Assembly: GCA_963703285.1 (NCBI GenBank) | Contig: OY969807.1 | Coordinates: 1,984,001 to 2,048,000, forward strand | DNA from: an uncultured Nitrososphaerota archaeon | Lineage (GTDB): Archaea; Thermoproteota; Nitrososphaeria; Nitrososphaerales; Gagatemarchaeaceae | Length of the DNA: 64,000 bases | Reading direction: 5' to 3' | Shown here: piece after piece, positions 1-64,000 of the stretch | Position numbering within the stretch: position 1 is the stretch's first letter | Layout: every line of letters starts with the position of its first letter | Notes under the pieces: generated by a model | Seen by the model: the letters and a program-made list of their open reading frames with translations, nothing else | Told to the model about the DNA's origin: nothing | Database searches by the model: none | Position numbers and translations under genes: made by a program

Positions 1-666
1 ATGTACCCGGGAGACTACCTTGGCAGCGTCACCGTGGACGGGATCGCCGTCGACAAGGCGAAGATGGGGGAGATTTCCCAGAAGGTCGGCCTCCTCTTCC
101 AGAACCCCGAGAACCAGATATTCATGTTCTCGGTCGAGCGCGACGTAGCCTTCGGGCTGGAGAACCTCGGCCTCCCCAGGGAGGAGATCAGGAGGAGGGT
201 CGACGAGGCCCTGCGCCTCCTCGGGATAACGTCGCTCGCACTCCGCGCTCCGCACGAGCTCTCCGACGGTCAGAAGCAGCGCGTCGCCCTGGCGGGCGTC
301 ATCGCCATGAGGCCCAAGCTGATCATCCTCGACGAGCCCACCTCCCTCCTCGACCCGCAGAGCGCGTCCGAGCTCGTCTCCCTCGTACGCGACCTCAACA
401 GGGACCTCGGCATCACCTTCGTCATCGTCGAGCACAGGCTCGAGCTGCTGACACCCGTCGCGGACAAGATCGTGGTCATGGACAGGGGACGCAAGGTGAT
501 GGAGGGGACGCCCGAGGACGTCCTCACCGACACGCGGGCCATCGGCTACGGCATAGCCGTCCCCCCCGTCTCCCTGCTCTACTCCGACCTGAAGAGGGAC
601 GGAATGGTGCTGGGGAAGGTCCCGGCGACGCCCCGCGAGCTCGCGGAGGAGGTAAACAGCAGTTGA
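1..666 (+). CDS. ECF transporter ATPase subunit (5'-truncated by window)
   Basis: FQNPENQIF Q-loop, LSDGQKQRVALAG signature, ILDEPT Walker B; upstream of a second ATPase and EcfT. Confidence 0.9.
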   Translation: MYPGDYLGSVTVDGIAVDKAKMGEISQKVGLLFQNPENQIFMFSVERDVAFGLENLGLPREEIRRRVDEALRLLGITSLALRAPHELSDGQKQRVALAGVIAMRPKLIILDEPTSLLDPQSASELVSLVRDLNRDLGITFVIVEHRLELLTPVADKIVVMDRGRKVMEGTPEDVLTDTRAIGYGIAVPPVSLLYSDLKRDGMVLGKVPATPRELAEEVNSS

Positions 667-1477
667 GCCTCATCGAGTTCAGGGACGTCACGTTCGTCCA
701 TCAGAACGGGGTGACGGCACTTAGTGACGTCAGCCTGGGCGTCGAGAAGCAGGAGCTGGTAGGCATAGTTGGCGAGAACGGAGCCGGAAAGACCACGCTC
801 GTGAAGCACATCAACGGGCTGCTCAAGCCCACCACCGGCTCGGTCTCGGTCAACGGCAAGAACACCCGCGACGTCTCCACCGCCACCCTCGCTCGCGAGG
901 TGGGGATAGCCTTCCAGAACCCCGACCACCAGCTCTTCTCCGAGAGCGTCGAGAACGAGATCACCTACGCCCTGAAGAACTTCGGGTTCGACAGCGGCGT
1001 GATCCAGAGGAGACTGGACTGGGCGCTCGGCTTCTTCGGGCTGGAGGAGTACAGGAAGTCCTCGCCCCTGATACTGAGCGGGGGGAGAAGAAGCGCCTCA
1101 CCCTCGCCTCCATACTGGCCTGGGACCCCTCCATCGTCGTCCTGGACGAGCCGACGGTGGGCCAGGACTCCATCCAGAAGGAGAAGCTCGCCGGGATCGT
1201 CAGGATGCTCCACGAGGCTGAGAAGACGATCATCATTGTCTCGCACGACGTCGAGTTCCTCTGGAGGCTCCAGCCGAGGATCCTCGTGATGAAGCAGGGG
1301 AGGGTGGTCGGCGACGGCCCCTGCGCGACGGTCATGCACGACGCAGCACTCCTCGCGAACGCGAGGGTGACCCAGCCCCAGCTGGTCCAGCTCTACGACG
1401 ACCTGGATGAGAGGCCCGGGACGCCCTTCCCCGACGTCTCGGCGGCGAGGAGCTGGATCGGGAGGGGGAGGAGCTAG
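663..1477 (+). pseudogene. ECF transporter ATPase subunit 2, frameshifted at a G run near 1080-1085 (probably a sequencing error)
   Basis: GENGAGKTT Walker A in ORF 663-1289; LDEPTVGQD and C-terminus continue in the other frame; one extra G restores LSGGEKKR. Confidence 0.8.
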
Positions 1478-1478
1478 C

Positions 1479-2222
1479 GTGTACTGGATCACCGGCGGCT
1501 TCCTCTTCAGGAGGGTCGTCTCCCCGTTCCACAAGCTCGACCCCCGGATCAAGCTTGCGGTAGCGGCCGAGCTCTTCGTGCTCTCGCTCGCCGCCTCCTC
1601 CGTCATCCCGATCCTCACCGTCCTCGCCTCGATAATCGCGATCGCTGCCGTGGCCAAGTCGCTGAAGAGGATAGGCAGGACGATGGCCTTCTCGCTCCTC
1701 TTCGCCGCGTTCATCTTCGGGATCAACCTGGCATTCGGGCTTGGCCTCCTAAGGTCGTTCACCTACGCCCTGCGCTTCCTCGCGATCATCAGCTCCTCCA
1801 GCCTCTTCTTCGTCACCACCTCGCCAGACGAGCTCGAGCAGATCATGAAGTGGATGAGGATACCCCGGGACGCGGTCTTCGCCTTCGTGACGGCGGTGAG
1901 GTTCATCCCGGTGGTCATGCTAGACACCTTCCAGATCATGGACGCGCAGAAGTCGAGGGGGCTCGAGCTGGAGAAGGGAAGCCTGCTCACCCGCGTCCGC
2001 AACATGGTCCCGATACTCATCCCCCTCGTCGTGAACTCTGTCATCCGGTCGGGCGAGCTCGCGGAGGCGATGGAGTCCAGGGGCTACGGCTCGACGCCCC
2101 ACCCCACCTCCCTCTACAGGATGAAGCTGAAGTGGTACGACTGGGCCGTCTTCCTCGTCAGCGCGGCCGCGTTCGCGGCAGCACTGTATATCTACCTCTT
2201 CCTCCGGTTTCCGCTCCCATGA
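1479..2222 (+). CDS. ecfT: ECF transporter transmembrane component T
   Basis: LDPRIKL start, RFIP, AQKSRG and AMESRG motifs. Confidence 0.9.
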   Translation: MYWITGGFLFRRVVSPFHKLDPRIKLAVAAELFVLSLAASSVIPILTVLASIIAIAAVAKSLKRIGRTMAFSLLFAAFIFGINLAFGLGLLRSFTYALRFLAIISSSSLFFVTTSPDELEQIMKWMRIPRDAVFAFVTAVRFIPVVMLDTFQIMDAQKSRGLELEKGSLLTRVRNMVPILIPLVVNSVIRSGELAEAMESRGYGSTPHPTSLYRMKLKWYDWAVFLVSAAAFAAALYIYLFLRFPLP

Positions 2223-2902
2223 TTCCGCCGCGAGTGGTAGTTGACGAGAGGGAGAGGGGCTGCGGCGTCCCGGAGGAGCTCGCAAAGTTGAACGTCAGGG
2301 TCTACTTCAGCCGCCTTCCGACCGCCGACTACGTGATCAGCCCCGAGGTCGCCGTCGAGAGGAAGGCGCTCGCCGACTTCGTCTCCTCGGTCTACGACGG
2401 GAGGTTCTTCGTCCAGGTCTCCGCCCTCTCGAGCGCCTACCGCAAGCCGTACCTTCTGGTGGAGGGCGACATCAAGGAGCTCGCCCGGCTGGCCAAAAAC
2501 GTGAACTCCTACTACGGCGCGGTCGCCTCGGTCACGCTCGCCTACGACCTGAGGGTCATCCACACGGCAGACCCCGCCCAGACCGCCTCGGCCATAGCCG
2601 CCCTGATCAAGCACAGCCGGGCCAGGCCCGCGATTATGGGCGCCATCGCCCCGCCCCCCAAGGCGAAGGACGAGCCGCGGCAGCAGCTCTACCTGGTCTC
2701 CTCGCTCCCCGGGGTGGGGACGAAGCTCGCGAAGAGGATGCTCTCAAGGTACGGCACGCCCAGGAAGATAATGGGCCTGACCGAGTCCCAGCTGGCCATG
2801 GTCCAGGGCCTCGGAGGCAAGAGGGCCGCCCGGATAGCCCACATGCTCGACGCGCCGTACGCTTCGCAGAGCGGCCTGCCGATCCAGGAGAGGCTCGAAT
2901 GA
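2219..2902 (+). CDS. xpf: XPF/ERCC4 structure-specific nuclease (short archaeal form)
   Basis: VVVDERE, ADY...VERK nuclease motif, C-terminal HhH2 (LPGVGTKLA, VQGLGGKRA). Confidence 0.88.
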   Translation: MIPPRVVVDERERGCGVPEELAKLNVRVYFSRLPTADYVISPEVAVERKALADFVSSVYDGRFFVQVSALSSAYRKPYLLVEGDIKELARLAKNVNSYYGAVASVTLAYDLRVIHTADPAQTASAIAALIKHSRARPAIMGAIAPPPKAKDEPRQQLYLVSSLPGVGTKLAKRMLSRYGTPRKIMGLTESQLAMVQGLGGKRAARIAHMLDAPYASQSGLPIQERLE

Positions 2903-3531
2903 GGATCTCCGTCATCGGGGGCACGGGCGACCTCGGTCTAGGGCTGGCGGCCAGGCTCGCCAGGTCTCACGAAGTGATGATCGGCTCCAGGGACGCATCC
3001 CGCGCCGCCGAGGCGGCGGTGAGGGCCTCCGTCCTCTCCGGCTCGCACGTCCTGGGGATGGGGAACGGCGAGGCGGCGCGCCGATCTGAGGTCTCCATCC
3101 TGGCCATCCCGGACCTGCCCTCGGAGGAGTTCCTCGATTCGCTGAAGCCGGACCTGGCCGGGAAGCTGGTCATCTCCCCGATCGTCGGGATGAAGATGGA
3201 GAAAGGGCTGTTCTCGCCCTCGCTCGAATCGGGCTCGGCGGCGGAGAGGGTCGCCTCGGTGCTGCAGACCAGGGTGGCCGGCGCGTTCCACACCGTCCCC
3301 GCCGCGAGGCTACTCGAGGTGAACCGGGAGCTGGACTACGACGTGCTTGTCACGGCCGATTCGAGGGAGGTCTACGCCGAGGCCGCGAGTGTCGTCTCCA
3401 GCGTGCCGCGTTTGCGGCCCCTCTACGCAGGACCTCTGAGGAACTCCAGGATGGTCGAGGGCATCACGCCGACCCTCCTCAACCTGGCCAAGCTCAACAA
3501 GCTTAGGACCCCCTCGCTCAAGATCGTCTGA
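2899..3531 (+). CDS. npdG: F420H2:NADP+ oxidoreductase (NpdG/Fno family)
   Basis: IGGTGDLGLGLA Rossmann motif, IGSRDASRA, AFHTVPA, AGPLRNSRMVE. Confidence 0.85.
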   Translation: MRISVIGGTGDLGLGLAARLARSHEVMIGSRDASRAAEAAVRASVLSGSHVLGMGNGEAARRSEVSILAIPDLPSEEFLDSLKPDLAGKLVISPIVGMKMEKGLFSPSLESGSAAERVASVLQTRVAGAFHTVPAARLLEVNRELDYDVLVTADSREVYAEAASVVSSVPRLRPLYAGPLRNSRMVEGITPTLLNLAKLNKLRTPSLKIV

Positions 3532-4060
3532 TGGTCCCGACGCCGACCGGCGGGGGCCTGCCCAACCCCGAGTACAGGATAGGGCGGTAGGTCTTGAAGC
3601 TCCAGTAGTCCCCAAAGTCCCCGATCGCTCTGGCTTCCTTCACCTTCACCACGAGTAGTTCGTGGTCGCCGAACCGCTGGGTTCCCACGAGAGCGCAGAC
3701 GGCGTAGGCCGAAGCCTCCCTTATGATGGGGACCTCCGGTGTGCCCCTCAGGCTGCAGTGCAGCCCGCTCGCACTGAGCTTGTCCCCTACGTCGGCGCCC
3801 GAGAAGGAGCCGAGCTTCTCGACCGCCCTGGCGTACCGCCTGTCGAGCCACGAGAGCGAGAGAGACCAAGCCCTGACTATGGCCCCGTGGGTAGCGTGGT
3901 AGGGTGAGGACGAGATCCCCAGGAGCGCCGGCTCGCTGGAGAGCGAGATGACAGATACTGCGGGCATGGCAGACACCTCCCCGCCATGGGCCGCCGCGAC
4001 GACCACAGGTACAGCAGGATAGAGCAGGCGATAGACCCTAGATGCCAGGACCCTCTTCAT
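3518..4060 (-). CDS. Flavin reductase-like protein
   Basis: YRLLYP...PVVVV N-terminus, GDHEL motif. Confidence 0.8.
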   Translation of the reverse strand: MKRVLASRVYRLLYPAVPVVVAAAHGGEVSAMPAVSVISLSSEPALLGISSSPYHATHGAIVRAWSLSLSWLDRRYARAVEKLGSFSGADVGDKLSASGLHCSLRGTPEVPIIREASAYAVCALVGTQRFGDHELLVVKVKEARAIGDFGDYWSFKTYRPILYSGLGRPPPVGVGTIRRS

Positions 4061-4868
4061 GTGCAGTCGGGCGGGCCGGGGGGCTTAACTCTTTTGACGG
4101 ATTGAGGGCGTAGCCCGACCTCCTGTCGGCGCCGGTGATGCTCCAAGCCAGAACGAAGAAGCCCAGCGAGAGGAGGAAGATGACTCCCTCGAACACCCAG
4201 GTCGGGACATCCTGGGCGAAGGGAACGAGCGCGTCGAGCAGCCCCATCGGCAGGGCCACGTAGAGGTAGATCCTCTTCCTCAGGTACGCCGCGAGGACGC
4301 AGAGGTACCCCCACGAGAAGTGGGCCAAGAGGGACGAAACCCTCTCCAGGATGCCAAGGGCCATCGGGAAGGCCAGCTGCGAAGGAGGGTAGAAGAGGCT
4401 CGGACTCGAGGTTACGATGGTCTGGTAGACAGACGCAGGCAAGAGACCGTTCGCGATGAGCAGATACGTCCCGATCAGGTTGACGAGGGAGAGGGCGCCG
4501 AGGAGGACGCCGTTCTCCCAAAATGCCAGTGATATCCCGTAGGCCTCGCCGTCGGCAGCCACCATCTGCTTCTTTGAGACGGCATACCTCGCCACGAGGT
4601 AGGCGAGGCCCACCTCGAAGAAGCAGGTCTGCAAGCCGAAGTAGAGTCCCGTCTGCACGCTGGCGCTACCGAACGCCGCGACCACGGGCCCGTAGGTGTA
4701 GGTTTGGACCACCTCCTTCAGCCCGATGGCGCCCGCGTACGCGATTAGCGAGAAGAGCAGGACGGAACTCACGAGCCTCCTCCTCTTCCTCCAGTAGACG
4801 ACCAGCCCCGCGCTGAACGCGATGACCACCGCCGGCTGGATTAACAGCGCGGGGTCGATGTTCTGCAT
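4038..4868 (-). CDS. YhfC-like intramembrane glutamic protease
   Basis: Multi-TM; FFEVG, WENG, LERVSSLLAH motifs. Confidence 0.6.
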   Translation of the reverse strand: MQNIDPALLIQPAVVIAFSAGLVVYWRKRRRLVSSVLLFSLIAYAGAIGLKEVVQTYTYGPVVAAFGSASVQTGLYFGLQTCFFEVGLAYLVARYAVSKKQMVAADGEAYGISLAFWENGVLLGALSLVNLIGTYLLIANGLLPASVYQTIVTSSPSLFYPPSQLAFPMALGILERVSSLLAHFSWGYLCVLAAYLRKRIYLYVALPMGLLDALVPFAQDVPTWVFEGVIFLLSLGFFVLAWSITGADRRSGYALNPSKELSPPARPTAHEEGPGI

Positions 4869-4974
4869 CCGAGGAGACCGAGGTGCCGCGCTTGATCAAG
4901 CGTTGCCTTCGTCGATCGCGTAACCAAACGAAAGGGTTTTGTTCGCGACCCCGGCCAAGAACCCACACAAGAGA

Positions 4975-6189
4975 ATGGTAGAAGACGTCGGCCTCCTACT
5001 GAGCCTAGGGACACTCGCCGGCGTCGCGCTCCTCCTCGGTCTCCTCTTCGCGAGGCTCCGCACCTCGGTCGTGGCAGCGGAGATCCTCGCAGGGATGCTG
5101 GTGGGACCCTACGTCCTCGGCTGGGTCACCGACACGACGGTCATCGGAGACATCGCGAGCGTCGGCATCGTGGTCCTCCTCTTCCTGATCGGGCTCGAGC
5201 TGGACCCGGTGAAGTTCGCCAGGATGATCGGGAGGGCTGGCTCCCTCACCCTCCTCGAGATGGGGCTCACCTTCATCGTCGGCCTGGGCTGCGCCCGTCT
5301 CATCGGGCTGAGCGTCCCCGAGACGCTAGTCTTCGCCATGGCGGGGAGCGTCACGAGCACCGCCATAGTCGGACAGTACCTCCTCTCCAGGGGTATGCGC
5401 GACCAGACCTCGCGCCTCCTCATAGGACTGCTCGTGATAGAGGACATAGCGGCCGTCGGGTTCCTCGTCGTGATTTCCTCGCTGCCCGCGGGCGGCGTCG
5501 TCACGGCGAGGGTCGGCGTGCTCGCGATCTTCGAGACTGCCCTGGGCGGGTTCGCCCTCATGGCGCTCGGGTTCCTGGTGGCGAGGTACGTCGCTCCCCA
5601 GATGATAAACTACCTGAGCCACTTCGAGGGAGAGTTCGAGGAGCTCCCCTTCCTCTTCGCCCTCGGCCTGGGCTTCGGCTTCGGCGTGCTCGGCGCCTAC
5701 CTGGGATACTCCGCGTCGGTCGGCGCCTTCATCATAGGGCTCGCCATCAGGGGGAAGCACTCCAAATTCCTCGCAGGGAAGGTGGCACCCGTGAAGGGCC
5801 TGCTCGTCTTCGTCTTCTTCGTCTACATGGGCTCGCTCATAGACCCCTTCCCAGCGCTCGCAATCTGGCCGTACTTCGCACTCGTCATGGTCCTTCTCGT
5901 CGCAGCCAAGTACTCGGGCGGGGTTGCCGTCGGAATGATTCTGGGTGCGAGGGACCCTCTGGGGGAGACCGACCCTAGGACGGTGGGCGCCTGGCTCGTG
6001 CCCCGGGGTGAGTTCTCGTTCATCATCGGTCAGGTCGCGCTGACCGCGGGACTCATCGACACGTCGACCTTCTCGATCCTGGGACTGACCGTCCTCGTGT
6101 CCGCCATGACCGGCCCGCTGCTGCAGCGGCTCGGCGAGCGGGGAGTCCCAAAGTCCGAGCACCCCTTCAAGCCCGTCAAGGACGATTAG
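4975..6189 (+). CDS. Cation:proton antiporter (CPA2 family)
   Basis: LLFLIGLEL, STAIV, LVIEDI, PRGEFSFII motifs. Confidence 0.88.
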   Translation: MVEDVGLLLSLGTLAGVALLLGLLFARLRTSVVAAEILAGMLVGPYVLGWVTDTTVIGDIASVGIVVLLFLIGLELDPVKFARMIGRAGSLTLLEMGLTFIVGLGCARLIGLSVPETLVFAMAGSVTSTAIVGQYLLSRGMRDQTSRLLIGLLVIEDIAAVGFLVVISSLPAGGVVTARVGVLAIFETALGGFALMALGFLVARYVAPQMINYLSHFEGEFEELPFLFALGLGFGFGVLGAYLGYSASVGAFIIGLAIRGKHSKFLAGKVAPVKGLLVFVFFVYMGSLIDPFPALAIWPYFALVMVLLVAAKYSGGVAVGMILGARDPLGETDPRTVGAWLVPRGEFSFIIGQVALTAGLIDTSTFSILGLTVLVSAMTGPLLQRLGERGVPKSEHPFKPVKDD

Positions 6190-6273
6190 AGGCGCACTCC
6201 CTCGCCGAAGGGGATGCACGCAGGAATAACCTGCTCAGAGAATTATATATAATAGGAATATCGACGGCGCGGC

Positions 6274-6471
6274 ATGACCCAACCCCTCCTCGTCGTGGCC
6301 AAGGGCCGCTCCAAGTTCAGCAGGTTCGAGAAGGGATCGCTCCGGGAGGCTGTCAACCTCAGGGATTTCCTCGAGCAGACGGGTGAGTTCGACGCGGTCG
6401 AGATCTTCCAGCTCCGGTCGGTCGAGGGTCCGATGAAGGAGTGGGTGTCTCTGAAGGAGATCGAGCGCTGA
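6274..6471 (+). CDS. Small hypothetical protein
   Basis: 65-aa ORF with host codon usage behind a TATA-like TTATATATAA. Confidence 0.6.
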   Translation: MTQPLLVVAKGRSKFSRFEKGSLREAVNLRDFLEQTGEFDAVEIFQLRSVEGPMKEWVSLKEIER

Positions 6472-6524
6472 CCAGGGTCAGGGCGGAAGGCGGCCGACGG
6501 CGCAGATGAACTGCTTGGCTTCCG

Positions 6525-7346
6525 TCACCGAACCACAACCGACTTCAGGTCGTGCTCTAGGGGAGGGTACTCCAGGTGAAGGCCCTCGAGCGTATCGACC
6601 ACGACCGACGCCACGACGAGGTCCCTGAACCACTTCTTGTTCGCGGGTACGACGTACCACGGCGCCACCTCCGTGCTCGTGTTCTCCAGGGCGCGCCTGT
6701 AGGCCTTCATGTACTGCGGCCAGAGCTTCCTCTCCGCCAGGTCGTCCATGCTGAACTTCCACTGCTTGTCGGGGTCGCTGATCCTATCCTGAATCCTCCT
6801 CTTCTGCTCCTCCGAGTCGATGTGGAGGTAGAACTTCAGGACCGTCGTTCCCTCTTCAGCGAGCATCCTCTCGAACTCGTTGATCTCCTCGTACCGCCTC
6901 TTGCAGACCTCCTTCGTTATCAGGCCGTGGACCCGCTCCACCAGGACCCCTTCGTAGTGACTCCTGTTGAAGATCACGATCTCACCCTTTCTAGGAGCCT
7001 CCAGATGGACCCTCCACAGAAAGTCGTGGTCGAGTTCCAGCGGCGTCGGCTCCCTGAAGTGGGCCACCCGAACCCCCGAAGGGTTCACCCCGTCGAATAT
7101 CCTGCGGATGGTCCCGTCCTTCCCGCCCGTGTCCATCGCCTGCAGCACCACGAGCAGCCCGTGCTTGTGCTCCGCGTAGAGTTTCTCCTGCAGACGGTCC
7201 AGCTTCTGATCGATCTCCTTCGAGACTCTAATCGCCCCGTTCTCGTCCCCGTCAAACCCCGACGTGTCGGCGGGATCGATGCCCTCGAGGTCGAGCTTCG
7301 ACCCGGGCCGGACCACGTATCGCTTTGTGTGTACGCCGTCAGGCAA
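6525..7346 (-). CDS. ppk2: Polyphosphate kinase 2 family protein
   Basis: QAMDTGGKDG Walker A, FNRSHYE, WKFSMDD, PWYVVPANKKW. Confidence 0.92.
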   Translation of the reverse strand: MPDGVHTKRYVVRPGSKLDLEGIDPADTSGFDGDENGAIRVSKEIDQKLDRLQEKLYAEHKHGLLVVLQAMDTGGKDGTIRRIFDGVNPSGVRVAHFREPTPLELDHDFLWRVHLEAPRKGEIVIFNRSHYEGVLVERVHGLITKEVCKRRYEEINEFERMLAEEGTTVLKFYLHIDSEEQKRRIQDRISDPDKQWKFSMDDLAERKLWPQYMKAYRRALENTSTEVAPWYVVPANKKWFRDLVVASVVVDTLEGLHLEYPPLEHDLKSVVVR

Positions 7347-7470
7347 TCCGACCTCAGGATGCCTGCGCCGTCTTTAGCTCTTGCGCGCGGGGCCGGCAAG
7401 TTCAGACCCGAAGGCCTAGAACCGTATATATCAAAGGGGCCATGGCTCACGGCGGGTTTGGAGCTGTAAG

Positions 7471-7704
7471 ATGCCGAGGGCGTTCGTGATGATCAACGTC
7501 AAGGTGGGGACGGACAAGGAAGTGGTCACCGCGCTCAAGACCTTCAGGTGGGTCGACAAGGTCTACGAGGTCTACGGCGTCTACGACATAGTGGCCGAGG
7601 TCACGGTGAACAGCATGCAGGATCTGAAGGAGACGGTTAACTCCGACATGCGCAAACTCGACAACGTCCTGGCCACAAACACCATCATCGTAACAGGAAA
7701 CTGA
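7471..7704 (+). CDS. Lrp/AsnC ligand-binding domain protein
   Basis: AFVMINV...VYGVYDIVAEV RAM-domain pattern. Confidence 0.85.
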   Translation: MPRAFVMINVKVGTDKEVVTALKTFRWVDKVYEVYGVYDIVAEVTVNSMQDLKETVNSDMRKLDNVLATNTIIVTGN

Positions 7705-7707
7705 GAC

Positions 7708-8106
7708 CTAGGATTCGTCCAGGTCCTTCTTCATCTGGTCGAACTGTTCCTTCGTTATCTCGCCGCGGGCGTACCTGCGGCTGAGGATCTCCTTGGCGTT
7801 GCCGTAGCCCCACCCGCCCCTGCCGTATCCTCCCCTCCATCCCCAGCCCCAACCCCAGAAGACGAGCCGGAGCGCGAAGAACGCCACGAGGATGATGATC
7901 AGGAACCCGAACGGGAAGAAGAAGAACGGTCCGACGTAGTAGGGTCCCGTGCCCACGAACCAGTGCGCGAACGCCCCCAGGAAGAGAAGCGGGACCACGA
8001 CGAAGGCGAGGATGGCCACAATCAGAAAGCCGGCTGCAATCCAGCGCATGAAACCCCTGCGCCTTGTCCCGCCAAGGTGCGAATCTTGTTTGCCCGTCAT
8101 CTTCAT
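7708..8106 (-). CDS. SHOCT-domain membrane protein
   Basis: Two TM helices, Gly-rich linker, C-terminal EILSRRYARGEITKEQF; start uncertain. Confidence 0.8.
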   Translation of the reverse strand: MKMTGKQDSHLGGTRRRGFMRWIAAGFLIVAILAFVVVPLLFLGAFAHWFVGTGPYYVGPFFFFPFGFLIIILVAFFALRLVFWGWGWGWRGGYGRGGWGYGNAKEILSRRYARGEITKEQFDQMKKDLDES

Positions 8107-8138
8107 CGTCTTCGGGTGCGATAAAGGCCCAGATAAGT

Positions 8139-8156
8139 ATATCGGAAATACGATAT
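8139..8156. promoter_or_regulatory. Inverted repeat ATATCG-N6-CGATAT, candidate PadR operator
   Basis: Perfect 6-bp inverted repeat between divergent SHOCT and PadR genes; extra CGATAT half-site near 8199. Confidence 0.45.
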
Positions 8157-8217
8157 CGGAGAAGCGATAAAAGCGCAAGGCATAAACCCTCGGTTTTCCG
8201 ATATCTGCCGACGGAGC

Positions 8218-8646
8218 ATGTGGTCTTTTCGATGGATGATGCACAGGAAGCGCGGTCTCAGGATGGCTGTGATCTGGATGCTCTCCAACTCGCCGAAGAA
8301 CGGCGTGGAGCTCATGAACGAGATGGAGAACATGACCCAGGGGTGGTGGAGGCCGTCGCCAGGCTCCGTCTACCCGCTGCTCGATCAGCTGACCTCCGAG
8401 GGGATAATCAAGAAGCGGGAAGACGGAAGATACGAGCTGACAGAGAAGGCGAGCGAGGAGATGGACTGGGGGTTCGGCCAGTCGTTCCGGAAGCGGCCCT
8501 CACTTGACGAGATGGTCAACGAGGTGAGCGGCTTCGTCTCCTACTATGAGGAGCTCCGAAAGTCGGACCCGGCGAAGACAGCCCCGTACCAGCAGAAGGT
8601 GAAGGAGCTCGCTGACAGGCTCTCCGCCCTCGCGCAGAGCCCCTAG
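8218..8646 (+). CDS. PadR family transcriptional regulator
   Basis: [12 protein letters not shown]...YELTEK wHTH motif. Confidence 0.88.
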
Positions 8647-10802
8647 CCGATTCCGCGGCCGGTGCCGAAGTCGCCGGACCTCTTGCGCTTGAGCTTCTGG
8701 ATTGCACCCTCGAAGTCGCGCATGTTCACCGAGAGGTCAGCCGTCGACTCGTCCGCCTCCTTCCCGTGCGTCTTGATGTACTGCTTGATCGCCGCGATTA
8801 CGGCCGCGTTCGCTATGGAGGCCAGCTCTGCTCCGGTGTAGCCCTCCGTCATGTCGGCGAGCTTCGCGAGGTCGACGTCCTTGGCGAGCGGCTTCTTCCT
8901 CGTGTGGATCTTGAGTATCTGTATCCTCGCCTCCTTGTCGGGGGCGGGGACCTCCAGTAACCTGTCGAACCTTCCGGGCCTCAGCAGGGCCTCGTCTATG
9001 ATGTCGGCCCTGTTTGTCGCCCCAAGGACCACGACCCCCTTCAGCTCCTCGAGGCCGTCCATCTCCGTGAGGAGCTGGCTCACGACCCGCTCCGTGACCT
9101 GGTTGTCCATCTCTCCCGACTGCCGTCGCGGCGCGATTGCGTCGATCTCGTCGAAGAAGATGACGCAGGGGGCTGCAGCGCGGGCCTTCCTGAAGACCTC
9201 CCTCACCCCCTTCTCGGATTCGCCCACCCACTTCGAGATGAGCTCCGGTCCCTTGATGCTGATGAAGTTCGCCTCCGACTCGTTCGCCACCGCCTTGGCG
9301 ATGAGCGTCTTCCCCGTCCCCGGAGGGCCGTAGAGGAGGATTCCGGTCGGGGGCTTCACGTCCCCCTTCTCGAACAACTTGGCGTGCTTCAGCGGCCACT
9401 CGACGGCCTCGGTCAGCTCCTCCTTTACCGACGTCAGCCCGCCGATGTCCTCCCACTTGACGTTGGGCACCTGGACGAGAACCTCGCGCATCGCCGAGGG
9501 CGTGACGTCCCTGAGGGCGTCTTGGAAGTCCTGCATCCTGACCTTGATCTTGTTGAGCGTCTTCGCCGGGACCTTGTTCTGCTCCATGTTGATCTCGGGG
9601 AGGACCCTCCTCACCGCGAGGATGGCCGCCTCCTTGGCGAGCGCCTGGAGGTCGGCTCCCACGAACCCGTGGGTCACCCTCGCGATCTCCTCCAGCTTGA
9701 CGTCCGATTCGAGGGGCATCCCCCTCGTGTGGATGTGCAGGATCTCCAGCCGGCTCTTCTCGTCGGGGATGCCTATCTCTATCTCCCTGTCGAACCTCCC
9801 GGGCCGTCGCAGCGCAGGGTCGATGGCGTCCGGCCTGTTGGTCGCCGCTATCACGACGACCTTCCCGCGCGCCTCGATCCCGTCCATGAGCGTCAGGAGC
9901 TGGGAGACTATCCTCTTCTCCGTCTCCCCGGTGACCTCCTCCCTCTTCGGGGCTATCGAGTCAATCTCGTCGATGAAGATGATGCTCGGCGCGTTTTCCT
10001 GGGCCTCCTTGAAGACCTGCCTCAGCCTCTCCTCGGACTCGCCGTAGTACTTGCTCATTATCTCGGGCCCGCCTATCGAGTAGAAGTTCGCGCTCGTCTC
10101 GTTGGCGACCGCCTTGGCGAGGAGCGTCTTCCCCGTCCCCGGGGGCCCGTAGAGCAGGACCCCCTTGGGGGCCTCTATCCCGACCCTCTCGAAGATCTCG
10201 GGGTGCCTCAGTGGCAGCTCGATCATCTCGCGGATCTTCTGCACCTCGTTGGTGAGCCCCCCGATGTCCTCGTAGGTTATCCTGGGGACCCCGGTGTTCG
10301 GGGGCTTGCGGACGGTCCCGATGCGGAACGTGGTGTCCCGGGTCACGACCGCGGCGCCCGCGGGCGTCGAGCTATCCACCAGGAAGTCTATCTTGGTACC
10401 CATTATGTTGAGGGGCAGCGAATCACCCTTCGTGACGACCCGTCCCTCGAGCAGCTCTGGCAGGTACTCCTCCAGCCCCGTGATGTTCAGCGGCTCGGTC
10501 GGGGCGAGGACGACCTCCTCCGCCCTGTGCGCCTCCGTCTGCTGTATGGACACCGTGTCGTCAAGGCCGACGCCGATGTTGTTCCTCGTGTAACCGTCTA
10601 TCCTTATGAGGCCCAGGCCGCGGTCTTCCGGGAATCCGGCCCAGAGCAGGGCGTAGGACCTCTTCTTCTTTCCCATGATTTCGATGACGTCCCCGCTTGT
10701 CAGCCCCAGCTGCTCCATCACCTTCGGATCGATGACCGCTATGCCGTGGCCGACGAGCCTAGAGGTCGTCTCTGCGACTCGCAGGTTTACCTCCTTTTGC
10801 AT
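8643..10802 (-). CDS. cdc48: CDC48/VCP family AAA+ ATPase
   Basis: N-domain plus two AAA modules (GPPGTGKT twice, [18 protein letters not shown]). Confidence 0.97.
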
Positions 10803-10930
10803 GTGTAATCACGAAGACTACTAGATAAAAAAGCTCTTGGAGGATAGTTCGGTCATGTTTGCGGTCCCGGGTCCCGGGCTGCGGAGGCACGGAAGACTTT
10901 AGAACCCGGAATGGCGTAAACTCCGCAGGT

Positions 10931-11728
10931 TTGAACACGTCGAAGGCGAGGGTGGCGTCGCTCGTGGTCTGCCTCGTCCTCCTCGCGTCCCTCCTGGGGT
11001 CCCTCAGCGGCGGACTCGCCCCGCCGCTCTCCAAGGTCGTCCAGCAGCTGCCCTTCCTCACCCAGACGGTGACCTCGACGAGCGGCGGAGGGAACGCCGG
11101 GAAGGTCCTCGTCAACGCCACCCTCACCATCGAGGGCTTCCGCCCCGTGCCCATCCCGAACGCGACGGTCATACTCATCAAGGAGTCCACGGGATCCACG
11201 GGATCGTTCCCGGTGGAGACTGGGACGAACTCAAGCGGCGAGGCGGTCGAGCAGCTCTTCCCCGGCAACTACTCCCTGAAGGTCTTCGACCAGCTCTTCA
11301 GCACCGAGGTGACGGTCCAGGTCTCCAAGAACGTGACCACGGTCGACGACCTGACGGTCCTAAAGCTCTCCGACCAGGTGGTCTTCAGCGACCTCTCGGA
11401 CGAAGACTCCGCGGGGTCGGTCGCCCCCTGGCAGAGCGTGACGCTAGCGGTCACGGCGTCGACGGCCGTGGCGAACGGCAGCAACTACTACCTGGACGTC
11501 GTCTACTACCAGTCCCCCCTCAACGGGAGCTCCCCCTTGGGCTCCTACGTCGAGCACGAGGAGGTGATCGGCGTCACGATGGAGTCTTCGCAGCTGAGCG
11601 GCGCGGGTCAGTCCAGCCTGCTCTGGCTCACCCTCCACCCCGTGACGTTCGTGCCCCTGCAGAACATGACCTCTCTCTCGCTGGTGACCTTCGACACGGT
11701 CACGAGGATAAGCTACCATGGATACTGA
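10931..11728 (+). CDS. Secreted/membrane-anchored hypothetical protein
   Basis: N-terminal hydrophobic helix, Ig/carboxypeptidase-regulatory-like segment (TNSSGEA...PGNYSL); first gene of MoxR operon; start inferred. Confidence 0.65.
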   Translation: MNTSKARVASLVVCLVLLASLLGSLSGGLAPPLSKVVQQLPFLTQTVTSTSGGGNAGKVLVNATLTIEGFRPVPIPNATVILIKESTGSTGSFPVETGTNSSGEAVEQLFPGNYSLKVFDQLFSTEVTVQVSKNVTTVDDLTVLKLSDQVVFSDLSDEDSAGSVAPWQSVTLAVTASTAVANGSNYYLDVVYYQSPLNGSSPLGSYVEHEEVIGVTMESSQLSGAGQSSLLWLTLHPVTFVPLQNMTSLSLVTFDTVTRISYHGY

Positions 11729-12071
11729 GACCATCGGCGCGATCGTCCTGAACCTCGCGGTCTACGCCTCGCTCGGGGCGGCGGTCGTGCAGTGGAGCAG
11801 GCAGAGGGTCCCCACGCCGCGCGACGCGGCCGCCGCGTTCCGCCTCGTGGAGGACGCGCTCAGGAGGTGCTTCCCCGACCTCCCCTTCGGGTTCACGCTG
11901 AGGGAAGGGCTCACCAGGGCGAAGCTGGCGGGCTTCGGCCTGAGGTGGGAGGATATAGAGAAGACCGTCGCGGCCTACGAGGAGTACAGGTTCGGCGGAG
12001 GCCCGTCCCCCATGGTTCCGATGCCCGAGGTGATGAGACTCGTGAGGTCCCTGCGGAGGCGCCCCGGATGA
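11718..12071 (+). CDS. Membrane-anchored hypothetical protein (DUF4129-like)
   Basis: TM helix, TLRE and YEEYRFG motifs; overlaps both neighbours. Confidence 0.6.
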   Translation: MDTETIGAIVLNLAVYASLGAAVVQWSRQRVPTPRDAAAAFRLVEDALRRCFPDLPFGFTLREGLTRAKLAGFGLRWEDIEKTVAAYEEYRFGGGPSPMVPMPEVMRLVRSLRRRPG

Positions 12072-13003
12072 GCACCGGCCTCGGGGACCGAGTGGTTGGC
12101 GAGCTCGGTAGGGTCGTCGTGGGCAAGGAGAGGGAGACAGAGCTCCTCCTGGCGGCCCTGCTCGCCAGGGGACACGTCCTGCTGGAGGGCGTGCCCGGGG
12201 TGTCGAAGACGCTCCTGACGAAGACCTTCTCCAGGTGCCTGGAGCTCGACTTCCGCCGGGTCCAGTTCACCCCCGACATGCTCCCGCTCGACATCGTTGG
12301 CGGGTTCATCTTCAACCTGAAGGAGAGGGAGTTCGAGTTCCGCAGGGGCGCGGTCTTCACTAACATCCTCCTCGCCGACGAGATCAACAGGGCACCGCCG
12401 AAGGTCCAGAGCGCCCTACTCGAGTCGATGCAGGAGCAGCAGGTCACGATAGAGGGCCACACGGAGGCCCTGCCCTCCCCCCACATGGTCATCGCGACCC
12501 AGAACCCCATCGAGTTCCAGGGAGTGTACCCACTCCCCGAGGGGCAGCTGGACAGGTTCATGCTCAAGATCACCCTCGGCTACCCATCCCTCGAGAGAGA
12601 ATCGGAGATCGTCAGGCGGAACATCTCCGACTTGGAGGCTCCTGCGATTAACGGCGTTGTCTCGAGGAGCGAGCTCGACAGGTGCTTCGGGGAGGTCGGC
12701 CTGGTGAAGGTCTCGGACGAGATAATCGACTACGTCTCGCGCCTGGCGGCGGCGACGAGGTCCGACAGCAGGGTCAGGCTCGGCGCGAGCCCGAGGGCGA
12801 TGGTGCAACTGACGAGGTGCGCCAAGGCCAAGGCCTACCTCGCGGGCCGCGGTTTCGTGACCCCCGACGACATAAAGGAGCTCTCGGTCGAGTCGCTCTC
12901 GCACCGGGTCAGGCTGAAGCAGGCGACGCAGCTGAGGGAGGAGACCGTGGAGGTCGCCGCGGTGATAAAGGGCATCGTCGACGGGGTGGAACCGCCGCGG
13001 TAG
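12068..13003 (+). CDS. MoxR family AAA+ ATPase
   Basis: GHVLLEGVPGVSKT, RVQFTPDMLP, LADEINRAPPKVQSALLE, YPLPEGQLDRF. Confidence 0.95.
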   Translation: MSTGLGDRVVGELGRVVVGKERETELLLAALLARGHVLLEGVPGVSKTLLTKTFSRCLELDFRRVQFTPDMLPLDIVGGFIFNLKEREFEFRRGAVFTNILLADEINRAPPKVQSALLESMQEQQVTIEGHTEALPSPHMVIATQNPIEFQGVYPLPEGQLDRFMLKITLGYPSLERESEIVRRNISDLEAPAINGVVSRSELDRCFGEVGLVKVSDEIIDYVSRLAAATRSDSRVRLGASPRAMVQLTRCAKAKAYLAGRGFVTPDDIKELSVESLSHRVRLKQATQLREETVEVAAVIKGIVDGVEPPR

Positions 13004-14109
13004 GCCTCACTCGCCGCGGGAGGGATTACCTGATCGCGGCGGCCTTCACGAGCTTCGTCCTCGGTCTGACGGGTCCGGCCATCGCAGCGGCCATCGGCTT
13101 CTCGCTGACGCTGATGGCGGCCACCTCCCTCCTCCTCTTCTGGCCGGCGTTCCGGCGGGCCGAGGTCTCCGTAAGACCGGGGAAGGTGAGGGTCTTCAAG
13201 CAAGAAGGTGTCGCCGTCACCATCGACGCGGGGAGACGAGGCTCGAGATGGGTCACGCTGACCTCGGTGGAGCTGAAGGGCCGGCCCGGTCTCGCGGCCG
13301 AAACATCCCCCCTGCGGTCCGGTGGGGTCGAGCTGCTGCTCACGCCTGGCCTCGCCGGGAGGTCTGACCGCTTCGAGGCCACGGTCAGGGCGAGCGACGC
13401 TCTCGGCATCTTCACGATGGCGCGGACCATACGGCTCGAGCTGGTGCTCGAGGTCCTCCCGCTCGCCCTCAAGGAGCGCCCGCCGCCGCTCGTCGTCCCC
13501 CTCCTGGCCTTCGGCGAGGACCCCGCCGGTTCGAGCGGACCCGGGCAGGAGCTCTACGCCGTGAGCGAGTATCAGCCCGACTTCGACCCCCGCGACATAA
13601 TGTGGAAGAGGGCAGCCTCCAGGACGGACGAAACAATCCCCGTCAGGGTTCGGGAGGCGAACGTTCGGAGGGCCGTCTCGATAGGCGTCAAGGTCGCCTC
13701 GCGTTCCGAGGAAGAGAGGGCGCTGAGGGTAGACCTGGTGGCAGAGGCGCTGGGGAAGGTCGGGATGCAGCTCCTCGCCGCCGGTTCAGTGCTCGAGATA
13801 ACCTATCCGTCGACCTCGGGGGCATGGATGGTTACCGTCTCCAGCGCCCGCGAGCTCGCCGATGCGACCGAGCTTCCTTTTGTCGCGGGCCGCGGGGCGC
13901 CATGGGGGCAGTCGCTGTCGGACCGGTCCTTCGACCTCCTCATAGTCGGGCCCTACGAGTCGGGGAATCCCTCTGCCGTCCTACCCCGCTCCCGTCGACT
14001 CCTCGTGCTCTCCGAAGCGCCTGCGAGGGATCGCCTCCCTCCGGGCTCGTCCCTGTTCACGGGCCGTGAGGACCTCGCCGAGGTGGTTTCATCGGTGATC
14101 GCAGGATGA
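13000..14109 (+). CDS. DUF58 domain protein (start codon uncertain)
   Basis: Two N-terminal TMs, DALGIF, EYQPDFDPRDIMWK motif; follows MoxR. Confidence 0.75.
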   Translation, partial: VGLTRRGRDYLIAAAFTSFVLGLTGPAIAAAIGFSLTLMAATSLLLFWPAFRRAEVSVRPGKVRVFKQEGVAVTIDAGRRGSRWVTLTSVELKGRPGLAAETSPLRSGGVELLLTPGLAGRSDRFEATVRASDALGIFTMARTIRLELVLEVLPLALKERPPPLVVPLLAFGEDPAGSSGPGQELYAVSEYQPDFDPRDIMWKRAASRTDETIPVRVREANVRRAVSIGVKVASRSEEERALRVDLVAEALGKVGMQLLAAGSVLEITYPSTSGAWMVTVSSARELADATELPFVAGRGAPWGQSLSDRSFDLLIVGPYESGNPSAVLPRSRRLLVLSEAPARDRLPPGSSLFTGREDLAEVVSSVIAG

Positions 14110-14894
14110 ACGGTCGTGAGTCGTGGGCCGTCACGGCCGTCGTCGCCGCGTCGCTGCTCTCCCTCTACGGCGCTCTGATCTACTGGCTCGGCCAGAACCC
14201 CATCTTCCTGCCTGCCAGCGCGCTCGAAGAGGCGATCCTCGGGACGATGCTCCTGCGGCTGGTCCTCATCCTGTCGGTCCGCAGGCTCAGGAGGAGCGCG
14301 GTGGCAGCCGCCGACATATTCACGGCCGAGATCCTCATCGTCCCCGCCCTGATCCTGGCGGGCATCACGGCCGGCAACCCCAGGGAGTATCTGTCGTTCG
14401 CGGGCGACGTCCTCTTGGTCTGGGCCGCGGCTGTCCTGCTCGTCTTCCCGGCCTTCGCCATCTACAGGGTGGCGGAGATGTTGCGGAGCGGGGCGAGGCT
14501 GACGTCGCTGATCCTCTCCTCGACGGGGATCTACGTCGTGCTCCTCCTCATGCTCTCCGCGACGGAGGGGACCACCTCGGCCGTAGGGTTGGCCGGGTTG
14601 ACCAGGCTCCTCATAGGGGCCATCCTGAACGGGACGACCGTGGCGTCGGCCCAGCCGGTGGCGACCGCTGCCGGAGTGGCCCTCTACGTCGGCCTCGTCG
14701 CCCACTCTGCGCTCGGCGCTGGCCAGCCTTCCCGCCGCGTCGAGCCGCTCCTCCTCTTCCCGGTGCTCGGGACAGCGGCCGCCCTCGCCTGGGGCTTCCT
14801 AGCCGGGATGGGCACGAACGATACGCTCTTCATCTTCGGTGTGCCTTCGCTGCTGGTGATAGCTGCAATGTGGTTGGTGAGCCGTGCGGGCTAG
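14106..14894 (+). CDS. Multi-pass membrane protein
   Basis: Hydrophobic ORF overlapping both neighbours. Confidence 0.7.
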   Translation: MNGRESWAVTAVVAASLLSLYGALIYWLGQNPIFLPASALEEAILGTMLLRLVLILSVRRLRRSAVAAADIFTAEILIVPALILAGITAGNPREYLSFAGDVLLVWAAAVLLVFPAFAIYRVAEMLRSGARLTSLILSSTGIYVVLLLMLSATEGTTSAVGLAGLTRLLIGAILNGTTVASAQPVATAAGVALYVGLVAHSALGAGQPSRRVEPLLLFPVLGTAAALAWGFLAGMGTNDTLFIFGVPSLLVIAAMWLVSRAG

Positions 14895-16497
14895 CCTCCT
14901 GGTCCTCCTCGTGCTGGCGCTGGCGTCCGCCGCGGTCCCCTTCGCTCACGTCAGGTCGCAGGCGGAGGTCGCGAGCGGGACGGCCCCTCTCTCGATGGGC
15001 TTCGGTCCGGGCGTCCTCAGCCCCATCAGCCAAGGCGTTCCGATCTACGCTGCGGGTGACCAGATATGGCTGATGTCCGATTCGCAGGACCAGTTCAGGG
15101 CCACCCTCAACTCTCCGGAGGGTGCGGCGCTGATCTCCGCCGAGGTCACCTCCGGCGGCCCCTCCCTGTTGTTCGCATTCTCCCCGTACGACCCCGCCGG
15201 GACCTGGTCCATCTCGGTCGTCGACCAGTCCCAGCCCTCCCTGAGCTTCGCACCCATCCCCATCCTGCTGGTTGGCGATGACCTCTCCCCGCCGGCGCTC
15301 ACCGACTACGCGCTCTCCCCTTCGGGGCAGCTCCAGTTGGACTTCGACGTGTCATCCACGTCACAGTACGACCTGCAGGAGTGCGCAGTGGGAAGCGCGG
15401 TCCCGGACGTGCTCGCGGTCCCCCTCCCGGCGGGAGTCGGGTCGGGCCAGCTCCTCGTCGGGAAGAACGGGACCCAGGCGAGCGTCTCCGCCCAGGGCAT
15501 CCTGGTCAGCCCGTTCAACTTCTGGATGGAGCTCGACCAGAACTACTCGTACTACCTCGGCAGCCCGTCGACCGTCGTCTCCCGCGACGTCACGGTCGCG
15601 GCTACGCAGGCGGTCTCGATAATCCCCGGGGCGAGCTCGGTGAACGCGTCCTTCTACACCTACGCGCAGATCCGGACCGGGCGGTTCGCCCTGAGAGCGT
15701 TCTTCGACACGCCCTCGGGGCTGTCCGTCGCGCAGGAGATGGTGATGATCCCCAACGACGGCGGTGGATGGATATCGCTCTCCGGCTGCAGCGCGTCGGC
15801 CGACGTCTCCTCGACCACCTTCTCCCTCTCGTCCTCCCTGGGGACCAACTCCTCGACGTGGCCCACCGTGGTCTACACGATGTACCAGTCCGAGGGGGTC
15901 GACCTGGTCGCCGAGACGGTGCTCGACCTCATGCCCGCAGTCATCACGGTCCTAGCCAGCCCCTGGGAGATCCCGCTCACCGACACGCAGCTGAAGTTCA
16001 CCCCCGGACCGGGCGTGCAGCAGACCGCACTGGGCGACGGGACTCTCTATCTCGTCGCATCGCAGTATCCGGTGCAGGTCGGCGTCTCTCTGACCAGCGG
16101 CCAGACGCAGGAGGTGGTGATACGGCAGCCATTCACGACCGCGAGGCTGCAGGTGAACTCCAGCAGGGTCACCGTGGAGACCTATCAGGACGGTTCACTG
16201 GCTCCGGGCGTCCTCGTCAGCGTCCTGGCGGGCAACGAGACCGTCGCCTCCTCCGTGAGCGCGAGCGGACAGTCCACCTTCTACCTCCCGGAGGGGAATT
16301 ACAACGTCTCCGCCGCCCTCGGCGGAGAGACCCAGGTCAGGGGCTTCTACTCCCTGGCTGGCAGGTCGTCGGTCATATCGATGTACTTCACGAGCCATCC
16401 CAACGATGAGAGCCTCTACGCGCTCCTCGCGACGGCGACAGTCGGTGCCATGGCGAGCGCGCTCGTCTGGATCAAGGTCTACCGCGACAGACGGTAG
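14884..16497 (+). CDS. Secreted surface glycoprotein with C-terminal TM anchor
   Basis: Signal peptide, many N-x-S/T sequons, LPEGNYNVSA, C-terminal TM plus basic tail. Confidence 0.7.
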   Translation: MRASLLVLLVLALASAAVPFAHVRSQAEVASGTAPLSMGFGPGVLSPISQGVPIYAAGDQIWLMSDSQDQFRATLNSPEGAALISAEVTSGGPSLLFAFSPYDPAGTWSISVVDQSQPSLSFAPIPILLVGDDLSPPALTDYALSPSGQLQLDFDVSSTSQYDLQECAVGSAVPDVLAVPLPAGVGSGQLLVGKNGTQASVSAQGILVSPFNFWMELDQNYSYYLGSPSTVVSRDVTVAATQAVSIIPGASSVNASFYTYAQIRTGRFALRAFFDTPSGLSVAQEMVMIPNDGGGWISLSGCSASADVSSTTFSLSSSLGTNSSTWPTVVYTMYQSEGVDLVAETVLDLMPAVITVLASPWEIPLTDTQLKFTPGPGVQQTALGDGTLYLVASQYPVQVGVSLTSGQTQEVVIRQPFTTARLQVNSSRVTVETYQDGSLAPGVLVSVLAGNETVASSVSASGQSTFYLPEGNYNVSAALGGETQVRGFYSLAGRSSVISMYFTSHPNDESLYALLATATVGAMASALVWIKVYRDRR

Positions 16498-16575
16498 CGC
16501 GACGACCGTCGTCACCGGGGGGGACGACCGCGAGCTCCCATCACGCATAAATGCCTGACCCGCCCAACAGGGGAC

Positions 16576-17010
16576 GTGCCGGCGTGCCCCAACTGCAAAG
16601 CCTCGGTCGCGTCCCCTGAACGGGTCTACAAGGTCGTCGTCGAGCCAGAGCAGGGGGAGCGCGGAATCGTCAAGAGGGACGTCGGGATGTACAGGTGCCA
16701 GCGGTGCGACACGACCTTCCCCAGGGTCCTCGGCCGCGTCCACTACCTTCTCGTCCCCGAGACAGAGTTCAACCGTCTGAAGAAGGAGGGCGAGGAGACC
16801 AAGACCAAGGCCGACGGGCTCGAGGTCGAGATGGTGTCGCTCAGGAAGGAGAAGGCAGAGCACGAGGAGATGCTAACTAGGCAGCTGCGGGACAAGGTGA
16901 TATCCAGTCTCGAGTCCGAACTCGGACAGCTGGAGAAACACGTGAAGCACCTCCAGGCGGAGCGCGACCGCCTGAAGAGCGAGATCGCCAGTTCCCCTGA
17001 GAGCGCCTAG
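16576..17010 (+). CDS. Zn-ribbon plus coiled-coil protein
   Basis: CPNC...CQRC followed by heptad-rich helix. Confidence 0.7.
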   Translation: MPACPNCKASVASPERVYKVVVEPEQGERGIVKRDVGMYRCQRCDTTFPRVLGRVHYLLVPETEFNRLKKEGEETKTKADGLEVEMVSLRKEKAEHEEMLTRQLRDKVISSLESELGQLEKHVKHLQAERDRLKSEIASSPESA

Positions 17011-17240
17011 GCGCTACCCTCTAACGAGGAGATCTGCCCTTCGAGGTCGGCCTTCTCCGTCTTCAGCATCTCTACGGTGGCCTGCAGGGCTGATCCCTTC
17101 TTCTCGAGGTCAAGCAGTGTGCGCTTCTGTCTTAGTGCCTCGACCTCTTCCATCAGCGAGGCTCTCTCTTTCTCGAGATTCTCAAGCCTCTCTTCTAGTT
17201 CGCTCTTCTTCTTCTGGAATTCGCGGTCGTCGGATGCCAT
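17007..17240 (-). CDS. Small coiled-coil protein
   Basis: E/K/L-rich heptads; convergent with upstream gene. Confidence 0.6.
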   Translation of the reverse strand: MASDDREFQKKKSELEERLENLEKERASLMEEVEALRQKRTLLDLEKKGSALQATVEMLKTEKADLEGQISSLEGSA

Positions 17241-17365
17241 TGTGGGCGCCGCATTGCTAACCAAAGAACGAGTTATTCAATCTTTGGCGCCCCGGTGAAG
17301 GAAGCGTGACCTAATCAGTAGCGCGTTACTACCAAGTATAATAGGGAGACCACCCGAGTCCGTCC

Positions 17366-18436
17366 ATGACCGTGACAGAGTTTGACGGGCTGGTCAAGGG
17401 TCTTCACCACATCACCCTCGTAACCTCCAACCAGGAGATCAACCGGAGGTTCTACACCGAGGTGCTAGGTCTCCGCAGGGTGAAGCTCACGGTGAACCAG
17501 GACGACATCTTCCACCGTCACCTGTTCTACGCCGACGAAAGGGGCACGACGGGGAGCGCGATAACCTTCTTCGAATGGCCGGAGCTCCCCCAGGGGACCG
17601 CTGGGCTGGGCTCGCCCCACCATCTCTCCTACAGGGTCCCCAGGCTGGATGCGATCCCCGCCTGGCTCTCCTGGCTCCGCTCGGCCGGGGTTCACGCTGT
17701 CGGCCCTCTGCCCAGGGACGGCCGTGTCTCGGTCTACCTGCGGGACCCTGACGGAGTGAGCCTGGAGCTCGCCGCGGCCAACGACGAAAGGCTGACCGAC
17801 GAGGATGTCGCCGAGCTCGGCAGGAACCTCCCCGCCGTCAGCTCTATAACGAGCGACATGAGGCTAACCACCTTCGACCACGCCAGCCCCATCTCCTCCG
17901 ACCCGGCGCTCACAGCGGCGTTCTTCGAGAAGTTCGTCGGCCTGAAGCGGGGCTCCTCCCTCAAGGACCCCGACGACGGTGACGCGACGATCCTGCCGAT
18001 AGGGAACGAGTCGCGGCCTGACTTCTTCCGCTACCTGGCCTCGGAGAGGGCAGACGCTGGCTTCGTCGGACGGGGGAGCATCCATCACATCGCGATGGCG
18101 GTCGATGACGACCGCGACCAGCTCAGGATCATGCGGCACCTCGACGACGTCGGCATCAGGAACTCGGGCATAATCGACAGGTTCTGGTTCCACTCGCTCT
18201 ACTTCCGCGATCCCGACGGGAATCTCCTGGAGATTGCGACGAAGGGTCCGGGCTACGCCGTCGATGAGCCGCCGGAGTCCCTCGGGTCGCGCCTGGTCCT
18301 GCCCAAGTGGGTGGAGCCCAAGCGGAGGGAGATAGAGGCGTTCCTCAGGAAGACCGACGAGTCGAACGCGGCTGCGTGGCCGCCGACCTACCCCGACACC
18401 CCGCGGAAGCCGGAATCCTTAACGCTGCGTAGCTGA
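17366..18436 (+). CDS. VOC/ring-cleaving dioxygenase (MhqO-like)
   Basis: GLHHIT, FYTEVLGL..VKLTVNQDD, GSIHHIA, DRFWFHSLYFRDPDG. Confidence 0.88.
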   Translation: MTVTEFDGLVKGLHHITLVTSNQEINRRFYTEVLGLRRVKLTVNQDDIFHRHLFYADERGTTGSAITFFEWPELPQGTAGLGSPHHLSYRVPRLDAIPAWLSWLRSAGVHAVGPLPRDGRVSVYLRDPDGVSLELAAANDERLTDEDVAELGRNLPAVSSITSDMRLTTFDHASPISSDPALTAAFFEKFVGLKRGSSLKDPDDGDATILPIGNESRPDFFRYLASERADAGFVGRGSIHHIAMAVDDDRDQLRIMRHLDDVGIRNSGIIDRFWFHSLYFRDPDGNLLEIATKGPGYAVDEPPESLGSRLVLPKWVEPKRREIEAFLRKTDESNAAAWPPTYPDTPRKPESLTLRS

Positions 18437-18449
18437 GCCGGTCAACGAA

Positions 18450-19097
18450 TTGCCAGGCCCGGAGCCGTCAACGCCCAGCTTCATCCATCGATTCGTGCCT
18501 GGCGAGAAGGACTGCCCTATTGTGCTCCTCCTGCTCCACGGGACCGGCGGGAACGAGGACGACCTCCTCGACCTCGGCCGGCAGCTCCTCCCCGGCGCGG
18601 CCATGCTAAGCCCCCGCGGAAAGGTCCTGGAGGACGGGATGCCGAGGTTCTTCAGGCGGCTAGCAGAGGGTGTGTTCGACGTCAACGACCTGGTCGACAG
18701 GACGGAGGAGCTCGCCAGGTTCGTCGAGGCGTCGGTTGCGAAGCACTCTCCCGGCAAGAAGGTCATCGCGGTTGGCTACTCGAACGGCGCGAACATCGCC
18801 GCGAGCCTCCTGCTCCTTCGCCCGCACCTTCTCAAGGGCGCCGTCCTCTTCCGGCCGATGGTCCCGTTCACGATGCAGGCTGTGCCCGACCTCTCGGACG
18901 TCCGTGTCCTGATAGAATCCGGGTCCCGGGACGTGATCGTACCGAAGGACCAGCCGGCGGCCCTCGAGGCAACGCTGCGGCGCGGCGACGCGCAGGTCAG
19001 CCTCATATGGCAGGAGGCGGGGCACCAGCTGACGAGGCCCGACATCGAGGCTGCGCAAGCCTGGCTCTCGCAGCTCTCGGAAGATCTTTCGCGCTGA
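18450..19097 (+). CDS. Alpha/beta hydrolase (MhqD-like carboxylesterase)
   Basis: LLHGTGGNE, RFFRR, GYSNGANIA, GHQL. Confidence 0.88.
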   Translation: MPGPEPSTPSFIHRFVPGEKDCPIVLLLLHGTGGNEDDLLDLGRQLLPGAAMLSPRGKVLEDGMPRFFRRLAEGVFDVNDLVDRTEELARFVEASVAKHSPGKKVIAVGYSNGANIAASLLLLRPHLLKGAVLFRPMVPFTMQAVPDLSDVRVLIESGSRDVIVPKDQPAALEATLRRGDAQVSLIWQEAGHQLTRPDIEAAQAWLSQLSEDLSR

Positions 19098-19144
19098 TCA
19101 CATGCACCAAGGCTAAAATAGGTTTGGGGGTGCGCTCGAACGCC

Positions 19145-19792
19145 TTGAATGACGGCGGCGCGCCCTCGAAGGCCGGGTCCAAAGGGAGGGTCCGCGGCCG
19201 TTCGGCCAAGGGCCTCCGGACCAGGAGCACCATAGCGTGGGTCGTCGCCGTCGTCCTGGTCGCCCTCCTGGTGGTCTACGCCTTCGGCGGGTCCCTCGCG
19301 AAACCGTCCACCACAACCTTCAGCGGGACGACGAGCACGGCCTACGACGTACAGGCATCCTCCGTCGTCCTCGATGCCTCGCAGCAGTATCCCGCCGGAT
19401 ACAACGCAACGTCGTCGGGGAGTCTCAAGGTGACCTATCCGGGCGTGCAGAGCGGTGCCTACGCGCTTCTCGCGGATTCGCAGTCCGCCGCGAACATCAC
19501 GGTCCTCGTCTTCAACACGGCTAACTCCAGCCAGAACTACTACGGGGACTTCAAGTCGGGGGTTCAAGGCCTGCCCGGATACACCGACATCAGCGGCGTG
19601 CTCTCGGGGTACACGCAGTACGGCCTGTGCTACGCGTACGGAGAGGACGTCGACGGCATAGCGGTTGCCAACGGGATCTGCACCGACGGGAACGTCTTCC
19701 TGCTGGTCCACCTCTCCTCGAGCGAGCCCTTCTCGCAGCTGGAGGACGACCTCTCGACCATAATGGGCGCCATGTACGAGAGCGTGCAGTGA
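19145..19792 (+). CDS. Membrane-anchored extracellular protein
   Basis: Basic N-terminus, TM helix, S/T-rich linker; start inferred. Confidence 0.6.
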   Translation: MNDGGAPSKAGSKGRVRGRSAKGLRTRSTIAWVVAVVLVALLVVYAFGGSLAKPSTTTFSGTTSTAYDVQASSVVLDASQQYPAGYNATSSGSLKVTYPGVQSGAYALLADSQSAANITVLVFNTANSSQNYYGDFKSGVQGLPGYTDISGVLSGYTQYGLCYAYGEDVDGIAVANGICTDGNVFLLVHLSSSEPFSQLEDDLSTIMGAMYESVQ

Positions 19793-19877
19793 GCCGCTCC
19801 CCTCTCATTGCAGTTGGTTTGAGTTGATTTGAATTGATACCGCGTCGTTAACTACCGCGCCGCAGACGCGGGCCGAC

Positions 19878-20711
19878 ATGAAGATAGGGTCGGCGATACC
19901 GCGTCTCCTCGAGAGGAAGTACCCGACGGTCAGGCCATCGTATCCTCTGCTGACGGTGCTTTACCTCCTGAGGATTCAGGACATTCCTGCGGTGCCGATC
20001 GTCGGGGACGGGAAGGCCCCACGGGCCGTCTTCGGTTTCTCAGTCCTGCCCAAGATGATGGACCTCACCCCGAAGACCTTCGATGCGTACCTATCGGGAC
20101 CGTGCGAGGCTGCGTCGGACGAGCTCGAGTCCTTCAGCATGGACGACGATGTCGAGGACCTGCTCGAGTCGTTCGAGAGGACCAAGCTCGGGGTATCGCT
20201 CGTCAGCGGGAAGGCGAGGGGCCAGCCTCACGCGACGCTCGTGACGCTCGTGGACCTCCTCAGGCTGTACAAGACGAGGCAGTTCACGTCTGACATGCTC
20301 GTCGAAGAGGTCGGAAGTCCGATCGTCGCCCTACCGGGGAAGACCTCCGTCCGGGACGCCGTCCAGACGATGTTCCGGCTCAAGGTCAGGAGGGTCTTCA
20401 TATCCGGAGAGAGGATGTACATCTCCGACCGAAGCATAGTCGAACGAGTCCTCAGCCCAGCCTCCCTCGTACGCTCGGCCGGCGAGGAGGGAATCGGCGC
20501 TCTCAAGGCCGAGATAGAGACGCTCAAGAAGACTTCGCCGATCGAGGTCCAGAAAGGGACCAGCCTGCAATCGGCCGCGCTCCGGCTCAGGAGCGATTGG
20601 GGACCCTGCCTCACGGTTCAGGGGGAGGACAGGGTACTGACACCTTGGGACGTCATAATGAAGCCCTGGGCGGCCGAGAGGCTCACGATAAGGTCCCAGC
20701 CCCGGGACTGA
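19878..20711 (+). CDS. CBS domain protein
   Basis: Repeated CBS-like units (IPAVPIV, LVTLVDLL, VLTPWDVI). Confidence 0.65.
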   Translation: MKIGSAIPRLLERKYPTVRPSYPLLTVLYLLRIQDIPAVPIVGDGKAPRAVFGFSVLPKMMDLTPKTFDAYLSGPCEAASDELESFSMDDDVEDLLESFERTKLGVSLVSGKARGQPHATLVTLVDLLRLYKTRQFTSDMLVEEVGSPIVALPGKTSVRDAVQTMFRLKVRRVFISGERMYISDRSIVERVLSPASLVRSAGEEGIGALKAEIETLKKTSPIEVQKGTSLQSAALRLRSDWGPCLTVQGEDRVLTPWDVIMKPWAAERLTIRSQPRD

Positions 20712-20723
20712 CCTCGTAACCTG

Positions 20724-21155
20724 TTACTCGCCCAGTGCCTTGTTCGACAGCCGCAGCCTTGCCGCGAGCTCCTTCAGCAGCCTGATTGCGATATCCGGGT
20801 TGGACTTTACCATCCCGGTGAAAGACCACGCCGAGATGGCCAGACACTTCGTCTCTGAGATCGCCTCCACCGTCGCGGACCTGGGTTCGCTGTCGAACAG
20901 GGACATCTCGCCGAAGAAGTCGCCCGCCTTTAGCTCGGCCAGCGTCTTGGTGCCCTTCCTTACTCTGACCTTGCCATCCATTACGAGGAAGAACCCGACC
21001 CCGACCGTGCCCTCGTCGACGATGTGCTGCCCGGGGGCGTAGCTGAGCTCCTTGCCTCCGGCGGCGACGGTCTTCAGCTGCTTCCCGTTGAGCGTGGAAA
21101 AGAGAGGCACGCCCTTCAACACCTCGGCCAGTTGCTCTTGCGGGCTCTTGGTCAA
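20724..21155 (-). CDS. Cyclic nucleotide-binding domain protein
   Basis: VPLFSTL, GDFFGEMSL..PRSATV. Confidence 0.9.
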   Translation of the reverse strand: MTKSPQEQLAEVLKGVPLFSTLNGKQLKTVAAGGKELSYAPGQHIVDEGTVGVGFFLVMDGKVRVRKGTKTLAELKAGDFFGEMSLFDSEPRSATVEAISETKCLAISAWSFTGMVKSNPDIAIRLLKELAARLRLSNKALGE

Positions 21156-21467
21156 CCGTGAGGTTCGGAGGGTTCTGCAAATTTAATCCTTTCGCAACTG
21201 TGTGGACAGTCTTCCCGCCCGTCGCCCCTTTCCGAACGGCAATCCCGCCGGCCGTCAGCGCCGCGCTCCACCTTGAGTCGGTCCGGGTCGAGCGGCAGTG
21301 GTAGCGCAGCATCTCGAATCTATTGCGGGGGCCCCTCATCGGCTTATGCTACAAGAGTACGTTCTTCGGCGTTCGGCATGGCATTCCAGAACAAAGTACG
21401 GCGAGTCGGCGCGATTCCCAAGACGTTTGGCAAACGCATTTATCCGGGTTTCGACAAATCACAGCAC

Positions 21468-21695
21468 ATGGACGAAAGGGAGGATGCCTCCATCGCGGTG
21501 GTCGGTGCGCGCGGCGAGATTGTCCTCTCCCAGGATTTGCGAACTCAACTGGCCCTGAAGCCGAAGACGAAGCTCATGGTCTACAGGAAGGACGACAAGC
21601 TCGTCATCACCAAGCTCAACCTCCCAGTGGCAGGGGACGGTCTCGGCAAGACCCTCATGCAGAAGCGTCAGCACAAGAGACGGGCAGGAGCTTGA
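21468..21695 (+). CDS. AbrB/MazE-like DNA-binding protein
   Basis: VGARGEIVLSQDLRTQLAL...LVITK. Confidence 0.7.
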   Translation: MDEREDASIAVVGARGEIVLSQDLRTQLALKPKTKLMVYRKDDKLVITKLNLPVAGDGLGKTLMQKRQHKRRAGA

Positions 21696-21716
21696 GCCGT
21701 TGACTTCGGCGTCCCC

Positions 21717-23258
21717 CTATGCCGACGTCGACTCCGCTCGAACCGGGGTCGGGGCGTTGGGCTCTCCATAGGCCACCTGTGTTCTCTTGGCCGGCCCGAC
21801 TGAGAGCAGTAGGGACGTCACGATTGCTAGGGCGGCGAAGATACCCGAGGCCACGAAGGCGTACCTGAAGGCCGTGACCAGATTGCTCCCATACACGGTG
21901 ATGCCCTGGCCATGTGTCACGACGCCGATCACGCTCACCGCCACAGCCAATCCTATGGGCCCTCCAACCTGCCTCGACGTGTTAATCAGGCCAGACGCCA
22001 CGCCCTCCTCGCCGCGCCCTGCGCCCGCGAGCGCCGCTATGTTCGACGCTGTCGCGGAGAGCGCACCGCCGGTTGTCGCCAGGAGCAGCGCCGGCAGGAT
22101 CACCGTCGGGTAGCTCGAGGTCGCGGAGACCCGGGCCATGAGGAAAAGGCCGGCGGAGAGAGCCGCCATCGCCCCCACGAGGACCGGTTTGGCTCCCACC
22201 CTCCTCACTAGCTTCGGCGCGGCGAATCCTCCAAGGAAGAAGTAGACAATGGATCCGGGAATCAGCGCCGCCGCGGCGAGGAGCGGCGAATAGAACAGCA
22301 GTACCTGGAAGTAGGTCGTCAGCAGGAAGATCATCGGGACCGTCGTCGCGAACGTCAAGAGGGCGGTCGCGTTGGCGAAGAAGATGGTCCTCCGCCGAAG
22401 GAAGCTCAGAGGCATGACCGGTGCGGCCGAACGCCTCTCGATGGCCACGAAGGCGGCCAGCGTAATGCCCGCGAGGACGAACGACGCGTAGGTCACGTAC
22501 GACGCATCCGCGTTCCCGAGCTCGCTTAGCCCGTACACTAGGAGCATCAGCCCCGCAGTCACGGAGACGGCTCCGGGCAGGTCGAGGCTCCGCCTGGTCC
22601 CCTTCTCGACCCCGGAGTCAGGGAGGGCCCTGAACGCGACCAAGGTCACGATGATGCCTATGGGGACGTTGACGAAGAATATCCACCTCCACCCGAGAGC
22701 CTCTGTAAGGACGCCCCCGAGTATGACGCCGGCAGAGAACCCCGCCGACGAGACGGCCGTGAATATCCCCAGGGCCTGGTTCAGCCTCCCCAGCGGCGCG
22801 AAGATTCTCATTATCAGCGCAAGGCCGGTGGCTGACGCGAGCGCAGCCCCGACCCCCTGCACCACCCTCGCCGTGATTAGTACCGTCTCCGACGTCGCCA
22901 GACCAGCCGTGAGGGAGGAGAGGGAGAAGATGAGGAGGCCTATCAAGAACAAACGCTTGCGGCCGTAGATGTCTGAGAGGCGCCCGCTCAGCAGGAGGAA
23001 GCCCGCGAATGTCAGGCCGTACGCGCTGACTATCCACTGCAGGTCGGCGAGCGACATCGCCAGCTGCGTCCGAATCGTGGGGAGGGCTATCTGGACGATC
23101 GAGAAGTCCACCACCATCGCGAACTGCGCCATCACGAGTAGTCCGAGTATGAGGCCCAGGCGCGGCTTCGCAACCGGCGCACTGGTCCTCTGGACCGAGA
23201 CCGTCGCCTGCTGAGGTGGAGAACCGTCACTGGTTTTCAAGGCCTGTCGTAGCATCAC
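21717..23258 (-). CDS. MFS efflux transporter (DHA2, 14-TM)
   Basis: DFSIVQIALP, GRLSDIYGRKR, WRWIFFVNVPIG. Confidence 0.9.
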   Translation of the reverse strand: MMLRQALKTSDGSPPQQATVSVQRTSAPVAKPRLGLILGLLVMAQFAMVVDFSIVQIALPTIRTQLAMSLADLQWIVSAYGLTFAGFLLLSGRLSDIYGRKRLFLIGLLIFSLSSLTAGLATSETVLITARVVQGVGAALASATGLALIMRIFAPLGRLNQALGIFTAVSSAGFSAGVILGGVLTEALGWRWIFFVNVPIGIIVTLVAFRALPDSGVEKGTRRSLDLPGAVSVTAGLMLLVYGLSELGNADASYVTYASFVLAGITLAAFVAIERRSAAPVMPLSFLRRRTIFFANATALLTFATTVPMIFLLTTYFQVLLFYSPLLAAAALIPGSIVYFFLGGFAAPKLVRRVGAKPVLVGAMAALSAGLFLMARVSATSSYPTVILPALLLATTGGALSATASNIAALAGAGRGEEGVASGLINTSRQVGGPIGLAVAVSVIGVVTHGQGITVYGSNLVTAFRYAFVASGIFAALAIVTSLLLSVGPAKRTQVAYGEPNAPTPVRAESTSA

Positions 23259-23343
23259 TATTGGGTGTCCAATATAAGTGTATCGTCACATTCATCCTTA
23301 TTATCCTCGGTCGGTCTCCGGCACGCTCAGTCTGACGTCCTCG

Positions 23344-23715
23344 ATGACCTCCTTAGAGCGTCCCCGCGCGAATGGAATCGACCATCTCAACCTCAAGGTT
23401 AGCGATCTGGAGAAGTCCAGCAAGTTCTACTGCGGGATACTTGGTATGGAGGAGGCGTTCGCGGAGCTACCACGCGCCGTCTTCCTGAGGTGCGGGGGCG
23501 ACCTGCTAACCCTAGCCAAGACCAAGAGCAGACCTAGGGAAACGAGCGTGCACTTTGGGTTTCAAGCCAGAGACAGGGCCGATTTCGAGGCATGGAAGAG
23601 GTGGTTGCCAAGCAACCACATCCGAATCGCAAGGGAGAGGGCTGAACAAACCGTTGAAGGATTCTACTTCAAAGACCCCGACCGATACACGATAGAGATA
23701 TTCTACGAAGCGTGA
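23344..23715 (+). CDS. VOC/glyoxalase family protein
   Basis: IDHLNLKVSDLEKSSKFY, HFGF, YFKDPD. Confidence 0.85.
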   Translation: MTSLERPRANGIDHLNLKVSDLEKSSKFYCGILGMEEAFAELPRAVFLRCGGDLLTLAKTKSRPRETSVHFGFQARDRADFEAWKRWLPSNHIRIARERAEQTVEGFYFKDPDRYTIEIFYEA

Positions 23716-23826
23716 AAGGGATTTTTCGGAAGGGTCCAAAGCCCGAGACGTCTCCAGCCTCCGATTCTCCTCGATTTCGCTCCATAAGTTCGAGCATATA
23801 TGGGCGCATTACGATGGTATGGTAGG

Positions 23827-24441
23827 ATGGCCTCCAGCGCTTCGAGGGTGTTTCTGGACCTTAGCGCATTGGGGCTAGTGCTCGCCTTCTATCACGCGTA
23901 CCTGGAGAGCGCGTTCACAACCAACATCTTCGCTGTCAAGTACTCCTCTCTAGCGTCCTTCTACGGCGTGCCCTACTGGCTCTTCGGTGTAGTCTGGTTC
24001 CCGCTCGTGCTCGCCCTTGGCCTCTGGTCGACACGGCTGGGGAGAGTCAGCCTGAACAAGAAACTGCTCGTCCTGCTGACCGTAGGCAATCTCTTCACCG
24101 TATATCTCTGGTACCTCGACGTCTACGTGGTCGTCGCTTTCAACGCCGTCAACATCGGTCTCTACGCGATGAACTACGCATTGACGGGCCTCGTCGTGTT
24201 CCAAAACCGCTCGGACGACGTGATGCGCGGGTTCGTCTACGGCACCGTCGTCGGCGGCGCAGTGGGTCTGATTTTCGGTGTCTTCGGAGTGGCAGCTTGC
24301 GGAGTCGCCGGCGGCATCCTGGGAGCTGCGAGGAACCTCGCGACTCCGGGTCGAGGGTCTGCCTCCAGGCCCTGGCCGGGTGCGGGAGGGACACAGGCAA
24401 CGGGCAATCCGCCGCGGGCGGGCGTCCGACCCGGAGCCTAG
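23827..24441 (+). CDS. VKOR-like membrane protein, apparently lacking the CxxC motif
   Basis: S.LASFYGVP..LFG and YLWYL pattern; no catalytic cysteines seen. Confidence 0.5.
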   Translation: MASSASRVFLDLSALGLVLAFYHAYLESAFTTNIFAVKYSSLASFYGVPYWLFGVVWFPLVLALGLWSTRLGRVSLNKKLLVLLTVGNLFTVYLWYLDVYVVVAFNAVNIGLYAMNYALTGLVVFQNRSDDVMRGFVYGTVVGGAVGLIFGVFGVAACGVAGGILGAARNLATPGRGSASRPWPGAGGTQATGNPPRAGVRPGA

Positions 24442-25709
24442 GGTTCCGTGTGGGCGACGTTGCGCCTGTTGAAGTAGGCGAAGGTCCAGTCGAAGACCAC
24501 CCCGAGCCTGTTGCGGGAGGCGGACATCAGCGAGATGTGAACGACCCTCCAGATGGCCCACCCCATGAAGCCGGACGTCTTGAGCCAGCCGAGGTCTGCG
24601 ACCCCGACATTCCTGCCCAGAGACACCATGAACCCCTTGTTGTTGTACGAGAACGGCGTGACGCTCCTCCCGGCCATAAGCTCGGGCAGGGCCTCGGCAA
24701 GCCACTTCCCCTGCTGGACGGCGGCGGCCGCCGTCTCCGGGGGCCTCTTCCCGGTCTTGCCGTCCACCCAGTACGCGATGTCACCTAGCGCGAAGACCTC
24801 CGGATGCCCGTCGACCCTCAAGAGGCCGTCCACCTTGACGCGCCCCCTCTCCTTCTCGACCTTGAGCGACTCCACGAGCTTTGATGGCTTCACTCCGGCC
24901 GTCCAGAAGACGTTCTCGGACTCGATCACCTCGCCGCTCTCGAGAAGGACACCGCGCTCGCTGACCTCGGCCACCTTCGTCGACGTCCGGACCTCCACGC
25001 CCCTCCTCGCGAGCGCTTCCGCGGACTTCCGGACCACGTAATCGGGCTGACCGGGAAGCACGGTTGGGCGGGCCTCCACCACCACGACCCTCGGTTCCTC
25101 CGTCACTTCCGGGCAGTCCTTCCGCATCATCCTGACGAAGTCCCTGACGGATCCTGCAAGCTCCATCCCCGTCGGCCCGGCGCCGATGACGACGAAGGTG
25201 AGGAGGGCCCTCCTCGCGTCTTCATCCTTCTCGAGCGCAGCCCTCTCTATCGCTCCGACTATCCGGTTGTGCATGAGCCGACCGTCGTTGATGGTCTTGA
25301 GCGACAGCGCGTGGTCCGCGACCCCCTTCATCCCGAAGTCGTTGCTGACGGAGCCCACCGCGAGGACGAGGTAATCGTATGCCAGCTCTCCGAAGTCGGT
25401 CTGGACCCTCCTCCCTACCATGTCGACCGAGGTCACCTCTCCCTCTAGGAAGCGGAAGCCGTGAGACCTTGCCTGCGGGCGCACTATCTGGGCCAGGTGG
25501 TCCATATCCACAACCCCCGTCGCAGTCTGGTACAGGAGCGGAGTGAAGAGATGGAAGTTCCTGCGGCTGACGAGGGTGACCTCCGCTCCCAGGTCTTTTT
25601 TCAGTCCCAGAGCTACCGACATGCCGCCGAAGCCTGCCCCGATTATCAGAATCCTGGGCTTGTTCGCCGTCGACGTGGGCGGGCCACCGACGCTGGGCCT
25701 GATGACCAC
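24438..25709 (-). CDS. ndh: Type II NADH dehydrogenase
   Basis: IIGAGFGG, FTPLLYQ, GAGPTGMELAG, WTAGV, FALGD. Confidence 0.9.
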   Translation of the reverse strand: MVIRPSVGGPPTSTANKPRILIIGAGFGGMSVALGLKKDLGAEVTLVSRRNFHLFTPLLYQTATGVVDMDHLAQIVRPQARSHGFRFLEGEVTSVDMVGRRVQTDFGELAYDYLVLAVGSVSNDFGMKGVADHALSLKTINDGRLMHNRIVGAIERAALEKDEDARRALLTFVVIGAGPTGMELAGSVRDFVRMMRKDCPEVTEEPRVVVVEARPTVLPGQPDYVVRKSAEALARRGVEVRTSTKVAEVSERGVLLESGEVIESENVFWTAGVKPSKLVESLKVEKERGRVKVDGLLRVDGHPEVFALGDIAYWVDGKTGKRPPETAAAAVQQGKWLAEALPELMAGRSVTPFSYNNKGFMVSLGRNVGVADLGWLKTSGFMGWAIWRVVHISLMSASRNRLGVVFDWTFAYFNRRNVAHTEP

Positions 25710-25826
25710 CTGTTATCAACCGATTTGTGCGGCCGAGGTTAAATAGCTAGCCTAAGTTCACTCCCTTCGCGAATTACGGGATTCTCCTCGTCACGCTTAT
25801 AAGAAGAGGTTGTGGAAAACCGGCCC

Positions 25827-26138
25827 ATGGCTGAATACTCGTTCGACCATTTTGCGAAAGAATACCCCGAGCTTGCCTCGAGGTACACCAAACTCGTGGA
25901 CGCGCAGAGGTCCCTGAAGGGGCTGGATCCGAAGACGAGACAGCTGATAAACATCGGCATCCAGACTGCGAACGGAAGCCTCAGGGGCGTCAAGTACCAC
26001 GCCACGATGGCGAGGAAGGCTGGCGCGACGAAGGCCGAAGTCCTTGGAGCGGTCGTGTTGAACCTCCACGTCCGGGGGGTCGGAGTGGTGCTCGACACGC
26101 TTCCGGCCGCGATCGCTGGATTTCAAGCCAAAGAGTAG
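25827..26138 (+). CDS. Carboxymuconolactone decarboxylase family protein
   Basis: LDPKTRQLI...H...ARKAGATKAEV. Confidence 0.8.
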   Translation: MAEYSFDHFAKEYPELASRYTKLVDAQRSLKGLDPKTRQLINIGIQTANGSLRGVKYHATMARKAGATKAEVLGAVVLNLHVRGVGVVLDTLPAAIAGFQAKE

Positions 26139-26254
26139 CCGAGGGCGGTCAGGGGCTGACCTCTCCAGGCCGCGCCCAAGCATGACTCGTACCAGAATTG
26201 AGAACTCGCGTTATAAGTTTTAATACGGCCGGTCCCGCGCTAGAGGAACGCATC

Positions 26255-27556
26255 GTGTTCCTCAGAAAGCATTCTCGAGGCTCTAAATTTGGATGGGTCG
26301 CCCTAAGCCCGCTCCTTCTCTTCCTCGCGGCGATGGTGATAGTTCCGCTGACCTCCGCCTCCGCCCAGACCCAGTTCGTTGAAGCGACGCCGGGGTACAT
26401 CAACCTGGGCATGACGACGACTGTCCAAGTCACTTCGCCTGCTGCAGGCGCCTACACGGTGACGGTCCAGGAACCGAACGGGACGGAGGTCACCTCAAGT
26501 CTCACGTTCGCCGGCGCGGGGCAATTGCAGAACACCACCTTTGGGGTCGCCGCGTCTGGGTTCAAGAGCTCGGTCAATCAGGTGGGCACGTACAACGTCT
26601 TCTTGCGCCAGGGTACCACACTCGTCTCGTCGACGTCGTTCTACGCGACGAACAAGCTGGTCGTCACCATGGACATAGTGACCGGTGGCACCTGCGCTTA
26701 CGTCCAGGGGATAACCAGGGGAGAGAAGTTCATTCCGAGGTTCTACGCGAAGTATGCGTCGAACGGGGCCTCCCTGACCAATGACACCAAGGGTGTCTAC
26801 ATAACCTACACACAGCCCAATGGCGCAACGGCGAAAGCCGGTTGGGACGCCTCCGCGGGTCTGTTTGACTCGTCGGTACTACCCAACTGGAACTACACTT
26901 CAGTGGGAGCATGGAGCCCATCCGTGACGGCAGGTGACGCATATGGAAACGTTGGCACTCTCAAGTACACGGGGATCCCCTTCACCATCTCTCCAGCCAC
27001 GCTTGACACGAACATCCAGGTCGTGAACGCAAACACGAGCCAGACGGTGACCGGACTTTACAACGGCCTGACCATCGACATCCAGGCCACGATTACCTAT
27101 CCGACCAACCCGGAGCCCGTGACCGGCTTCGTCGGTCCGCTCACATCAACCAGAGGTGGTTCCGTCACTGCTCAGGTCGGGTGGGGCTTCTACAACGTGA
27201 CCTCCGGCACCTGGGGAGGGAAGACCCCAGGCGGACTCATAGCGACCGTCCTGATGACCTACTCGGGCAGCAACGGAACATGGACGGGCCAGTTCAAGTC
27301 GACCTCGCTCCCCACGCTTCCTTCGGGCGCGAGCTACGAGGTTGTGGTCAGCTCGAAGGACAGCGCTTCTCCTGCGAACACGGGATTCGGGACGTCGGTC
27401 CTGCCTCCGGCCACCGTGGCGTCGACCACCACGGTCACCAGCACGTCTAGCACTGTTACGACGGTGCAGTCGATCCCGACCGTCGTGTACGCCGCACTCG
27501 CAATCCTCCTGATAATCGGCGTCCTCATCGGTTACATCGTAAAGGTTCCGAGGTAA
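26255..27556 (+). CDS. Secreted glycoprotein with C-terminal TM anchor
   Basis: Signal peptide, T/S-rich, C-terminal TM; upstream of Rieske/cyt b; start inferred. Confidence 0.7.
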   Translation: MFLRKHSRGSKFGWVALSPLLLFLAAMVIVPLTSASAQTQFVEATPGYINLGMTTTVQVTSPAAGAYTVTVQEPNGTEVTSSLTFAGAGQLQNTTFGVAASGFKSSVNQVGTYNVFLRQGTTLVSSTSFYATNKLVVTMDIVTGGTCAYVQGITRGEKFIPRFYAKYASNGASLTNDTKGVYITYTQPNGATAKAGWDASAGLFDSSVLPNWNYTSVGAWSPSVTAGDAYGNVGTLKYTGIPFTISPATLDTNIQVVNANTSQTVTGLYNGLTIDIQATITYPTNPEPVTGFVGPLTSTRGGSVTAQVGWGFYNVTSGTWGGKTPGGLIATVLMTYSGSNGTWTGQFKSTSLPTLPSGASYEVVVSSKDSASPANTGFGTSVLPPATVASTTTVTSTSSTVTTVQSIPTVVYAALAILLIIGVLIGYIVKVPR

Positions 27557-27560
27557 TCCA

Positions 27561-29372
27561 ATGAAGCGCCTCTGGGGTGCCATCGCCGCCGCCCTAGGCC
27601 TACTCTGCCTGCTCCTGATGACTGTGGGTCCCGCTACCGCCGCGACACAGTCCTCGCTGACGGTGTCGCCGACGGTCGGCATCGTCGGAAGCACGATCAC
27701 CATCAGCGGACAGGGTTACCCTCCAAACACCAGCCTGATTGTAAAGTGGAGCACCGTGGACGCGAGCTGGGTCGTTTCAGGAAACCCACCCCAGATTACG
27801 GGACTCAACGTCACCCCGATAGAGAGCACGCTCGTCTCGGTTGAGACCGGCGCTCTGGGCTCCTTCTCCGTGAACATGACCGCCCCGTCTGACTACGGGG
27901 GCTCGCACACCCTGGAGGCTTTCGGCTCGAACGGCACTGCGCTCGCCGGGAAGGCCTTATTCACGCTTGAGCCTTCGTTCCACATCTCGCCCACAAGCGG
28001 CCCAGCGGGCACCGCGATAGAAGTGACGGCCACCGGGCTTGGCTACGGAGAGTACTCGACGAGCTATCACCTCTACTGGGACAACTCCTACATTGGATAC
28101 TTCACCGCCCTCTCCACGAGAGGGGCGACGAACTTCACCTTTTACGCGTCTGGGACGCCCGGAACGCACTACGTCGAGATATATCAGGGGTATCCCGGGC
28201 CGGCATACCTCAATCCGCAGCAGGGACCGCCCTCCTCGGAGACGCAGTCGGTCTTTCCCCCGTACATACCCTACCACGCAGAGTTCACCATGACTACGGG
28301 GCAGTCCTCCTCCTCCAGCCCTGCCCTGATAGGCTCCGCGGGTGTCGCGTCGATCGCGGTGGCGGCGGCAGCCGTGGCGGCCTGTGGTCTCTTCGTCACC
28401 AGGCTCGAACCCGGGAAGCGCAAGGCGGTCTCAAGGTCCCTGGCGGTGGTCGTGATCATCGTCCTCGTCGTGCTAGGGGGGATCGCGGGCTACCTGGCCC
28501 TCACGGCGAGTTCGACATCGAGTACCACGTCGACTGTCAGCTTCACTCCGGTGGCAACTGTCGACCGGCCAGCGATTACCGTCCCTCAGAACAACGCAAC
28601 TACGGGGCCGAGGATCTCCATCTCTCCCGACATCGCCAGCGTCGGTCAGACGGTCACGGTGAAGGGAGCCGGCTTCGCCTCCAACACCCTTCTCCCGCTT
28701 TCGTGGTCAACGAGGAAGGGGAGCAACGTCCTCGGCTATCAGCTGGTCGCCGAGCCGCTGAGGAACGTCACAACCAGCTCGAACGGATCTTTCGCATTCA
28801 CCATGAACGTGCCCGCAGACCTGGGAGGCCTCCACTTCATATCGGCAGGCGACCTGACCCCCAGCTCCAACGGGACTCTCTTCCTCCAGAGGACAGCCTC
28901 GATCAACGCCACCGAGGGACCCGCCGGGACGGTCGTGGCGATAACGATGCTCGGGGTGGGGTGGACGTTCAACACCAACATCGCCGCCCTCGACTACGAC
29001 AACTCGTATCTCGGCTACGGCTGCGGATTCAACAGCGGGGGGAACGTCACCTTCTACATTACCATAACCGGCTCTCCTGGCATCCAGACGATTGACATCT
29101 ATCCGTCGGTGTGGTGGGGCACGTCAAACTACTACAATCAGTCGACCGTCGAGTACCGGTATCCGCTGCTCACCCCGCAGGACCACCCGGAGCTGATGCC
29201 CTCCTTCCACTTTACCTTCCTGATAACGGGCTCGGGCCAGACCGCGACGAACGGGGATGCCCTCTCCGGCCTTGCCTTCGGCGGCGTTGTTGGAATGGCG
29301 CTCGTGAGCTCGCTCGCGCCCGTACAGAGGCGTCCCGGTGTTGAGGCACCCATGGAGGTTTCGAAGCGCTAG
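27561..29372 (+). CDS. Membrane protein with two duplicated Ig-like extracellular modules
   Basis: Two homologous halves (..GPAGT..DNSY.GY..G.PG....IY) separated by a TM hairpin. Confidence 0.7.
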   Translation: MKRLWGAIAAALGLLCLLLMTVGPATAATQSSLTVSPTVGIVGSTITISGQGYPPNTSLIVKWSTVDASWVVSGNPPQITGLNVTPIESTLVSVETGALGSFSVNMTAPSDYGGSHTLEAFGSNGTALAGKALFTLEPSFHISPTSGPAGTAIEVTATGLGYGEYSTSYHLYWDNSYIGYFTALSTRGATNFTFYASGTPGTHYVEIYQGYPGPAYLNPQQGPPSSETQSVFPPYIPYHAEFTMTTGQSSSSSPALIGSAGVASIAVAAAAVAACGLFVTRLEPGKRKAVSRSLAVVVIIVLVVLGGIAGYLALTASSTSSTTSTVSFTPVATVDRPAITVPQNNATTGPRISISPDIASVGQTVTVKGAGFASNTLLPLSWSTRKGSNVLGYQLVAEPLRNVTTSSNGSFAFTMNVPADLGGLHFISAGDLTPSSNGTLFLQRTASINATEGPAGTVVAITMLGVGWTFNTNIAALDYDNSYLGYGCGFNSGGNVTFYITITGSPGIQTIDIYPSVWWGTSNYYNQSTVEYRYPLLTPQDHPELMPSFHFTFLITGSGQTATNGDALSGLAFGGVVGMALVSSLAPVQRRPGVEAPMEVSKR

Positions 29373-30163
29373 TGGCCTCCGATTCGGATTCCGAAGGCGG
29401 CGACCCGGAGAAGGGTGCCCAGCCGAAGGCCGACGACCACGGCCCCGAAGCCGAGAAGGATAACCCTCGGAGGCAGTTCCTTACGCTCTCCCTCGCCCTT
29501 GGAGTCGCGCTGGTGGTAGGAGGAATCGCGTCCGTCAGCCTCTCGCTCTTTAGTCCCTCTGTCCCCGCGCCCGCCCCACCTCCGGCCACCACCACTCAGA
29601 CCGTGACGTCGACCGTGACGGTGGGCTCCACGGGAACGGGGACAGCCGCTTCCTCGGCGTCTTCGACCTCCACCACGTCCTCTCCCTTCCCCCAGGTCCT
29701 CGTCGCCAACATCAGCGACCTGACCGGTACCAACCTCGGCCAGACGGTCGATTTCAACTACCCCCTACAGGAGACGCCGAACATCCTCGTGAAGCTGGGC
29801 GTGAAGGCGGTCAACGGGGTCGGCCCCGACGGGGACATCGTCGCGTTCAGCCAGATCTGCCAGCACCTGGGGTGCATCTGGGGCTTCGTGGGGACGGGCG
29901 GCTCGCCGGGCTGCAACAGCTCATACAAGGCAAAGGGGCCGGTGGGCTACTGCTGCTGTCACGGCTCGCAGTACGACCTCACGGACTCCGCGACGGTGAT
30001 CGGAGGACCGGCCCCAAGGCCGGTGCCCCAGGTGACGCTGAGCTACGACGACGCGACCGGGGATATCTACGCGATTGGCATGTCGCCCCCCACGATATTC
30101 GGGTACCACACGGGGAGCAACGACGTGCTCTACGACCTGCAGGGCGGCACGCCGGTGACCTAG
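29372..30163 (+). CDS. Rieske 2Fe-2S protein (SoxL/AioB-like)
   Basis: Tat motif RRQFL, CQHLGC and CCCHGS boxes, GVGPDGDIVAFS. Confidence 0.92.
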   Translation: MASDSDSEGGDPEKGAQPKADDHGPEAEKDNPRRQFLTLSLALGVALVVGGIASVSLSLFSPSVPAPAPPPATTTQTVTSTVTVGSTGTGTAASSASSTSTTSSPFPQVLVANISDLTGTNLGQTVDFNYPLQETPNILVKLGVKAVNGVGPDGDIVAFSQICQHLGCIWGFVGTGGSPGCNSSYKAKGPVGYCCCHGSQYDLTDSATVIGGPAPRPVPQVTLSYDDATGDIYAIGMSPPTIFGYHTGSNDVLYDLQGGTPVT

Positions 30164-30164
30164 G

Positions 30165-31697
30165 TTGTCCGCGAGCGAGGACGCTGCGTCCGCACCGGCC
30201 GAGAAGACGCCGGTCGAGAGGTTGGTCGGGTGGTTCGACGACAGGCTGGGAATCTCCTATCCCATGCTGCGTCCTGCGCCAGCGTACTCGATAAACCCGT
30301 TCTACTGGCTGGGAGCCCTCGCCGTGGTCGCGTTCGTGATTCAGGGGATCACCGGGATGCTGATGATGGTCTACTACGTCCCGTCCCCGACCCAGGCGTA
30401 TGCAACGACGCAGTACATATTCCAGGACGTGAGCTACGGAACGTTCCTCGAGACGGTCCACCTCTACACCGCCTACGCCATGATCATGCTGGCGTTCATG
30501 CACATGATGCGCGGATTCTTCGTCTCTGTCCAGAAGAAGCCCAGGGAGCTGATGTGGGTAACGGGGATGCTGATGGGGTTCGTCACACTCGGATTCGGGT
30601 TCACGGGCTACCTTCTCCCCTGGACGGTCGTCTCGAAATCGGCAACGGACGTCGGGACGGGGATGCTCAACGCGCTGCCGGCCCAGATTTCGTCGATCCT
30701 CAGCTTCCTCGTCGTCGGGACCGGGGGCGAAACGGGGGAGATGCTCAGGTTCTACGACCTGCACATAGTCATACTCCCGGCGGCGCTCCTGGCCCTGCTG
30801 GCGGCGAAGATGTACATGCTCGAGTCGCACGGCGTGGCCGAGCCCGTGACCTCCGTCCCGGCAGCCAAACGGAAGCTGATACCCATCTTCCCGGACGTCT
30901 CCCTCTACCTGCTCGAGCTCGCGGCGATATTCGGCGCGGCGATGCTCCTCATCTCGGTAGCCTTCCCCCTCACCCTGCCCGTGGAGTACTCGGCACAGGC
31001 GGCCGGCGCCTACACGGCGCAGCCGGATTGGTACTTCCTCTGGATCTACCAGATCCTGAAGATAGACGCGTTCGAGACCTGGGGGCTTCCCGTCGCCCTC
31101 GGCATCATCACTGTGATCTTCCTGGCCCTGATTGTCCTGCCCTTCCTTGACAGGGGAGACACCAGGTCGATCGGGAAGAGGATGAAGTACACGACCATCG
31201 GGGCAATCTTCGTGGCCGAGGTCGCGGTGCTCACGGTCTGGGGTAAACTGACGCCGGGGGCGGTAATACCGAACGAACAGGCCGTGCTGATTCTTGGCGG
31301 GACCGCCCTCCTTGTGGCTCTAGGCTCGGTCGTGGCCTACAGCCTCGTCTTCGGGGGCATCTCCAGGGCCACGGGGGCCTCCCCTCCGACGGGCGGGCCC
31401 GTGGTCAGGACCGCGTCCGTGCGCTCGAGGCTCCAGTCGGCATCGCTCTGGACCGCCTGCAGCTTCGTGGGTCTGCTCGTGGTTGGAAGCTTCGGAATCA
31501 GCGGCTCGCTGAACGCCGTCGCCGGCATGATGGCCGCCGGAACGACATCGGCGGGTCTGGTCTACTCGCTGGTCGCATCCCTGGCGCTCGTCTCGGTCGC
31601 CGTCGCCGGCACCGCTTTCTTGGTGTACAGGCTCGAACTCTCCACGGGCGCTATAAGGAGGCGCGTCAGGGCCTTCGAGGTGGGGTGGAAGGGATGA
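30165..31697 (+). CDS. Cytochrome b (SoxN/PetB-like, extended C-terminus)
   Basis: Heme His residues (VHLY, MHMM, LHIV), GFTGYLLPW, PDWY Qo motif. Confidence 0.92.
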   Translation: MSASEDAASAPAEKTPVERLVGWFDDRLGISYPMLRPAPAYSINPFYWLGALAVVAFVIQGITGMLMMVYYVPSPTQAYATTQYIFQDVSYGTFLETVHLYTAYAMIMLAFMHMMRGFFVSVQKKPRELMWVTGMLMGFVTLGFGFTGYLLPWTVVSKSATDVGTGMLNALPAQISSILSFLVVGTGGETGEMLRFYDLHIVILPAALLALLAAKMYMLESHGVAEPVTSVPAAKRKLIPIFPDVSLYLLELAAIFGAAMLLISVAFPLTLPVEYSAQAAGAYTAQPDWYFLWIYQILKIDAFETWGLPVALGIITVIFLALIVLPFLDRGDTRSIGKRMKYTTIGAIFVAEVAVLTVWGKLTPGAVIPNEQAVLILGGTALLVALGSVVAYSLVFGGISRATGASPPTGGPVVRTASVRSRLQSASLWTACSFVGLLVVGSFGISGSLNAVAGMMAAGTTSAGLVYSLVASLALVSVAVAGTAFLVYRLELSTGAIRRRVRAFEVGWKG

Positions 31698-31996
31698 GCA
31701 GCGAGCAGTCCGCACCCAGGGTCGAGAAGGTCGTCAGGGAGAGGATGGCCGTCAGGATCGTCGCCCTCCTGCTCATCATCGCGGCTCTCTCCGTATTCGT
31801 GCTCTGGACTGTCAACCCAGTTGGCTCGGGCAGCGAGACGACCTTCGCCGTCTACCTCGCCATCGACCTGATCGCCTTTGCGTTGATTTCGTACGTCAGG
31901 AGGCGAGTCGGCAGCGATGGCGGGATAGGGAGAGTGTTTGTGATTGCTGGGTGCTGCTTCATGCTCTTCTTGGTTTTCGTCGGCTTCTATCTCTAA
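31694..31996 (+). CDS. Small 3-TM membrane protein
   Basis: Overlaps the cyt b stop codon; hydrophobic. Confidence 0.65.
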   Translation: MSSEQSAPRVEKVVRERMAVRIVALLLIIAALSVFVLWTVNPVGSGSETTFAVYLAIDLIAFALISYVRRRVGSDGGIGRVFVIAGCCFMLFLVFVGFYL

Positions 31997-32008
31997 GCCC
32001 CGGTCCAA

Positions 32009-32590
32009 TCAGAATCCGGCAAAGAGCTTGCGGCGGTAGTTGTAAAGCACCAGGAAGGGCCTGTCCTTCACATCCACTATGCTGAGCGAGGCGGGCTCTG
32101 GATGAAGCACGTAGTATCTCTCCTTGCCCACCCTCCTCTCGACGACGCGCTCGAGCATCGCGGTGATGACGTCGCCGTGGGAGACCATGACGACGTTTCC
32201 CTTCGCCTCCTTCCGGACGGTCTCGACCGCCCTCGCGGTGCGCTCCAGCAGCTCTTCGTTCGTCTCGGTGTAGTCTCCGGGGTCGCTCAGTATGTGGTGT
32301 CTCCCCTCCCTGCCGACGAACTGGGGCTTGATCTTGGCCTCGGTCAGCTCCTCCAGCGTCTTCACCTTCAGCTCGTGCGGGCGTGCCAGGATCTTTGCGG
32401 TCTCGACGGCTCGAAAGACGGGGCTGCTGTAGACCGCGTCGACCTTCACCTTCGAAAGCGTCTTGGCGATGAAGGCGACGTCCTTGACCCCCCTCTTCGT
32501 CAGCGGGTAGTCCAGCGGACCCGCCTCTATGCCCTTGACGTTGGCCTTGGTCTCCCCGTGCCTGACGATGAAGAGGTAGTCGACCGTCAT
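32009..32590 (-). CDS. Histidine phosphatase family protein
   Basis: VRHGET, SSPVFRAVETA, VSHGD. Confidence 0.9.
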   Translation of the reverse strand: MTVDYLFIVRHGETKANVKGIEAGPLDYPLTKRGVKDVAFIAKTLSKVKVDAVYSSPVFRAVETAKILARPHELKVKTLEELTEAKIKPQFVGREGRHHILSDPGDYTETNEELLERTARAVETVRKEAKGNVVMVSHGDVITAMLERVVERRVGKERYYVLHPEPASLSIVDVKDRPFLVLYNYRRKLFAGF

Positions 32591-32727
32591 GTCCTTGGCC
32601 TTCTGTTTTCGAGCCTGATTTAACCAAGCTCCCCAAGAAGCTTATGGTAAGGTCGTTAGGTCTGCGCCGGCACCCGCGCTCCCAAGAGCTTTATCTGAAC
32701 CCACTCGAAGCGTCCTGAGGAATCGGT

Positions 32728-34641
32728 ATGGCGGGTGGTGAGAGGAGGCTCGCGGCGATCATGTTCACCGACATCGTGGGATATACCCGCCTTTCACAGG
32801 CCGATGAGTCTCTTGCGCTGGAACTCCTGGAGGAGCACCGCGCTTTCCTCCGCCCGTCGTTCGTCGCCCACGGGGGGTCCGAGGTGAAGACGATCGGGGA
32901 CGCCTTCCTCGTGGAGTTCAAGAGCGCCCTCGACGCCGTTCTCTGCGCCGTCGAGATTCAGAAGAAGATGCGGGAGCGCGCAGAGGGAGCGGCTCCCTCT
33001 AGAAAACTGGAGCTGAGGATAGGGGTCCACGTCGGGGACGTGGTACACGGGCGGGACGACATATTTGGCGACGCTGTGAACGTCGCCTCGAGGATCGTCA
33101 GGCTCGCGGAGCCTGGCGTGACGTGCATCTCCCAGCAGGTCTTCGACCAAGTCAGGAACAAGACCGCACTCGACTTCGAAAGGATTGGAGACGTCGAGCT
33201 GAAGAACGTCAACCTTCCCGTCGGCGTCTACAGAATCAACCTGGAAGCGAGGGGGCAGCAGAAGGGCGAGCGCCCGGGACCAAGGAGAAGGCTGGCGGTC
33301 CTGCCCTTCGCCAACATCAGCCCCGACCCTAACGACGAGTACTTCGCCGACGGCCTCATGGAGGAGCTGATCTCGAAGCTCTCGGACGTCCGCGACCTGA
33401 AGGTAATCTCCAGGACCTCCGCGATGAGCTACAAGCGGAAGGAGAAGAAGGTCTCGGAGATAGCGAGGGAACTCGACGTCGGCTCGGTTATAGAGGGGAG
33501 CGTAAGGAAGGCGGGCAGCAGGATCAGGATCTCGGTCCAGCTGGTGGACGCCCGCACGGAGGAGCACCTCTGGTCGGCGAACTACGACAGCGAGCTGAAC
33601 GACATCTTCGCGATCCAGAGCGACGTCGCCTCCAAGGTGGCGAGCTCGCTCTCGTCGGGATTCTTCTCGGAGACGAAGAGGGAGGACACCAGCGACGTAG
33701 AGGCTTACACCCTCTACCTCAGGGCGATCCAGCTCCTCAACGAGGCCAACGAGGCGAGCCTTAGGGAGGCGGTCGTCTTGCTCAATCGGGCCATCTCGAA
33801 GGACCCTGCCTTCGCCCGTGCACACGCGGGTCTGGCCGATGCGTGGGGGGCCCTGGGCTCAATGGGCTACGAGGACTTCGCGACGGCCACCAGCCGGGCC
33901 GAGGCCTCGGCGCTGAAGGCTCTCGACCTCGGACCAGGTCTCGCGGAATCGCACTCCTCAATGGCATCCGCGAACTTCCTGCTCGACCGGTTCGACTCGG
34001 CACTGACCGAAGCCGAGGAAGCCATCCGTATCAACCCGAACCTCTCCGACGTGTACATCTCGCTCGGAATCCTGTACACGATTCTGCGCACCCCAGAGGA
34101 AGCGCTGTCACAGTTCAAGAGGGCCTACGAGCTCGATCCCCTGTCCGTCGTCACGGCGGATCTTCTCGCCGCCGCGGCCTATCTGGCCGGAGAAGGGGAC
34201 CTTGCGCTGGATGTCCTGGCGAGGACGAAGGAGTTCAACCCGAACCACTGGAGGGTCTACGTCTCGATGGCAGAGTACTACATGGACAGCCGAGACTTCG
34301 GTGAGGCCCAGAGGATGCTGGACACCGCTAGAAAGATGAGCCCGGCCGAACCCTCCATCAGGACCGTTCAGGGCGTGCTGTTCGCTCGCGCGGGGCGAAG
34401 GAAGGAGGCGGTGGACACGCTGAACGAGATACTCGCCGACAGCAAAGAGTCGGTCCGGCTCTTCGGGCGGCTCATGATAGGCACGGCGCTGGACGACCTC
34501 GACGAGGCTTTCACGGCCCTGATGCGGATGGCGGAGATACACTCGTGGCCCTTTCTCATCAGGGCCGACCCGTTCTTCGCAAAGCTGCGAACGGACCCGC
34601 GCTATCTGGAGTTCAGCACCAAGGTGGGGCTGCAGGCATAG
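32728..34641 (+). CDS. Class III adenylate/guanylate cyclase with TolB-like and TPR domains
   Basis: MFTDIVGYT, KTIGDAF, GDAVNVASR, LAVLPFANIS, TPR helices. Confidence 0.9.
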   Translation: MAGGERRLAAIMFTDIVGYTRLSQADESLALELLEEHRAFLRPSFVAHGGSEVKTIGDAFLVEFKSALDAVLCAVEIQKKMRERAEGAAPSRKLELRIGVHVGDVVHGRDDIFGDAVNVASRIVRLAEPGVTCISQQVFDQVRNKTALDFERIGDVELKNVNLPVGVYRINLEARGQQKGERPGPRRRLAVLPFANISPDPNDEYFADGLMEELISKLSDVRDLKVISRTSAMSYKRKEKKVSEIARELDVGSVIEGSVRKAGSRIRISVQLVDARTEEHLWSANYDSELNDIFAIQSDVASKVASSLSSGFFSETKREDTSDVEAYTLYLRAIQLLNEANEASLREAVVLLNRAISKDPAFARAHAGLADAWGALGSMGYEDFATATSRAEASALKALDLGPGLAESHSSMASANFLLDRFDSALTEAEEAIRINPNLSDVYISLGILYTILRTPEEALSQFKRAYELDPLSVVTADLLAAAAYLAGEGDLALDVLARTKEFNPNHWRVYVSMAEYYMDSRDFGEAQRMLDTARKMSPAEPSIRTVQGVLFARAGRRKEAVDTLNEILADSKESVRLFGRLMIGTALDDLDEAFTALMRMAEIHSWPFLIRADPFFAKLRTDPRYLEFSTKVGLQA

Positions 34642-34754
34642 AACGCGCCCGAGACCTTTCCAAGACGTCCGGGTCCAACAGGCCCTAGGGCTGCTTTTCT
34701 CCCAGGACAAGCGAAACGCTATTCTCCCCGTCGGAAGAGGCTGCCGGCTCAGAC

Positions 34755-35612
34755 ATGACCACCTCTGGCAGCAAGCTTTTCGTCGCGGGACGACTCACGA
34801 AGATAGCTCTCCCCACAGAGCTGCGGGGCCATCACGTGCGAGCCCTGTCCGGCGGACTCGTGCTGGACTCCTCTCTCACCGACGATTTCGGGAGATTCCT
34901 GCTCGAATGGCCGGACCGTGGCGCCGAAGGTAACACCTTCGTCGAGCTCCTAGGCCCCGAGGGTGCGGTCTCCGAATCAAGGGAACTGGCGAGGGCCGAC
35001 CTGGATTCGCCTCCGGTCGTAGCCTTCTCCGGGGAGGGTGTGGTGGGCTTCGAGGCCTCCCCCCAGGACGGCGACCGCAGGGACAGGTTCGTGGCGGAGG
35101 GCTGCTATCCGGTCTATGTGGCCCCGTCCTGCCTGGGGGTGACGCTCTCTTGGACCGGCCCCGAGGGCTCCCGCGTCTCGATCCTAAGCGGCGGAGAGGC
35201 CCTCCAAAGCGGGTTGCCTCACGTGGGGTCGCTGAAGGTCACGGACGCCCAGAGCAGCTCGTACACAAGGCGAACGTGGCTCGCCGGAGCGGGGCCCGAC
35301 CAGTTTTCGGACCTGACCGTCGAGGTCCGACGGTATCCGTCCCTCTCGCTCGTCATCTGGGGATTGGCGCTGTGGCCTCCGGGTCAGGGTGACTTCGGCG
35401 CATCGATAAGCTGTCCCGCCGGAGAGGAGGGATTGGCCGTGACGGTGAGGAGCTCAGACCTGGAGATTGTGCCCGATTTCGAGATCAGAATCTCCCCGGG
35501 GACGACCTGGGCCACGACCCGCGTGCCGATGGGCTCCAAGAAGGGGGTCGCGAAAATCACGGCCTCGGCTCGCGGATTCGCACGAGACGCCGTCACCTTC
35601 TCGGTGAAGTAG
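34755..35612 (+). CDS. Hypothetical protein
   Basis: 285-aa ORF, beta-rich; no recognised motif. Confidence 0.5.
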   Translation: MTTSGSKLFVAGRLTKIALPTELRGHHVRALSGGLVLDSSLTDDFGRFLLEWPDRGAEGNTFVELLGPEGAVSESRELARADLDSPPVVAFSGEGVVGFEASPQDGDRRDRFVAEGCYPVYVAPSCLGVTLSWTGPEGSRVSILSGGEALQSGLPHVGSLKVTDAQSSSYTRRTWLAGAGPDQFSDLTVEVRRYPSLSLVIWGLALWPPGQGDFGASISCPAGEEGLAVTVRSSDLEIVPDFEIRISPGTTWATTRVPMGSKKGVAKITASARGFARDAVTFSVK

Positions 35613-35815
35613 TCTTGGTGCTACCCTGTCCCATGAGATTGGACAACCGGTCAGCTGTCTCAGTTGTGCAGAAAAACGAGACCTTCGGTGAAGAGAGCCT
35701 AGGACGAGCCGGCGGCTCGGGCGAGACGAGCATCAAGACCGGGACTCTAGAGTAAGGAATCGGCTCTGCGAATCACGTCGAAGTCTTAAATCCGGTTGAA
35801 TCACAACGTGAGCTC

Positions 35816-36409
35816 ATGTCGGAGGACAGGTTCTGCAGAGAATGCGGCGCAGAACTGCCTCCCGGGAGCGCCTTCTGCCCGAAGTGCGGCGTTCCTGTTG
35901 GGCAGGCCCCAGCCACCTCCAGCGGCGCACTGAGCGGCATCGACGCGTTGATCAAGGACCCCGCCGCCCAGAACTACTGGCTCAAGCGCTTCCTCGCCAT
36001 CCTCGTCGACGTGATCATCGTTTTCGTGATCCTCGTGGTGATTGCCGCGGCCGTCGCGATACCTGGTTTCGTACTGTCGGGGACAGCGGGAGTGACTTTC
36101 CTGTTTGCTGGGGTCTTCGCGATTGCAGCGGGGCTCATCATCTTCCTCTACTTCATAGTGGCTGAGGTGACGCGGGGAGCGACAGTTGGGAAGAGTGCCT
36201 TCAACCTGAAGGTCGTCGGGCCCAACGGAGGAAACCCTACCTTTATCCAGTCTCTGGTAAGGAACATCAGCAAGATCTACTGGATTCTGCTTCTTCTTGA
36301 CGTCGTTGTTGGCCTGGCCACTTCGAAGCAGTACACCCAGAAGTTCAGCGACAGGCTCGTCGGCACTTCGGTCGTCGAATCAAGGCCCCGGCATTTGATT
36401 GACAGATAG
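35816..36409 (+). CDS. Zinc-ribbon plus RDD family membrane protein
   Basis: FCRECG..FCPKCG, KRFLAILVD, GATVGK, RN. Confidence 0.85.
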   Translation: MSEDRFCRECGAELPPGSAFCPKCGVPVGQAPATSSGALSGIDALIKDPAAQNYWLKRFLAILVDVIIVFVILVVIAAAVAIPGFVLSGTAGVTFLFAGVFAIAAGLIIFLYFIVAEVTRGATVGKSAFNLKVVGPNGGNPTFIQSLVRNISKIYWILLLLDVVVGLATSKQYTQKFSDRLVGTSVVESRPRHLIDR

Positions 36410-36471
36410 CTTCGGTCTGGCGTTCCTGCCACCAACGGTGGGTCACGCAGGACTCGAGCGCCGCCCGACGC

Positions 36472-36508
36472 TTACTCCTCGTCGAGGAACTCGGCGGGGT
36501 TCGGCGGC
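36472..36508 (-). repeat. fusA 3'-end copy 6 (PPNPAEFLDEE*, TAA)
   Basis: ttactcctcgtcgaggaactcggcggggttcggcggc matches the fusA end at 52818. Confidence 0.85.
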
Positions 36509-36570
36509 CCATCGGGGCGAACGCTCCTCAAAAGGTTGAATTAGGCAGCGGCCCTCGAGCCTTCCAGACC

Positions 36571-36948
36571 TTGCCAGAGGACGCGCCAAGCACGAACCCG
36601 GGAGCGGTGAGCGACCACCTGGCCAACGAGCGGACGTACCTCGCTTGGGTCCGGACGGGCATCGCGGTCATCGCCCTCGGATTCGTCGTGGCGAAGTTCG
36701 GGTTGCTGGTAAAGGAGCTCGCCCCGTCGGCTCCCTCGACCTCCTACGGGTTCTCGTCGGACATCGGGATAGCGCTGGTCATCGTCGGCGGGCTGATGCA
36801 GCTGCTCGCCCTGAGCCAGTTCGTCCTCAACCAGCGCAGGATTAGGGGTGGCAGGTACGAGCCGAGCAGAGGGATTGAGGTCCTCATCTCCGTCCTGGTC
36901 TTCGCGGTGGCGCTCCTGCTGGTGGTCTACCTCGCGGTCACGACGTGA
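36571..36948 (+). CDS. DUF202/YidH family membrane protein
   Basis: DHLANERTYLAWVRT. Confidence 0.9.
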   Translation: MPEDAPSTNPGAVSDHLANERTYLAWVRTGIAVIALGFVVAKFGLLVKELAPSAPSTSYGFSSDIGIALVIVGGLMQLLALSQFVLNQRRIRGGRYEPSRGIEVLISVLVFAVALLLVVYLAVTT

Positions 36949-37048
36949 GGGTGCGGTCGGGCCGCCTGACGCCCCTCGCCGGCAGTGGACGAAGTCGGCG
37001 CCCGGGCTACACCGCCCTTGCGTCCCTCCATCTTGAGCTGCCTGCTCC

Positions 37049-37234
37049 TTGTCGACGAACCCTCGAGTTCAGGGTCAGGGCCGACGCCGGAAAATCGGGG
37101 TACGCATCGGCGGCGCCGCTCCGTCTGCGTACTACCCCTTCGGGGGCAGGAAGGATTCGTTCTACGCGGTCCTGCACGCCCAGATCGACACGGTCGACTT
37201 CTTCACCGACAAGAAGATAGCGATATCGAAGTGA
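37049..37234 (+). pseudogene. C-terminal remnant of a (methyl)malonate-semialdehyde dehydrogenase-type aldehyde dehydrogenase
   Basis: AYYPFGGRKDSF...HAQ..VDFFTDKK resembles the MmsA/IolA C-terminus; rest of the gene absent. Confidence 0.6.
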
Positions 37235-37380
37235 GAGTTCCGGACGGCTGTCAGGCACTAAGGGTCTCTTCTTCGGGGGGCTCTCAGAGCTAAAAGGCGC
37301 GGACGGCTGACGCCTCGGGTGGAAGGTGACACGAACTGCCCCTAGGTCGGGGCGTAGTTCTCATACTTGGGTCGCGGGTC

Positions 37381-38586
37381 GTGAGAACCTTCCCGCTCGG
37401 AATCTTGGGCGTCCTACTCCCAGTCTACCTCTCGGCGATCGGGTCGTCGGTCTTCGTGGGCCTCTTCTTCTCCCTTTCCGCTCTATCTAGCTTCCTGGTC
37501 CTACTGCTGCTCGGACTGCGGGGCCAAAGAATCCGGGTACGCAACGCCCTGGTCGCCCAAATCTTGCTCTTCTCGGCATGTCTCACGGTGATGACATTCT
37601 CCCCGATAGCCGCGCTCTTCCTAGTTGCGGCCGCTATCTCGATCACGAACTGGGCCCCCGGTGGGGGCAGCGGCACCGCAGGCGGCGCCTACAACACCTC
37701 CGTCAACATACTACTCAGCGAAAACTCCGAGCCGAGTGGCAGGACCTTGGCGCTCAGCCTCTCGTCGGTAATCGGGGCGCTTTCGTTCGCGGCGGGGGCA
37801 TATTTCCTAAGCACCCTTAACATCCCCCGCTCCGAACTCGTGATCTCCCCTCTCACGAACGGTTCTCTCAATCTTGCGAAGCCCTCGACAGTATTTGCTA
37901 TCTCGGCGATCACCCAGCTCCTGGCTGCCGTCCTCTTGCTTAGGGTCAAGAACAAGAGCTCGGTGATCTCGGACAACGCGGCACCGCGGGGCGGACCCAG
38001 CGGCGGCCCCCAGGACCGGAGTACCGCGGTCGCGGTCTTCAGGCAGGCCTTCTCGTTGATTGCCGCCGAGTTCTCAAACGGTCTGGGGAACGGCATCTTC
38101 ACCCAACTCGTGCCCCTTTGGCTCTACGTGCGCTTCGGCATAAGCCTCGGGGAGGTGGCCGAGATCTTCTCCGTCGTCGGGGTGCTCACTGCGTTCATCG
38201 TGCTAGCATCTCCCCGGTTGGAATCGAGGATTGGGTCGATAAACGCCATATTCGCCGCCCGGTCCCTGTCGGGCGCCCTCCTGGTCGTGACTGCTCTCGC
38301 GCCGAGCTTGGTCGTCGCGTTGATTCCCTACTTCGCGTCGCTGGTCTTCTCCCGGGTCTCGCTCCCGATTCAACAGTCGTTCGTCTTCGCAAAGGTGAGT
38401 CGGGGCGAGTGGACGAGGGGAGCCAGCATGATCGCCACGGCAAACGTGGCGGGGACGGTGATAGGGCCGACGCTGGGCGCCTTTCTTCTTCTCAACGTCA
38501 ATCCTGGCCTGCCCTTCTTCATCGCGGCGCCCTTCATCCTCCTCAGCGCTTGGATATACCGAAGGTTCCTCCACCAGAGCCACTGA
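37381..38586 (+). CDS. MFS transporter
   Basis: About 12 TM helices; start may be slightly upstream. Confidence 0.75.
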   Translation: MRTFPLGILGVLLPVYLSAIGSSVFVGLFFSLSALSSFLVLLLLGLRGQRIRVRNALVAQILLFSACLTVMTFSPIAALFLVAAAISITNWAPGGGSGTAGGAYNTSVNILLSENSEPSGRTLALSLSSVIGALSFAAGAYFLSTLNIPRSELVISPLTNGSLNLAKPSTVFAISAITQLLAAVLLLRVKNKSSVISDNAAPRGGPSGGPQDRSTAVAVFRQAFSLIAAEFSNGLGNGIFTQLVPLWLYVRFGISLGEVAEIFSVVGVLTAFIVLASPRLESRIGSINAIFAARSLSGALLVVTALAPSLVVALIPYFASLVFSRVSLPIQQSFVFAKVSRGEWTRGASMIATANVAGTVIGPTLGAFLLLNVNPGLPFFIAAPFILLSAWIYRRFLHQSH

Positions 38587-38663
38587 GACGCGCCGCGCCG
38601 TCGCGGCCGCTGCGTGGTCGTGGGCACAATCCCTATTATCAGAGGCCCTTCGAAGTCTGGGCC

Positions 38664-40061
38664 ATGCCCAAGCGCTCGAACTACCCGCCAGCAAGGTACC
38701 CCAACTTCAGGCCGGTATCGAGAGCGGTGCTCAGGCGCAGGATAGGGTCGATAGTTGCGCGGCCACCCTCCGAGGACCTCGAGAACCAGCCACACATGCC
38801 CCGCTACGGCATAAAGAAGGGTGACCGTGTTCTGGTGATAGCTCTGACTGAGTTCGACCCCCTCGTCGTCGAGGAGTACGTGGAAGCGATGAGGGCGTCC
38901 GGCGGGAAGGTCGACCTCCTTACGATCGACTCGAAGCCGACGGTGCCGCCTGAAGACGCAGCGGTGCAGGAGGCAGAGAGCATAGAGCCCAGCGGAGACA
39001 AAGACGTCGTCTACACAAGAATGACCAACCTATTGAACCCCAACTCTCTGTCAGGCCTGGTCCGGGCCGAAGGCTACGACCTGGTCGTGAGCGGCACCGC
39101 TGGGCCCCTCCCCAGAGTTCCATACAGATGGGTGAGGATGGAGTACATCAGCCGGGAGGAGTTCTCGAGCCCCCAGATAGACTTCCCCTTCGAGCTTCAG
39201 TCACTGATAGACCGGAAGGTGTTCGAGGCAATTCGCAGTTGCGAGAGGGTAAGGATCACCGACCCCGAGGGAACGGACGTATCTTTCACGAACTACGATG
39301 ACAAGCGACCCTTGGCCATGGCACACGAGTACGGCAAGCCCATCAACTTCGGATATGGCGGCATCGAGGACTGCACCGGAGTGATTGCAGGCACGCTGAA
39401 CCACCTGGGCGCTTTCCCCAACTGCAGGGCTCACGTCAAAGACGGCCTGATAGTGAAGGTGGAGGGAGGGGGAAAGTACGGAGACGTGTGGAGGGAGAAG
39501 CTGGAGAAGTACCGGGACGTCGTATTCCCGGAATATCCGATGCGAACCGCGATGAAGCTCCCCGAAGATGGCGCCCCGAAGATCCGAACCCAGAGACCAG
39601 GCTTCTTCTGGTACTGGGAATGCGCCATCGGAACGATCCCCGGAGTATTCAGGCTCAGAGACGAGGGCGCGATGACCCACTTTGCGAACTTCCTGCACGA
39701 CAGGAAGCGCGCGGGCTACCTTCACCACGGCTTCGGGGGTTCCAACAACTCCGCCCCGTTGCTGATCAAGGCCGGTCTTCCGTGGACTCACGTCCACCTA
39801 CACAACATGTTTGCCACCTACGAAGGGCGAACCAAGAACGGCGAAAGCGTGAAGGTGATCGATAGGGGTCACCTGACCGCCCTGGAAAACGCGGACGTTC
39901 GTGCCCTTGCCGCCAGGCTAGGAGTCTCCAACATGCTGAGCGAGGTCTGGATACCCGCCGTCCCGGGAATCAACGTTGCCGGAGATTACGACGACTACTC
40001 GGCAAACCCATCCGAGTGGATAAGGTCAGAGGCGAAGAAGCACCCTACTCTCTCCGCGTAA
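38664..40061 (+). CDS. Putative metalloenzyme (aminopeptidase M29/NicX-like fold)
   Basis: VRITDPEGTD.SF, VEGGG, E.AIGT, LHHGFG and HVHLH metal-site-like motifs. Confidence 0.5.
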   Translation: MPKRSNYPPARYPNFRPVSRAVLRRRIGSIVARPPSEDLENQPHMPRYGIKKGDRVLVIALTEFDPLVVEEYVEAMRASGGKVDLLTIDSKPTVPPEDAAVQEAESIEPSGDKDVVYTRMTNLLNPNSLSGLVRAEGYDLVVSGTAGPLPRVPYRWVRMEYISREEFSSPQIDFPFELQSLIDRKVFEAIRSCERVRITDPEGTDVSFTNYDDKRPLAMAHEYGKPINFGYGGIEDCTGVIAGTLNHLGAFPNCRAHVKDGLIVKVEGGGKYGDVWREKLEKYRDVVFPEYPMRTAMKLPEDGAPKIRTQRPGFFWYWECAIGTIPGVFRLRDEGAMTHFANFLHDRKRAGYLHHGFGGSNNSAPLLIKAGLPWTHVHLHNMFATYEGRTKNGESVKVIDRGHLTALENADVRALAARLGVSNMLSEVWIPAVPGINVAGDYDDYSANPSEWIRSEAKKHPTLSA

Positions 40062-40161
40062 TCACAGCGTTCTCGGCCCAGGCGGCATCCCCGGAGAAAC
40101 GAGGAGGGGATTCAGGAGCGTCCTGGAACGTTTATTTAGCAAATTCGGCCGCGATTTCCCC

Positions 40162-40566
40162 GTGGATAAGAAGAGAATAACTGTCGACTCTGTTCCGGAG
40201 GCGGGGAAGAGAGACGCCTCGGGGACCCTTACCCCTGCGCCCGTCTCTAACGCGATAAGGTACGGAGATCTGGTGTTCACAACCGCGAAGCCTGGGCGCG
40301 ACCCCTCGGGAAGGCTGGCCGAGGGCATCGAGGGCCAGACAAGACAGGCCCTGGAGAACATCAAGGCGCTCCTGACGGCTGCGGGCACCGACATGGAACA
40401 CGTGCTCAAGACGTGGGTCTACGTGACGGACATAGGGTATTTTGAAGGAATGAACAGGGTGTATTCCACCTACTTCAAGGTCCCGCCGGCGCGCACCTTC
40501 CTGGTGACCACAGGGTGGTTCGATCCGGAGCAGCTCATAGAGATTGAGGTCATAGCGGGCATCTAG
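40162..40566 (+). CDS. RidA/YjgF family protein
   Basis: QTRQALENIKALL, MNRVY..YF..PPART, IEIEVIA. Confidence 0.9.
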   Translation: MDKKRITVDSVPEAGKRDASGTLTPAPVSNAIRYGDLVFTTAKPGRDPSGRLAEGIEGQTRQALENIKALLTAAGTDMEHVLKTWVYVTDIGYFEGMNRVYSTYFKVPPARTFLVTTGWFDPEQLIEIEVIAGI

Positions 40567-40569
40567 TCC

Positions 40570-41562
40570 TTGAAAACCTCGTTCGGCGTCAGAGTCCCAG
40601 TTTCCGGCCCATTCGCTGACTTGCAGAACATCAGGCGGGCCGCCCTGGAGTCCGAAGCTCTCGGGTTCGACGCTCTCTGGGTCCACGACCAGATTGTCTG
40701 GAGCAAGGAACAGAACTCCCACCACGTGTCGTCGGGGTCGGTGGAGGCCGTCACAGACAGAGACCCCAACTTCTTCGAGTCGATAACGACGCTCAGCTAT
40801 CTCGCCGGATTGACAAACAAGATCAGGCTGGGAGTGGCCGTCATCGTCCTTCCATACCGCAACCCTCTGGTCCTGGCGAAACAACTCATGAACCTCGACG
40901 TAATTTCGAACGGCCGGCTGATACTCGGCGTCGGAGCGGGAGCCCCTTTGGTGGCCAAGACCTTCGAGGCCGTGGGCGTGTCCTTCGAAAAGAGAGGAGA
41001 AATCACCGACGATTACCTGAAGGCGCTGCTTTCGGTGTTCGAGCGCCAGCCCCATTCGAGCTACTCCGGAAAGCACGCCAGCTTCGCAGGAATCGAGGTC
41101 TTCCCGAAACCGGTTCAGGCACCCCACCCTCCCATCATCGTCGGCGGACTTGGGAGAGCCCTTAGAAGAGCAGCGATGCTGGGAGACGGATGGATTCCCG
41201 CCAACATAACTCCCGATAACGTGAAGAAGGGAATAGCACGGATAGATTCGATCGCGAGGAAGAACGGAAGGCGGCTACCCGAGTTCATCGTCGGGAACGA
41301 GACGTTCGTCAGCCTGGACCGGGACTCGAACGCGGCGCGCAGAAACGCGGCGGCAACAGTCGCCAGTTACGCGAAGTCGATAGGCCGGGGGGGCGAAGAC
41401 GTCACCCTGATCGGATCGCCTTCGGAGGTTGTCGAGAGGGTGGAAGCCTACCGCCAGTCGGGGGTGAACATGTTCGAACTGAAGTTCATCTACAGGGACA
41501 TGGAGAGCCTGAGCTCGCAGTTGAAGCTGTTCGCGTCAGACGTGGCGCCCTCCTTCCTTTAG
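40570..41562 (+). CDS. LLM-class (probably F420-dependent) oxidoreductase
   Basis: GFDALWVHD, IRLGVAV..PYRNP, GRLILGVGAG, PKPVQ.PHPPI. Confidence 0.9.
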   Translation: MKTSFGVRVPVSGPFADLQNIRRAALESEALGFDALWVHDQIVWSKEQNSHHVSSGSVEAVTDRDPNFFESITTLSYLAGLTNKIRLGVAVIVLPYRNPLVLAKQLMNLDVISNGRLILGVGAGAPLVAKTFEAVGVSFEKRGEITDDYLKALLSVFERQPHSSYSGKHASFAGIEVFPKPVQAPHPPIIVGGLGRALRRAAMLGDGWIPANITPDNVKKGIARIDSIARKNGRRLPEFIVGNETFVSLDRDSNAARRNAAATVASYAKSIGRGGEDVTLIGSPSEVVERVEAYRQSGVNMFELKFIYRDMESLSSQLKLFASDVAPSFL

Positions 41563-41701
41563 CGCTTCGTGACGCGGGGCGTCACGGCCAGTCGGGAGTC
41601 CTCGACGCGCTCCAGACAAGCTCGAATGATTTCCGGTCGGCGGATCCGCAACTCGTTGCAAACCGTTTAATATTCAGCCTCCCCCCCGAAGGAGACGTAC
41701 C

Positions 41702-43088
41702 TTGGTTTCACACGACCTCGCGATTGAAGGTGCACAGGTGTTCATCGACGGCGACCTGACGGAAGCCAACCTAGGAATCAGCGACGGAGTCATCTCGGCC
41801 GTGACGAAGGACACGCTCCAGGCTTCGGAGAGGCTCAGGTTCCCCGGCAAGATTGTCATCCCGGGCATCGTCGACCTGCACTCACACATAAGAGACCCTG
41901 GCTACACCTACAAGGAGGACTTTCAGACCGGGTCCATGGCCGCCGCCGCAGGAGGGGTCACGATGTTCGTGGACATGCCAAACGTCGAACCTCCAACGGA
42001 CAGCCTGAAGACCTTCGAGGAGAAGAAGAAGATCGCGTCGAAGAAGTCGATGGTCGACTTCAACCACTTCGTCTTCCCGAAGATCCCCGAGGTCGGCAGG
42101 GTCGCCCGGGCCGGAGCCGCGGGTTTCAAGATATTCATGGTCCGTGGCGCCTATCCCCACGACCCACGGATCTGCATTGAGGACCATGCCACCCTCTACA
42201 AGACGTTCGCTGCGATCAAGAAGACAGGGCTTCCCTGTCTGGTCCACCCCTCGAACATGTCCCTCTTCGAGGCCTTCTACGGGGAGCATCGAAAGAAGAA
42301 TCCAAAGGAGAAGCCGTACATCAGCTTCGGGAAGGCGTACATCGAAGAGGAGATTCTACGGAACCTCCGCTTCGGTGCTCGCAATTCTGGCGAAGCGGAC
42401 CGGAGTAAGGCTCCACCTCGTCCACACCCATTCTGAGCAGGCCATCGAGGTCCTCAGGCAGGCGAAGGCAGCGGGGTACGACATCACGGCCCAGACGGAC
42501 CCGAAGTACTTTGTCACGACCGCGGAGGAACTCCGACGCCTCGGGCCCCTGGTCCTTCCAGGAGGGCTTCTCTCGAAGCGCAGGGTCGCGGCGGTCTGGA
42601 ACGCGCTCAGAACAGGGACCATAGACGTGCTTGGCACCGATCACGCTCCTCACACCAAGAAAGAAGTCGAGGAGACCATGGCAAAAGATCCCTGGGCCGC
42701 TCCCTTCGGCTGCCCTCAGCTCGAGCACTACCTCTCGGTCTTTCTCAATGAAGTGAACAAGGGAACCATCTCTCTGTCTCAGCTTATGAGAGTGGCCTCG
42801 ACGAACCCTGCCAGGATAATCAACGTGTTCCCGAAGAAGGGGACGATTAGGGTGGGCTCGGATGCGGACCTGGTCGTGGTGGACATGAAGAAGGAGAAGA
42901 AACTGACCGGCGAGAAGGTCTACACCAAGGTCGGCTGGACCCCCTATGAAGGGAGGACTGTGAAGGGAGTGCCCATAATGACCATCAGGCGCGGCGAGGT
43001 GATCATGAGGGACGGGGTAGTCGTCGGCAAGCCTGGCTCTGGCAAGTTCGTCGCCCCACTGAGGACTCCGATGGTCAAGCGCCGCTAA
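41702..43088 (+). pseudogene. Dihydroorotase/allantoinase-family amidohydrolase with one frameshift near 42350
   Basis: PGIVDLHSH, GGVT..DMPN in the first frame; GTDHAPH, NPAR, KG.I.VGSDAD in the second frame. Confidence 0.8.
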
Positions 43089-44223
43089 GATCAGCGCCGG
43101 CCAATCGTCTCGTCAGCAGGCAAACCTGGCTGATCGCGCTCTTCCTGACATGCTCGACGGTGTCTTCCACGGTGGTTGCCGTTGGCGTTGGGTAGGACCT
43201 CAACCACGATGCCCGGTATCCCCTTTCGAGGAATGCGTCGCAGTCGGAGCCCCGCGGGGTCGAGAGGCGCGGGAGCCTCAGGCCGAGACTCTCGGCGAGT
43301 GAAGAGATCCTCGAGTTGAGGCCTTCGGAAAGGCGGCCCGCTCTCGAGTTATCCACCAGGTGGAGCCGCCCCGACCCCACGGAATCAAGGTTAACGACAC
43401 TCGGTCGAGTTTCAAGGACTTTCTCAGCGACAAAATGACGAGCGCCAACCAGGCCATATTCCTCTGCGTCGGTCGATAGAAGTGCGAACGAAGGGTTCTT
43501 GATGACTTCTGCAAGGAAGAGAAGAAGCGAGGTGCCCGACGCGTCGTCGAGGGCACCCGGGGAGAAATGCCTCGAGTCGCGGTGCGCCACGTAGACGGCC
43601 GTCGTCTTCGCGTTCCTTGGCGTCGCGAAGATGTTTGTGCCTCGACCACGTACCAGCTCAGCGCGCAGGGTCATGAGGGCTTGCAACGCTTTGCCGGTCG
43701 AGTCCTCCCAGAGCCTCTCGCCAAGCTCGCCGGGAATCATGAGGCAAGGGATTGAAGACGAAGGATACCTCACTCGCCCTGACAGCAGGCGTCCCCTGCT
43801 CTGAAAAATCAGAGCCGCGATGGCGCCCCTCTCGGCCAGGTCTTCCGCAGCCGTCGACTCGTGCGTGGCGGACACCCTCACCAGAGCTATCTTTCCCTGA
43901 ACGTCCTCACTATCCGACCTGCACACCCCTCCAGCCAATCCTGACCTCGGCGTCGAGATGGAGCAGATTGCAGGAAGGCACCTGATGTCCTCACCATCCA
44001 AAGTGAGCCTCCATCGCTCAGGACTGTACCTCTGAAACTCGAAGTGGTCCTCTGTGATTGAGAACCCTCCGGAGCCCTCGATTGACGAGCGCACCAACTC
44101 GCGCGCCCGTTCGCCTTCCCTCGATCCGGCTGCCCTGGGCCCGCGCGACAGCCTCGCGATCCACTCGATTACGAAGCTGGCGTCCGCCCTCTTGCTCCCT
44201 GAGACGACTCGATGGGCTCGCAT
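43075..44223 (-). CDS. M28 family peptidase with PA domain
   Basis: AHRDS, GALDDASG, AEEYGLVGA, NLDSVG, GSD; start inferred. Confidence 0.75.
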   Translation of the reverse strand: MRAHRVVSGSKRADASFVIEWIARLSRGPRAAGSREGERARELVRSSIEGSGGFSITEDHFEFQRYSPERWRLTLDGEDIRCLPAICSISTPRSGLAGGVCRSDSEDVQGKIALVRVSATHESTAAEDLAERGAIAALIFQSRGRLLSGRVRYPSSSIPCLMIPGELGERLWEDSTGKALQALMTLRAELVRGRGTNIFATPRNAKTTAVYVAHRDSRHFSPGALDDASGTSLLLFLAEVIKNPSFALLSTDAEEYGLVGARHFVAEKVLETRPSVVNLDSVGSGRLHLVDNSRAGRLSEGLNSRISSLAESLGLRLPRLSTPRGSDCDAFLERGYRASWLRSYPTPTATTVEDTVEHVRKSAISQVCLLTRRLAGADLSGA

Positions 44224-44282
44224 CCGCTGCTGTGGGAGGGTCAGGTAATGGCTATATACTTCCTCACGCCGGTACAAGCCGG

Positions 44283-45533
44283 TTGCAATCGCGTCGACGG
44301 TTGGGACTGTCTCAGTTAACTGCGGTTGTATTCGCCGTCATTATCATCGTGGCCACGGCTGCGGGGGGCTTGCTCGCGGCCAGTACCGCGAAGACGTCTA
44401 GTTCAACGGTCACGAGCACGGCAAGTCAGCAGCAGCTGATCAACGTGAACTTCGGCTTCTCGGGACCTCCCGATGTCACCGATACGCCCGGCTTCATGTT
44501 CTGGCAGACGTTCGCTCACCAGGTGGGGCTCAACGTCAACGTTCAATACTTCGAAGGAGATTCGACCGTGGCCGAAGCCCTGGTCTCGGGGTCCATTCAG
44601 ATCGCCGAGGGCGGTTTCCAATCCACGGTCCTCGCTGACGAGGCGGAGGGGAACTCGAGCGGGTCCTACCCGTTCCTTATCTTCAGCAACTACGAGGCGG
44701 TGAACGACTACGCCCTCGTGGTCCCCAACTCGATCACGACCATCGCCCAGCTGGCAGGTCAGGCCATCGCCACTTCGGGCCCAGGTTCTTCGTCCGCCCT
44801 ATTCTGCAGCCTCCTCCTGTCCCAGGCTGGTCTCTCAGGGAGCCAGATCAACTGCGCGCCCATCGGGGGAGGTGGATCCCGCTACAGCGCCCTGATTGCG
44901 GGCAAGGTCGTCGGGGACATCGCGGAGCCGTACCAGGTCGTGAGCGCCGTAGCTACGGGCAAGTACCACATCCTGGCCTCCATCCCCGCCGAGTACCCGC
45001 AGATCATGTTCTCGGTGCTCTACACGAGCAGAGCCTACGCAACTGCCAATCCCACGGTCATAACCAAGCTGACGGAGGCCATACTGTTGGCAGACAGATG
45101 GGCCCAGAACGAGAGTGCGTGGGTGGCAAAGGAGAACGAGGAGTTCCCAGGCACCAATACAACGATCGCGGCGACCGCGTGGAAGATTTGGGCTGCGATG
45201 GGGCTGTGGCAGCCAAACGGTGGCCTCACCTACAGCGCTGTCAGCGCGTCGGAGAATTTCCTGCTCCCGCCCAAGGAAATCAACTTCTACCTCAACCCCG
45301 TCTACTTCACGGACACCACCTATCTCAAGAACGCCCTCTCTACGCTGGGTAACTACACCGGCGGCATCGTCACCGACCCGAACATACCCACGCTCAACAT
45401 CACAATTCCTGGGTTCACCGGGTCAAGCACCAGCTCATCCAGCGCGGCGCCCGTGGAGGTATCGGTCCTCATGAGAAGTGGACTCGCTCTCAGGGATGCG
45501 CGTGCTGGCTGGAGCGCGGAGGATAAACTATGA
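44283..45533 (+). CDS. ABC transporter substrate-binding protein (NitT/TauT type)
   Basis: Class III-like signal peptide (RRRLG/LSQL), ALVSGSI, ALIAGKV; adjacent permeases. Confidence 0.75.
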   Translation: MQSRRRLGLSQLTAVVFAVIIIVATAAGGLLAASTAKTSSSTVTSTASQQQLINVNFGFSGPPDVTDTPGFMFWQTFAHQVGLNVNVQYFEGDSTVAEALVSGSIQIAEGGFQSTVLADEAEGNSSGSYPFLIFSNYEAVNDYALVVPNSITTIAQLAGQAIATSGPGSSSALFCSLLLSQAGLSGSQINCAPIGGGGSRYSALIAGKVVGDIAEPYQVVSAVATGKYHILASIPAEYPQIMFSVLYTSRAYATANPTVITKLTEAILLADRWAQNESAWVAKENEEFPGTNTTIAATAWKIWAAMGLWQPNGGLTYSAVSASENFLLPPKEINFYLNPVYFTDTTYLKNALSTLGNYTGGIVTDPNIPTLNITIPGFTGSSTSSSSAAPVEVSVLMRSGLALRDARAGWSAEDKL

Positions 45534-46135
45534 AGACCGCCATCATCGCGGCAGGTATACTGGTATTGCTGGTTGGTATAGCGGTGATAGCTTACGGACT
45601 GTCGTCACCCACAACATCGACCAGTGCCTCGACGACAACCGCATCCGACCCTGTGGTCCCGAACACGAGCAGGACGATTTCAACGAACGGCTTTTGGGCG
45701 ATGGGCGCGGCCAGCCTGGTCCCGGGAGAGTCAGTCACGGGCACGGTAGCCGTCTCCAACTACAGTAGCTCTGCAGGGCCCATCTTCGTCTACGTTCAGA
45801 ACGAGTCCACGTTCATAGCATGGGGCGCCTGCGCTCCCTGCGGCGTAAGCAATCAGCTCAACAAGTCGTTGTCCTCCACCGGTTCGTACACATTCACGTG
45901 GACAGCACCACAAGCCGGTAGCTACTACTTCGTCTTGGACGCCGAATACTATAACGCGGCCGCGCCTGCCTCCTTCTCGGCAAACGCAATGACCACCTCC
46001 ACAATTCAGATATCGCAGTCGACTCCTAACACGACAGTCAACTACGGAGGAGTCGCCGTAGCGGTGGTCGGCGCCATCATCCTAGGAATGGGCCTAATCG
46101 TGGGAACTCAGGCTCGCAAACCGCCTGGGAGCTGA
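45530..46135 (+). CDS. Membrane protein with extracellular beta domain
   Basis: N- and C-terminal TMs, GSYYFVLD. Confidence 0.6.
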   Translation: MKTAIIAAGILVLLVGIAVIAYGLSSPTTSTSASTTTASDPVVPNTSRTISTNGFWAMGAASLVPGESVTGTVAVSNYSSSAGPIFVYVQNESTFIAWGACAPCGVSNQLNKSLSSTGSYTFTWTAPQAGSYYFVLDAEYYNAAAPASFSANAMTTSTIQISQSTPNTTVNYGGVAVAVVGAIILGMGLIVGTQARKPPGS

Positions 46136-46185
46136 GCCGCCGAACGGCTCTTGTACACCTCCTTCGAAGGAAGTAGCGGTAGCCG

Positions 46186-46944
46186 TTGGTTAGCTACAAA
46201 TGGGCCGTCCGCCTCTCATCCGTGGCTATAGTGCTAGTTGCTTGGCAGCTTATCGGCGGGTCCGTCAACCCCGATCTGTTTTCCTCGCCATCCTTGGTGA
46301 TAGCCGCATTCGTGAACCTCTGTCTCAATACCTCATTCGTCTACGACCTCCTCAGCACTCTGCGTGACTTCTTCATCGGATTCGCCATAGCGGCCGTGGT
46401 GGGAATCCTCACAGGAATAGCCATGGCGAGGTGGCACGTAGTCGAAACAGCGCTGGACCCATACGTCAGCGCGCTCTACAGCACGCCATACGTCGCGCTC
46501 GCGCCGCTCTTCGTCATCTGGTTCGGGATAGGCTTCGAAGAACTCCTCGTGATAGTGGTCCTGTCCTCAGTCTTCGTCATCCTGATCAACACCCTGGCGG
46601 GCGTCAAGAACCTGGCGATGAGCTACGTCGAGACCGGACACGCCTTTGGCTTCACGGGCTTTGCCTTCTACAGAAAGGTCGTCATCCCCGGTGCACTCCC
46701 CTACATAATCACGGGTCTCAGGCTGGGTCTCTCGAGGGGGTTCGTGGGAGTGATCATAGCCGAGCTGTTGATCAGGCTCGACAGGCTCGGTTTCTTGATG
46801 GTCTACTATTCCGACCTTCTCGAGGTCGCTCCGGTGTTCGCGATAGCGGTGACCTTGGGGTTGATCGGCCTGTTCATGACCGAGGCGCTGAAGAGAGTCG
46901 AGGCGTACATCTCACCTTGGCGCGCAGCGGCCAAGGGTGGTTAA
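46186..46944 (+). CDS. ABC transporter permease (NitT/TauT)
   Basis: P.VALAPL..IWFG, NTLAGVK, PGALPYIITGLRLG. Confidence 0.9.
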   Translation: MVSYKWAVRLSSVAIVLVAWQLIGGSVNPDLFSSPSLVIAAFVNLCLNTSFVYDLLSTLRDFFIGFAIAAVVGILTGIAMARWHVVETALDPYVSALYSTPYVALAPLFVIWFGIGFEELLVIVVLSSVFVILINTLAGVKNLAMSYVETGHAFGFTGFAFYRKVVIPGALPYIITGLRLGLSRGFVGVIIAELLIRLDRLGFLMVYYSDLLEVAPVFAIAVTLGLIGLFMTEALKRVEAYISPWRAAAKGG

Positions 46945-47779
46945 TTTGGCGAAAGTGGTCGTCGATAAGGTCACGAAGGGATTCGTCTCGTCGGACGGCA
47001 AGAGAAAGACGGACGTCCTCAGCGATATCTCGATCACAGTCGAAGATAGGGAGATCGTTTCGGTGATCGGACCCACGGGCTGCGGCAAGTCGACTCTGCT
47101 GCGCATAATCGCCGGAATTTCGACCCCCGACTCGGGACAGGTCACCGTCGGTGGGGACCCCGTCCTCGATTCGACCAACCCGAAGAGTGCGATGGTGTTT
47201 CAGGGCTTCAACCTGTTTCCCTGGCGAACCGTCTCGAAGAACGTGGAGTTCGGGCTGGAGGCGAAGCAGCTGCCCCCGGACGAGAGGAGAAGGATTGCAA
47301 AGAAGTACGTCGAACTCGTCGGGCTGAAGGGTTTCGAAGACTACCACCCCCACCAGCTCTCCGGGGGCATGCAGCAGCGAACGGGACTCGCGAGAGCCCT
47401 GGCAATCGAGCCCGAGGTCATCCTGCTGGACGAACCCTTCAGTTCCGTCGACTTCCTCACAAGAGAGTCTCTCCAGCAGGAGGTGCTGAGGATCCTCCTC
47501 GAGACCAAGAAGACGGCGATCTTTGTCACCCACAACATCGACGAAGCTATCCTGCTCTCGAACAGAATCTTCAGCCTCGGCGGGAAGCCGGCGACCGTGA
47601 TGGACGTCTTCGAGGTGGACCTTCCCCGCCCTCGTACGGACGAGACGCTGCTCTCCGAGAAGACCGTCTCCCTGAAGTTGAAGCTGAAGCACAACCTGGT
47701 GGCCGCTGCCCAGGCGAGGCAGGTGATCGACGCCTCTGGCGCGGGCGCCCTTCCCCCCGAGGGCCCCACGGAGGACTAG
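46937..47779 (+). CDS. ABC transporter ATP-binding protein (NitT/TauT)
   Basis: GPTGCGKST, LSGGMQQR, LLDEPF. Confidence 0.93.
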   Translation: MVNLAKVVVDKVTKGFVSSDGKRKTDVLSDISITVEDREIVSVIGPTGCGKSTLLRIIAGISTPDSGQVTVGGDPVLDSTNPKSAMVFQGFNLFPWRTVSKNVEFGLEAKQLPPDERRRIAKKYVELVGLKGFEDYHPHQLSGGMQQRTGLARALAIEPEVILLDEPFSSVDFLTRESLQQEVLRILLETKKTAIFVTHNIDEAILLSNRIFSLGGKPATVMDVFEVDLPRPRTDETLLSEKTVSLKLKLKHNLVAAAQARQVIDASGAGALPPEGPTED

Positions 47780-47782
47780 CCG

Positions 47783-48556
47783 TTGGCCCTTGGTCTTCTG
47801 ACGAGCAACTGGGCCATCAGAATCTACGCCCTCGCAATCTTCCTGACGGGGTGGCAATTGATAGGGCAGTCGGTGAACCCGATAATATTCGCCCCTCCAG
47901 CCAAGGTCGCATCGGCCTTCTCCAGCCTGTGGTCCGCCGGAACGCTCCAGGCTGACACCCTCGTAACCCTCGAAACGATGTTTGCTGGATTCTTGGTATC
48001 CTGTGCTGTCGGGATCCCGCTCGGGCTCCTGATGGGACGAATTCGGCTCGCCGAGTACACCTTCGATCCGTATGTGAATTTCATCTATGCAACGCCGGTG
48101 GTTGCGATAATCCCCATCGCGCTCATCTGGTTCGGCCCGAGCATCTCGGCCACGTACTTCATCATCTCACTTCACACCATACCTCCAATTCTGATCAACA
48201 CCATGGCCGGTGTGAAGGACACAGAGAGGAGCATTCTGGAGACCGGCAGAGCCTTTGGGTTCAAAGGAAGGAAGCTGTGGCAGAAGGTTGTCATACCGGC
48301 GTCGGCTCCCTTCATCATGGCCGGACTGAGAATCGGTATCGGCGCGGCGTTGATAGGGACGATGGTCGCCGAGATCTTTCTCTACAACGCCGGCTTGGGC
48401 TATCTGCTTGTGAATGAGACGGCCTTCTTCAACAGCGCTGCGGTCGTGTGCGGGGTCCTGATTATCATGGTTATCGGCGTGGTCCTGGCGGAGTCGACAA
48501 AGTGGCTAGACCGGAGGTTCGTTGGCTGGGCTCGCGGGGCTTCCGGAGTGAGATAG
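47783..48556 (+). CDS. ABC transporter permease (NitT/TauT)
   Basis: Paralog of the 46186 permease, same motifs. Confidence 0.9.
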   Translation: MALGLLTSNWAIRIYALAIFLTGWQLIGQSVNPIIFAPPAKVASAFSSLWSAGTLQADTLVTLETMFAGFLVSCAVGIPLGLLMGRIRLAEYTFDPYVNFIYATPVVAIIPIALIWFGPSISATYFIISLHTIPPILINTMAGVKDTERSILETGRAFGFKGRKLWQKVVIPASAPFIMAGLRIGIGAALIGTMVAEIFLYNAGLGYLLVNETAFFNSAAVVCGVLIIMVIGVVLAESTKWLDRRFVGWARGASGVR

Positions 48557-48615
48557 ACCAGCCCGGTTGAGAGCGAAGCACCGAGGACTGGGAGTGCAGG
48601 AGTCTGGCAGGGGAC

Positions 48616-48638
48616 GCGGGCCCGGATGGATTCGAACC
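48616..48638 (-). other. tRNA 3'-end-like fragment (GGTTCGAATCCATCCGGGCCCGC), possible att remnant
   Basis: T-loop consensus plus acceptor 3' strand; no complete T-stem or 5' half. Confidence 0.45.
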
Positions 48639-48653
48639 TGCGAGTCCCTGGAC

Positions 48654-48691
48654 CTACTCCTTGTCGATGAACTCTGTGGGGTTCGGCGGCT
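48654..48691 (-). repeat. fusA 3'-end copy 5 (37/38 identical, TAG)
   Basis: Direct comparison with 52818-52855. Confidence 0.92.
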
Positions 48692-48697
48692 TTGACA

Positions 48698-48946
48698 TCA
48701 TCCGTAAGCAGAGCCTCTGCTGGCAATCTTGAAAACGAGAACCGTCTGAGCGTCGGCGATTGTATAGAGTATCCGGTAATCGCCAACTCTGAGCCTGTAT
48801 GAGTTTGGTATTCCCCGAAGCTTCTTGCAGCCTTGCGGATAGGGAGATTCCACGAGTTCGGATATCCTTGATTCGAGCCTTTCTCTCAGAACCGGCGGTG
48901 ATTCATCTAGGGCCTTCTTGGCTCTGCTCGATAGATAGACCTTCAA
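48698..48946 (-). CDS. RelE/ParE family toxin
   Basis: KKLRG...YRLRVGDYRILY...R..Y. Confidence 0.88.
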   Translation of the reverse strand: MKVYLSSRAKKALDESPPVLRERLESRISELVESPYPQGCKKLRGIPNSYRLRVGDYRILYTIADAQTVLVFKIASRGSAYG

Positions 48947-49113
48947 CGCTTACGGGACCTGACGAATGGCACCGATCTTCCTTCCTTGTGCTCCTGAACC
49001 GCCTCAGCGAAAGCTCTCCTGTCATCCTCGGAGGTCTCCTCAGACAGCGCCTCCTCGATCGAATCGAGTCGCCTTCTGATGAGGTTCAATTCCTTCTCGA
49101 GGCCCGTCTCCAT
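48943..49113 (-). CDS. Putative antitoxin, 56 aa (not in ORF track)
   Basis: METGLEKELNLIRRRLDSIEEALSEE...EHKEGRSVPF; stop overlaps the RelE TTG start. Confidence 0.75.
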   Translation of the reverse strand: METGLEKELNLIRRRLDSIEEALSEETSEDDRRAFAEAVQEHKEGRSVPFVRSRKR

Positions 49114-49189
49114 CTTATCCTCTCTTGAGTCCTTGGACGTAATTAAACCCTGCTCGCTGGGATTGAAGTCCCGAAGTCCGGGTTCGGGC

Positions 49190-49231
49190 CTACTCCTTGC
49201 CGATGAACTCTGTGGGGTCCGGTGGCTCCGG
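49190..49231 (-). repeat. fusA 3'-end copy 4 (38/42 identical, TAG)
   Basis: Direct comparison with 52818-52859. Confidence 0.9.
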
Positions 49232-49316
49232 GCTAAGGTCTGGCCATGTCCTAATCTGCGAATCAGTCAACCGAAACGCTTCTGTCAATTGGAACCGAAT
49301 CATGAGCTTGATGGGT

Positions 49317-49796
49317 CTACGGCGCTGGATTTGACGGAGGCAGCAATTCCTTCTTCACAAAGTCGCTGAACGAACGGTCAAACCAGTCTTCCATTCTGTC
49401 GTCTGTCCAGACTTTTGCAATCAACCCGCGACTGAAGGCGTTCTTCATCCACAGCAGCTCTCCCTCCCATTCGTTGTCGCTGAGGATTTTCCTCTGCTTC
49501 ATGTGATAGGTGTGCGCGCACATTAGCAGGATTTGGTAGGCAAAATGTCTCTCCTTGCGAGATTCGACCGGCAACTGGTTGTTGATTACCTTCAAGAGAC
49601 TCGGGTCTTCCTGTAGCGTCGCGGACAGGCTTTGGTGCATCTTGTCGATGTCGGCCAGGACCCTGGTCTCCAAGTCGACCTTCTGACTCCGCACCTGCCG
49701 GGTGGAAAAATAGAGCGTCACACCAAGAGCCCCTATCAGCACTATTGACTGTACCAGGCTCAGCACGTCGCTGAATCCAAGGGCAGCCACAGCCAC
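49317..49796 (-). CDS. Hypothetical protein with N-terminal TM helix
   Basis: TM followed by helical domain; start inferred from upstream TATA-like box. Confidence 0.6.
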   Translation of the reverse strand: MAVAALGFSDVLSLVQSIVLIGALGVTLYFSTRQVRSQKVDLETRVLADIDKMHQSLSATLQEDPSLLKVINNQLPVESRKERHFAYQILLMCAHTYHMKQRKILSDNEWEGELLWMKNAFSRGLIAKVWTDDRMEDWFDRSFSDFVKKELLPPSNPAP

Positions 49797-50006
49797 CGTA
49801 TCACCATGAATTGATAGATTAACTTTTGGACAAGTAAGGAGTGCCCAGACCAACCTTCAATACCGCAAGCACGATGTCTTTCTAGTAGGTTCCCGAAACA
49901 GAAGACTGTCTGCAGGAGAATGTGGTGGTCGCTATCCGGGTGGGAAATCCGGCCTGGCATCTCGCAAGAGTTCAGGCCCTACAGGATCGAACCCGAGTCT
50001 GAGCCG

Positions 50007-50043
50007 TCACTCCTTGCCGATGATTTCGGCGGGCGGCGGTTCC
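50007..50043 (-). repeat. fusA 3'-end copy 3 (EPP-PAEIIGKE*, TGA; one-codon deletion)
   Basis: tcactccttgccgatgatttcggcgggcggcggttcc aligns to the fusA end. Confidence 0.7.
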
Positions 50044-50108
50044 CGAGCGGGCAAGGCATCTGCTTCCTGGGGCAAATCGGTTGCCACGTCAAGTTCTCGC
50101 AGGCTGCC

Positions 50109-50288
50109 TTAGCGTCCTCGACTGTTAGTTATCGCCTGATTTATGTCATTCAGGGCCAGAATCTCTTCACCGAATGTCTCCTGACTTCTCTCCCATGCGA
50201 CCAAGGCGCGTCGCACGACTACTCTACGAAGTCTTAGGAGAATCTTTAGGAGCTCTTCTTGTGCTTCTTCGTCGCTCTTCTCGGCCAA
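50109..50288 (-). CDS. Small hypothetical protein, 59 aa (not in ORF track)
   Basis: MAEKSDEEAQEELLKILLRL...; overlaps the upstream small ORF. Confidence 0.45.
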   Translation of the reverse strand: MAEKSDEEAQEELLKILLRLRRVVVRRALVAWERSQETFGEEILALNDINQAITNSRGR

Positions 50289-50392
50289 TTGTCGATCACC
50301 TTATCAGCCCTTGAAGCGATGTAGGCTTCCCACTTCTCGGGATCGCGGCTAAGTTTCCCTATCTTCCTTAGCACGTCGTCCGATTCTCCCAT
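50246..50392 (-). CDS. Small hypothetical protein, 48 aa (not in ORF track)
   Basis: MGESDDVLRKIGKLSRDPEKWEAY...; TATA-like CTTATAT about 30 bp upstream. Confidence 0.45.
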   Translation of the reverse strand: MGESDDVLRKIGKLSRDPEKWEAYIASRADKVIDNWPRRATKKHKKSS

Positions 50393-50466
50393 TCGAGTCA
50401 CAACTGAGTATAAGGGCGCTGGATATAAGCGGTGCGTAGTCTCGAGTCAGATGGTACGCGGCTAGA

Positions 50467-50526
50467 TTATTCTTTGTCAATGAACTCCACTGGGTTCGGC
50501 GGCTCGGGCCAGAGGCCCTTCGTCTT
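50467..50526 (-). repeat. fusA 3'-end copy 2 (KTKGLWPEPPNPVEFIDKE*, TAA)
   Basis: Protein-level match with many synonymous changes. Confidence 0.88.
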
Positions 50527-50944
50527 TTCCCAGGACCTTGATCACAGGCAGTGAGCCGCTGATTCCCACAGAAGACGTTTCGAGTTACCTAATCGGTCAC
50601 AGCTTCGAGAGCTTCTTCGTCAGCGTCCGGTGAGTCTCCAGAGTCTCCTCTATGGCTCTCTTCTACGCGTCGGCCTCTGATTCTGGATGTCATTCCTGCT
50701 TCGCCTTCATACGATTGATTTTTCATGTCCATTCCAGCCTCCTAAGCCTACCCTTCAACCAAGCAACCGCCTGAGGGAGAGTCATCCTGTCGGCTGCAAC
50801 GTCAAAGCATGAACCTGATTGCCGCATCGTCCTGAACCGCGAACACAAGGCAGGTTGTAAAGGCCTCTCGGGACCACCTGACTTCGGCCTCGCGCACGTG
50901 TCTGCTGTGTTTAAGAATGCGTGAACGGCATCTGAGGGAATCGA

Positions 50945-51505
50945 ATGTTCGGCCTGACAAGCTTCGAGTCAGTTGATTCTGTCCTGGCTTTGTTGAGCAT
51001 CGCCATAGGGGTCTCGATATTCTTGATGCAGCAGAGGGCCGACGAAAAAATAAACGGCATAATCAAGAGGCAGTTCAGACGGCAGGAGCTCGAAAAGAAG
51101 TACTTCGGGACGAGGCTGATTTCGAATCTGGAGCTCGTGAGGAAGAATTATCTTAAACTGCGGCAGTTTCTGGGTGATTATCTCAACGACCATTCGCAGG
51201 CCAGCAGGCAGAAGGTGAAGAGCTTCTGTACGTTCCACAGCAAGCATCTGGACGAGTACGTCGTTCCAACGCTGCGAAGCGACCTGGGGCGACTGATCGA
51301 GTTCATAGACGACCTGGAACTGGTCGACCAGCTCTCGTCAGCGTTCGATGACTTGTCATCTCCTTTCAAAGATTGTTCCGTTGACAGCGCGCTCGACGAA
51401 CCTGACTCATCGCTGAGAGGGAAGATGTCCTCTTTGCAGGAACGGTCCGAGCGAATCGAATCCCTTCTGTCGAAGCTTGGGAGAGAGGTTCCGACGTTGG
51501 AGTAG
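50945..51505 (+). CDS. Hypothetical protein with N-terminal TM helix
   Basis: 186-aa ORF behind TTTAAG box. Confidence 0.6.
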   Translation: MFGLTSFESVDSVLALLSIAIGVSIFLMQQRADEKINGIIKRQFRRQELEKKYFGTRLISNLELVRKNYLKLRQFLGDYLNDHSQASRQKVKSFCTFHSKHLDEYVVPTLRSDLGRLIEFIDDLELVDQLSSAFDDLSSPFKDCSVDSALDEPDSSLRGKMSSLQERSERIESLLSKLGREVPTLE

Positions 51506-51678
51506 TCGCCCCGGCAAAGCCCCGGAACGCGATGGTGACGATAGCGGAATCGGGGCTTGCCATCCCGGGTCGTCCAGCCCCCGAGGCCCAGCCAAGTCGC
51601 CCGTTCGAAGATTCGACTATGACTTCCAAAACCCGGGAAGCAATCATTATATGCCGCAAGCCCTCAGGAACCTCTACA

Positions 51679-51858
51679 ATGCTTCGATACGCGTGCAGGA
51701 CTTCAGGGCTCGACTGCGACGCGGTCTTCACGACAAAGACCGAGGAAGAGCTGATCAATCAAATCAACCAGCATGCCATTCAGGTGCACGGATTAGAGCC
51801 GAGCGACTTGAGCCCGGAGCTCATGCGCCAAGTCAAGGCCAAGATCGAACGGTCCTAG
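51679..51858 (+). CDS. DUF1059-like small metal-binding protein
   Basis: C....DC......TEEEL.....HA...HG. Confidence 0.75.
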   Translation: MLRYACRTSGLDCDAVFTTKTEEELINQINQHAIQVHGLEPSDLSPELMRQVKAKIERS

Positions 51859-51980
51859 GGGCCATCGTGGCGAATCCTTGGCGAGAAAGCCGCCGACCGC
51901 CCTCGCGGAACCGAAGGTGCCGCGGAAGCCTCTGAGTTTGCCTCGAAGACCCATCTTGCCTGCTTTCTTCCCCGCTTCCC

Positions 51981-52087
51981 CTACTCCTTGTCTATGAACT
52001 CGGCGGGGTTCGGCGGCTCCGGCGCCAGCCCCTTCCTCTTCCTAATCTCCATGACCAGCGGCAGGAGCATGTTCGTCGGGACCGACT
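51981..52087 (-). repeat. fusA 3'-end copy 1 (103/107 identical, TAG)
   Basis: Matches 52818-52924; three synonymous differences and one T>M difference. Confidence 0.97.
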
Positions 52088-52504
52088 TCCTACATCAATC
52101 CAACCTAGATGTTCGCGTCTTCCGATCTCCTTGAGCCGGTCGAAATGCCGATCGGACGATACGATTGCCTCAGCCCGGGACCGCATCGCCGAGGCTGCGT
52201 GGATCGCATCTCTGGGGTCGAGCCTGTACCTCCTGATCAGGTCGAGTGCCGACGGCAGCAGGTCGCCATCGACGGACAGGATTCCCAGACCCGGCATCGT
52301 CAGGTAAGCCTCTCCGGCTGTGGCCGCGTCCTCAGGGCTCCTGTGCCTCTTGACCACCCAAACGATTTCGTCGAAGGCGAGCGCCGACGATGCTGCCTGC
52401 TGACGGCCCGACTGCACCTCTCCGAGGAGCGCTCTCGCCCGCTTGCCTATCCTATCCGTGCTCAGAGCCGCGTAGATGAACACGTTCGAATCGAGGTAGA
52501 GCAG
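51992..52504 (-). CDS. vapC: PIN-domain (VapC) toxin; C-terminus runs on into the fusA copy
   Basis: YLDSNVFIY, FDEI, DAIHAA, IVSSDRHFD; start (CTG) inferred. Confidence 0.85.
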   Translation of the reverse strand: MLYLDSNVFIYAALSTDRIGKRARALLGEVQSGRQQAASSALAFDEIVWVVKRHRSPEDAATAGEAYLTMPGLGILSVDGDLLPSALDLIRRYRLDPRDAIHAASAMRSRAEAIVSSDRHFDRLKEIGRREHLGWIDVGSRSRRTCSCRWSWRLGRGRGWRRSRRTPPSS

Positions 52505-52508
52505 GTCT

Positions 52509-52763
52509 TCATTCCCTGCCTTTCAGCTCGTCTTCGTAGGCGTGGGCCGGGACGCGCGATATCGAGCGCCCCTTCGACGCTATTCTTTCGAAGAGCGCCA
52601 CCGAGTCGGTCTCGGCTCTCTCGAGGAGGAGCCTGTCGCCTTCCAGCTTAAAGACGACCTTCGAGCCGGGGTGGACGTTCAGCGCCCTGCGCATGACTTT
52701 CGGAATCACGACCTGGCCCTTGGGACCGACTTTCATCTCCTCCTCTGCCGTGGGTGCGGTCAT
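52509..52763 (-). CDS. AbrB/MazE-type antitoxin (VapB)
   Basis: KVGPKGQVVIPKVMRRALNV.PG. Confidence 0.88.
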   Translation of the reverse strand: MTAPTAEEEMKVGPKGQVVIPKVMRRALNVHPGSKVVFKLEGDRLLLERAETDSVALFERIASKGRSISRVPAHAYEDELKGRE

Positions 52764-52817
52764 GTAGGTACCGGAAAAGTATAACCTCGATTTATACCTT
52801 CTCGCCCCGCGCCGACC

Positions 52818-55007
52818 CTACTCCTTGTCGATGAACTCTGCGGGGTTCGGCGGCTCCGGCGCCAGCCCCTTCCTCTTCCTTATCTCCGTGACCAGCGGCA
52901 GGAGCATGTTCGTCGGGACCGACTGCCAGAGCTTGAAGTTCGTGTTCCAAGTGGCCTTGCCCGCGGTCGCGCCCCTCATGACCTGCGAGAGGTCGAAGGT
53001 CTCGGCCGCCGGTATCTCGCCCTGGATGATTGTCACGACCTCCCTCTGCTCGACGTTGATGAGCTTCCCCCGCTTCGAGCTGATGACGCCCGTGATGGCG
53101 CCTATCAGGTCCCCGGGCCCCTTCACCTCTATCCCGAGTATCGGCTCCAGCAGCGTCGGGTTCGCCGTCAGCATCGCGCCCAGCACCGCCCTCCTCGTCG
53201 CGGGCATGAGCTGCGCGTAGGTCCTGTGCGCCGGGTCCTCGTGCGGGACGTAGTGGGTCAGCGTCACCTTCACACCCCTGCAGATCTCGTAGGCGAGCGG
53301 CCCGTTCTCCATGATGTCCTCGAACCCGGCCCGTATGGAGTCCATCGACTCCTGCAGGTACTGGACTCCCTTGGTCTCCTCGGTGAGCATGTTGCCCCTG
53401 GGGTCTATGGTCACGACCGACTTGGCGTCGTCCGACGACCAGCCGTTGTCCCTCAGCGTCTTCTGGATGCCCTTTTTGTCCGCCATCTCGTTGAGCGTCC
53501 CGTTCCTGATGAGCTCGACGATGTGCGGGTCGAGCGGCTCTACCTTGATGAATATCTTGTTGTGCCTGTTGGGGGAGCGCGACATCACCGGGCCCGCCGT
53601 GCCCCTGACCGCCTCCCTGTAGTTGATGATGGGCGGCGAGGTGATTATCTCGAGCCCCTGCTGCTGGAGCATCGTCGTCGCTATCTCCAGGTGGAGGACG
53701 CCCATCCCGGACATCAGCGTCTCGCCCGACTCCTGGTTGATGGTGATGATGAGGTTCGGGTCCTCGATGTTCAGCCTGCGCATCGCCTCGACGAGCTTCG
53801 GGAGGTCCCTCGGGTGCTTCGCCTCGACCGCAGTCGTCACAACAGGCTCGGAGACGTAGTGTATCGACTCGAACGGGACGACGTCCTTGAGGTTCGAGAT
53901 TGTCTCCCCCGAGCGGATGTCGAGCCCCAGCAGCGCCGGGATGTTGCCCGCCGGGAGCGAGTCCACTATCTCCCTCTGGAAGCCCATGAAGAGCTGGACC
54001 GACTGTATCTTCCCCTCCCTCTTGGAGTTGAGCAGGTAGACGGGGTCGCCGTTCGAGACGGAGCCGGAGAAGAGCCTCCCGACGCCCACCAGGCCAGCGG
54101 CCGGGTCGACGACGACGTTGGTGACCATCATGACCATCGGGCCGTTCTCGTCGCACGCCAGGAGCGACTTGCCGACGTCGCTGTTGAGGTCGCCCTGCCA
54201 AATCTTGGGGATGCGGTAGGCCTGCGCGACGTGCGGCGGCGGGTGGTGCTTCACTACCATGCCCAGGAGAGCCTCGTGGAGCGGGAGCTTCTTGCCCAGC
54301 CCCTCGGGGCCCACTGTCTGGTAGGCCTCGATGATGTCCTTGAACGACATGTTCGCCTGCTTCGCCATGACCGCGTTGAAGCCCCACTTGTCCTTGGACG
54401 AGCCGAAGGCGACCTGCCCGGCCGCGACCGTCACCTTCCACTTCTCCTTGTACTCGGGCTCCGCGTAGGTGTCGATTAGGCGGTTGAAGTCGTTTACGAT
54501 GTTGAAAAGCCACTTCTGCATCGCTTCGGGGCCTAAACGAAGCTCTTTTATCAAACGGTCGATTTTATTGATGTATAAGACCGGACGGACCCGTTCTTCG
54601 AGTGCTTGCCGCGTTACAGTCTCAGTCTGGGTCATAACTCCTTCAACCGAGTCTACAACGACGATTGCGCCGTCAACGGCCCTCAAACTGCGCGTTACTT
54701 TGCCAGTGAAGTCGATGTGGCCCGGCGTATCGATTAGATTGATTACATAGGGCTGCCCTTCCTCTTCGTAGTACAAAGTGACGTTTGCTGCCTTAATCGT
54801 CATCTGTCTGGACTGTTCCAGCTCCATATAGTCCAAAGCGAGCGCCTGTCCGGCAACGGAGGGTGAAAGCATCCCGCATGCGGCTAAAAGGGAGTCGGAC
54901 GTAGTGGTCTTCCCGTGGTCGACGTGTGCGATGATCCCCAGGTTCCGTATGTGCGTCCTATCGTGGACGATTTTTAGAGCTTCGGTTGTCGACTTGAACT
55001 TCGGCAT
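52818..55007 (-). CDS. fusA: Translation elongation factor 2 (archaeal EF-2)
   Basis: AHVDHGKTT, DTPGH, NKID, HEDPAHR diphthamide loop; 729 aa. Confidence 0.98.
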   Translation of the reverse strand: MPKFKSTTEALKIVHDRTHIRNLGIIAHVDHGKTTTSDSLLAACGMLSPSVAGQALALDYMELEQSRQMTIKAANVTLYYEEEGQPYVINLIDTPGHIDFTGKVTRSLRAVDGAIVVVDSVEGVMTQTETVTRQALEERVRPVLYINKIDRLIKELRLGPEAMQKWLFNIVNDFNRLIDTYAEPEYKEKWKVTVAAGQVAFGSSKDKWGFNAVMAKQANMSFKDIIEAYQTVGPEGLGKKLPLHEALLGMVVKHHPPPHVAQAYRIPKIWQGDLNSDVGKSLLACDENGPMVMMVTNVVVDPAAGLVGVGRLFSGSVSNGDPVYLLNSKREGKIQSVQLFMGFQREIVDSLPAGNIPALLGLDIRSGETISNLKDVVPFESIHYVSEPVVTTAVEAKHPRDLPKLVEAMRRLNIEDPNLIITINQESGETLMSGMGVLHLEIATTMLQQQGLEIITSPPIINYREAVRGTAGPVMSRSPNRHNKIFIKVEPLDPHIVELIRNGTLNEMADKKGIQKTLRDNGWSSDDAKSVVTIDPRGNMLTEETKGVQYLQESMDSIRAGFEDIMENGPLAYEICRGVKVTLTHYVPHEDPAHRTYAQLMPATRRAVLGAMLTANPTLLEPILGIEVKGPGDLIGAITGVISSKRGKLINVEQREVVTIIQGEIPAAETFDLSQVMRGATAGKATWNTNFKLWQSVPTNMLLPLVTEIRKRKGLAPEPPNPAEFIDKE

Positions 55008-55045
55008 AAACTAAGCCTGCTTCGAAAGCCGTCCGATGCGTGATG

Positions 55046-55053
55046 GTTATAAC
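55046..55053. promoter_or_regulatory. Palindromic GTTATAAC, candidate shared TATA box of divergent fusA and ardC
   Basis: Lies in the 68-bp gap between the divergent starts. Confidence 0.4.
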
Positions 55054-55075
55054 GTTTTACGCATTGTAAGTCGCC

Positions 55076-58000
55076 TTGCCCTCAACCGAAACCGACATTC
55101 CGACCGCCCAGACAAATCCCGTAATCTCAACTCCAGAGTCTTGGAGACAACGAGCTAACTCCGAACTAGAGAACATAATCCAGCTCTTCTCATCGAAAGA
55201 ACTTCCAGACCTGTGCGCGAAGGCAATCATCAACGCCCCTGAGAAACCCTCCTCAAAGTGGTCGTTCGGAAACCAACTTCTCATGCTCCTGGCTGGAACC
55301 TCTGATGCCCGCGGTTTCAGGCAGTGGAACGAAGTTGGGCGCTGGGTCAGCAAGGGCGCGAAGGCGTTCTGGATCCTGGGGCCGGTCAGGAAGAAGGTCA
55401 AGACCAGCAGAGACGCCTTAGAAGACCAGGGAGAAGGGGCGCAGGAGTTCAGGGAAATCCTCGTGGGGTTCAAGGCGATTGCCGTCTTCAGGTACGAGGA
55501 CACCTACGGCAAGGACCTCCCTGTCTACGAACCGAGAAGCACGCCTCCGCTCATGGAAGTCGCCGAGAGGTTCGGCATGAAGGTCCAGTACGAGCGACTC
55601 GCCCCGGGCGTGTACGGAGCTACCGACCACACGAACAAGACAATCGTCTTGGCCACGGAAGACTGGGACACCTTCTTTCATGAACTAGGCCACGCCGTCC
55701 ACAGGAGTTTCGAACCTAAGAGCGGTCACGGGCAGGAGCTTGAGGCGGAGACGGTAGCTCAGCTCGTCGCAGCCACCCTCGCCAGGCTCTACGACAGACC
55801 AGCAGACAACTTCAGCTGGAGCTACATCGCCAGCTATGCAGCCTCGAACAGCCCTCAGCAGGTCGGCAGAATGTGCATGCGTGTACTAGCGCGTCACGAA
55901 AAGAGGTAGCCTGCTACCTCTCTGCTGTAAGGAGCAATGCCCGAAGAACTGTAGTCAAACATCAGAACAGCCGTCCTAAACCGTAGGACTATATTCCCCT
56001 ACCTACCACAACTATTCCATGCAAAGTAGCGCCATTCGGACAAAGGTATTAATGACGCACGACCACATCAAACACAGACACGACATGAAGACTTCCAGAA
56101 GAGGAATTGGAACAGCAATCATTGCCATTGTTTCAGTCGTGGTCATCCTGGTCGGAGCGACAGGAGTCATTGTACTCACGTCACAGTCGAATACTTCCCA
56201 TTCTTCCAGTCCATCGACTTCTTCCAACTTATCATCGACCACTACTCTGCCGGTCAATACCAGTCAAACTCTTACCACCCAGTCGCAAACGACCTCGACG
56301 ACGATCTCTAGCTCGTGCTCGGGGTATCAGTCGGGCGGTGATTGTCTTGCGACCTACAACTACACTTTCATCGTTTCCGTAAACTATACTGGTCCGTGGA
56401 AGTTGACGTATCTGGGATACAACAACCTCGGCCAGACCAATCCTACGAATGTCAGTGGGAGCTACACTGGTAGCGGTTTCTTCGCCAAGAACGTTACCAT
56501 GACATCAGTAGTTACCGGCGGCCTGACTCTTTGCGCCACAGCACAGAAACTCGACAGCTCCAACAATACCCTCATCGTAACCGTCACTGGCTCCAATGAA
56601 ACATCCGTTCCGTATGGGTCTACCTCGTACTGCGCGAGCGCAGTACCATAAGCTGGAACACCTCATCACCAGCATGCTCAGTCATCTCCATCCCACACTA
56701 CAGTAGGTAAGGCTGGGCGTCCTCGACCGCAAGGTCAGGACTCCCGAAGGTGAAAGTCGTCTGGCTTGTTGGGCTCTGAGCAGAGTCCAGCATGGGGCTA
56801 GCCCCAGACATAGACAGCCGATAAGGGAACAGCCTAGGTTCCCGAGACGGCGACCTTAGGACGGACACGGCAACGTTAAGGAATCCACAACAGGTAGCGC
56901 ATGCGCCATGCGAAGACGCTAGGATAGGACGAAGCGCGCATGGTATAGAGAGCTACCACACTTTACTCAAGGACGAAGTGTGGCAAATCCCCTCCTTCAG
57001 GCAGGCGAGAACCGGCCAGCGAGCTGGAGCTCTCTCGGTAACTGGTGGGTGCCTAAATCCGTCCGCAGAAGTGCTCCTTACAGAACGTGAGACCCAACCC
57101 GGTCTGACTCCCGTCGATAAAGGGCGAGAGGATAGGACGGCTGCGTCCGACTTGACCGGGTTGGCTCCGAGGAGTCATAGTACCCTGAACGTCGGCCAAT
57201 TACCGACCTGTGGGGAAGGACTCTAGCCTGAAATCCGAAGTCTGAACTGTGCAGAAGGATGGATTCAGTCCACGAAACACAACAGGAGGTGAGAGAATGG
57301 ACTCAAACAATCAGTTGGGTGAGCAATCACCCAATCCAGTAGTCCGCAAGGACGAAGGCAGAGTCATTCTCCATATCCAGAGTGGGCTCGCCATAGCAGC
57401 AACAAGACAACCGAACAAACGGTTCCACAACCTACACCCGCTACTCTGGAGAAGAGAGTGGCTCAAATCGGCTCTGGAAGCAGTCCTAGACAACACTGGC
57501 GCGAAGACCTCAGGCGTAGACGGAGTGTGCGGGGCAGACCTGCACGAACCGTCTGCTAGGGCCAGATTTGTCGAGGAACTGCGGACAGAACTGAAACACA
57601 AGACCTACCACCCCTCGCCTGTCCTGAGGAAGTACATTCCGAAGGCCAGCGGAGGGAAACGACCAATAGGCATTCCAACGCTGAAGGATAGGACAGTTCA
57701 GATGGTCTTGAAGATGGTTCTCGAACCAATCTTTGAGGCCGACTTCCTGCCCAATTCCAACGGCTTCCGACCTGAGCGAAGCACGCTGGAGTGCGTATTG
57801 CCCATGTATCAGTACGGGGACAGCAAGCGTCTGTACGAATGGGTCATCGAGGGAGACATCGAAGGGTGCTTCGACAACATCGACCACTGGATACTGATGG
57901 AAGCTATAGAACGAAGGATAGCCGACCCAAAAGTCCTGTGGCTGATCCGCCGATTCCTCAAGGCACCCGTCATCGAGAAGGGCATCCGAACTCAGACCAA

Positions 58001-59244
58001 GAAAGGAACCCCGCAAGGCGGAGTCCTTTCGCCACTCCTAGCCAACATCTACCTCAACGAGTTTGACCAGCATTGGTACGAGAGCTGGGGCAAACTCACC
58101 TACAAGCAGAGAAGACTGCGACGTGAGAAAGGGCAGGCAAGCTGCGTGCTGTTCAGGTATGCGGACGACTTCATCCTGAGCGTGAAAGGCACTCAGGAGC
58201 AGGCCACCGCAATCATGGACAACATACGCAGCTTCTTCACGGAGAAGCTGAGGCTGAGCCTGTCCGCAGAAAAGACGCGTGTCGTGCATCTGGAAGCTGG
58301 ATTCGATTTCCTCGGATTTCGCATCCAGCGAGTAAGGCTAGACCACGGCATGTGCGTCAGGATACGACCAACACAAAAGAACCTACTCCGACTCAAGTAC
58401 AAACTGCAAGCCATGCTAGGGCCGAGCGCGAAGAGCGACGACCCTCAGATGAAGATTGCAGCCATGAACAGAGTCTTGAGAGGATGGGCAAACTACTACA
58501 GAACCGTCAACTCACATCAGCAATTCGCTACGGGAGACTTTCTGGCACAGCGCCTGTTCTATCAATGGTATTGTAGGAAATACCAGATAAGCGTCCAGAA
58601 ATGCCTCTCCGTCGTGCTCAGAAACGGTAGTGTAGTCATCCAAAGAGGGCCGGTCAAGACCGAACTCTTTAGGATGAACTCGAACAAGAGCATGCACACC
58701 TCACTGAATCACAGACTTGTTTGGAAATACAGGTCAATCAGCAATCCATACATCCGCCAGAACCACACCGCAACCAGCGTATCAGAGGAAAACGACGACC
58801 CAATCGTTGATGTGCCCAACATCCACCCGATTGCGCCCGAGTACGATGAAACCTATCTCTCCAACCGCTTTCTGGCGTTTGAGAGGGATGGATGGAGGTG
58901 TACTCTGTGCGGCAGTCGGGAAAGACTTCAGGCGCACCATAGGGAACCTGTCCCCAAAGGAATGGTCTTCAACCCGCAGGTCGTGCACCGGGTCGAAAAT
59001 CTTCAGACATTGTGCGCGACATGCCACAGTAGGCTACCTAGAAACTAGGCAGCCGAAACCCATCCATCCAATGCACAAGAAGAGGACGGAGGACGTAGGG
59101 GTGAAAGCCCGGTGATGCGAAAGTATCACGCCGGGTTTGGGAGGGAGGGTGCGTGTTTCCTGCCTGAAGCAATTCTAGCGTGGCAACGCACTCTTACCTC
59201 AGGACAGGACCAAGAAAGTCCTCGACCTCATCTATGCGACCTAA
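55076..59244 (+). CDS. ardC: ArdC-like ssDNA-binding/zincin antirestriction protein, split by group II intron (exons 55076-55888 and 59203-59244; 284 aa spliced)
   Basis: WSFGNQLL, RGFRQWNEVGRWVSKGAKA, HELGH; exon junction reads MCMRVL|DRTKKVLDLIYAT*. Confidence 0.8.
56085..56651 (+). CDS. Passenger gene: class III signal (pilin-like) surface protein with S/T-rich linker
   Basis: MKTSRRG/IGTAIIAIVSVVVILVG, S/T linker, beta domain with 4 Cys and N-glycosylation sequons; TATA-like AAAGGTATTAAT about 32 bp upstream. Confidence 0.78.
   Translation: MKTSRRGIGTAIIAIVSVVVILVGATGVIVLTSQSNTSHSSSPSTSSNLSSTTTLPVNTSQTLTTQSQTTSTTISSSCSGYQSGGDCLATYNYTFIVSVNYTGPWKLTYLGYNNLGQTNPTNVSGSYTGSGFFAKNVTMTSVVTGGLTLCATAQKLDSSNNTLIVTVTGSNETSVPYGSTSYCASAVP
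57297..59048 (+). CDS. ltrA: Group II intron reverse transcriptase/maturase with HNH endonuclease
   Basis: RPIGIPTLKDR, GDIEGCFDNI, GTPQGGVLSPLLAN, RYADD, RGWANYY, C-terminal CxxC..HH..NLQTLCxxCH; RBS AGGAGGTGA. Confidence 0.96.
   Translation: MDSNNQLGEQSPNPVVRKDEGRVILHIQSGLAIAATRQPNKRFHNLHPLLWRREWLKSALEAVLDNTGAKTSGVDGVCGADLHEPSARARFVEELRTELKHKTYHPSPVLRKYIPKASGGKRPIGIPTLKDRTVQMVLKMVLEPIFEADFLPNSNGFRPERSTLECVLPMYQYGDSKRLYEWVIEGDIEGCFDNIDHWILMEAIERRIADPKVLWLIRRFLKAPVIEKGIRTQTKKGTPQGGVLSPLLANIYLNEFDQHWYESWGKLTYKQRRLRREKGQASCVLFRYADDFILSVKGTQEQATAIMDNIRSFFTEKLRLSLSAEKTRVVHLEAGFDFLGFRIQRVRLDHGMCVRIRPTQKNLLRLKYKLQAMLGPSAKSDDPQMKIAAMNRVLRGWANYYRTVNSHQQFATGDFLAQRLFYQWYCRKYQISVQKCLSVVLRNGSVVIQRGPVKTELFRMNSNKSMHTSLNHRLVWKYRSISNPYIRQNHTATSVSEENDDPIVDVPNIHPIAPEYDETYLSNRFLAFERDGWRCTLCGSRERLQAHHREPVPKGMVFNPQVVHRVENLQTLCATCHSRLPRN
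59105..59202 (+). ncRNA. Group II intron domains V and VI
   Basis: AGC triad, GAAA loop, 34-nt DV; GAGG-GAGGGTGCGT pairs with ACGCACTCTT-A-CCTC. Confidence 0.93.
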
Positions 59245-59491
59245 AGCAACCCAAATGCGGCTATTATTCAATAGCCATTATCTCTCTTTTTTGAACGAGT
59301 TTTTAGATGAGAAACCGACAAAGGCCCCCTGTTTAGAGAGTTTTGTTCATTACAGGATATGTTGCATTCGTTGCGCGAGAGACTTTGACTATAGAAGTGC
59401 GATGACCAATCAAGTTTATACGATTCCTTATTCTGAAGAGCCGCCATGATTAAGCCTGGTCTTGCCTTGGTTGCGGTCGGTGGGTTCTCAC

Positions 59492-59680
59492 TTATCCTGT
59501 CGTCTGCATTTGGTGACTTGCTTGGATTTGTAGGAGGCATATCCATCGGATATGGCTTTGTTGAGTGGCTCGCGTCTGCCATCTTGCCTTGAGATACTTC
59601 TTGATCTTCTGCTCCCATTCCTCTTGAGTGATTATGCCCTTCCCTTCGAGGGCTTGCGCTAGGGCGGTGATCATGTCCAT
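59492..59680 (-). CDS. Small hypothetical protein or remnant
   Basis: LEGKGIITQEEWEQKI helical motif. Confidence 0.35.
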   Translation of the reverse strand: MDMITALAQALEGKGIITQEEWEQKIKKYLKARWQTRATQQSHIRWICLLQIQASHQMQTTG

Positions 59681-59860
59681 GTGAAATCAAACGAGAGAAG
59701 TAAGCACTTCAACGGACATTTGGATAACTTTGATTGCGGCTTCCTCAGAGTTCAATACTCCGGGTGCCGTCGTCCCGACACCTGAGGCAGTACTTGGAAA
59801 AAGTGATGCAAGATAATCAGGGATGCCAAGTTCGGTAGGTACAAGGTCAGGGATAGTTTT

Positions 59861-59899
59861 TTGGTCCGAGGCTTCTGCATCCAGTGCAACAAGGAGGTC
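59861..59899 (+). repeat. 39-bp direct repeat of a zinc-finger gene 5' end (other copy at 62422-62460)
   Basis: 37/39 identical; encodes MVRGFCIQCN.EV. Confidence 0.85.
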
Positions 59900-60109
59900 A
59901 ACGAGTGCTTAATCCAGCTCAATGACCCGGCGCCCAAGAATCGACTGATTCAGAAAGGCTATTCAAACGAGCAAATGAAGCAGATGCCGCATGTCGGATG
60001 CGCCATCGCCGAAAGGTCCGGAAGCCTCTGGCCTCCCCAAGCTCGGGGAGAAGGTCGCCGCCATATCCAAGCTTCACGAATGACGTTCGGAAGGCAGTGA
60101 GGAGTCATC

Positions 60110-60508
60110 ATGCCTCTCAAATACCCTGAATTCAGCGAACTTGCAACGATTAACAAGGAAGCCGTCGCTCTCACAGGTGAAGAACACAACTACGACTCGT
60201 ACGATGAAGAGGGGCTACGAGCAATACTTGCAAATCTTCAGGGGCTGTACAACGACCTTCCCGGTCTTGAGTGCATAACTAACAAGGTAACTTACCTCAT
60301 TTTCAGCATAGCCTACGAGCAACGCTTTCACGAAGGAAACAAGCGTACAGCCTTGATCATCGGGGAGACGTTTCTGAAGAGAAACGGGTACACAATCGAC
60401 ATCGAGGACCAAGGATTATTGCAAATATTGGATAGGTGTGCAATTCAAGCGGCAACCTTAAAAGACCTCTACCCAGAAATCAAACGTCTGATCAAGAATG
60501 ACCGATGA
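60110..60508 (+). CDS. Fic/Doc family protein (motif His replaced by Gln)
   Basis: EQRFHEGNKRTA, FLKRNG. Confidence 0.82.
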   Translation: MPLKYPEFSELATINKEAVALTGEEHNYDSYDEEGLRAILANLQGLYNDLPGLECITNKVTYLIFSIAYEQRFHEGNKRTALIIGETFLKRNGYTIDIEDQGLLQILDRCAIQAATLKDLYPEIKRLIKNDR

Positions 60509-60599
60509 CGAACATGAGGCGTGGTTGGAGACAGCGGCCTCAATTATCGAGGAACATAGGGCATTCTTGACATACGTCGGGTCAGAAGAGAGAAATTAG
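60498..60599 (+). CDS. Putative 33-aa Doc antitoxin-like peptide (not in ORF track)
   Basis: MTDDEHEAWLETAASIIEEHRAFLTYVG; overlaps the Fic stop codon. Confidence 0.45.
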   Translation: MTDDEHEAWLETAASIIEEHRAFLTYVGSEERN

Positions 60600-60923
60600 T
60601 CCACTAAACCGGGTTAATCATTGTACACCCACAAGACCTCGTTTTTTGCACCTCCAATCGAGCCTCGTCGACAAACATTCGCTCATTCGCCTTCCCGAGT
60701 CACCCGGAAGGTGTTAGCTCAAAAATGACAGGTCGTGACGTCTTCCTCTTCGACACGTTGGCCGCCTCGCCGTGGAAGACCCTTGCGCTCGTGACCACGT
60801 TTTTGCGGCTCAGGTAATTCCTTTGGTCATCTCAAGTTCAAGGCCTGAGACTCATGTTCGCGCAATCGGGTGCTCGCCAAACCCGATTCATCATATAACC
60901 ACCACCCTCCATCGCTGAAGCCT

Positions 60924-62336
60924 TCAAGTTCGCAAGCTGCTGAGCGGAACGTCACCTGCTTCCAACTCCTGGAGAATAGGACGCGAGGTCTCTAGCGTTC
61001 CTCCAAGCTGCTCGTTCTTCTTCGAATCGACGAGAGATGCGTCTATCAGATTTATGAATGCATCCTTGCCCAAGGGGACTACGGTTGATACAATCATGCA
61101 CGCTCTAAGGTAGCCCAGAACCTTGATCAGCAACGCATCGACGCTACCGTATCTTCCTTCAAGTTTTGTCTTGTCTTTGTAACTTAGCCTGCTGCCATGG
61201 GCGAAAGTGCTTCTTACGCTGTAGGCATCTGAAACCACTTTCTGAACCCCGAGCGGATCATATGAGAAATTGCCGAGAAGTTTTGCAATCCTGTTCTTTA
61301 GCCGATAGGTAAGTTCCTGCTGTTCTCCGCCCGGCTTGAGTAGTAGGGCCTCCAAGCCCATTATACTGTTCGCGACCCTCCGCTCAATCAAACCGTCTTG
61401 CATCAGTGAATCACAGTAGTGCCGATAACTGATTGTTACGTGATCCTCTTCTCTTCCACCCGGCGGCAAATAGAATGCCTCCGGAATCCTCCCTTGGAAA
61501 GCCTGCCAGAACCTCTTGAACCGCTTCGCTTCAGCATCTCGGACTAAAAACTTCCCCAATGGATTTCCAGCGTTGCCCGGATAGGAGACTGCGCCGAAAG
61601 GTGGCCAGAGCGCCTCTGAGTAATTTCGACAATAGCTGTATGAGACACCAATTGCGCTGAATAGTCTCAACATAGCTATTGTCTTCTCCACCGCTTTTTG
61701 GACTTCGAGATTCGAGGTTGACTGCATTTCGATTTCCAGAATGGCAGAAGCTGCGGGAAAGAGGAAGGTTCTAGCCAGAGGCGAATCCCCAAGTTGGTTC
61801 TTCTCCAGATCCTCTTTCGTTATCTTCCTCATGACTTGGCCGCTACCAAACTCAATCTTGTTTGTCCCTAACACTGTTCCAGTGAGCCAAACTTCAGACC
61901 AGTGGCGTATCGGCTGATCATGAAGCTCTTTGAGAATGACGTCAGCGAGCCCTTTTACAAGGTCCGCGTCAAACTTTCCCGTTTCAAAATAGTCGCTGGC
62001 GATTCGATAGACGAACCTGTCGAGTCTTGCATTGATTGCGTTATCTCCAAAGGCGCTCAGGAGTGATGCTAGAGACTCTTTGTAGGCCAACGAGTCTCTG
62101 GCTTCCTGTTGAACTTTTTCAACCGCAATAAACCAGGTTTGGGCTTGGACATTCTCTAGATGCGCACTGCTTGCCCCCGGGCCGTTTTCATTATACTCAA
62201 ATGCATCGATAAGCCAACGAGAGTAGGTTCTAAGTTCTGGTTCAAAACGCGAGCTGGCCAGCCCAACATCTACAGCGTTCTTCACACTGGTCCCTAGCTC
62301 GGTCATCAACTGGGTCAGGTGACCGTTCTCATCCAT
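60924..62336 (-). CDS. ApeA-like HEPN domain protein
   Basis: GLEALL, ELTYRL..RIA, YSVRSTFAHG (RxxxxH); low GC. Confidence 0.72.
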   Translation of the reverse strand: MDENGHLTQLMTELGTSVKNAVDVGLASSRFEPELRTYSRWLIDAFEYNENGPGASSAHLENVQAQTWFIAVEKVQQEARDSLAYKESLASLLSAFGDNAINARLDRFVYRIASDYFETGKFDADLVKGLADVILKELHDQPIRHWSEVWLTGTVLGTNKIEFGSGQVMRKITKEDLEKNQLGDSPLARTFLFPAASAILEIEMQSTSNLEVQKAVEKTIAMLRLFSAIGVSYSYCRNYSEALWPPFGAVSYPGNAGNPLGKFLVRDAEAKRFKRFWQAFQGRIPEAFYLPPGGREEDHVTISYRHYCDSLMQDGLIERRVANSIMGLEALLLKPGGEQQELTYRLKNRIAKLLGNFSYDPLGVQKVVSDAYSVRSTFAHGSRLSYKDKTKLEGRYGSVDALLIKVLGYLRACMIVSTVVPLGKDAFINLIDASLVDSKKNEQLGGTLETSRPILQELEAGDVPLSSLRT

Positions 62337-62421
62337 TGTTCGAAATCTCTCATCTGCAGTTATTAATCGTATTCAGATGAATCCGTGGCGGTTAAATCTC
62401 GTTTTCTGATTCTATTCTGAA

Positions 62422-62610
62422 TTGGTCCGAGGCTTCTGCATCCAGTGTAACACGGAGGTCGGCGGGTTCCGCGGGAGGATCGCATGGCAGTGCCCCAGCT
62501 GCCGCAAGCTCTACTGCGACACCTGCCCGAAGAAGAGGGTGGGGCGCTTCTTCAAGAAGCTCGTATGCCCCGCCATGGAGGACCGTTCAACTCCGTACTA
62601 CTCCGAATGA
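62422..62610 (+). pseudogene. Truncated zinc-finger protein
   Basis: CIQC, CPSC, CDTC and a lone final C, then unrelated sequence overlapping the next gene. Confidence 0.5.
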
Positions 62611-63512
62611 GTGGACCCGACTTCGCTCGCTTCAACAAATGAAGGGTCAACCGAGAGAAAAGCGAAGCCCCATACGAATGCCGAAAACACGCCTGAAATG
62701 GGCACGAGGGAACTAACAAGAACCGAAGCGAGGAGAGGATTAACGCCCCAGAGGAACTGGTCGAGCCGAGGTCTGATCAGGGCTTTCTTGCGCCCTCCCC
62801 GATACCAAAGGATACCCACTGCAAACAGCAGCGCTCCCGAGGCAGTCCCAGTAAGGAGACCACCGTACTTATTCGCTTCGAGCTGCACGATCAGTCCCAC
62901 AGAGAACGCGAAGGCAGCTGTTGGAAGGGAGTATGCCAATCTAGTCTTGGACCTGCTCGAAAGGATAATCAGTCCAACGAGTAAAGATAACAAGCATGTG
63001 TCGATGAGAGCCGTCTGGTAGAACCCATCGATGGATTTGAAGGATAGTCCAGTCTGCAATTGAGACAGAGAATCGCCTTTGAATGTATAGACGGCCGAGG
63101 CGACGAATGCAGAAGCTAACACGGCATATCCAAGAGCGAAGATCAGGAAGCCACCCTTCACCCTCGTGAAGACACGGAGAGCGACGACGGTCCCTAGAAT
63201 TACGACCGTTGGAAGGAAAACGATGAGACTCAAGGATGAAAACGGTGCGCTTGCTAGAATCACAATCTGCAGAACTGTGATTATCACTATGAAAGCAAAA
63301 GCAAACTTCCATAGATAAGAGACCGCGCCGAGGATTATCGCCGTGATCGCCCCAAGGACAATTGTCTCGACGAGGCCCACATAGTACCACTCAACGAATT
63401 CCGGAAATTTTAGGGCGAAACCTATGCTCAGAGCTGCCAGTAGGATTATGCCAATCCGATAGTTCCTAACGAACTGCACGACATCCTGTCGGAGAGAATT
63501 TGTTCGTTTCAT
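62598..63512 (-). CDS. Multi-pass membrane protein
   Basis: About 9-10 hydrophobic helices; low GC. Confidence 0.6.
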   Translation of the reverse strand: MKRTNSLRQDVVQFVRNYRIGIILLAALSIGFALKFPEFVEWYYVGLVETIVLGAITAIILGAVSYLWKFAFAFIVIITVLQIVILASAPFSSLSLIVFLPTVVILGTVVALRVFTRVKGGFLIFALGYAVLASAFVASAVYTFKGDSLSQLQTGLSFKSIDGFYQTALIDTCLLSLLVGLIILSSRSKTRLAYSLPTAAFAFSVGLIVQLEANKYGGLLTGTASGALLFAVGILWYRGGRKKALIRPRLDQFLWGVNPLLASVLVSSLVPISGVFSAFVWGFAFLSVDPSFVEASEVGSTHSE

Positions 63513-63573
63513 TAATCGTCATCTGCAAGACGCTGGACAATGCGCGGCCGGTTTCCAATCCCGCGCTTGGATT

Positions 63574-64000
63574 TTATCTCAGGACCGCATCGCCGTAGGC
63601 TTTCAGGGCCTCGGGCCCAACCTTGTTCATGTCCCAGGCCGTAAAGTACACCGGCGTGATTTCCACGATTATATCTCGTCCTCCCCTCACCCCGCTCAGG
63701 TATCTGGAGCTGAGGGGATGGTCTGGCTTGATGTATCTGGCAAGTATCTTCTCCATGAACCCCAGGGCCGTCTCATTGTCTGTGACCTCCTTCGCGTGCC
63801 CTCTTCCCCTCACGCCCTTGTACGGGAACCTGTCGTCGTCCACATCGAAGTAGACCGCGCCGTTCCTCTTGATGTTGGATGCCTTCGTGGTCTTCCTGTC
63901 GGTGAACATGTAGAGCTTAAGAGAATGCGGGTCGAAGTAGTACCACACCGGGTGGACGCAGGGGTTCCCCGCGGCGTCGACCGTTCCCAGCATCATGTTG
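63574..64000 (-). CDS. Pyridoxamine 5'-phosphate oxidase-like (split-barrel) protein, 5'-truncated
   Basis: LGTVD..GNP.VHPVWY, K..NI, YKGV.G.G.A, WD. Confidence 0.85.
   Translation of the reverse strand, partial: NMMLGTVDAAGNPCVHPVWYYFDPHSLKLYMFTDRKTTKASNIKRNGAVYFDVDDDRFPYKGVRGRGHAKEVTDNETALGFMEKILARYIKPDHPLSSRYLSGVRGGRDIIVEITPVYFTAWDMNKVGPEALKAYGDAVLR

What the first reader, a model, noticed from the sequence alone, without database searches (positions are those of the whole stretch)
36472..52924. Cassette array delimited by six displaced copies of the EF-2 (fusA) 3' end
Direct repeats of the fusA C-terminal codons occur at 51981-52087 (103/107 identical), 50467-50526, 50007-50043, 49190-49231 (38/42), 48654-48691 (37/38) and 36472-36508. 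All share the orientation of fusA and all end exactly at a stop codon, but the stops differ (TAG, TAA, TGA). Copies 1 and 2 differ from fusA largely at synonymous sites, so they look like once-functional tails from different alleles or donors rather than decayed duplicates. Four copies begin at nearly the same point, around the EPP codons. A different self-contained module of 0.4-12 kb lies between each pair. Inference: incoming DNA repeatedly recombines into the end of an essential gene, supplies a new tail plus cargo, and pushes the old tail downstream. This gives an integron-like, time-ordered gene-capture array. No integrase is visible in the window. Elements that target gene 3' ends are known (icd, guaA, trmE, yicC), but I do not know of a tandem array at archaeal fusA.
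Basis: partly seen in the sequence, partly recalled or inferred. Interest (0 to 1): 0.9.

Follow-up and report, generated by a model that had tools for sequence, protein, structure and literature searches.

The report
Gene-capture array behind archaeal EF-2 gene
Just downstream of the essential translation gene fusA (EF-2) of a soil thaumarchaeon lie six leftover copies of that gene's last codons, each marking a past insertion of accessory genes; related genomes show the same pattern with different cargo, so this gene end is a long-lived landing pad for new DNA.

Summary
Five solid copies and one weak copy of the fusA 3' end lie within 16.4 kb downstream of fusA. All are on the fusA strand, all end at a stop codon, and none occurs elsewhere in the 2.25-Mb genome. 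The same pattern, with different cargo, occurs in 10 of 16 congeners examined and in many soil metagenome contigs. It was absent from 5 genomes of other genera. Record titles place the closest relatives in Nitrososphaerales (Ca. Gagatemarchaeum).

In that phylum the ef-2 3' end is already published as the main casposon target, including one tandem pair. I found such a casposon in a Nitrosotenuis locus. The units here are not casposons: no Cas1, no PolB and no terminal inverted repeats. They also carry no integrase. They are small units with toxin-antitoxin and accessory genes.

Displaced tails are 18-147 nt long and differ from the resident tail mostly at synonymous sites, so they look like once-functional alleles.

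Best reading (0.45): serial gain of cassettes by recombination through the fusA end itself, mostly homologous. Incoming DNA supplies a new end and the old end is displaced. A recombinase acting in trans is the main rival.

Strict time order is only partly supported. I rate this a new variant of a known kind.

The parts
52818..55007 (-). fusA (aEF-2), 729 aa, the only full-length copy in the genome. Its last 21 nt are the core shared by all tail copies.
52088..52817 (-). Unit 1: VapB-like (52509-52763, MazE/AbrB family) and VapC (PIN; 51992-52483 as assembled), with a TATA-like stretch just after the fusA stop. Read contigs lack one base at 52112, which would stop VapC near 52105, before the tail copy.
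51981..52087 (-). Displaced fusA tail 1: 107 nt, 103/107 identical, stop TAG.
50527..51980 (.). Unit 2: DUF1059 gene (51679-51858, +) and a 186-aa ORF with no family match (50945-51505, +).
50467..50526 (-). Displaced fusA tail 2: about 60 nt, stop TAA.
50044..50466 (-). Unit 3: small ORF(s) at 50109-50401 with no family match. DNA relatives lie downstream of fusA in four other genomes (loci L034, L042, L044, L036).
50007..50043 (-). Probable displaced fusA tail 3. It is weak, has a one-codon gap and ends in stop TGA.
49232..50006 (-). Unit 4: 178-aa ORF (49317-49853) with only a sub-threshold DUF6082 match.
49190..49231 (-). Displaced fusA tail 4: 38/42 identical, stop TAG.
48692..49189 (-). 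Unit 5: 56-aa presumed antitoxin (48943-49113) and ParE/RelE toxin (48698-48946). The same unit, also flanked by tails, occurs in G009 (81% nt, 87% aa).
48654..48691 (-). Displaced fusA tail 5: 37/38 identical, stop TAG.
48615..48650 (-). Fragment resembling a tRNA T-arm plus 3' acceptor, just distal to tail 5. It is also present after the matching tail in G009. No tRNA gene is called there.
36509..48653 (.). Unit 6, 12.1 kb: DUF202, MFS transporter, 647-aa unknown, luciferase-like monooxygenase, amidohydrolase (the split at 42354 is an assembly indel), M28 peptidase, and an ABC transporter (binding protein, two permeases, ATPase). The 38623-48560 part occurs in one congener only (G014), at another locus without tails.
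36472..36508 (-). Displaced fusA tail 6: 33/36 identical, stop TAA.
34642..36471 (+). Distal variable stretch with no recognisable tail: RDD/zinc-ribbon protein (35816-36409) and a 285-aa ORF (34755-35612). Not found in the relatives' fusA-downstream regions.
32728..34641 (+). Conserved distal flank: adenylate cyclase-TPR protein, 637 aa, convergent with fusA. It lies 3-14 kb downstream of fusA in 6 congeners. A 44%-identical relative is the inserted unit itself in G017.

Best explanation
What it is: the 3' end of fusA is an insertion hotspot across this genus. Small DNA units with no recombinase of their own have been added there one after another. They carry toxin-antitoxin pairs, small accessory genes and, once, a 12-kb transport and metabolism block. 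Each addition gave fusA a new, homologous last stretch ending at the stop codon. The previous last stretch was left as a non-coding 'tail' on the far side of the new cargo. This much is shown by the anatomy and by comparing empty and occupied sites.

How it most likely works (inferred): the crossover happens within the fusA end itself, by homologous recombination, not by an integrase carried on the unit. There are two possible routes. In the first, a circularised fragment from a related lineage carries a fusA end plus whatever followed it there, and integrates by a single crossover. The length of the displaced tail then equals the length of fusA carried by the fragment. In the second, a linear donor fragment (fusA, cargo, tail) recombines once within the fusA body and once between the donor's displaced tail and the recipient's resident end. 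Either route adds cargo on the fusA side and makes the recipient's old end the next displaced tail. Recombination and gene conversion between tails then reshuffle the array. The first duplications may have been seeded by site-specific elements, since this site is the phylum's casposon target.
For: Insertion with tail displacement:
- G008 is empty. G018 and G017 each have one insert, then a tail, then the shared downstream sequence.
- L091 equals L127 plus one extra 1055-nt unit on the fusA side.

No recombinase on the units:
- PF00589 has one hit in the genome, 0.4 Mb away and next to a tRNA-Leu gene.
- No PF00589 hit lies near fusA in 23 genomes of the genus, and G009, with 6 displaced tails, has no hit at all at 77% completeness.
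- A Pfam census of 149 array ORFs shows no recombinase among the 25 families listed.
- No Cas1 or PolB was found.
- None of the 36 units tested has terminal inverted repeats.

Variable left edge, fixed right edge:
- Tail lengths run from 18 to 147 nt, and all tails end at the stop codon.

Tails are alleles that were under selection:
- The synonymous share of differences is 0.56 against 0.18 expected.
- L091 shows 13 synonymous to 1 non-synonymous codon; L069 shows 18 to 1.

fusA sequence travels with cargo:
- L091's last 364 nt of fusA are 89.0% identical to L127, while its displaced tail plus the next unit are 93.9% identical (Fisher p 0.004).
- The window's last 80 nt of fusA drop to 81-86% identity against its closest relatives, from 92.7% in the preceding 400 nt (p 0.002 for G009, 0.07 for G010).
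- fusA identity is patchy along its length.

Host-specific tails around a shared unit:
- The same ParE unit is flanked in G000 and in G009 by tails that carry each host's own allele upstream of the last 22 nt.

Not restricted to fusA:
- An MFS transporter gene elsewhere in the genome has its last ~70 nt repeated 2.8 kb downstream, around a PHO4/PhoU insert with no recombinase.
Against: - No recombination intermediate was seen. Read contigs show no joint at any tail, and contigs cannot show rare forms.
- If homology alone sufficed, many conserved genes should carry arrays. In this genome only fusA has three or more displaced ends.
- The same 18-21 nt at the end of ef-2 is used site-specifically by casposons in related lineages. 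This points to a targeted site.
- A third of the tails cluster at 30-36 nt, as a fixed attachment site would.
- Many tails are only 18-24 nt long, which is short for homologous recombination.
- Units 1-5 have 54-57% G+C against 62-64% in the flanks. This suggests origins outside the genus, which homologous recombination with relatives does not explain.
- Gene conversion between tails could mimic part of the allele evidence.
- The tail HMM tolerates third-position changes, so it may favour tails with synonymous differences.
Confidence: 0.45

Rival explanations
1. Site-specific accretion with the recombinase supplied in trans. The units are miniature non-autonomous integrative elements, comparable to CIMEs, integron cassettes or Xer-dependent elements. 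Their attachment site contains the fusA end. A recombinase encoded elsewhere (on the chromosome, a plasmid or a virus) inserts them at the functional fusA end and leaves the old end as an attR-like remnant.
For: - Direct repeats that include the 3' end of the target gene, with tandem accretion, are the classic signature of such elements (PMC5704250 section 7 passage; PMC6563490 passages on tyrosine-recombinase arrays).
- All tails share the last ~21 nt and end exactly at the stop codon.
- 11 of 33 non-redundant tails are 30-36 nt long.
- The array is specific to fusA within the genome.
- The units have lower G+C than the host.
- A tyrosine integrase exists in the genome and in 11 of 22 congeners.
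Against: - No unit in any array examined carries or adjoins a recombinase.
- The one integrase sits at a tRNA-Leu gene, is patchy in the genus, and was not found in G009, which has the largest array among the relatives.
- Tail lengths from 18 to 147 nt do not fit a single attachment site.
- Tails flanking the same ParE unit carry host-specific sequence on both sides. A fixed element-borne arm does not predict this.
- The exact-pattern scan of viral contigs gave only 2 chance hits.
- Among the 80 of 103 metagenome stretches analysed, high-G+C contigs with a tail but no fusA (L089, L121, L070) showed no obvious recombinase by ORF inspection. They were not tested against Pfam.
Confidence: 0.3
2. 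Casposase-made array. A Cas1-type casposase, supplied in trans, inserts DNA at the ef-2 end. Each event duplicates the target segment as a target-site duplication, and each new insert lands next to the gene, as predicted for casposon arrays and CRISPR spacers.
For: - The organism belongs to the phylum in which the ef-2 3' end is the commonest casposon target, with one tandem case.
- A Nitrosotenuis locus (L241) has an 8.4-kb PolB+Cas1 element at fusA. It is flanked by an exact 18-nt copy of the fusA end that also stops at the stop codon, and by 53-nt inverted repeats.
- Cas1 or PolB genes or fragments lie beside fusA in many ammonia-oxidiser loci.
- The shortest tails here are 18-24 nt, two of them exact. 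This is within the published 1-27 nt range.
- Gene-proximal insertion is what the target architecture predicts (PMC5137440 discussion passage).
Against: - No Cas1 or PolB in G000.
- Cas1 was found in 4 of 23 genomes of the genus, never near fusA.
- No remnants at E<=1 in the loci of the genus other than noise.
- No terminal inverted repeats at 36 units: maximum score 13, against 53 for the positive control.
- Most tails are longer than any reported target-site duplication, and they differ from the resident end by allele-like synonymous changes. A fill-in copy of the host's own sequence would not do so.
Confidence: 0.08
3. No mobile process is involved. The tails would be local tandem duplications or assembly artefacts, and the genes between them ordinary chromosome.
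For: - The assembly has single-base indel errors.
- Unit 6 carries ordinary metabolic genes.
Against: - Independent assemblies of 10 congeners and dozens of metagenome contigs show the same architecture with different cargo.
- An empty site exists in G008.
- Short-read contigs bridge several junctions.
- Tail differences are allele-like.
- 10 kb of unit 6 sits at a different locus in G014 and was not found in the other 21 congeners.
Confidence: 0.02

Closest known systems
Family 1 casposons of Thaumarchaeota integrated at the ef-2 3' end, including the tandem pair in Ca. Nitrosopumilus adriaticus (PMC4046053 section 7 read; PMC6563490 passages read)
   Same: - Same phylum, same gene, and the same last ~18-21 nt ending at the stop codon.
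- Repeated use of the site, with the gene left intact.
- New insertion expected on the gene side (PMC5137440 passage).
- I confirmed one such element in locus L241.
   Different: - The units here have no Cas1, no PolB and no inverted repeats.
- They are 0.4-12 kb cargo units.
- The repeats reach 147 nt, are imperfect, and differ by synonymous changes.
Tandem accretion of integrative elements and decayed CIMEs at the 3' ends of tRNA or protein genes in bacteria (PMC5704250 section 7 passage read; Pavlovic et al. 2004 seen only in its reference list)
   Same: - Direct repeats made of the target gene's 3' end at every junction.
- Units without integration genes.
- Stepwise growth of a composite island.
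   Different: - No integrase-bearing member was found at this site in 23 genomes of the genus.
- Most units are single-operon size.
- Repeat length is highly variable.
- The host is an archaeon.
Integrons and clusters of attC sites lacking an integrase (CALINs), including archaeal ones (PMC9668308 passages read)
   Same: - An array of small cassettes rich in toxin-antitoxin genes, separated by a recurring site.
- Often no integrase nearby.
- Insertion at one end.
   Different: - The recurring site is the end of an essential gene, not a hairpin-forming attC.
- There is no IntI.
- Cassettes have their own promoter-like stretches and mixed orientation.
'Gene capture in archaeal chromosomes' by integrated elements leaving tRNA-half repeats (She et al. 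2001), and tycheposon islands of Prochlorococcus. Both are recalled from memory; neither was seen in any call.
   Same: Partial copies of the target gene record successive integrations beside it.
   Different: Those systems use tRNA genes and have identifiable integrases. Neither applies here.

Membership tests
Casposon (family 1) | Cas1-type casposase gene inside the element | tested here: not met
   PF01867 has 0 hits in G000. It hits 4 of 23 genomes of the genus, none near fusA. tblastn with 4 Cas1 queries found no hit in the loci of the genus beyond noise.
Casposon (family 1) | Family B DNA polymerase gene | tested here: not met
   tblastn with 2 PolB queries found nothing in G000 or in the loci of the genus.
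Casposon (family 1) | Terminal inverted repeats abutting the duplicated target | tested here: not met
   Across 36 units the best local score was 13, and 5 units had p<=0.05. The positive control L241 gave a perfect 53-nt repeat.
Casposon (family 1) | Short exact target-site duplication (published range 1-27 nt) | tested here: inconclusive
   Tails are 18-147 nt long. A minority are 18-24 nt, and two of those are exact. The published range comes from PMC4046053.
Casposon (family 1) | Target is the 3'-distal part of ef-2, left intact | tested here: met
   The core shared by all tails is the last 21 nt of fusA including the stop codon. The L241 duplication is the last 18 nt.
Integron / CALIN | IntI-type tyrosine recombinase next to the array | tested here: not met
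   The only PF00589 hit is at genome 1627840-1628340. None lies near fusA in 23 genomes.
Integron / CALIN | attC sites: imperfect inverted repeats that fold as single-stranded hairpins | tested here: not met
   Tails folded as single-stranded DNA do not beat shuffled sequences (z -0.5 to +1.0).
Integron / CALIN | Small cassettes, often toxin-antitoxin, separated by a recurring site | tested here: met
Integrative element / CIME accretion by a tyrosine recombinase | Direct repeats containing the target gene's 3' end at each junction | tested here: met
Integrative element / CIME accretion by a tyrosine recombinase | An integrase (intact or remnant) in at least some elements at the site | tested here: not met
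   The metagenome arrays were not scanned with PF00589 itself.
Integrative element / CIME accretion by a tyrosine recombinase | Excision as a circle carrying one att site | not testable with these tools
   Only assembled short contigs of 4 runs were available.

The most novel reading that the evidence does not exclude
Gagatemarchaeum-like archaea may run a gene-capture platform that needs no integrase. The end of an essential gene would serve both as the landing site and as the portable recombination site of each cassette (cargo plus a replacement ef-2 end). New cassettes would enter on the gene side and toxin-antitoxin cargo would stabilise the array. This would work like an integron or a casposon/CRISPR-type polar array, but be driven by the host's own recombination. 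It may be related to a second array in the same genomes: a 55-kb run of cassettes separated by a highly conserved 45-nt direct repeat that does not form hairpins.
Probability: 0.2. Interest if true: 0.85.

Novelty: new variant of a known kind. Interest (0 to 1): 0.6.

Why it matters
These non-ammonia-oxidising thaumarchaea are reported as abundant in acidic soils (PMC10640624 abstract), and none is discussed here as cultured. How they gain accessory genes is largely unknown. That paper's main text has no hit for 'mobile genetic', 'integrase' or 'genomic island'.

A genus-wide hotspot at ef-2 gives several things:
- A concrete locus where gene flow can be tracked, strain by strain, in metagenomes.
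- A natural contrast with the casposon use of the same site in ammonia oxidisers. That use is the model for how CRISPR repeat arrays began.
- A test case for whether gene capture at an essential gene's end needs a dedicated recombinase at all.

In practice, the displaced tails and the toxin-antitoxin units explain stray 'fusA fragments' and small orphan ORFs that annotation pipelines will meet in these genomes.

Tried and rejected
- Casposon reading: rejected for the units themselves (no Cas1, PolB or inverted repeats).
- Unit-borne tyrosine or serine recombinase: none found. PF00589 gives one distant hit. PF00239 gives one 183-aa frame at genome 685876-686262. PF16795 gives none. The ORFs upstream of fusA (P0001, P0002) are not recombinases by eye and have no Pfam hits.
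- Viral contigs with the 20-mer: 2 hits, both inside an unrelated phage HTH gene.
- Metagenome scan with a degenerate 21-mer: 103 stretches. I analysed the 80 listed (L059-L138) and not the other 23. Contigs matching only the 21-nt part are mostly low-G+C or unrelated.
- tRNA gene next to fusA: ARAGORN found none in the window or in 26 loci. An Rfam scan of 34000-53500 at E<=1 gave one meaningless hit.
- The 18-nt match at genome 1395814 lies inside an unrelated frame.
- Tail decay against rank: no gradient.
- Read contigs: no joint skipping a unit and no circle junction. Contigs cannot show rare forms, so this says nothing either way. Loose ends at 50202 and 51800 in two runs do not fall at tails.
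- attC-like folding of the tails and of the 45-nt repeat: none.
- The integrase at tRNA-Leu as a trans-acting candidate: patchy in the genus, not found in G009, and no relative in any of 242 loci.
- Ends of the 45-nt-repeat array: no informative Pfam hits.
- Supplementary tables of the casposon and thaumarchaeal element papers (duplication lengths, attachment sites) were not open. They may list more ef-2 cases.

Full report
OBSERVATION

fusA occupies window 52818-55007 on the minus strand (729 aa) and is the only full-length copy in the genome. The repeat finder and a genome-wide blastn-short search with the last 120 nt of fusA found copies at these positions:
- 51981-52087: 103/107 identical.
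- 50474-50505: 87.5%.
- 49190-49231: 38/42.
- 48654-48691: 37/38.
- 36473-36508: 33/36.

A profile of 20 resident tails (nhmmer) gave the same five at E 1.9e-13 to 3.4e-5. That copy needs a one-codon gap and is best called probable.

All six lie on the fusA strand and end at a stop codon: TAG, TAA, TGA, TAG, TAG, TAA. Elsewhere in the 2.25-Mb single-contig genome there is only an 18-nt match, inside an unrelated open frame.

Chance is excluded:
- All 37 non-resident profile hits at E<=1 in 21 loci are on the fusA strand.
- In all 29 loci with two or more tails, every tail has the same orientation.
- The reversed 21-mer control found nothing in 23 genomes.

Contigs from four soil metagenome runs of one study cover the whole stretch and bridge several junctions. 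They also reveal two single-base assembly errors. One, at 42354, explains the 'split' amidohydrolase. The other, at 52112, would end VapC just before tail 1.

ANATOMY

Going from fusA outward:
- Unit 1: VapB/VapC.
- Unit 2: a DUF1059 gene and a 186-aa unknown ORF.
- Unit 3: small unknown ORFs.
- Unit 4: a 178-aa unknown ORF.
- Unit 5: a ParE/RelE toxin with a small upstream gene.
- Unit 6: a 12.1-kb block with DUF202, MFS transporter, luciferase-like monooxygenase, amidohydrolase, M28 peptidase and an ABC transporter.

Beyond the last tail lie an RDD protein and a 285-aa ORF. After them comes an adenylate cyclase-TPR gene, convergent with fusA. That gene is the conserved far flank in six congeners, 3-14 kb from fusA.

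Units 1-5 have 54-57% G+C, against 62-64% on either side. The tails do not fold as hairpins.

RELATIVES

I fetched up to 20 kb downstream of fusA from 16 congeners and 5 genomes of other genera.
- Displaced tails at E<=1e-3 occur in 10 of the 16 congeners: G009 has six, G021 four, G003 three, and G001, G010, G013, G014, G017, G018 and G020 have one each.
- G002 and G012 are borderline.
- G007, G008 and G015 have none. G006's contig ends inside fusA.
- None of the 5 outsiders has any.

G008 is an empty site. In G018 and G017, a 0.8-kb and a 2.2-kb insert are each followed by a displaced tail and then by the sequence that follows fusA directly in G008.

Cargo differs between species. The window shares nothing but the flank gene with its closest relative G010. 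It shares the ParE unit with G009 and a small-ORF unit with four genomes.

Ten kilobases of unit 6 occur in only one congener (G014). There they lie at another locus without tails, between genes that in G000 lie about 85 kb from fusA.

An exact-pattern scan of metagenome contigs returned 103 stretches, of which I analysed 80. Many are fusA ends of related soil archaea with arrays: L071 and L073 have five tails, L108 and L127 four, L091 and L092 three.

WHO IT IS AND WHAT IS KNOWN

Record titles of the closest fusA loci read Nitrososphaerales and Candidatus Gagatemarchaeum, and the runs are soil.

For Thaumarchaeota, the 3'-distal part of ef-2 is published as the commonest casposon target. Two casposons lie in tandem in one ef-2 gene, and the authors note that tyrosine-recombinase elements also form arrays (PMC4046053 section 7; PMC6563490 passages). 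Casposon target-site duplications are 1-27 nt.

The casposase target consists of the duplicated segment plus an upstream recognition segment. This predicts that each new element inserts on the gene side of the previous one (PMC5137440 passages).

I confirmed the known case. Locus L241 (titled Nitrosotenuis) has an 8.4-kb element with PolB and Cas1 directly after fusA. It is bounded by an exact copy of the last 18 nt of fusA and by perfect 53-nt inverted repeats. Cas1 or PolB genes or fragments lie beside fusA in many ammonia-oxidiser loci. Among 62 loci whose fusA is at most 72% identical to the window's, only 3 showed a downstream copy of the tail (15-18 nt, exact).

The units in this genus are nonetheless of a different kind.

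WHAT THE UNITS ARE NOT

- No Cas1 or PolB in G000. No Cas1 near fusA in 23 genomes of the genus. No remnants at permissive thresholds.
- None of the 36 units tested has inverted repeats, and the test recovers them in the control.
- G000 has a single tyrosine recombinase, 0.4 Mb away beside a tRNA-Leu gene. It was found in 11 of 22 congeners and not in G009.
- No PF00589 hit lies near fusA in any of the 23 genomes, and G009 (77% complete) has none at all.
- Pfam scans of insert ORFs in G003 and G021, and a census of 149 array ORFs, gave ABC transporters, NHL propellers, cyclase-TPR, HicA, MazE, PIN, PemK and other accessory families. The 149 were the longest of 168 non-redundant ORFs (204 before de-duplication). 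No recombinase appeared among the 25 of 62 families displayed.

WHAT THE TAILS SAY

- Tail lengths range from 18 to 147 nt. There is a cluster at 30-36 nt and a fixed right edge at the stop codon.
- In a non-redundant set of 16 loci, displaced and resident tails differ at 100 synonymous and 78 non-synonymous codons. The synonymous share is 0.56, against 0.18 in simulations of random change. 128 of 206 differing bases are at third codon positions.
- The long, young tails are extreme: 13:1 in L091 and 18:1 in L069. A copy made from the host's own sequence and then left to decay cannot give this. The two ends must have diverged as working gene ends in different lineages. One caveat: the profile used to find tails tolerates third-position variation.
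- L091 equals L127 plus one extra unit on the fusA side. L091's displaced tail and next unit are closer to L127 (93.9%) than its own last 364 nt of fusA are (89.0%; p 0.004).
- The window's last 80 nt of fusA are no closer to its nearest relatives than to distant ones, and fusA identity is patchy along its length.
- The ParE unit shared by G000 and G009 is flanked on both sides, in each genome, by tails carrying that host's own allele upstream of the last 22 nt.
- An MFS transporter gene elsewhere in G000 also has a displaced 3' end, 2.8 kb away, around a phosphate-transporter insert with no recombinase.

READING

Shown:
- Repeated insertion at the fusA end.
- Each event leaves the previous, once-functional end behind.
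- The units are recombinase-free cargo.
- The hotspot is genus-wide and coincides with the phylum's casposon site.

Inferred:
- The crossover runs through the fusA homology itself. It could be a single crossover of circularised fragments, or a double crossover using a donor's displaced tail against the recipient's resident end. Later recombination and conversion among tails would follow.

Points against this reading:
- fusA is the only gene in this genome with three or more displaced ends.
- Many tails are short.
- The cargo has low G+C.
- The site is used site-specifically by casposons elsewhere in the phylum.

I give the homology-driven reading 0.45, a trans-acting site-specific recombinase 0.30, casposase 0.08, and artefact or local duplication 0.02.

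Order in the array is polar in the three comparisons available. It is not a clean clock: there is no decay gradient, and distal content differs around a shared unit.

SIDE FINDING

The same genome holds a much larger array outside the window, at about 1,537,065-1,591,856.
- At least 30 co-oriented copies of a ~45-nt direct repeat separate small units. By eye from the translations, most units are toxin-antitoxin pairs and small enzymes.
- The 33-nt core, with up to 3 mismatches, occurs in co-oriented clusters in 14 of 22 congeners and in 0 of 18 genomes of other genera. It is identical across species whose fusA differs by ~20%.
- It does not fold as a hairpin, and no integrase adjoins it in G000.

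It deserves its own study. It shows that cassette arrays separated by unstructured direct repeats are a habit of this genus.

Noticed in passing
outside the window: G000:C1 about 1,537,065-1,591,856 (loci L243-L245): A 55-kb array of at least 30 co-oriented copies of a ~45-nt direct repeat, spaced 0.5-3 kb apart. The units between them are, by eye from the translations, mostly toxin-antitoxin pairs (PIN/AbrB, HicAB, RelE) and small enzymes. The 33-nt core occurs in co-oriented clusters in 14 of 22 congeners and in 0 of 18 genomes of other genera, and is identical across species. It does not form a hairpin, so it is unlike attC. No integrase is adjacent in G000. In G011 one copy lies ~650 nt from an integrase homologue.
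   Followed up: partly
window 57249-59048 (+): Group II intron reverse transcriptase/maturase with an HNH domain. An identical 2.6-kb copy lies at genome 1882206-1884808, so the intron appears recently active.
   Followed up: partly
window 55076-62336: The 5' side of fusA also looks foreign. G+C is 49-56%. It holds an ArdC-N-like ORF, a Fic/DOC-like ORF, and a 470-aa ORF whose C-terminus looks HEPN-like by eye (no Pfam hit). It is not conserved upstream of fusA in relatives, except for a short stretch in one.
   Followed up: partly
window 59861-59899 and 62422-62460: A 39-nt direct repeat (95%) brackets the 470-aa ORF region. This may mark another small inserted unit.
   Followed up: no
window 48615-48650; also 15-25 nt after several tails in relatives: Strings resembling a tRNA T-arm follow tails more often than expected. 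A strict motif follows 3 of 54 tails, against a background of 0.003 per 60 nt, and about ten tails qualify loosely. No tRNA gene is present. The casposase of A. boonei recognises a T-psi-C-loop segment (PMC5137440 abstract). The meaning here is unknown.
   Followed up: partly
window 42354 and 52112: Single-base differences between the assembly and read contigs, each seen in 2 runs. They look like assembly indels. They remove the apparent frameshift in the amidohydrolase and the odd C-terminal extension of VapC.
   Followed up: yes
outside the window: G000:C1 840523-840605 and 843330-843409 (locus L246): The last ~70 nt of an MFS transporter gene are repeated 2.8 kb downstream, around a PHO4 phosphate transporter plus PhoU-like insert with no recombinase. 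This is a second displaced gene end in the same genome.
   Followed up: partly
outside the window: G000:C1 193301-205147: The 3' end of a tRNA gene and the sequence after it recur at 197187 and 205105. This resembles tandem integrated elements at a tRNA gene, but no PF00589 hit lies there.
   Followed up: no
loci L065, L130, L105 (low-G+C metagenome contigs): Isolated copies of the ef-2 end without fusA in ammonia-oxidiser-like contigs. One lies beside a PolB fragment, so these are probably distal duplications of decayed casposons.
   Followed up: partly

Follow-up and report, generated by a model that had tools for sequence, protein, structure and literature searches.

Positions 55889-59202 (+) of the window, by which we mean the whole 64,000-nucleotide stretch of DNA analysed, probably constitute a group II intron retroelement that has recently been active in its Nitrososphaerales host, a soil archaeon, and that, besides the RT-maturase-HNH protein encoded in its domain IV, holds a complete host-type gene inside a small, 5'-proximal hairpin loop of domain I. 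Group II introns are usually described with only their own mobility protein. The intron is 3314 nt long with the ends GCGCG...CUCAG, and its domains V and VI (59103-59202, +) match the full RF00029 model (1-77) at 57.1 bits against a gathering score of 40, the branch A probably being that at 59196. The consensus ends of group II introns are 5' GUGYG and 3' AY; the 5' end here differs from GUGYG and is treated as a variant, the relatives read at this end all having GCGCG. With the Rfam models for D1-D4 there was a sub-threshold match to RF01998 over D2/D3 (E=2.5).

The borders of the intron are fixed by its other occurrences. A second copy in the same genome (G000:C1:1882206-1885520, -) is 100% identical over exactly 55889-59203, including the 188-aa ORF that is the cargo, and lies 155 kb away, antisense within a tetR-like gene; its junctions are clean and exact to the base, and its excision restores the tetR-like frame. 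The two insertion loci have no homology with each other, and both copies encode an intact, 583-aa intron-encoded protein (IEP). Because the second copy is identical, ORF included, and cleanly inserted, the ORF is part of the mobile unit. An empty allele is represented by a relative's contig that joins 55888 directly to 59203, skipping exactly 55889-59202, and no direct repeats of the target-duplication type were found flanking the intron. By the second copy, its junctions and the empty-allele joint, position 55889, which the preliminary description had given as the start, is exactly the intron 5' end; the end at 57090 proposed there did not hold, the intron 3' end being 59202. The possibility that the 5' splice site lies beyond the ORF is rejected by the identical second copy, its junctions, the empty allele and the register of EBS2/IBS2 pairing, and a twintron is likewise rejected, since an E-value scan of 55700-59400 gives a single D5/D6 and no second RT. 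A third copy in the genome has lost everything from distal D1 through D4 and is followed by a 3' exon homologous, with synonymous changes, to exon 2 of the host gene described below; RF00029 scores above its cut-off for all three copies.

The intron sits in sense orientation and in frame within an ArdC-like gene, exon 1 of which (55076-55888, +) encodes an ArdC-N-like protein with a HELGH motif (Pfam ArdcN, E=5.1e-5, 23.9 bits against a cut-off of 22.6) and exon 2 of which (59203-59244, +; DRTKKVLDLIYAT, then stop) follows in frame, such that in-silico splicing keeps the frame open across the exons to give 284 aa. Exon positions -14 to -8 (IBS2, GCAUGCG, 55875-55881, +) form 7/7 pairs with EBS2 (CGCAUGC, 56898-56904, +), an assignment supported by covariation in the same register across 8 related introns; for these the mean with their own exons is 6.75/7 pairs, compared with 2.52 (maximum 5) for the 56 mismatched intron-exon combinations. 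At the second, tetR-like site there are 6/7 EBS2 pairs in the correct register, for which we estimate a probability by chance of ~1%. The hairpin at 56956-56983 (+) occupies one alignment column with that whose loop is EBS1 in relatives, where it pairs 6/6 with the last exon bases in three related introns (G474, G542B and G534); in the window copy the loop forms, by eye, only ~4/6 pairs at either insertion site, and this weak pairing could mean that splicing from these sites is inefficient. The segment TGGTAT, the sole 6/6 match found by script for EBS1 of the window copy, was rejected as a chance match because it is conserved among introns with different exons.

The IEP (57297-59048, +; 583 aa) comprises RT, maturase (X) and HNH endonuclease regions (RVT_1, 1.2e-39; GIIM, 2.3e-10; HNH, 4.3e-5), with a YADD motif at residue 288, and belongs to a clade of about 80 proteins, with relatives at 54-92% identity. 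In metagenomes the IEP search yielded a single locus (L035), whose sequence breaks off 5' before D1, and neither the IEP nor the cargo alignment gave a match in viral contigs.

Domain I is closed by two helices, both of which are kept in the MFE fold. In the basal helix UCACG (55894-55898, +) pairs with CGUGA (57086-57090), with UCAUG/CAUGA as a compensatory change in G520; in the second, a 12-bp helix, 55925-55936 (+) pairs with 57072-57083 with 100% complementarity, and this helix is conserved in relatives, with a U-A to C-G exchange in G506. Between the 5' strands lies a small hairpin (55902-55921, +) whose sequence varies in relatives while the potential to form a hairpin is kept, and the 3' strands of the two helices (57072-57090, +) mark the end of domain I, as indicated by the MFE fold and by relatives. 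The ORF lies upstream of EBS2, of the EBS1 hairpin and of these 3' strands, i.e. inside domain I. Also in domain I is a GNRA-capped hairpin (GUCCUCGACC-GCAA-GGUCAGGAC, 56719-56741, +) which, compared with copy 3, shows two compensatory changes and GCAA replaced by GUAA; it may be a theta-like tetraloop arm, the name 'theta' being our tentative assignment. Domain II (57093-57164, +), with the stem CCCAACCCGGUC/GACCGGGUUGG, was read from the sequence, and its distal part is a second cargo site in relatives.

The hairpin hosting the cargo has its 5' strand (ACUGUAGU) at 55948-55955 (+) and its 3' strand (ACUACAGU) at 56697-56704 (+), as identified from the inverted repeat and from relatives. The ~750-nt insertion (55952-56700, +), which contains a promoter motif, the ORF and a tail, stands in place of the terminal loop of this hairpin, as located by joints in relatives: their contigs pass from 55946/55951 to 56701 with 10-11 nt intervening, and genome relatives lack intron positions ~64-812. 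In runs X5 and X7 the bins over the cargo ORF were without cover, and only contigs joining across the insert were used. In 7 cargo-less introns, close relatives of ~82% nucleotide identity, the hairpin has 5-6 bp and a GNRA cap in all but one, and their alignment (n=7) shows compensatory changes at three of the five apical stem pairs; two of these relatives (G491 and G542A) have a full-length open IEP, and others (G506, G452 and G512:C170) are truncated or fragmentary copies. Since the insert projects from a peripheral hairpin, it leaves untouched the basal helices, both EBS2 and the hairpin of EBS1, and domains II-VI. A tree of seven intron cores (supports of 60-62) does not separate a single from a repeated origin of the D1 insert.

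The preliminary description had placed the ORF in a loop of domain I enclosed by four nested helices, and it is borne out as to the looping out: in relatives without cargo the peripheral hairpin has a short stem, in most cases with a GNRA cap. All four inverted repeats that it named are present, i.e. UCACG/CGUGA, the perfect 12-nt pair, CCGTCCTAA/TTAGGACGG (55971-55979/56856-56864) and CCCTACCTAC/GTAGGTAAGG (55997-56006/56703-56712, 90% complementary), and the outer two are those kept in the MFE fold; the third and fourth, however, are not ancestral ribozyme helices, because their 5' arms lie inside the insert and are absent from cargo-less relatives. The fourth had been taken as the helix immediately flanking the ORF, which was incorrect, the true bracket being ACTGTAGT/ACTACAGT (55948-55955/56697-56704). 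The absence of transposase and homing-endonuclease features, also noted there, agrees with our domain and repeat searches, which additionally found neither TIR nor TSD. An IS, transposon or MITE passenger was accordingly rejected, there being no transposase domain, no direct repeats at the edges and no inverted repeat other than the hairpin stem.

The cargo gene (56085-56651, +) encodes a 188-aa protein that, from the ORF, its homologues and the model, has an N-terminal anchor, an S/T-rich linker and a beta domain with 4 Cys. That the ORF is real is supported by 50 homologues, with all 10 residues invariant in the family being kept. Previously described features of the protein were for the most part recovered: the S/T-rich stalk corresponds to a linker (residues 33-77, 67% S/T) and the Cys-containing beta domain, with its 4 Cys, to a domain predicted with confidence by AlphaFold (residues ~90-188). 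The proposed class III signal, and with it the term pilin, was not upheld, Pilin_N (PF07790) giving E=0.13 and 13.6 bits against a cut-off of 25.2, with only 2 of 38 members of the cargo family matching it at E<=1. Prepilin-peptidase sites consist of basic residues, then G/A, then a hydrophobic stretch; the N terminus RRG-IGTAII here (RRA-IG in many homologues) resembles such a site, although a plain signal anchor would fit it equally well. There is a single, N-terminal hydrophobic helix, and there are 9 N-X-S/T sequons. For the cargo protein, Foldseek searches of the PDB and BFVD gave 0 matches at E<=0.001, no family in Pfam or NCBIfam was above its cut-off, and the best score in the ESM Atlas was 0.85, to unnamed clusters only. 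The product would be an extracellular beta-sandwich protein with a membrane anchor and, probably, glycosylation.

Homologues of the cargo are numerous (252 representatives at E<=1e-3), and the family is present in 33 of 97 genomes of the GTDB family. Intron sequence was found at 0 of 16 homologue loci in one set and at 1 of 29 in another, neither of which includes the closest homologues, P0001-P0005; by these comparisons, the cargo is a member of a multi-copy host family, most tested members of which are free-standing. For cargo of the copy-3 type dN/dS is 0.50-0.81, i.e. constraint is weak.

A promoter-like motif of 18 nt (TTCGGACAAAGGTATTAA, 56035-56052, +) precedes the cargo start codon by 32 nt and is common to four different D1 cargos. 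It occurs at 15 sites in the genome, compared with 0 for a reversed control; 12 of the 13 ORFs downstream of it begin with a membrane helix, and the spacing from motif to start is 28-39 nt in 11 of the 13. About a dozen chromosomal genes for proteins with an N-terminal anchor share the motif, which suggests a putative regulon of small, anchored surface proteins.

The check that had been proposed for the cargo reading, a look at close IEP homologues, came out positive: their introns have other cargo lodged in this D1 loop, with D2 and D4 as further sites. In the D1 loop there is a 214-aa cargo in G534, the family of which is present in 32 of 96 other genomes, and there are small ORFs in G542B and G517; D2 holds a 169-aa cargo in G474 (insert of 656 nt) and a 323-nt insert in G520; and D4 holds a 207-aa cargo behind the IEP in G512, with its family in 18 of the 23 genomes of the genus, and a cargo in G538. 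The six of these introns with cargo ORFs (G534, G542B, G517, G474, G512 and G538) score above the RF00029 gathering threshold. By hhalign these other cargos have no relation to that of the window, and every sense cargo in the lineage is a membrane-anchored extracellular protein. The IEP frame is open in the cargo carriers G474 and G512; the IEPs of G534 and G538 contain stops or frameshifts, and two further cargo copies are intron remnants. Given several decayed carriers, inserts might accumulate mostly in dying introns.

Because related introns also carry other such genes, introns of this type would move ordinary cell genes around, and as judged from these comparisons the intron lineage as a whole appears to act as a gene vehicle. 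The view in the preliminary description of a retroelement serving as vehicle for a cell-surface gene is thus favoured, in so far as the mobile unit includes the ORF and sister introns hold what look to be interchangeable cargos. In mechanistic terms, the intron would be transcribed with the ArdC-like gene, and the ribozyme would fold with the ~750-nt insert projecting from the peripheral D1 hairpin. Maturase-assisted splicing would be followed by reverse splicing into DNA sites picked by EBS/IBS pairing, with target-primed reverse transcription then copying the intron, cargo included. Retromobility with cargo is indicated by the existence of two identical copies whose ends are exact, by the lack of a target duplication and by the 6/7 EBS2 pairs at the second site. 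The cargo itself is likely expressed from its own promoter, the 18-nt motif being at the standard distance, and its most likely role would be that of a moron-like accessory gene, providing a surface phenotype of benefit to the host or to the mobile element carrying the intron. More broadly, and as a proposal that we advance tentatively, with somewhat more doubt than conviction, this archaeal intron lineage could be a retro-mobile gene-cassette platform, in which the loops of the D1 hairpin, D2 and D4 dock and exchange promoter-bearing surface-protein genes that reverse splicing copies to new loci and possibly new hosts. If so, the host could use the platform to multiply, spread and vary its surface proteins, and the intron would gain a selectable benefit.

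It is unlikely that the ORF instead serves the element's own biology, whether as a surface/entry-exclusion, mating or immunity factor of a conjugative or integrated element or as a factor that the intron needs. The homing site in an anti-restriction-type gene, typical of conjugative elements, is in keeping with such a role, and the non-random, one-kind nature of the sense cargos hints at selection for a surface phenotype; however, seven close relatives have an intact D1 hairpin without an insert there, the cargos are unrelated in sequence and belong to large families of chromosomal genes that have the promoter motif in common with them, and the second copy lies outside any conjugative or integrated element.

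Less probable still is that the ribozyme is dead, the insert being tolerated junk and the second copy a product of DNA recombination or gene conversion. The weak EBS1/IBS1 pairing at both sites and the visible decay of several insert-bearing relatives would fit this explanation, but it does not readily account for copies with intact IEPs that are 100% identical over 3314 nt, nor for a non-homologous second site with base-exact junctions, a restorable tetR-like frame and a number of EBS2 pairs that chance would rarely give. Moreover, D5, D6 and all D1 helices are intact, both ArdC-like exons are still open, and G474 and G512 combine cargo with open IEP frames. The most improbable of the alternatives takes the ~750-nt segment for a small mobile cassette in its own right (IS, MITE or integron-like), with the hairpin as its target and the intron only as its landing site: different ORFs do occupy the same loop in five distinct introns, a shared 5' 'platform' of hairpin and promoter motif precedes four different ORFs, and fragments of cargo plus stub occur at non-syntenic places in three genomes, but no cargo has a transposase, recombinase or homing-endonuclease domain, the insert edges are without direct repeats and have the hairpin stem as their only terminal inverted repeat, the promoter motif is an ordinary chromosomal one with 12 other genome sites, the fragments always have intron D1 sequence on both sides, and the identity between the two copies stops at the borders of the intron, not at those of the insert.

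The reading of the element as a mobile intron carrying a host-type gene finds parallels in several known systems, and the literature searched gave no report of a group II intron with natural cargo unrelated to mobility. Prophage 'morons' and integron cassettes are self-contained accessory genes with their own promoter, present at permissive sites with interchangeable occupants; here, by contrast, an RNA-based retroelement carries the genes, and loops of its ribozyme provide the permissive sites. If confirmed, retro-mobile introns would join phages, plasmids, transposons and integrons as vehicles of accessory genes, and the cargo would give a handle on a surface-protein regulon in non-ammonia-oxidising soil/peat Nitrososphaerales. 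Organellar ribozymes of another class resemble the present case in that they, too, hold ordinary genes as loops on a peripheral helix, but those ribozymes are not retromobile and their genes are essential residents, not variable accessory cargo.

Among mobile prokaryotic group II introns the present element can be compared with Ll.LtrB, reported to reside in a relaxase gene of lactococcal conjugative elements (PMC1874635), with which it shares a six-domain ribozyme, a D4 IEP of the RT-maturase-En type, EBS/IBS targeting, clean insertion without target duplication and a location in a gene of the conjugation or anti-restriction type. It differs from introns of the Ll.LtrB type in having, in domain I, a further gene that does not serve mobility and has a promoter of its own, in having sister introns with cargo in D2 and D4, and in its 5' end, GCGCG. 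Some group II introns encode LAGLIDADG homing endonucleases, with the ORF in a domain IB loop or in domain III, and these likewise have an ORF in a peripheral D1 loop or at another non-D4 site and show repeated, modular acquisition of ORFs at several structural positions (PMC13190283). Their ORF is a mobility enzyme replacing the RT, in organellar or rRNA introns (PMC13190283), whereas the present intron retains its RT and the extra ORF is an ordinary gene of cell-surface type. Finally, engineered targetrons also use a group II intron as a vehicle for foreign genes, the cargo being in domain IVb and exogenous sequence being reported to lower the insertion efficiency (PMC8524655). If confirmed, the naturally tolerated cargo sites in the D1 apical loop and in D2 could guide targetron design; unlike in those artificial systems, the cargo of ~750 nt in D1 is natural, and the element appears to have moved with it.

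The single match to a group II intron model in the window is domains 5 and 6 (D5/D6, 59103-59202; 57.1 bits against a gathering score of 40), upstream of which lies a 583-aa intron-encoded protein (IEP, 57297-59048) with RT, maturase and HNH domains and a YADD motif. The 188-aa cargo ORF (56085-56651) is on the same strand as the IEP, 650 nt further upstream, and an ArdC-N-like gene (open frame of 271 codons, HELGH motif) lies directly 5' of the intron. The intron occupies 55889-59202 (3314 nt, ends GCGCG...CUCAG); its excision in silico fuses ...MCMRVL to DRTKKVLDLIYAT and the stop codon in frame, giving 284 aa. Among public contigs covering the region, one from a relative represents an intron-less allele, running from 55888 to 59203 and skipping the 3314 nt with ends GC..AG, and independent contigs identical to the window span both edges of the insert that carries the cargo (55500-56095 and 56643-56899). 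The G+C content is 50% for the insert, 57% for the D1-D3 core and 53% for the IEP (compared over 55952-59048), with 61% for the whole window; the intron and its cargo differ in composition from the chromosome. With respect to the surroundings, the immediate upstream neighbour of the ArdC-like gene is aEF-2 (52818-55007, minus strand), and on the downstream side is a Fic/DOC-family ORF (60110-60508), whose E=7.3e-5 is at the Pfam cut-off. A small integrated element may adjoin a core gene here, with the ArdC-like gene as its marker.

The genome of the organism (2.25 Mb, a single contig) contains a second copy of the intron (C1:1882206-1885520, minus strand), which is 100% identical to window 55889-59203 (query 40-3354) and has flanks unrelated to those in the window. 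There it interrupts, in antisense orientation, a frame that is tetR-like. One G could belong to either end of this copy, and taking the intron as 55889-59202 restores the tetR-like frame exactly (...AEEAGVSQGLAYRYFSSKDEI...). In the extracted locus (L002, G000:C1:1880706-1887020; intron C1:1882207-1885520, minus strand), the tetR-like regulator adjoins a TFIIB gene. Being antisense, the second copy could not be spliced from the tetR-like mRNA, so the regulator should be inactivated. No direct repeats were found in the flanks of the intron or of the insert. The identical second copy with exact ends, the intron-less allele and the lack of flanking repeats together imply that the ORF is part of a unit that moved whole, with exact intron ends; as proposed in the preliminary description, the ORF belongs to the intron rather than lying upstream of a true 5' splice site.

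Close relatives of the intron occur within the same GTDB family (97 genomes), where 10 genomes have IEP matches at E<=1e-40 and 12 have D1-D3 DNA matches. In the order sample, 304 genomes from other families gave no match at E<=1e-60; in the class sample, two matches at E<=1e-20 came from 400 further genomes. Nucleotide identity between the window intron and these relatives is ~82% across positions 1 to ~63 and ~813-3314 of the intron, and the relatives are without positions ~64-812. In place of the insert, seven cargo-less copies (G491, G542A, G474, G520, G452, G506 and G512:C170) have a hairpin with a stem of 5-6 bp and the tetraloops GGAA, GAAA, GCAA (four times) and GAAG, six of the seven being of the GNRA type; RNAalifold analysis of the cargo-less copies reveals compensatory changes in three of five apical stem pairs. 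Two metagenome contigs are arranged likewise, with joints 55946 to 56701 and 55951 to 56701 and, respectively, 11 and 10 letters between. The equivalent stem in the window is ACUGUAGU/ACUACAGU (55948-55955/56697-56704), with a loop of ~750 nt.

The ORF lies inside domain I. In the minimum free energy fold of 55889-57095, the outermost pairs are UCACG/CGUGA (55894-55898/57086-57090) and a perfect 12-bp helix (55925-55936/57072-57083); in relatives the former becomes UCAUG/CAUGA, and one U-A pair of the latter becomes C-G. All four nested complementarities initially proposed to enclose the ORF are real; however, the arms of CCGTCCTAA and CCTACCTAC lie inside the insert that relatives lack, and these two pairings are therefore not ancestral intron helices. 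GUCCUA/UAGGAC (55973-55989) can form a local hairpin of its own, which is kept in the decayed third copy of the intron.

The target-recognition elements of domain I lie 3' of the ORF. EBS2 (CGCAUGC, 56898-56904) pairs at 7/7 positions with exon positions -14 to -8 and, in the same register, at 6/7 with the ectopic tetR-like site. Across eight related introns with different targets, the EBS2 columns match their own exons at a mean of 6.75/7; for mismatched intron-exon combinations (n=56) the mean is 2.52 and the maximum 5. The loop of the hairpin at 56956-56983 has the EBS1 role in relatives: in G474, G542B and G534 it pairs at 6/6 positions, in a single alignment column. In the window intron it pairs, as judged by eye, at only ~4/6 with either 5' exon (window exon 55883-55888). 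This is a weakness of the functional reading; either EBS1 of the window copy is located elsewhere, or its choice of 5' splice site is relaxed.

The check proposed in the preliminary description gives a positive result: the same D1 loop carries other, interchangeable cargo in related introns. In G534 a 720-nt insert encodes a 214-aa protein with a membrane helix, an S/T linker and a Cys-rich domain, which is unrelated to the window cargo (hhalign probability 0.5%) and has its own family in 32 of 96 other genomes. G542B and G517 have anchored ORFs of 93 and 94 aa behind the same promoter block as the window cargo. The third copy in the window organism (C1:838064-839352) has in this loop a 161-aa paralogue 34% identical to the window cargo; this intron is without everything from distal D1 to D4 and keeps D5/D6 (45.5 bits). 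Its layout (L005 1396-2696, G000:C1:838020-839320) is the 5' part of D1, the paralogue, ~95 nt of D1, a foreign segment of ~316 nt that has on its minus strand an ORF for 68 aa with two helices, and D5/D6, i.e. an IEP-less derivative; its 3' exon shares homology with exon 2 of the ArdC-like gene in the window, and its 5' flank adjoins a trpE-like gene. In two other genomes the copy-3 paralogue (83% at the amino acid level) is again flanked on each side by a D1 stub, at locations that are not syntenic, and cargo of this type has a dN/dS of 0.50-0.81. In a protein tree the window cargo groups with the database homologues P0001-P0005 (support 86/94), apart from the copy-3 type on a very long branch; the loop occupant has thus been either exchanged or extremely diverged.

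Other domains are also occupied. D2 carries a 656-nt insert in G474 (169-aa anchored protein, with the IEP frame open and no homologues in the other five genomes of its genus) and a 323-nt insert in G520 (antisense 66-aa ORF with two helices). In D4, behind the IEP, are a 764-nt insert in G512 (L038 2234-2998), encoding a 207-aa anchored protein whose family is present in 18 of 23 genomes of its genus, and a 398-nt insert in G542A with an antisense 132-aa ORF. The stretch from the IEP stop to D5 is a third variable site, with the promoter block and ORFs there in G538, a more distant, frameshifted intron. D5/D6 scores above gathering in all these cargo-bearing introns, and none of the cargos matches a Pfam family above cut-off. 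At the third site, a metagenome relative (87% identical in nucleotides) has an insert of 292 nt in which no ORF is clear (L035 1749-2041). G542 has two different full-length introns of the lineage 378 nt apart in the same orientation (L082, G542:C8:1201500-1212500), one with the D4 antisense ORF and the other with the small D1 ORF.

The window cargo has a short, basic N terminus followed by a single hydrophobic helix, a linker of 67% S/T, nine N-glycosylation sequons, and a C-terminal domain with four Cys residues that is a beta sandwich in the AlphaFold model (pLDDT block means of 71-97 from residue 91 onward; overall mean 72). Its assignment as a pilin is not borne out by Pilin_N (just E=0.13); the RRG/RRA-IG motif plus hydrophobic stretch is as compatible with a plain signal anchor as with a class III signal. 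Foldseek gave no matches at E<=0.001 in the PDB and viral models, and a structure Atlas search nothing at 0.9 or more. Fifty homologues in a large protein set are all unnamed, Nitrososphaerales being the sole organism label; the family comprises 252 cluster representatives at E<=1e-3, and the window cargo retains each of the 10 columns that are invariant in an alignment of 38 sequences. The cargo family is a host family, present at 58 places in 33 of the 97 genomes: neither D5/D6 nor an IEP was found at any of 16 loci in species-representative genomes, some of which end at contig ends, and intron D1 sequence was found at one of 29 further loci. In the window organism, the family is confined to the three intron copies.

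The TATA-like box ascribed to the cargo is supported by motif counts and spacing. An 18-nt promoter-like block, TTCGGACAAAGGTATTAA (56035-56052), ends 32 nt 5' of the ATG and is kept upstream of four different D1 cargos. With at most one mismatch, the motif has 15 sites in the window organism's genome versus none for a reversed control; 13 have an ORF of at least 60 aa within 110 nt downstream, of which 12 begin with a membrane helix and 11 have a spacing of 28-39 nt. Twelve further sites in this genome include C1:1284071, 1286045, 1287559, 1651592, 1660130 and 1744564, and the form TTCGGACAAA-N-(C/G)TATTAA marks a set of genes on the chromosome whose products are anchored at the N terminus and often rich in S/T. 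This pattern resembles a promoter, or a regulon, common to surface proteins, and since the motif is common to anchored-protein genes, the cargo bears that chromosomal set's promoter type. This suggests either capture of the gene as DNA together with its promoter, or a position behind a resident promoter platform.

Given the anatomy, the cargo-less relatives, the variety of cargos, the host origin and promoter of the cargo, and the identical second copy with intron-exact ends at an EBS2-compatible target, the simplest account is a retroelement, working or very recently working, that bears accessory genes in insertion-tolerant ribozyme loops. Judged from sequence, the intron would splice with its insert present and the cargo would be expressed, perhaps to the benefit of host or element. 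Against a working retroelement count the weak EBS1 pairing at both sites, the decay of several cargo-bearing relatives and the weak constraint on copy-3-type cargo. The ORF does lie inside the intron, within a corrected set of helices, and its proposed interpretation as cargo of a retroelement is supported, and extended by the other cargos in D1, D2 and D4 of related introns.

Full-text searches of the main texts of papers turned up no description of a prokaryotic group II intron with natural non-mobility cargo, and the word 'cargo' is absent from the main text of a preprint surveying archaeal group II introns (10.1101/2024.12.10.627823). Cargo has been engineered into DIVb of targetrons, which lowers their efficiency (PMC8524655). 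In group II introns that encode LAGLIDADG proteins, ORFs are described outside D4, among other places in the loop of domain IB; these ORFs are mobility enzymes (PMC13190283). In group I introns ordinary genes lie within ribozyme loops (PMC3073962).
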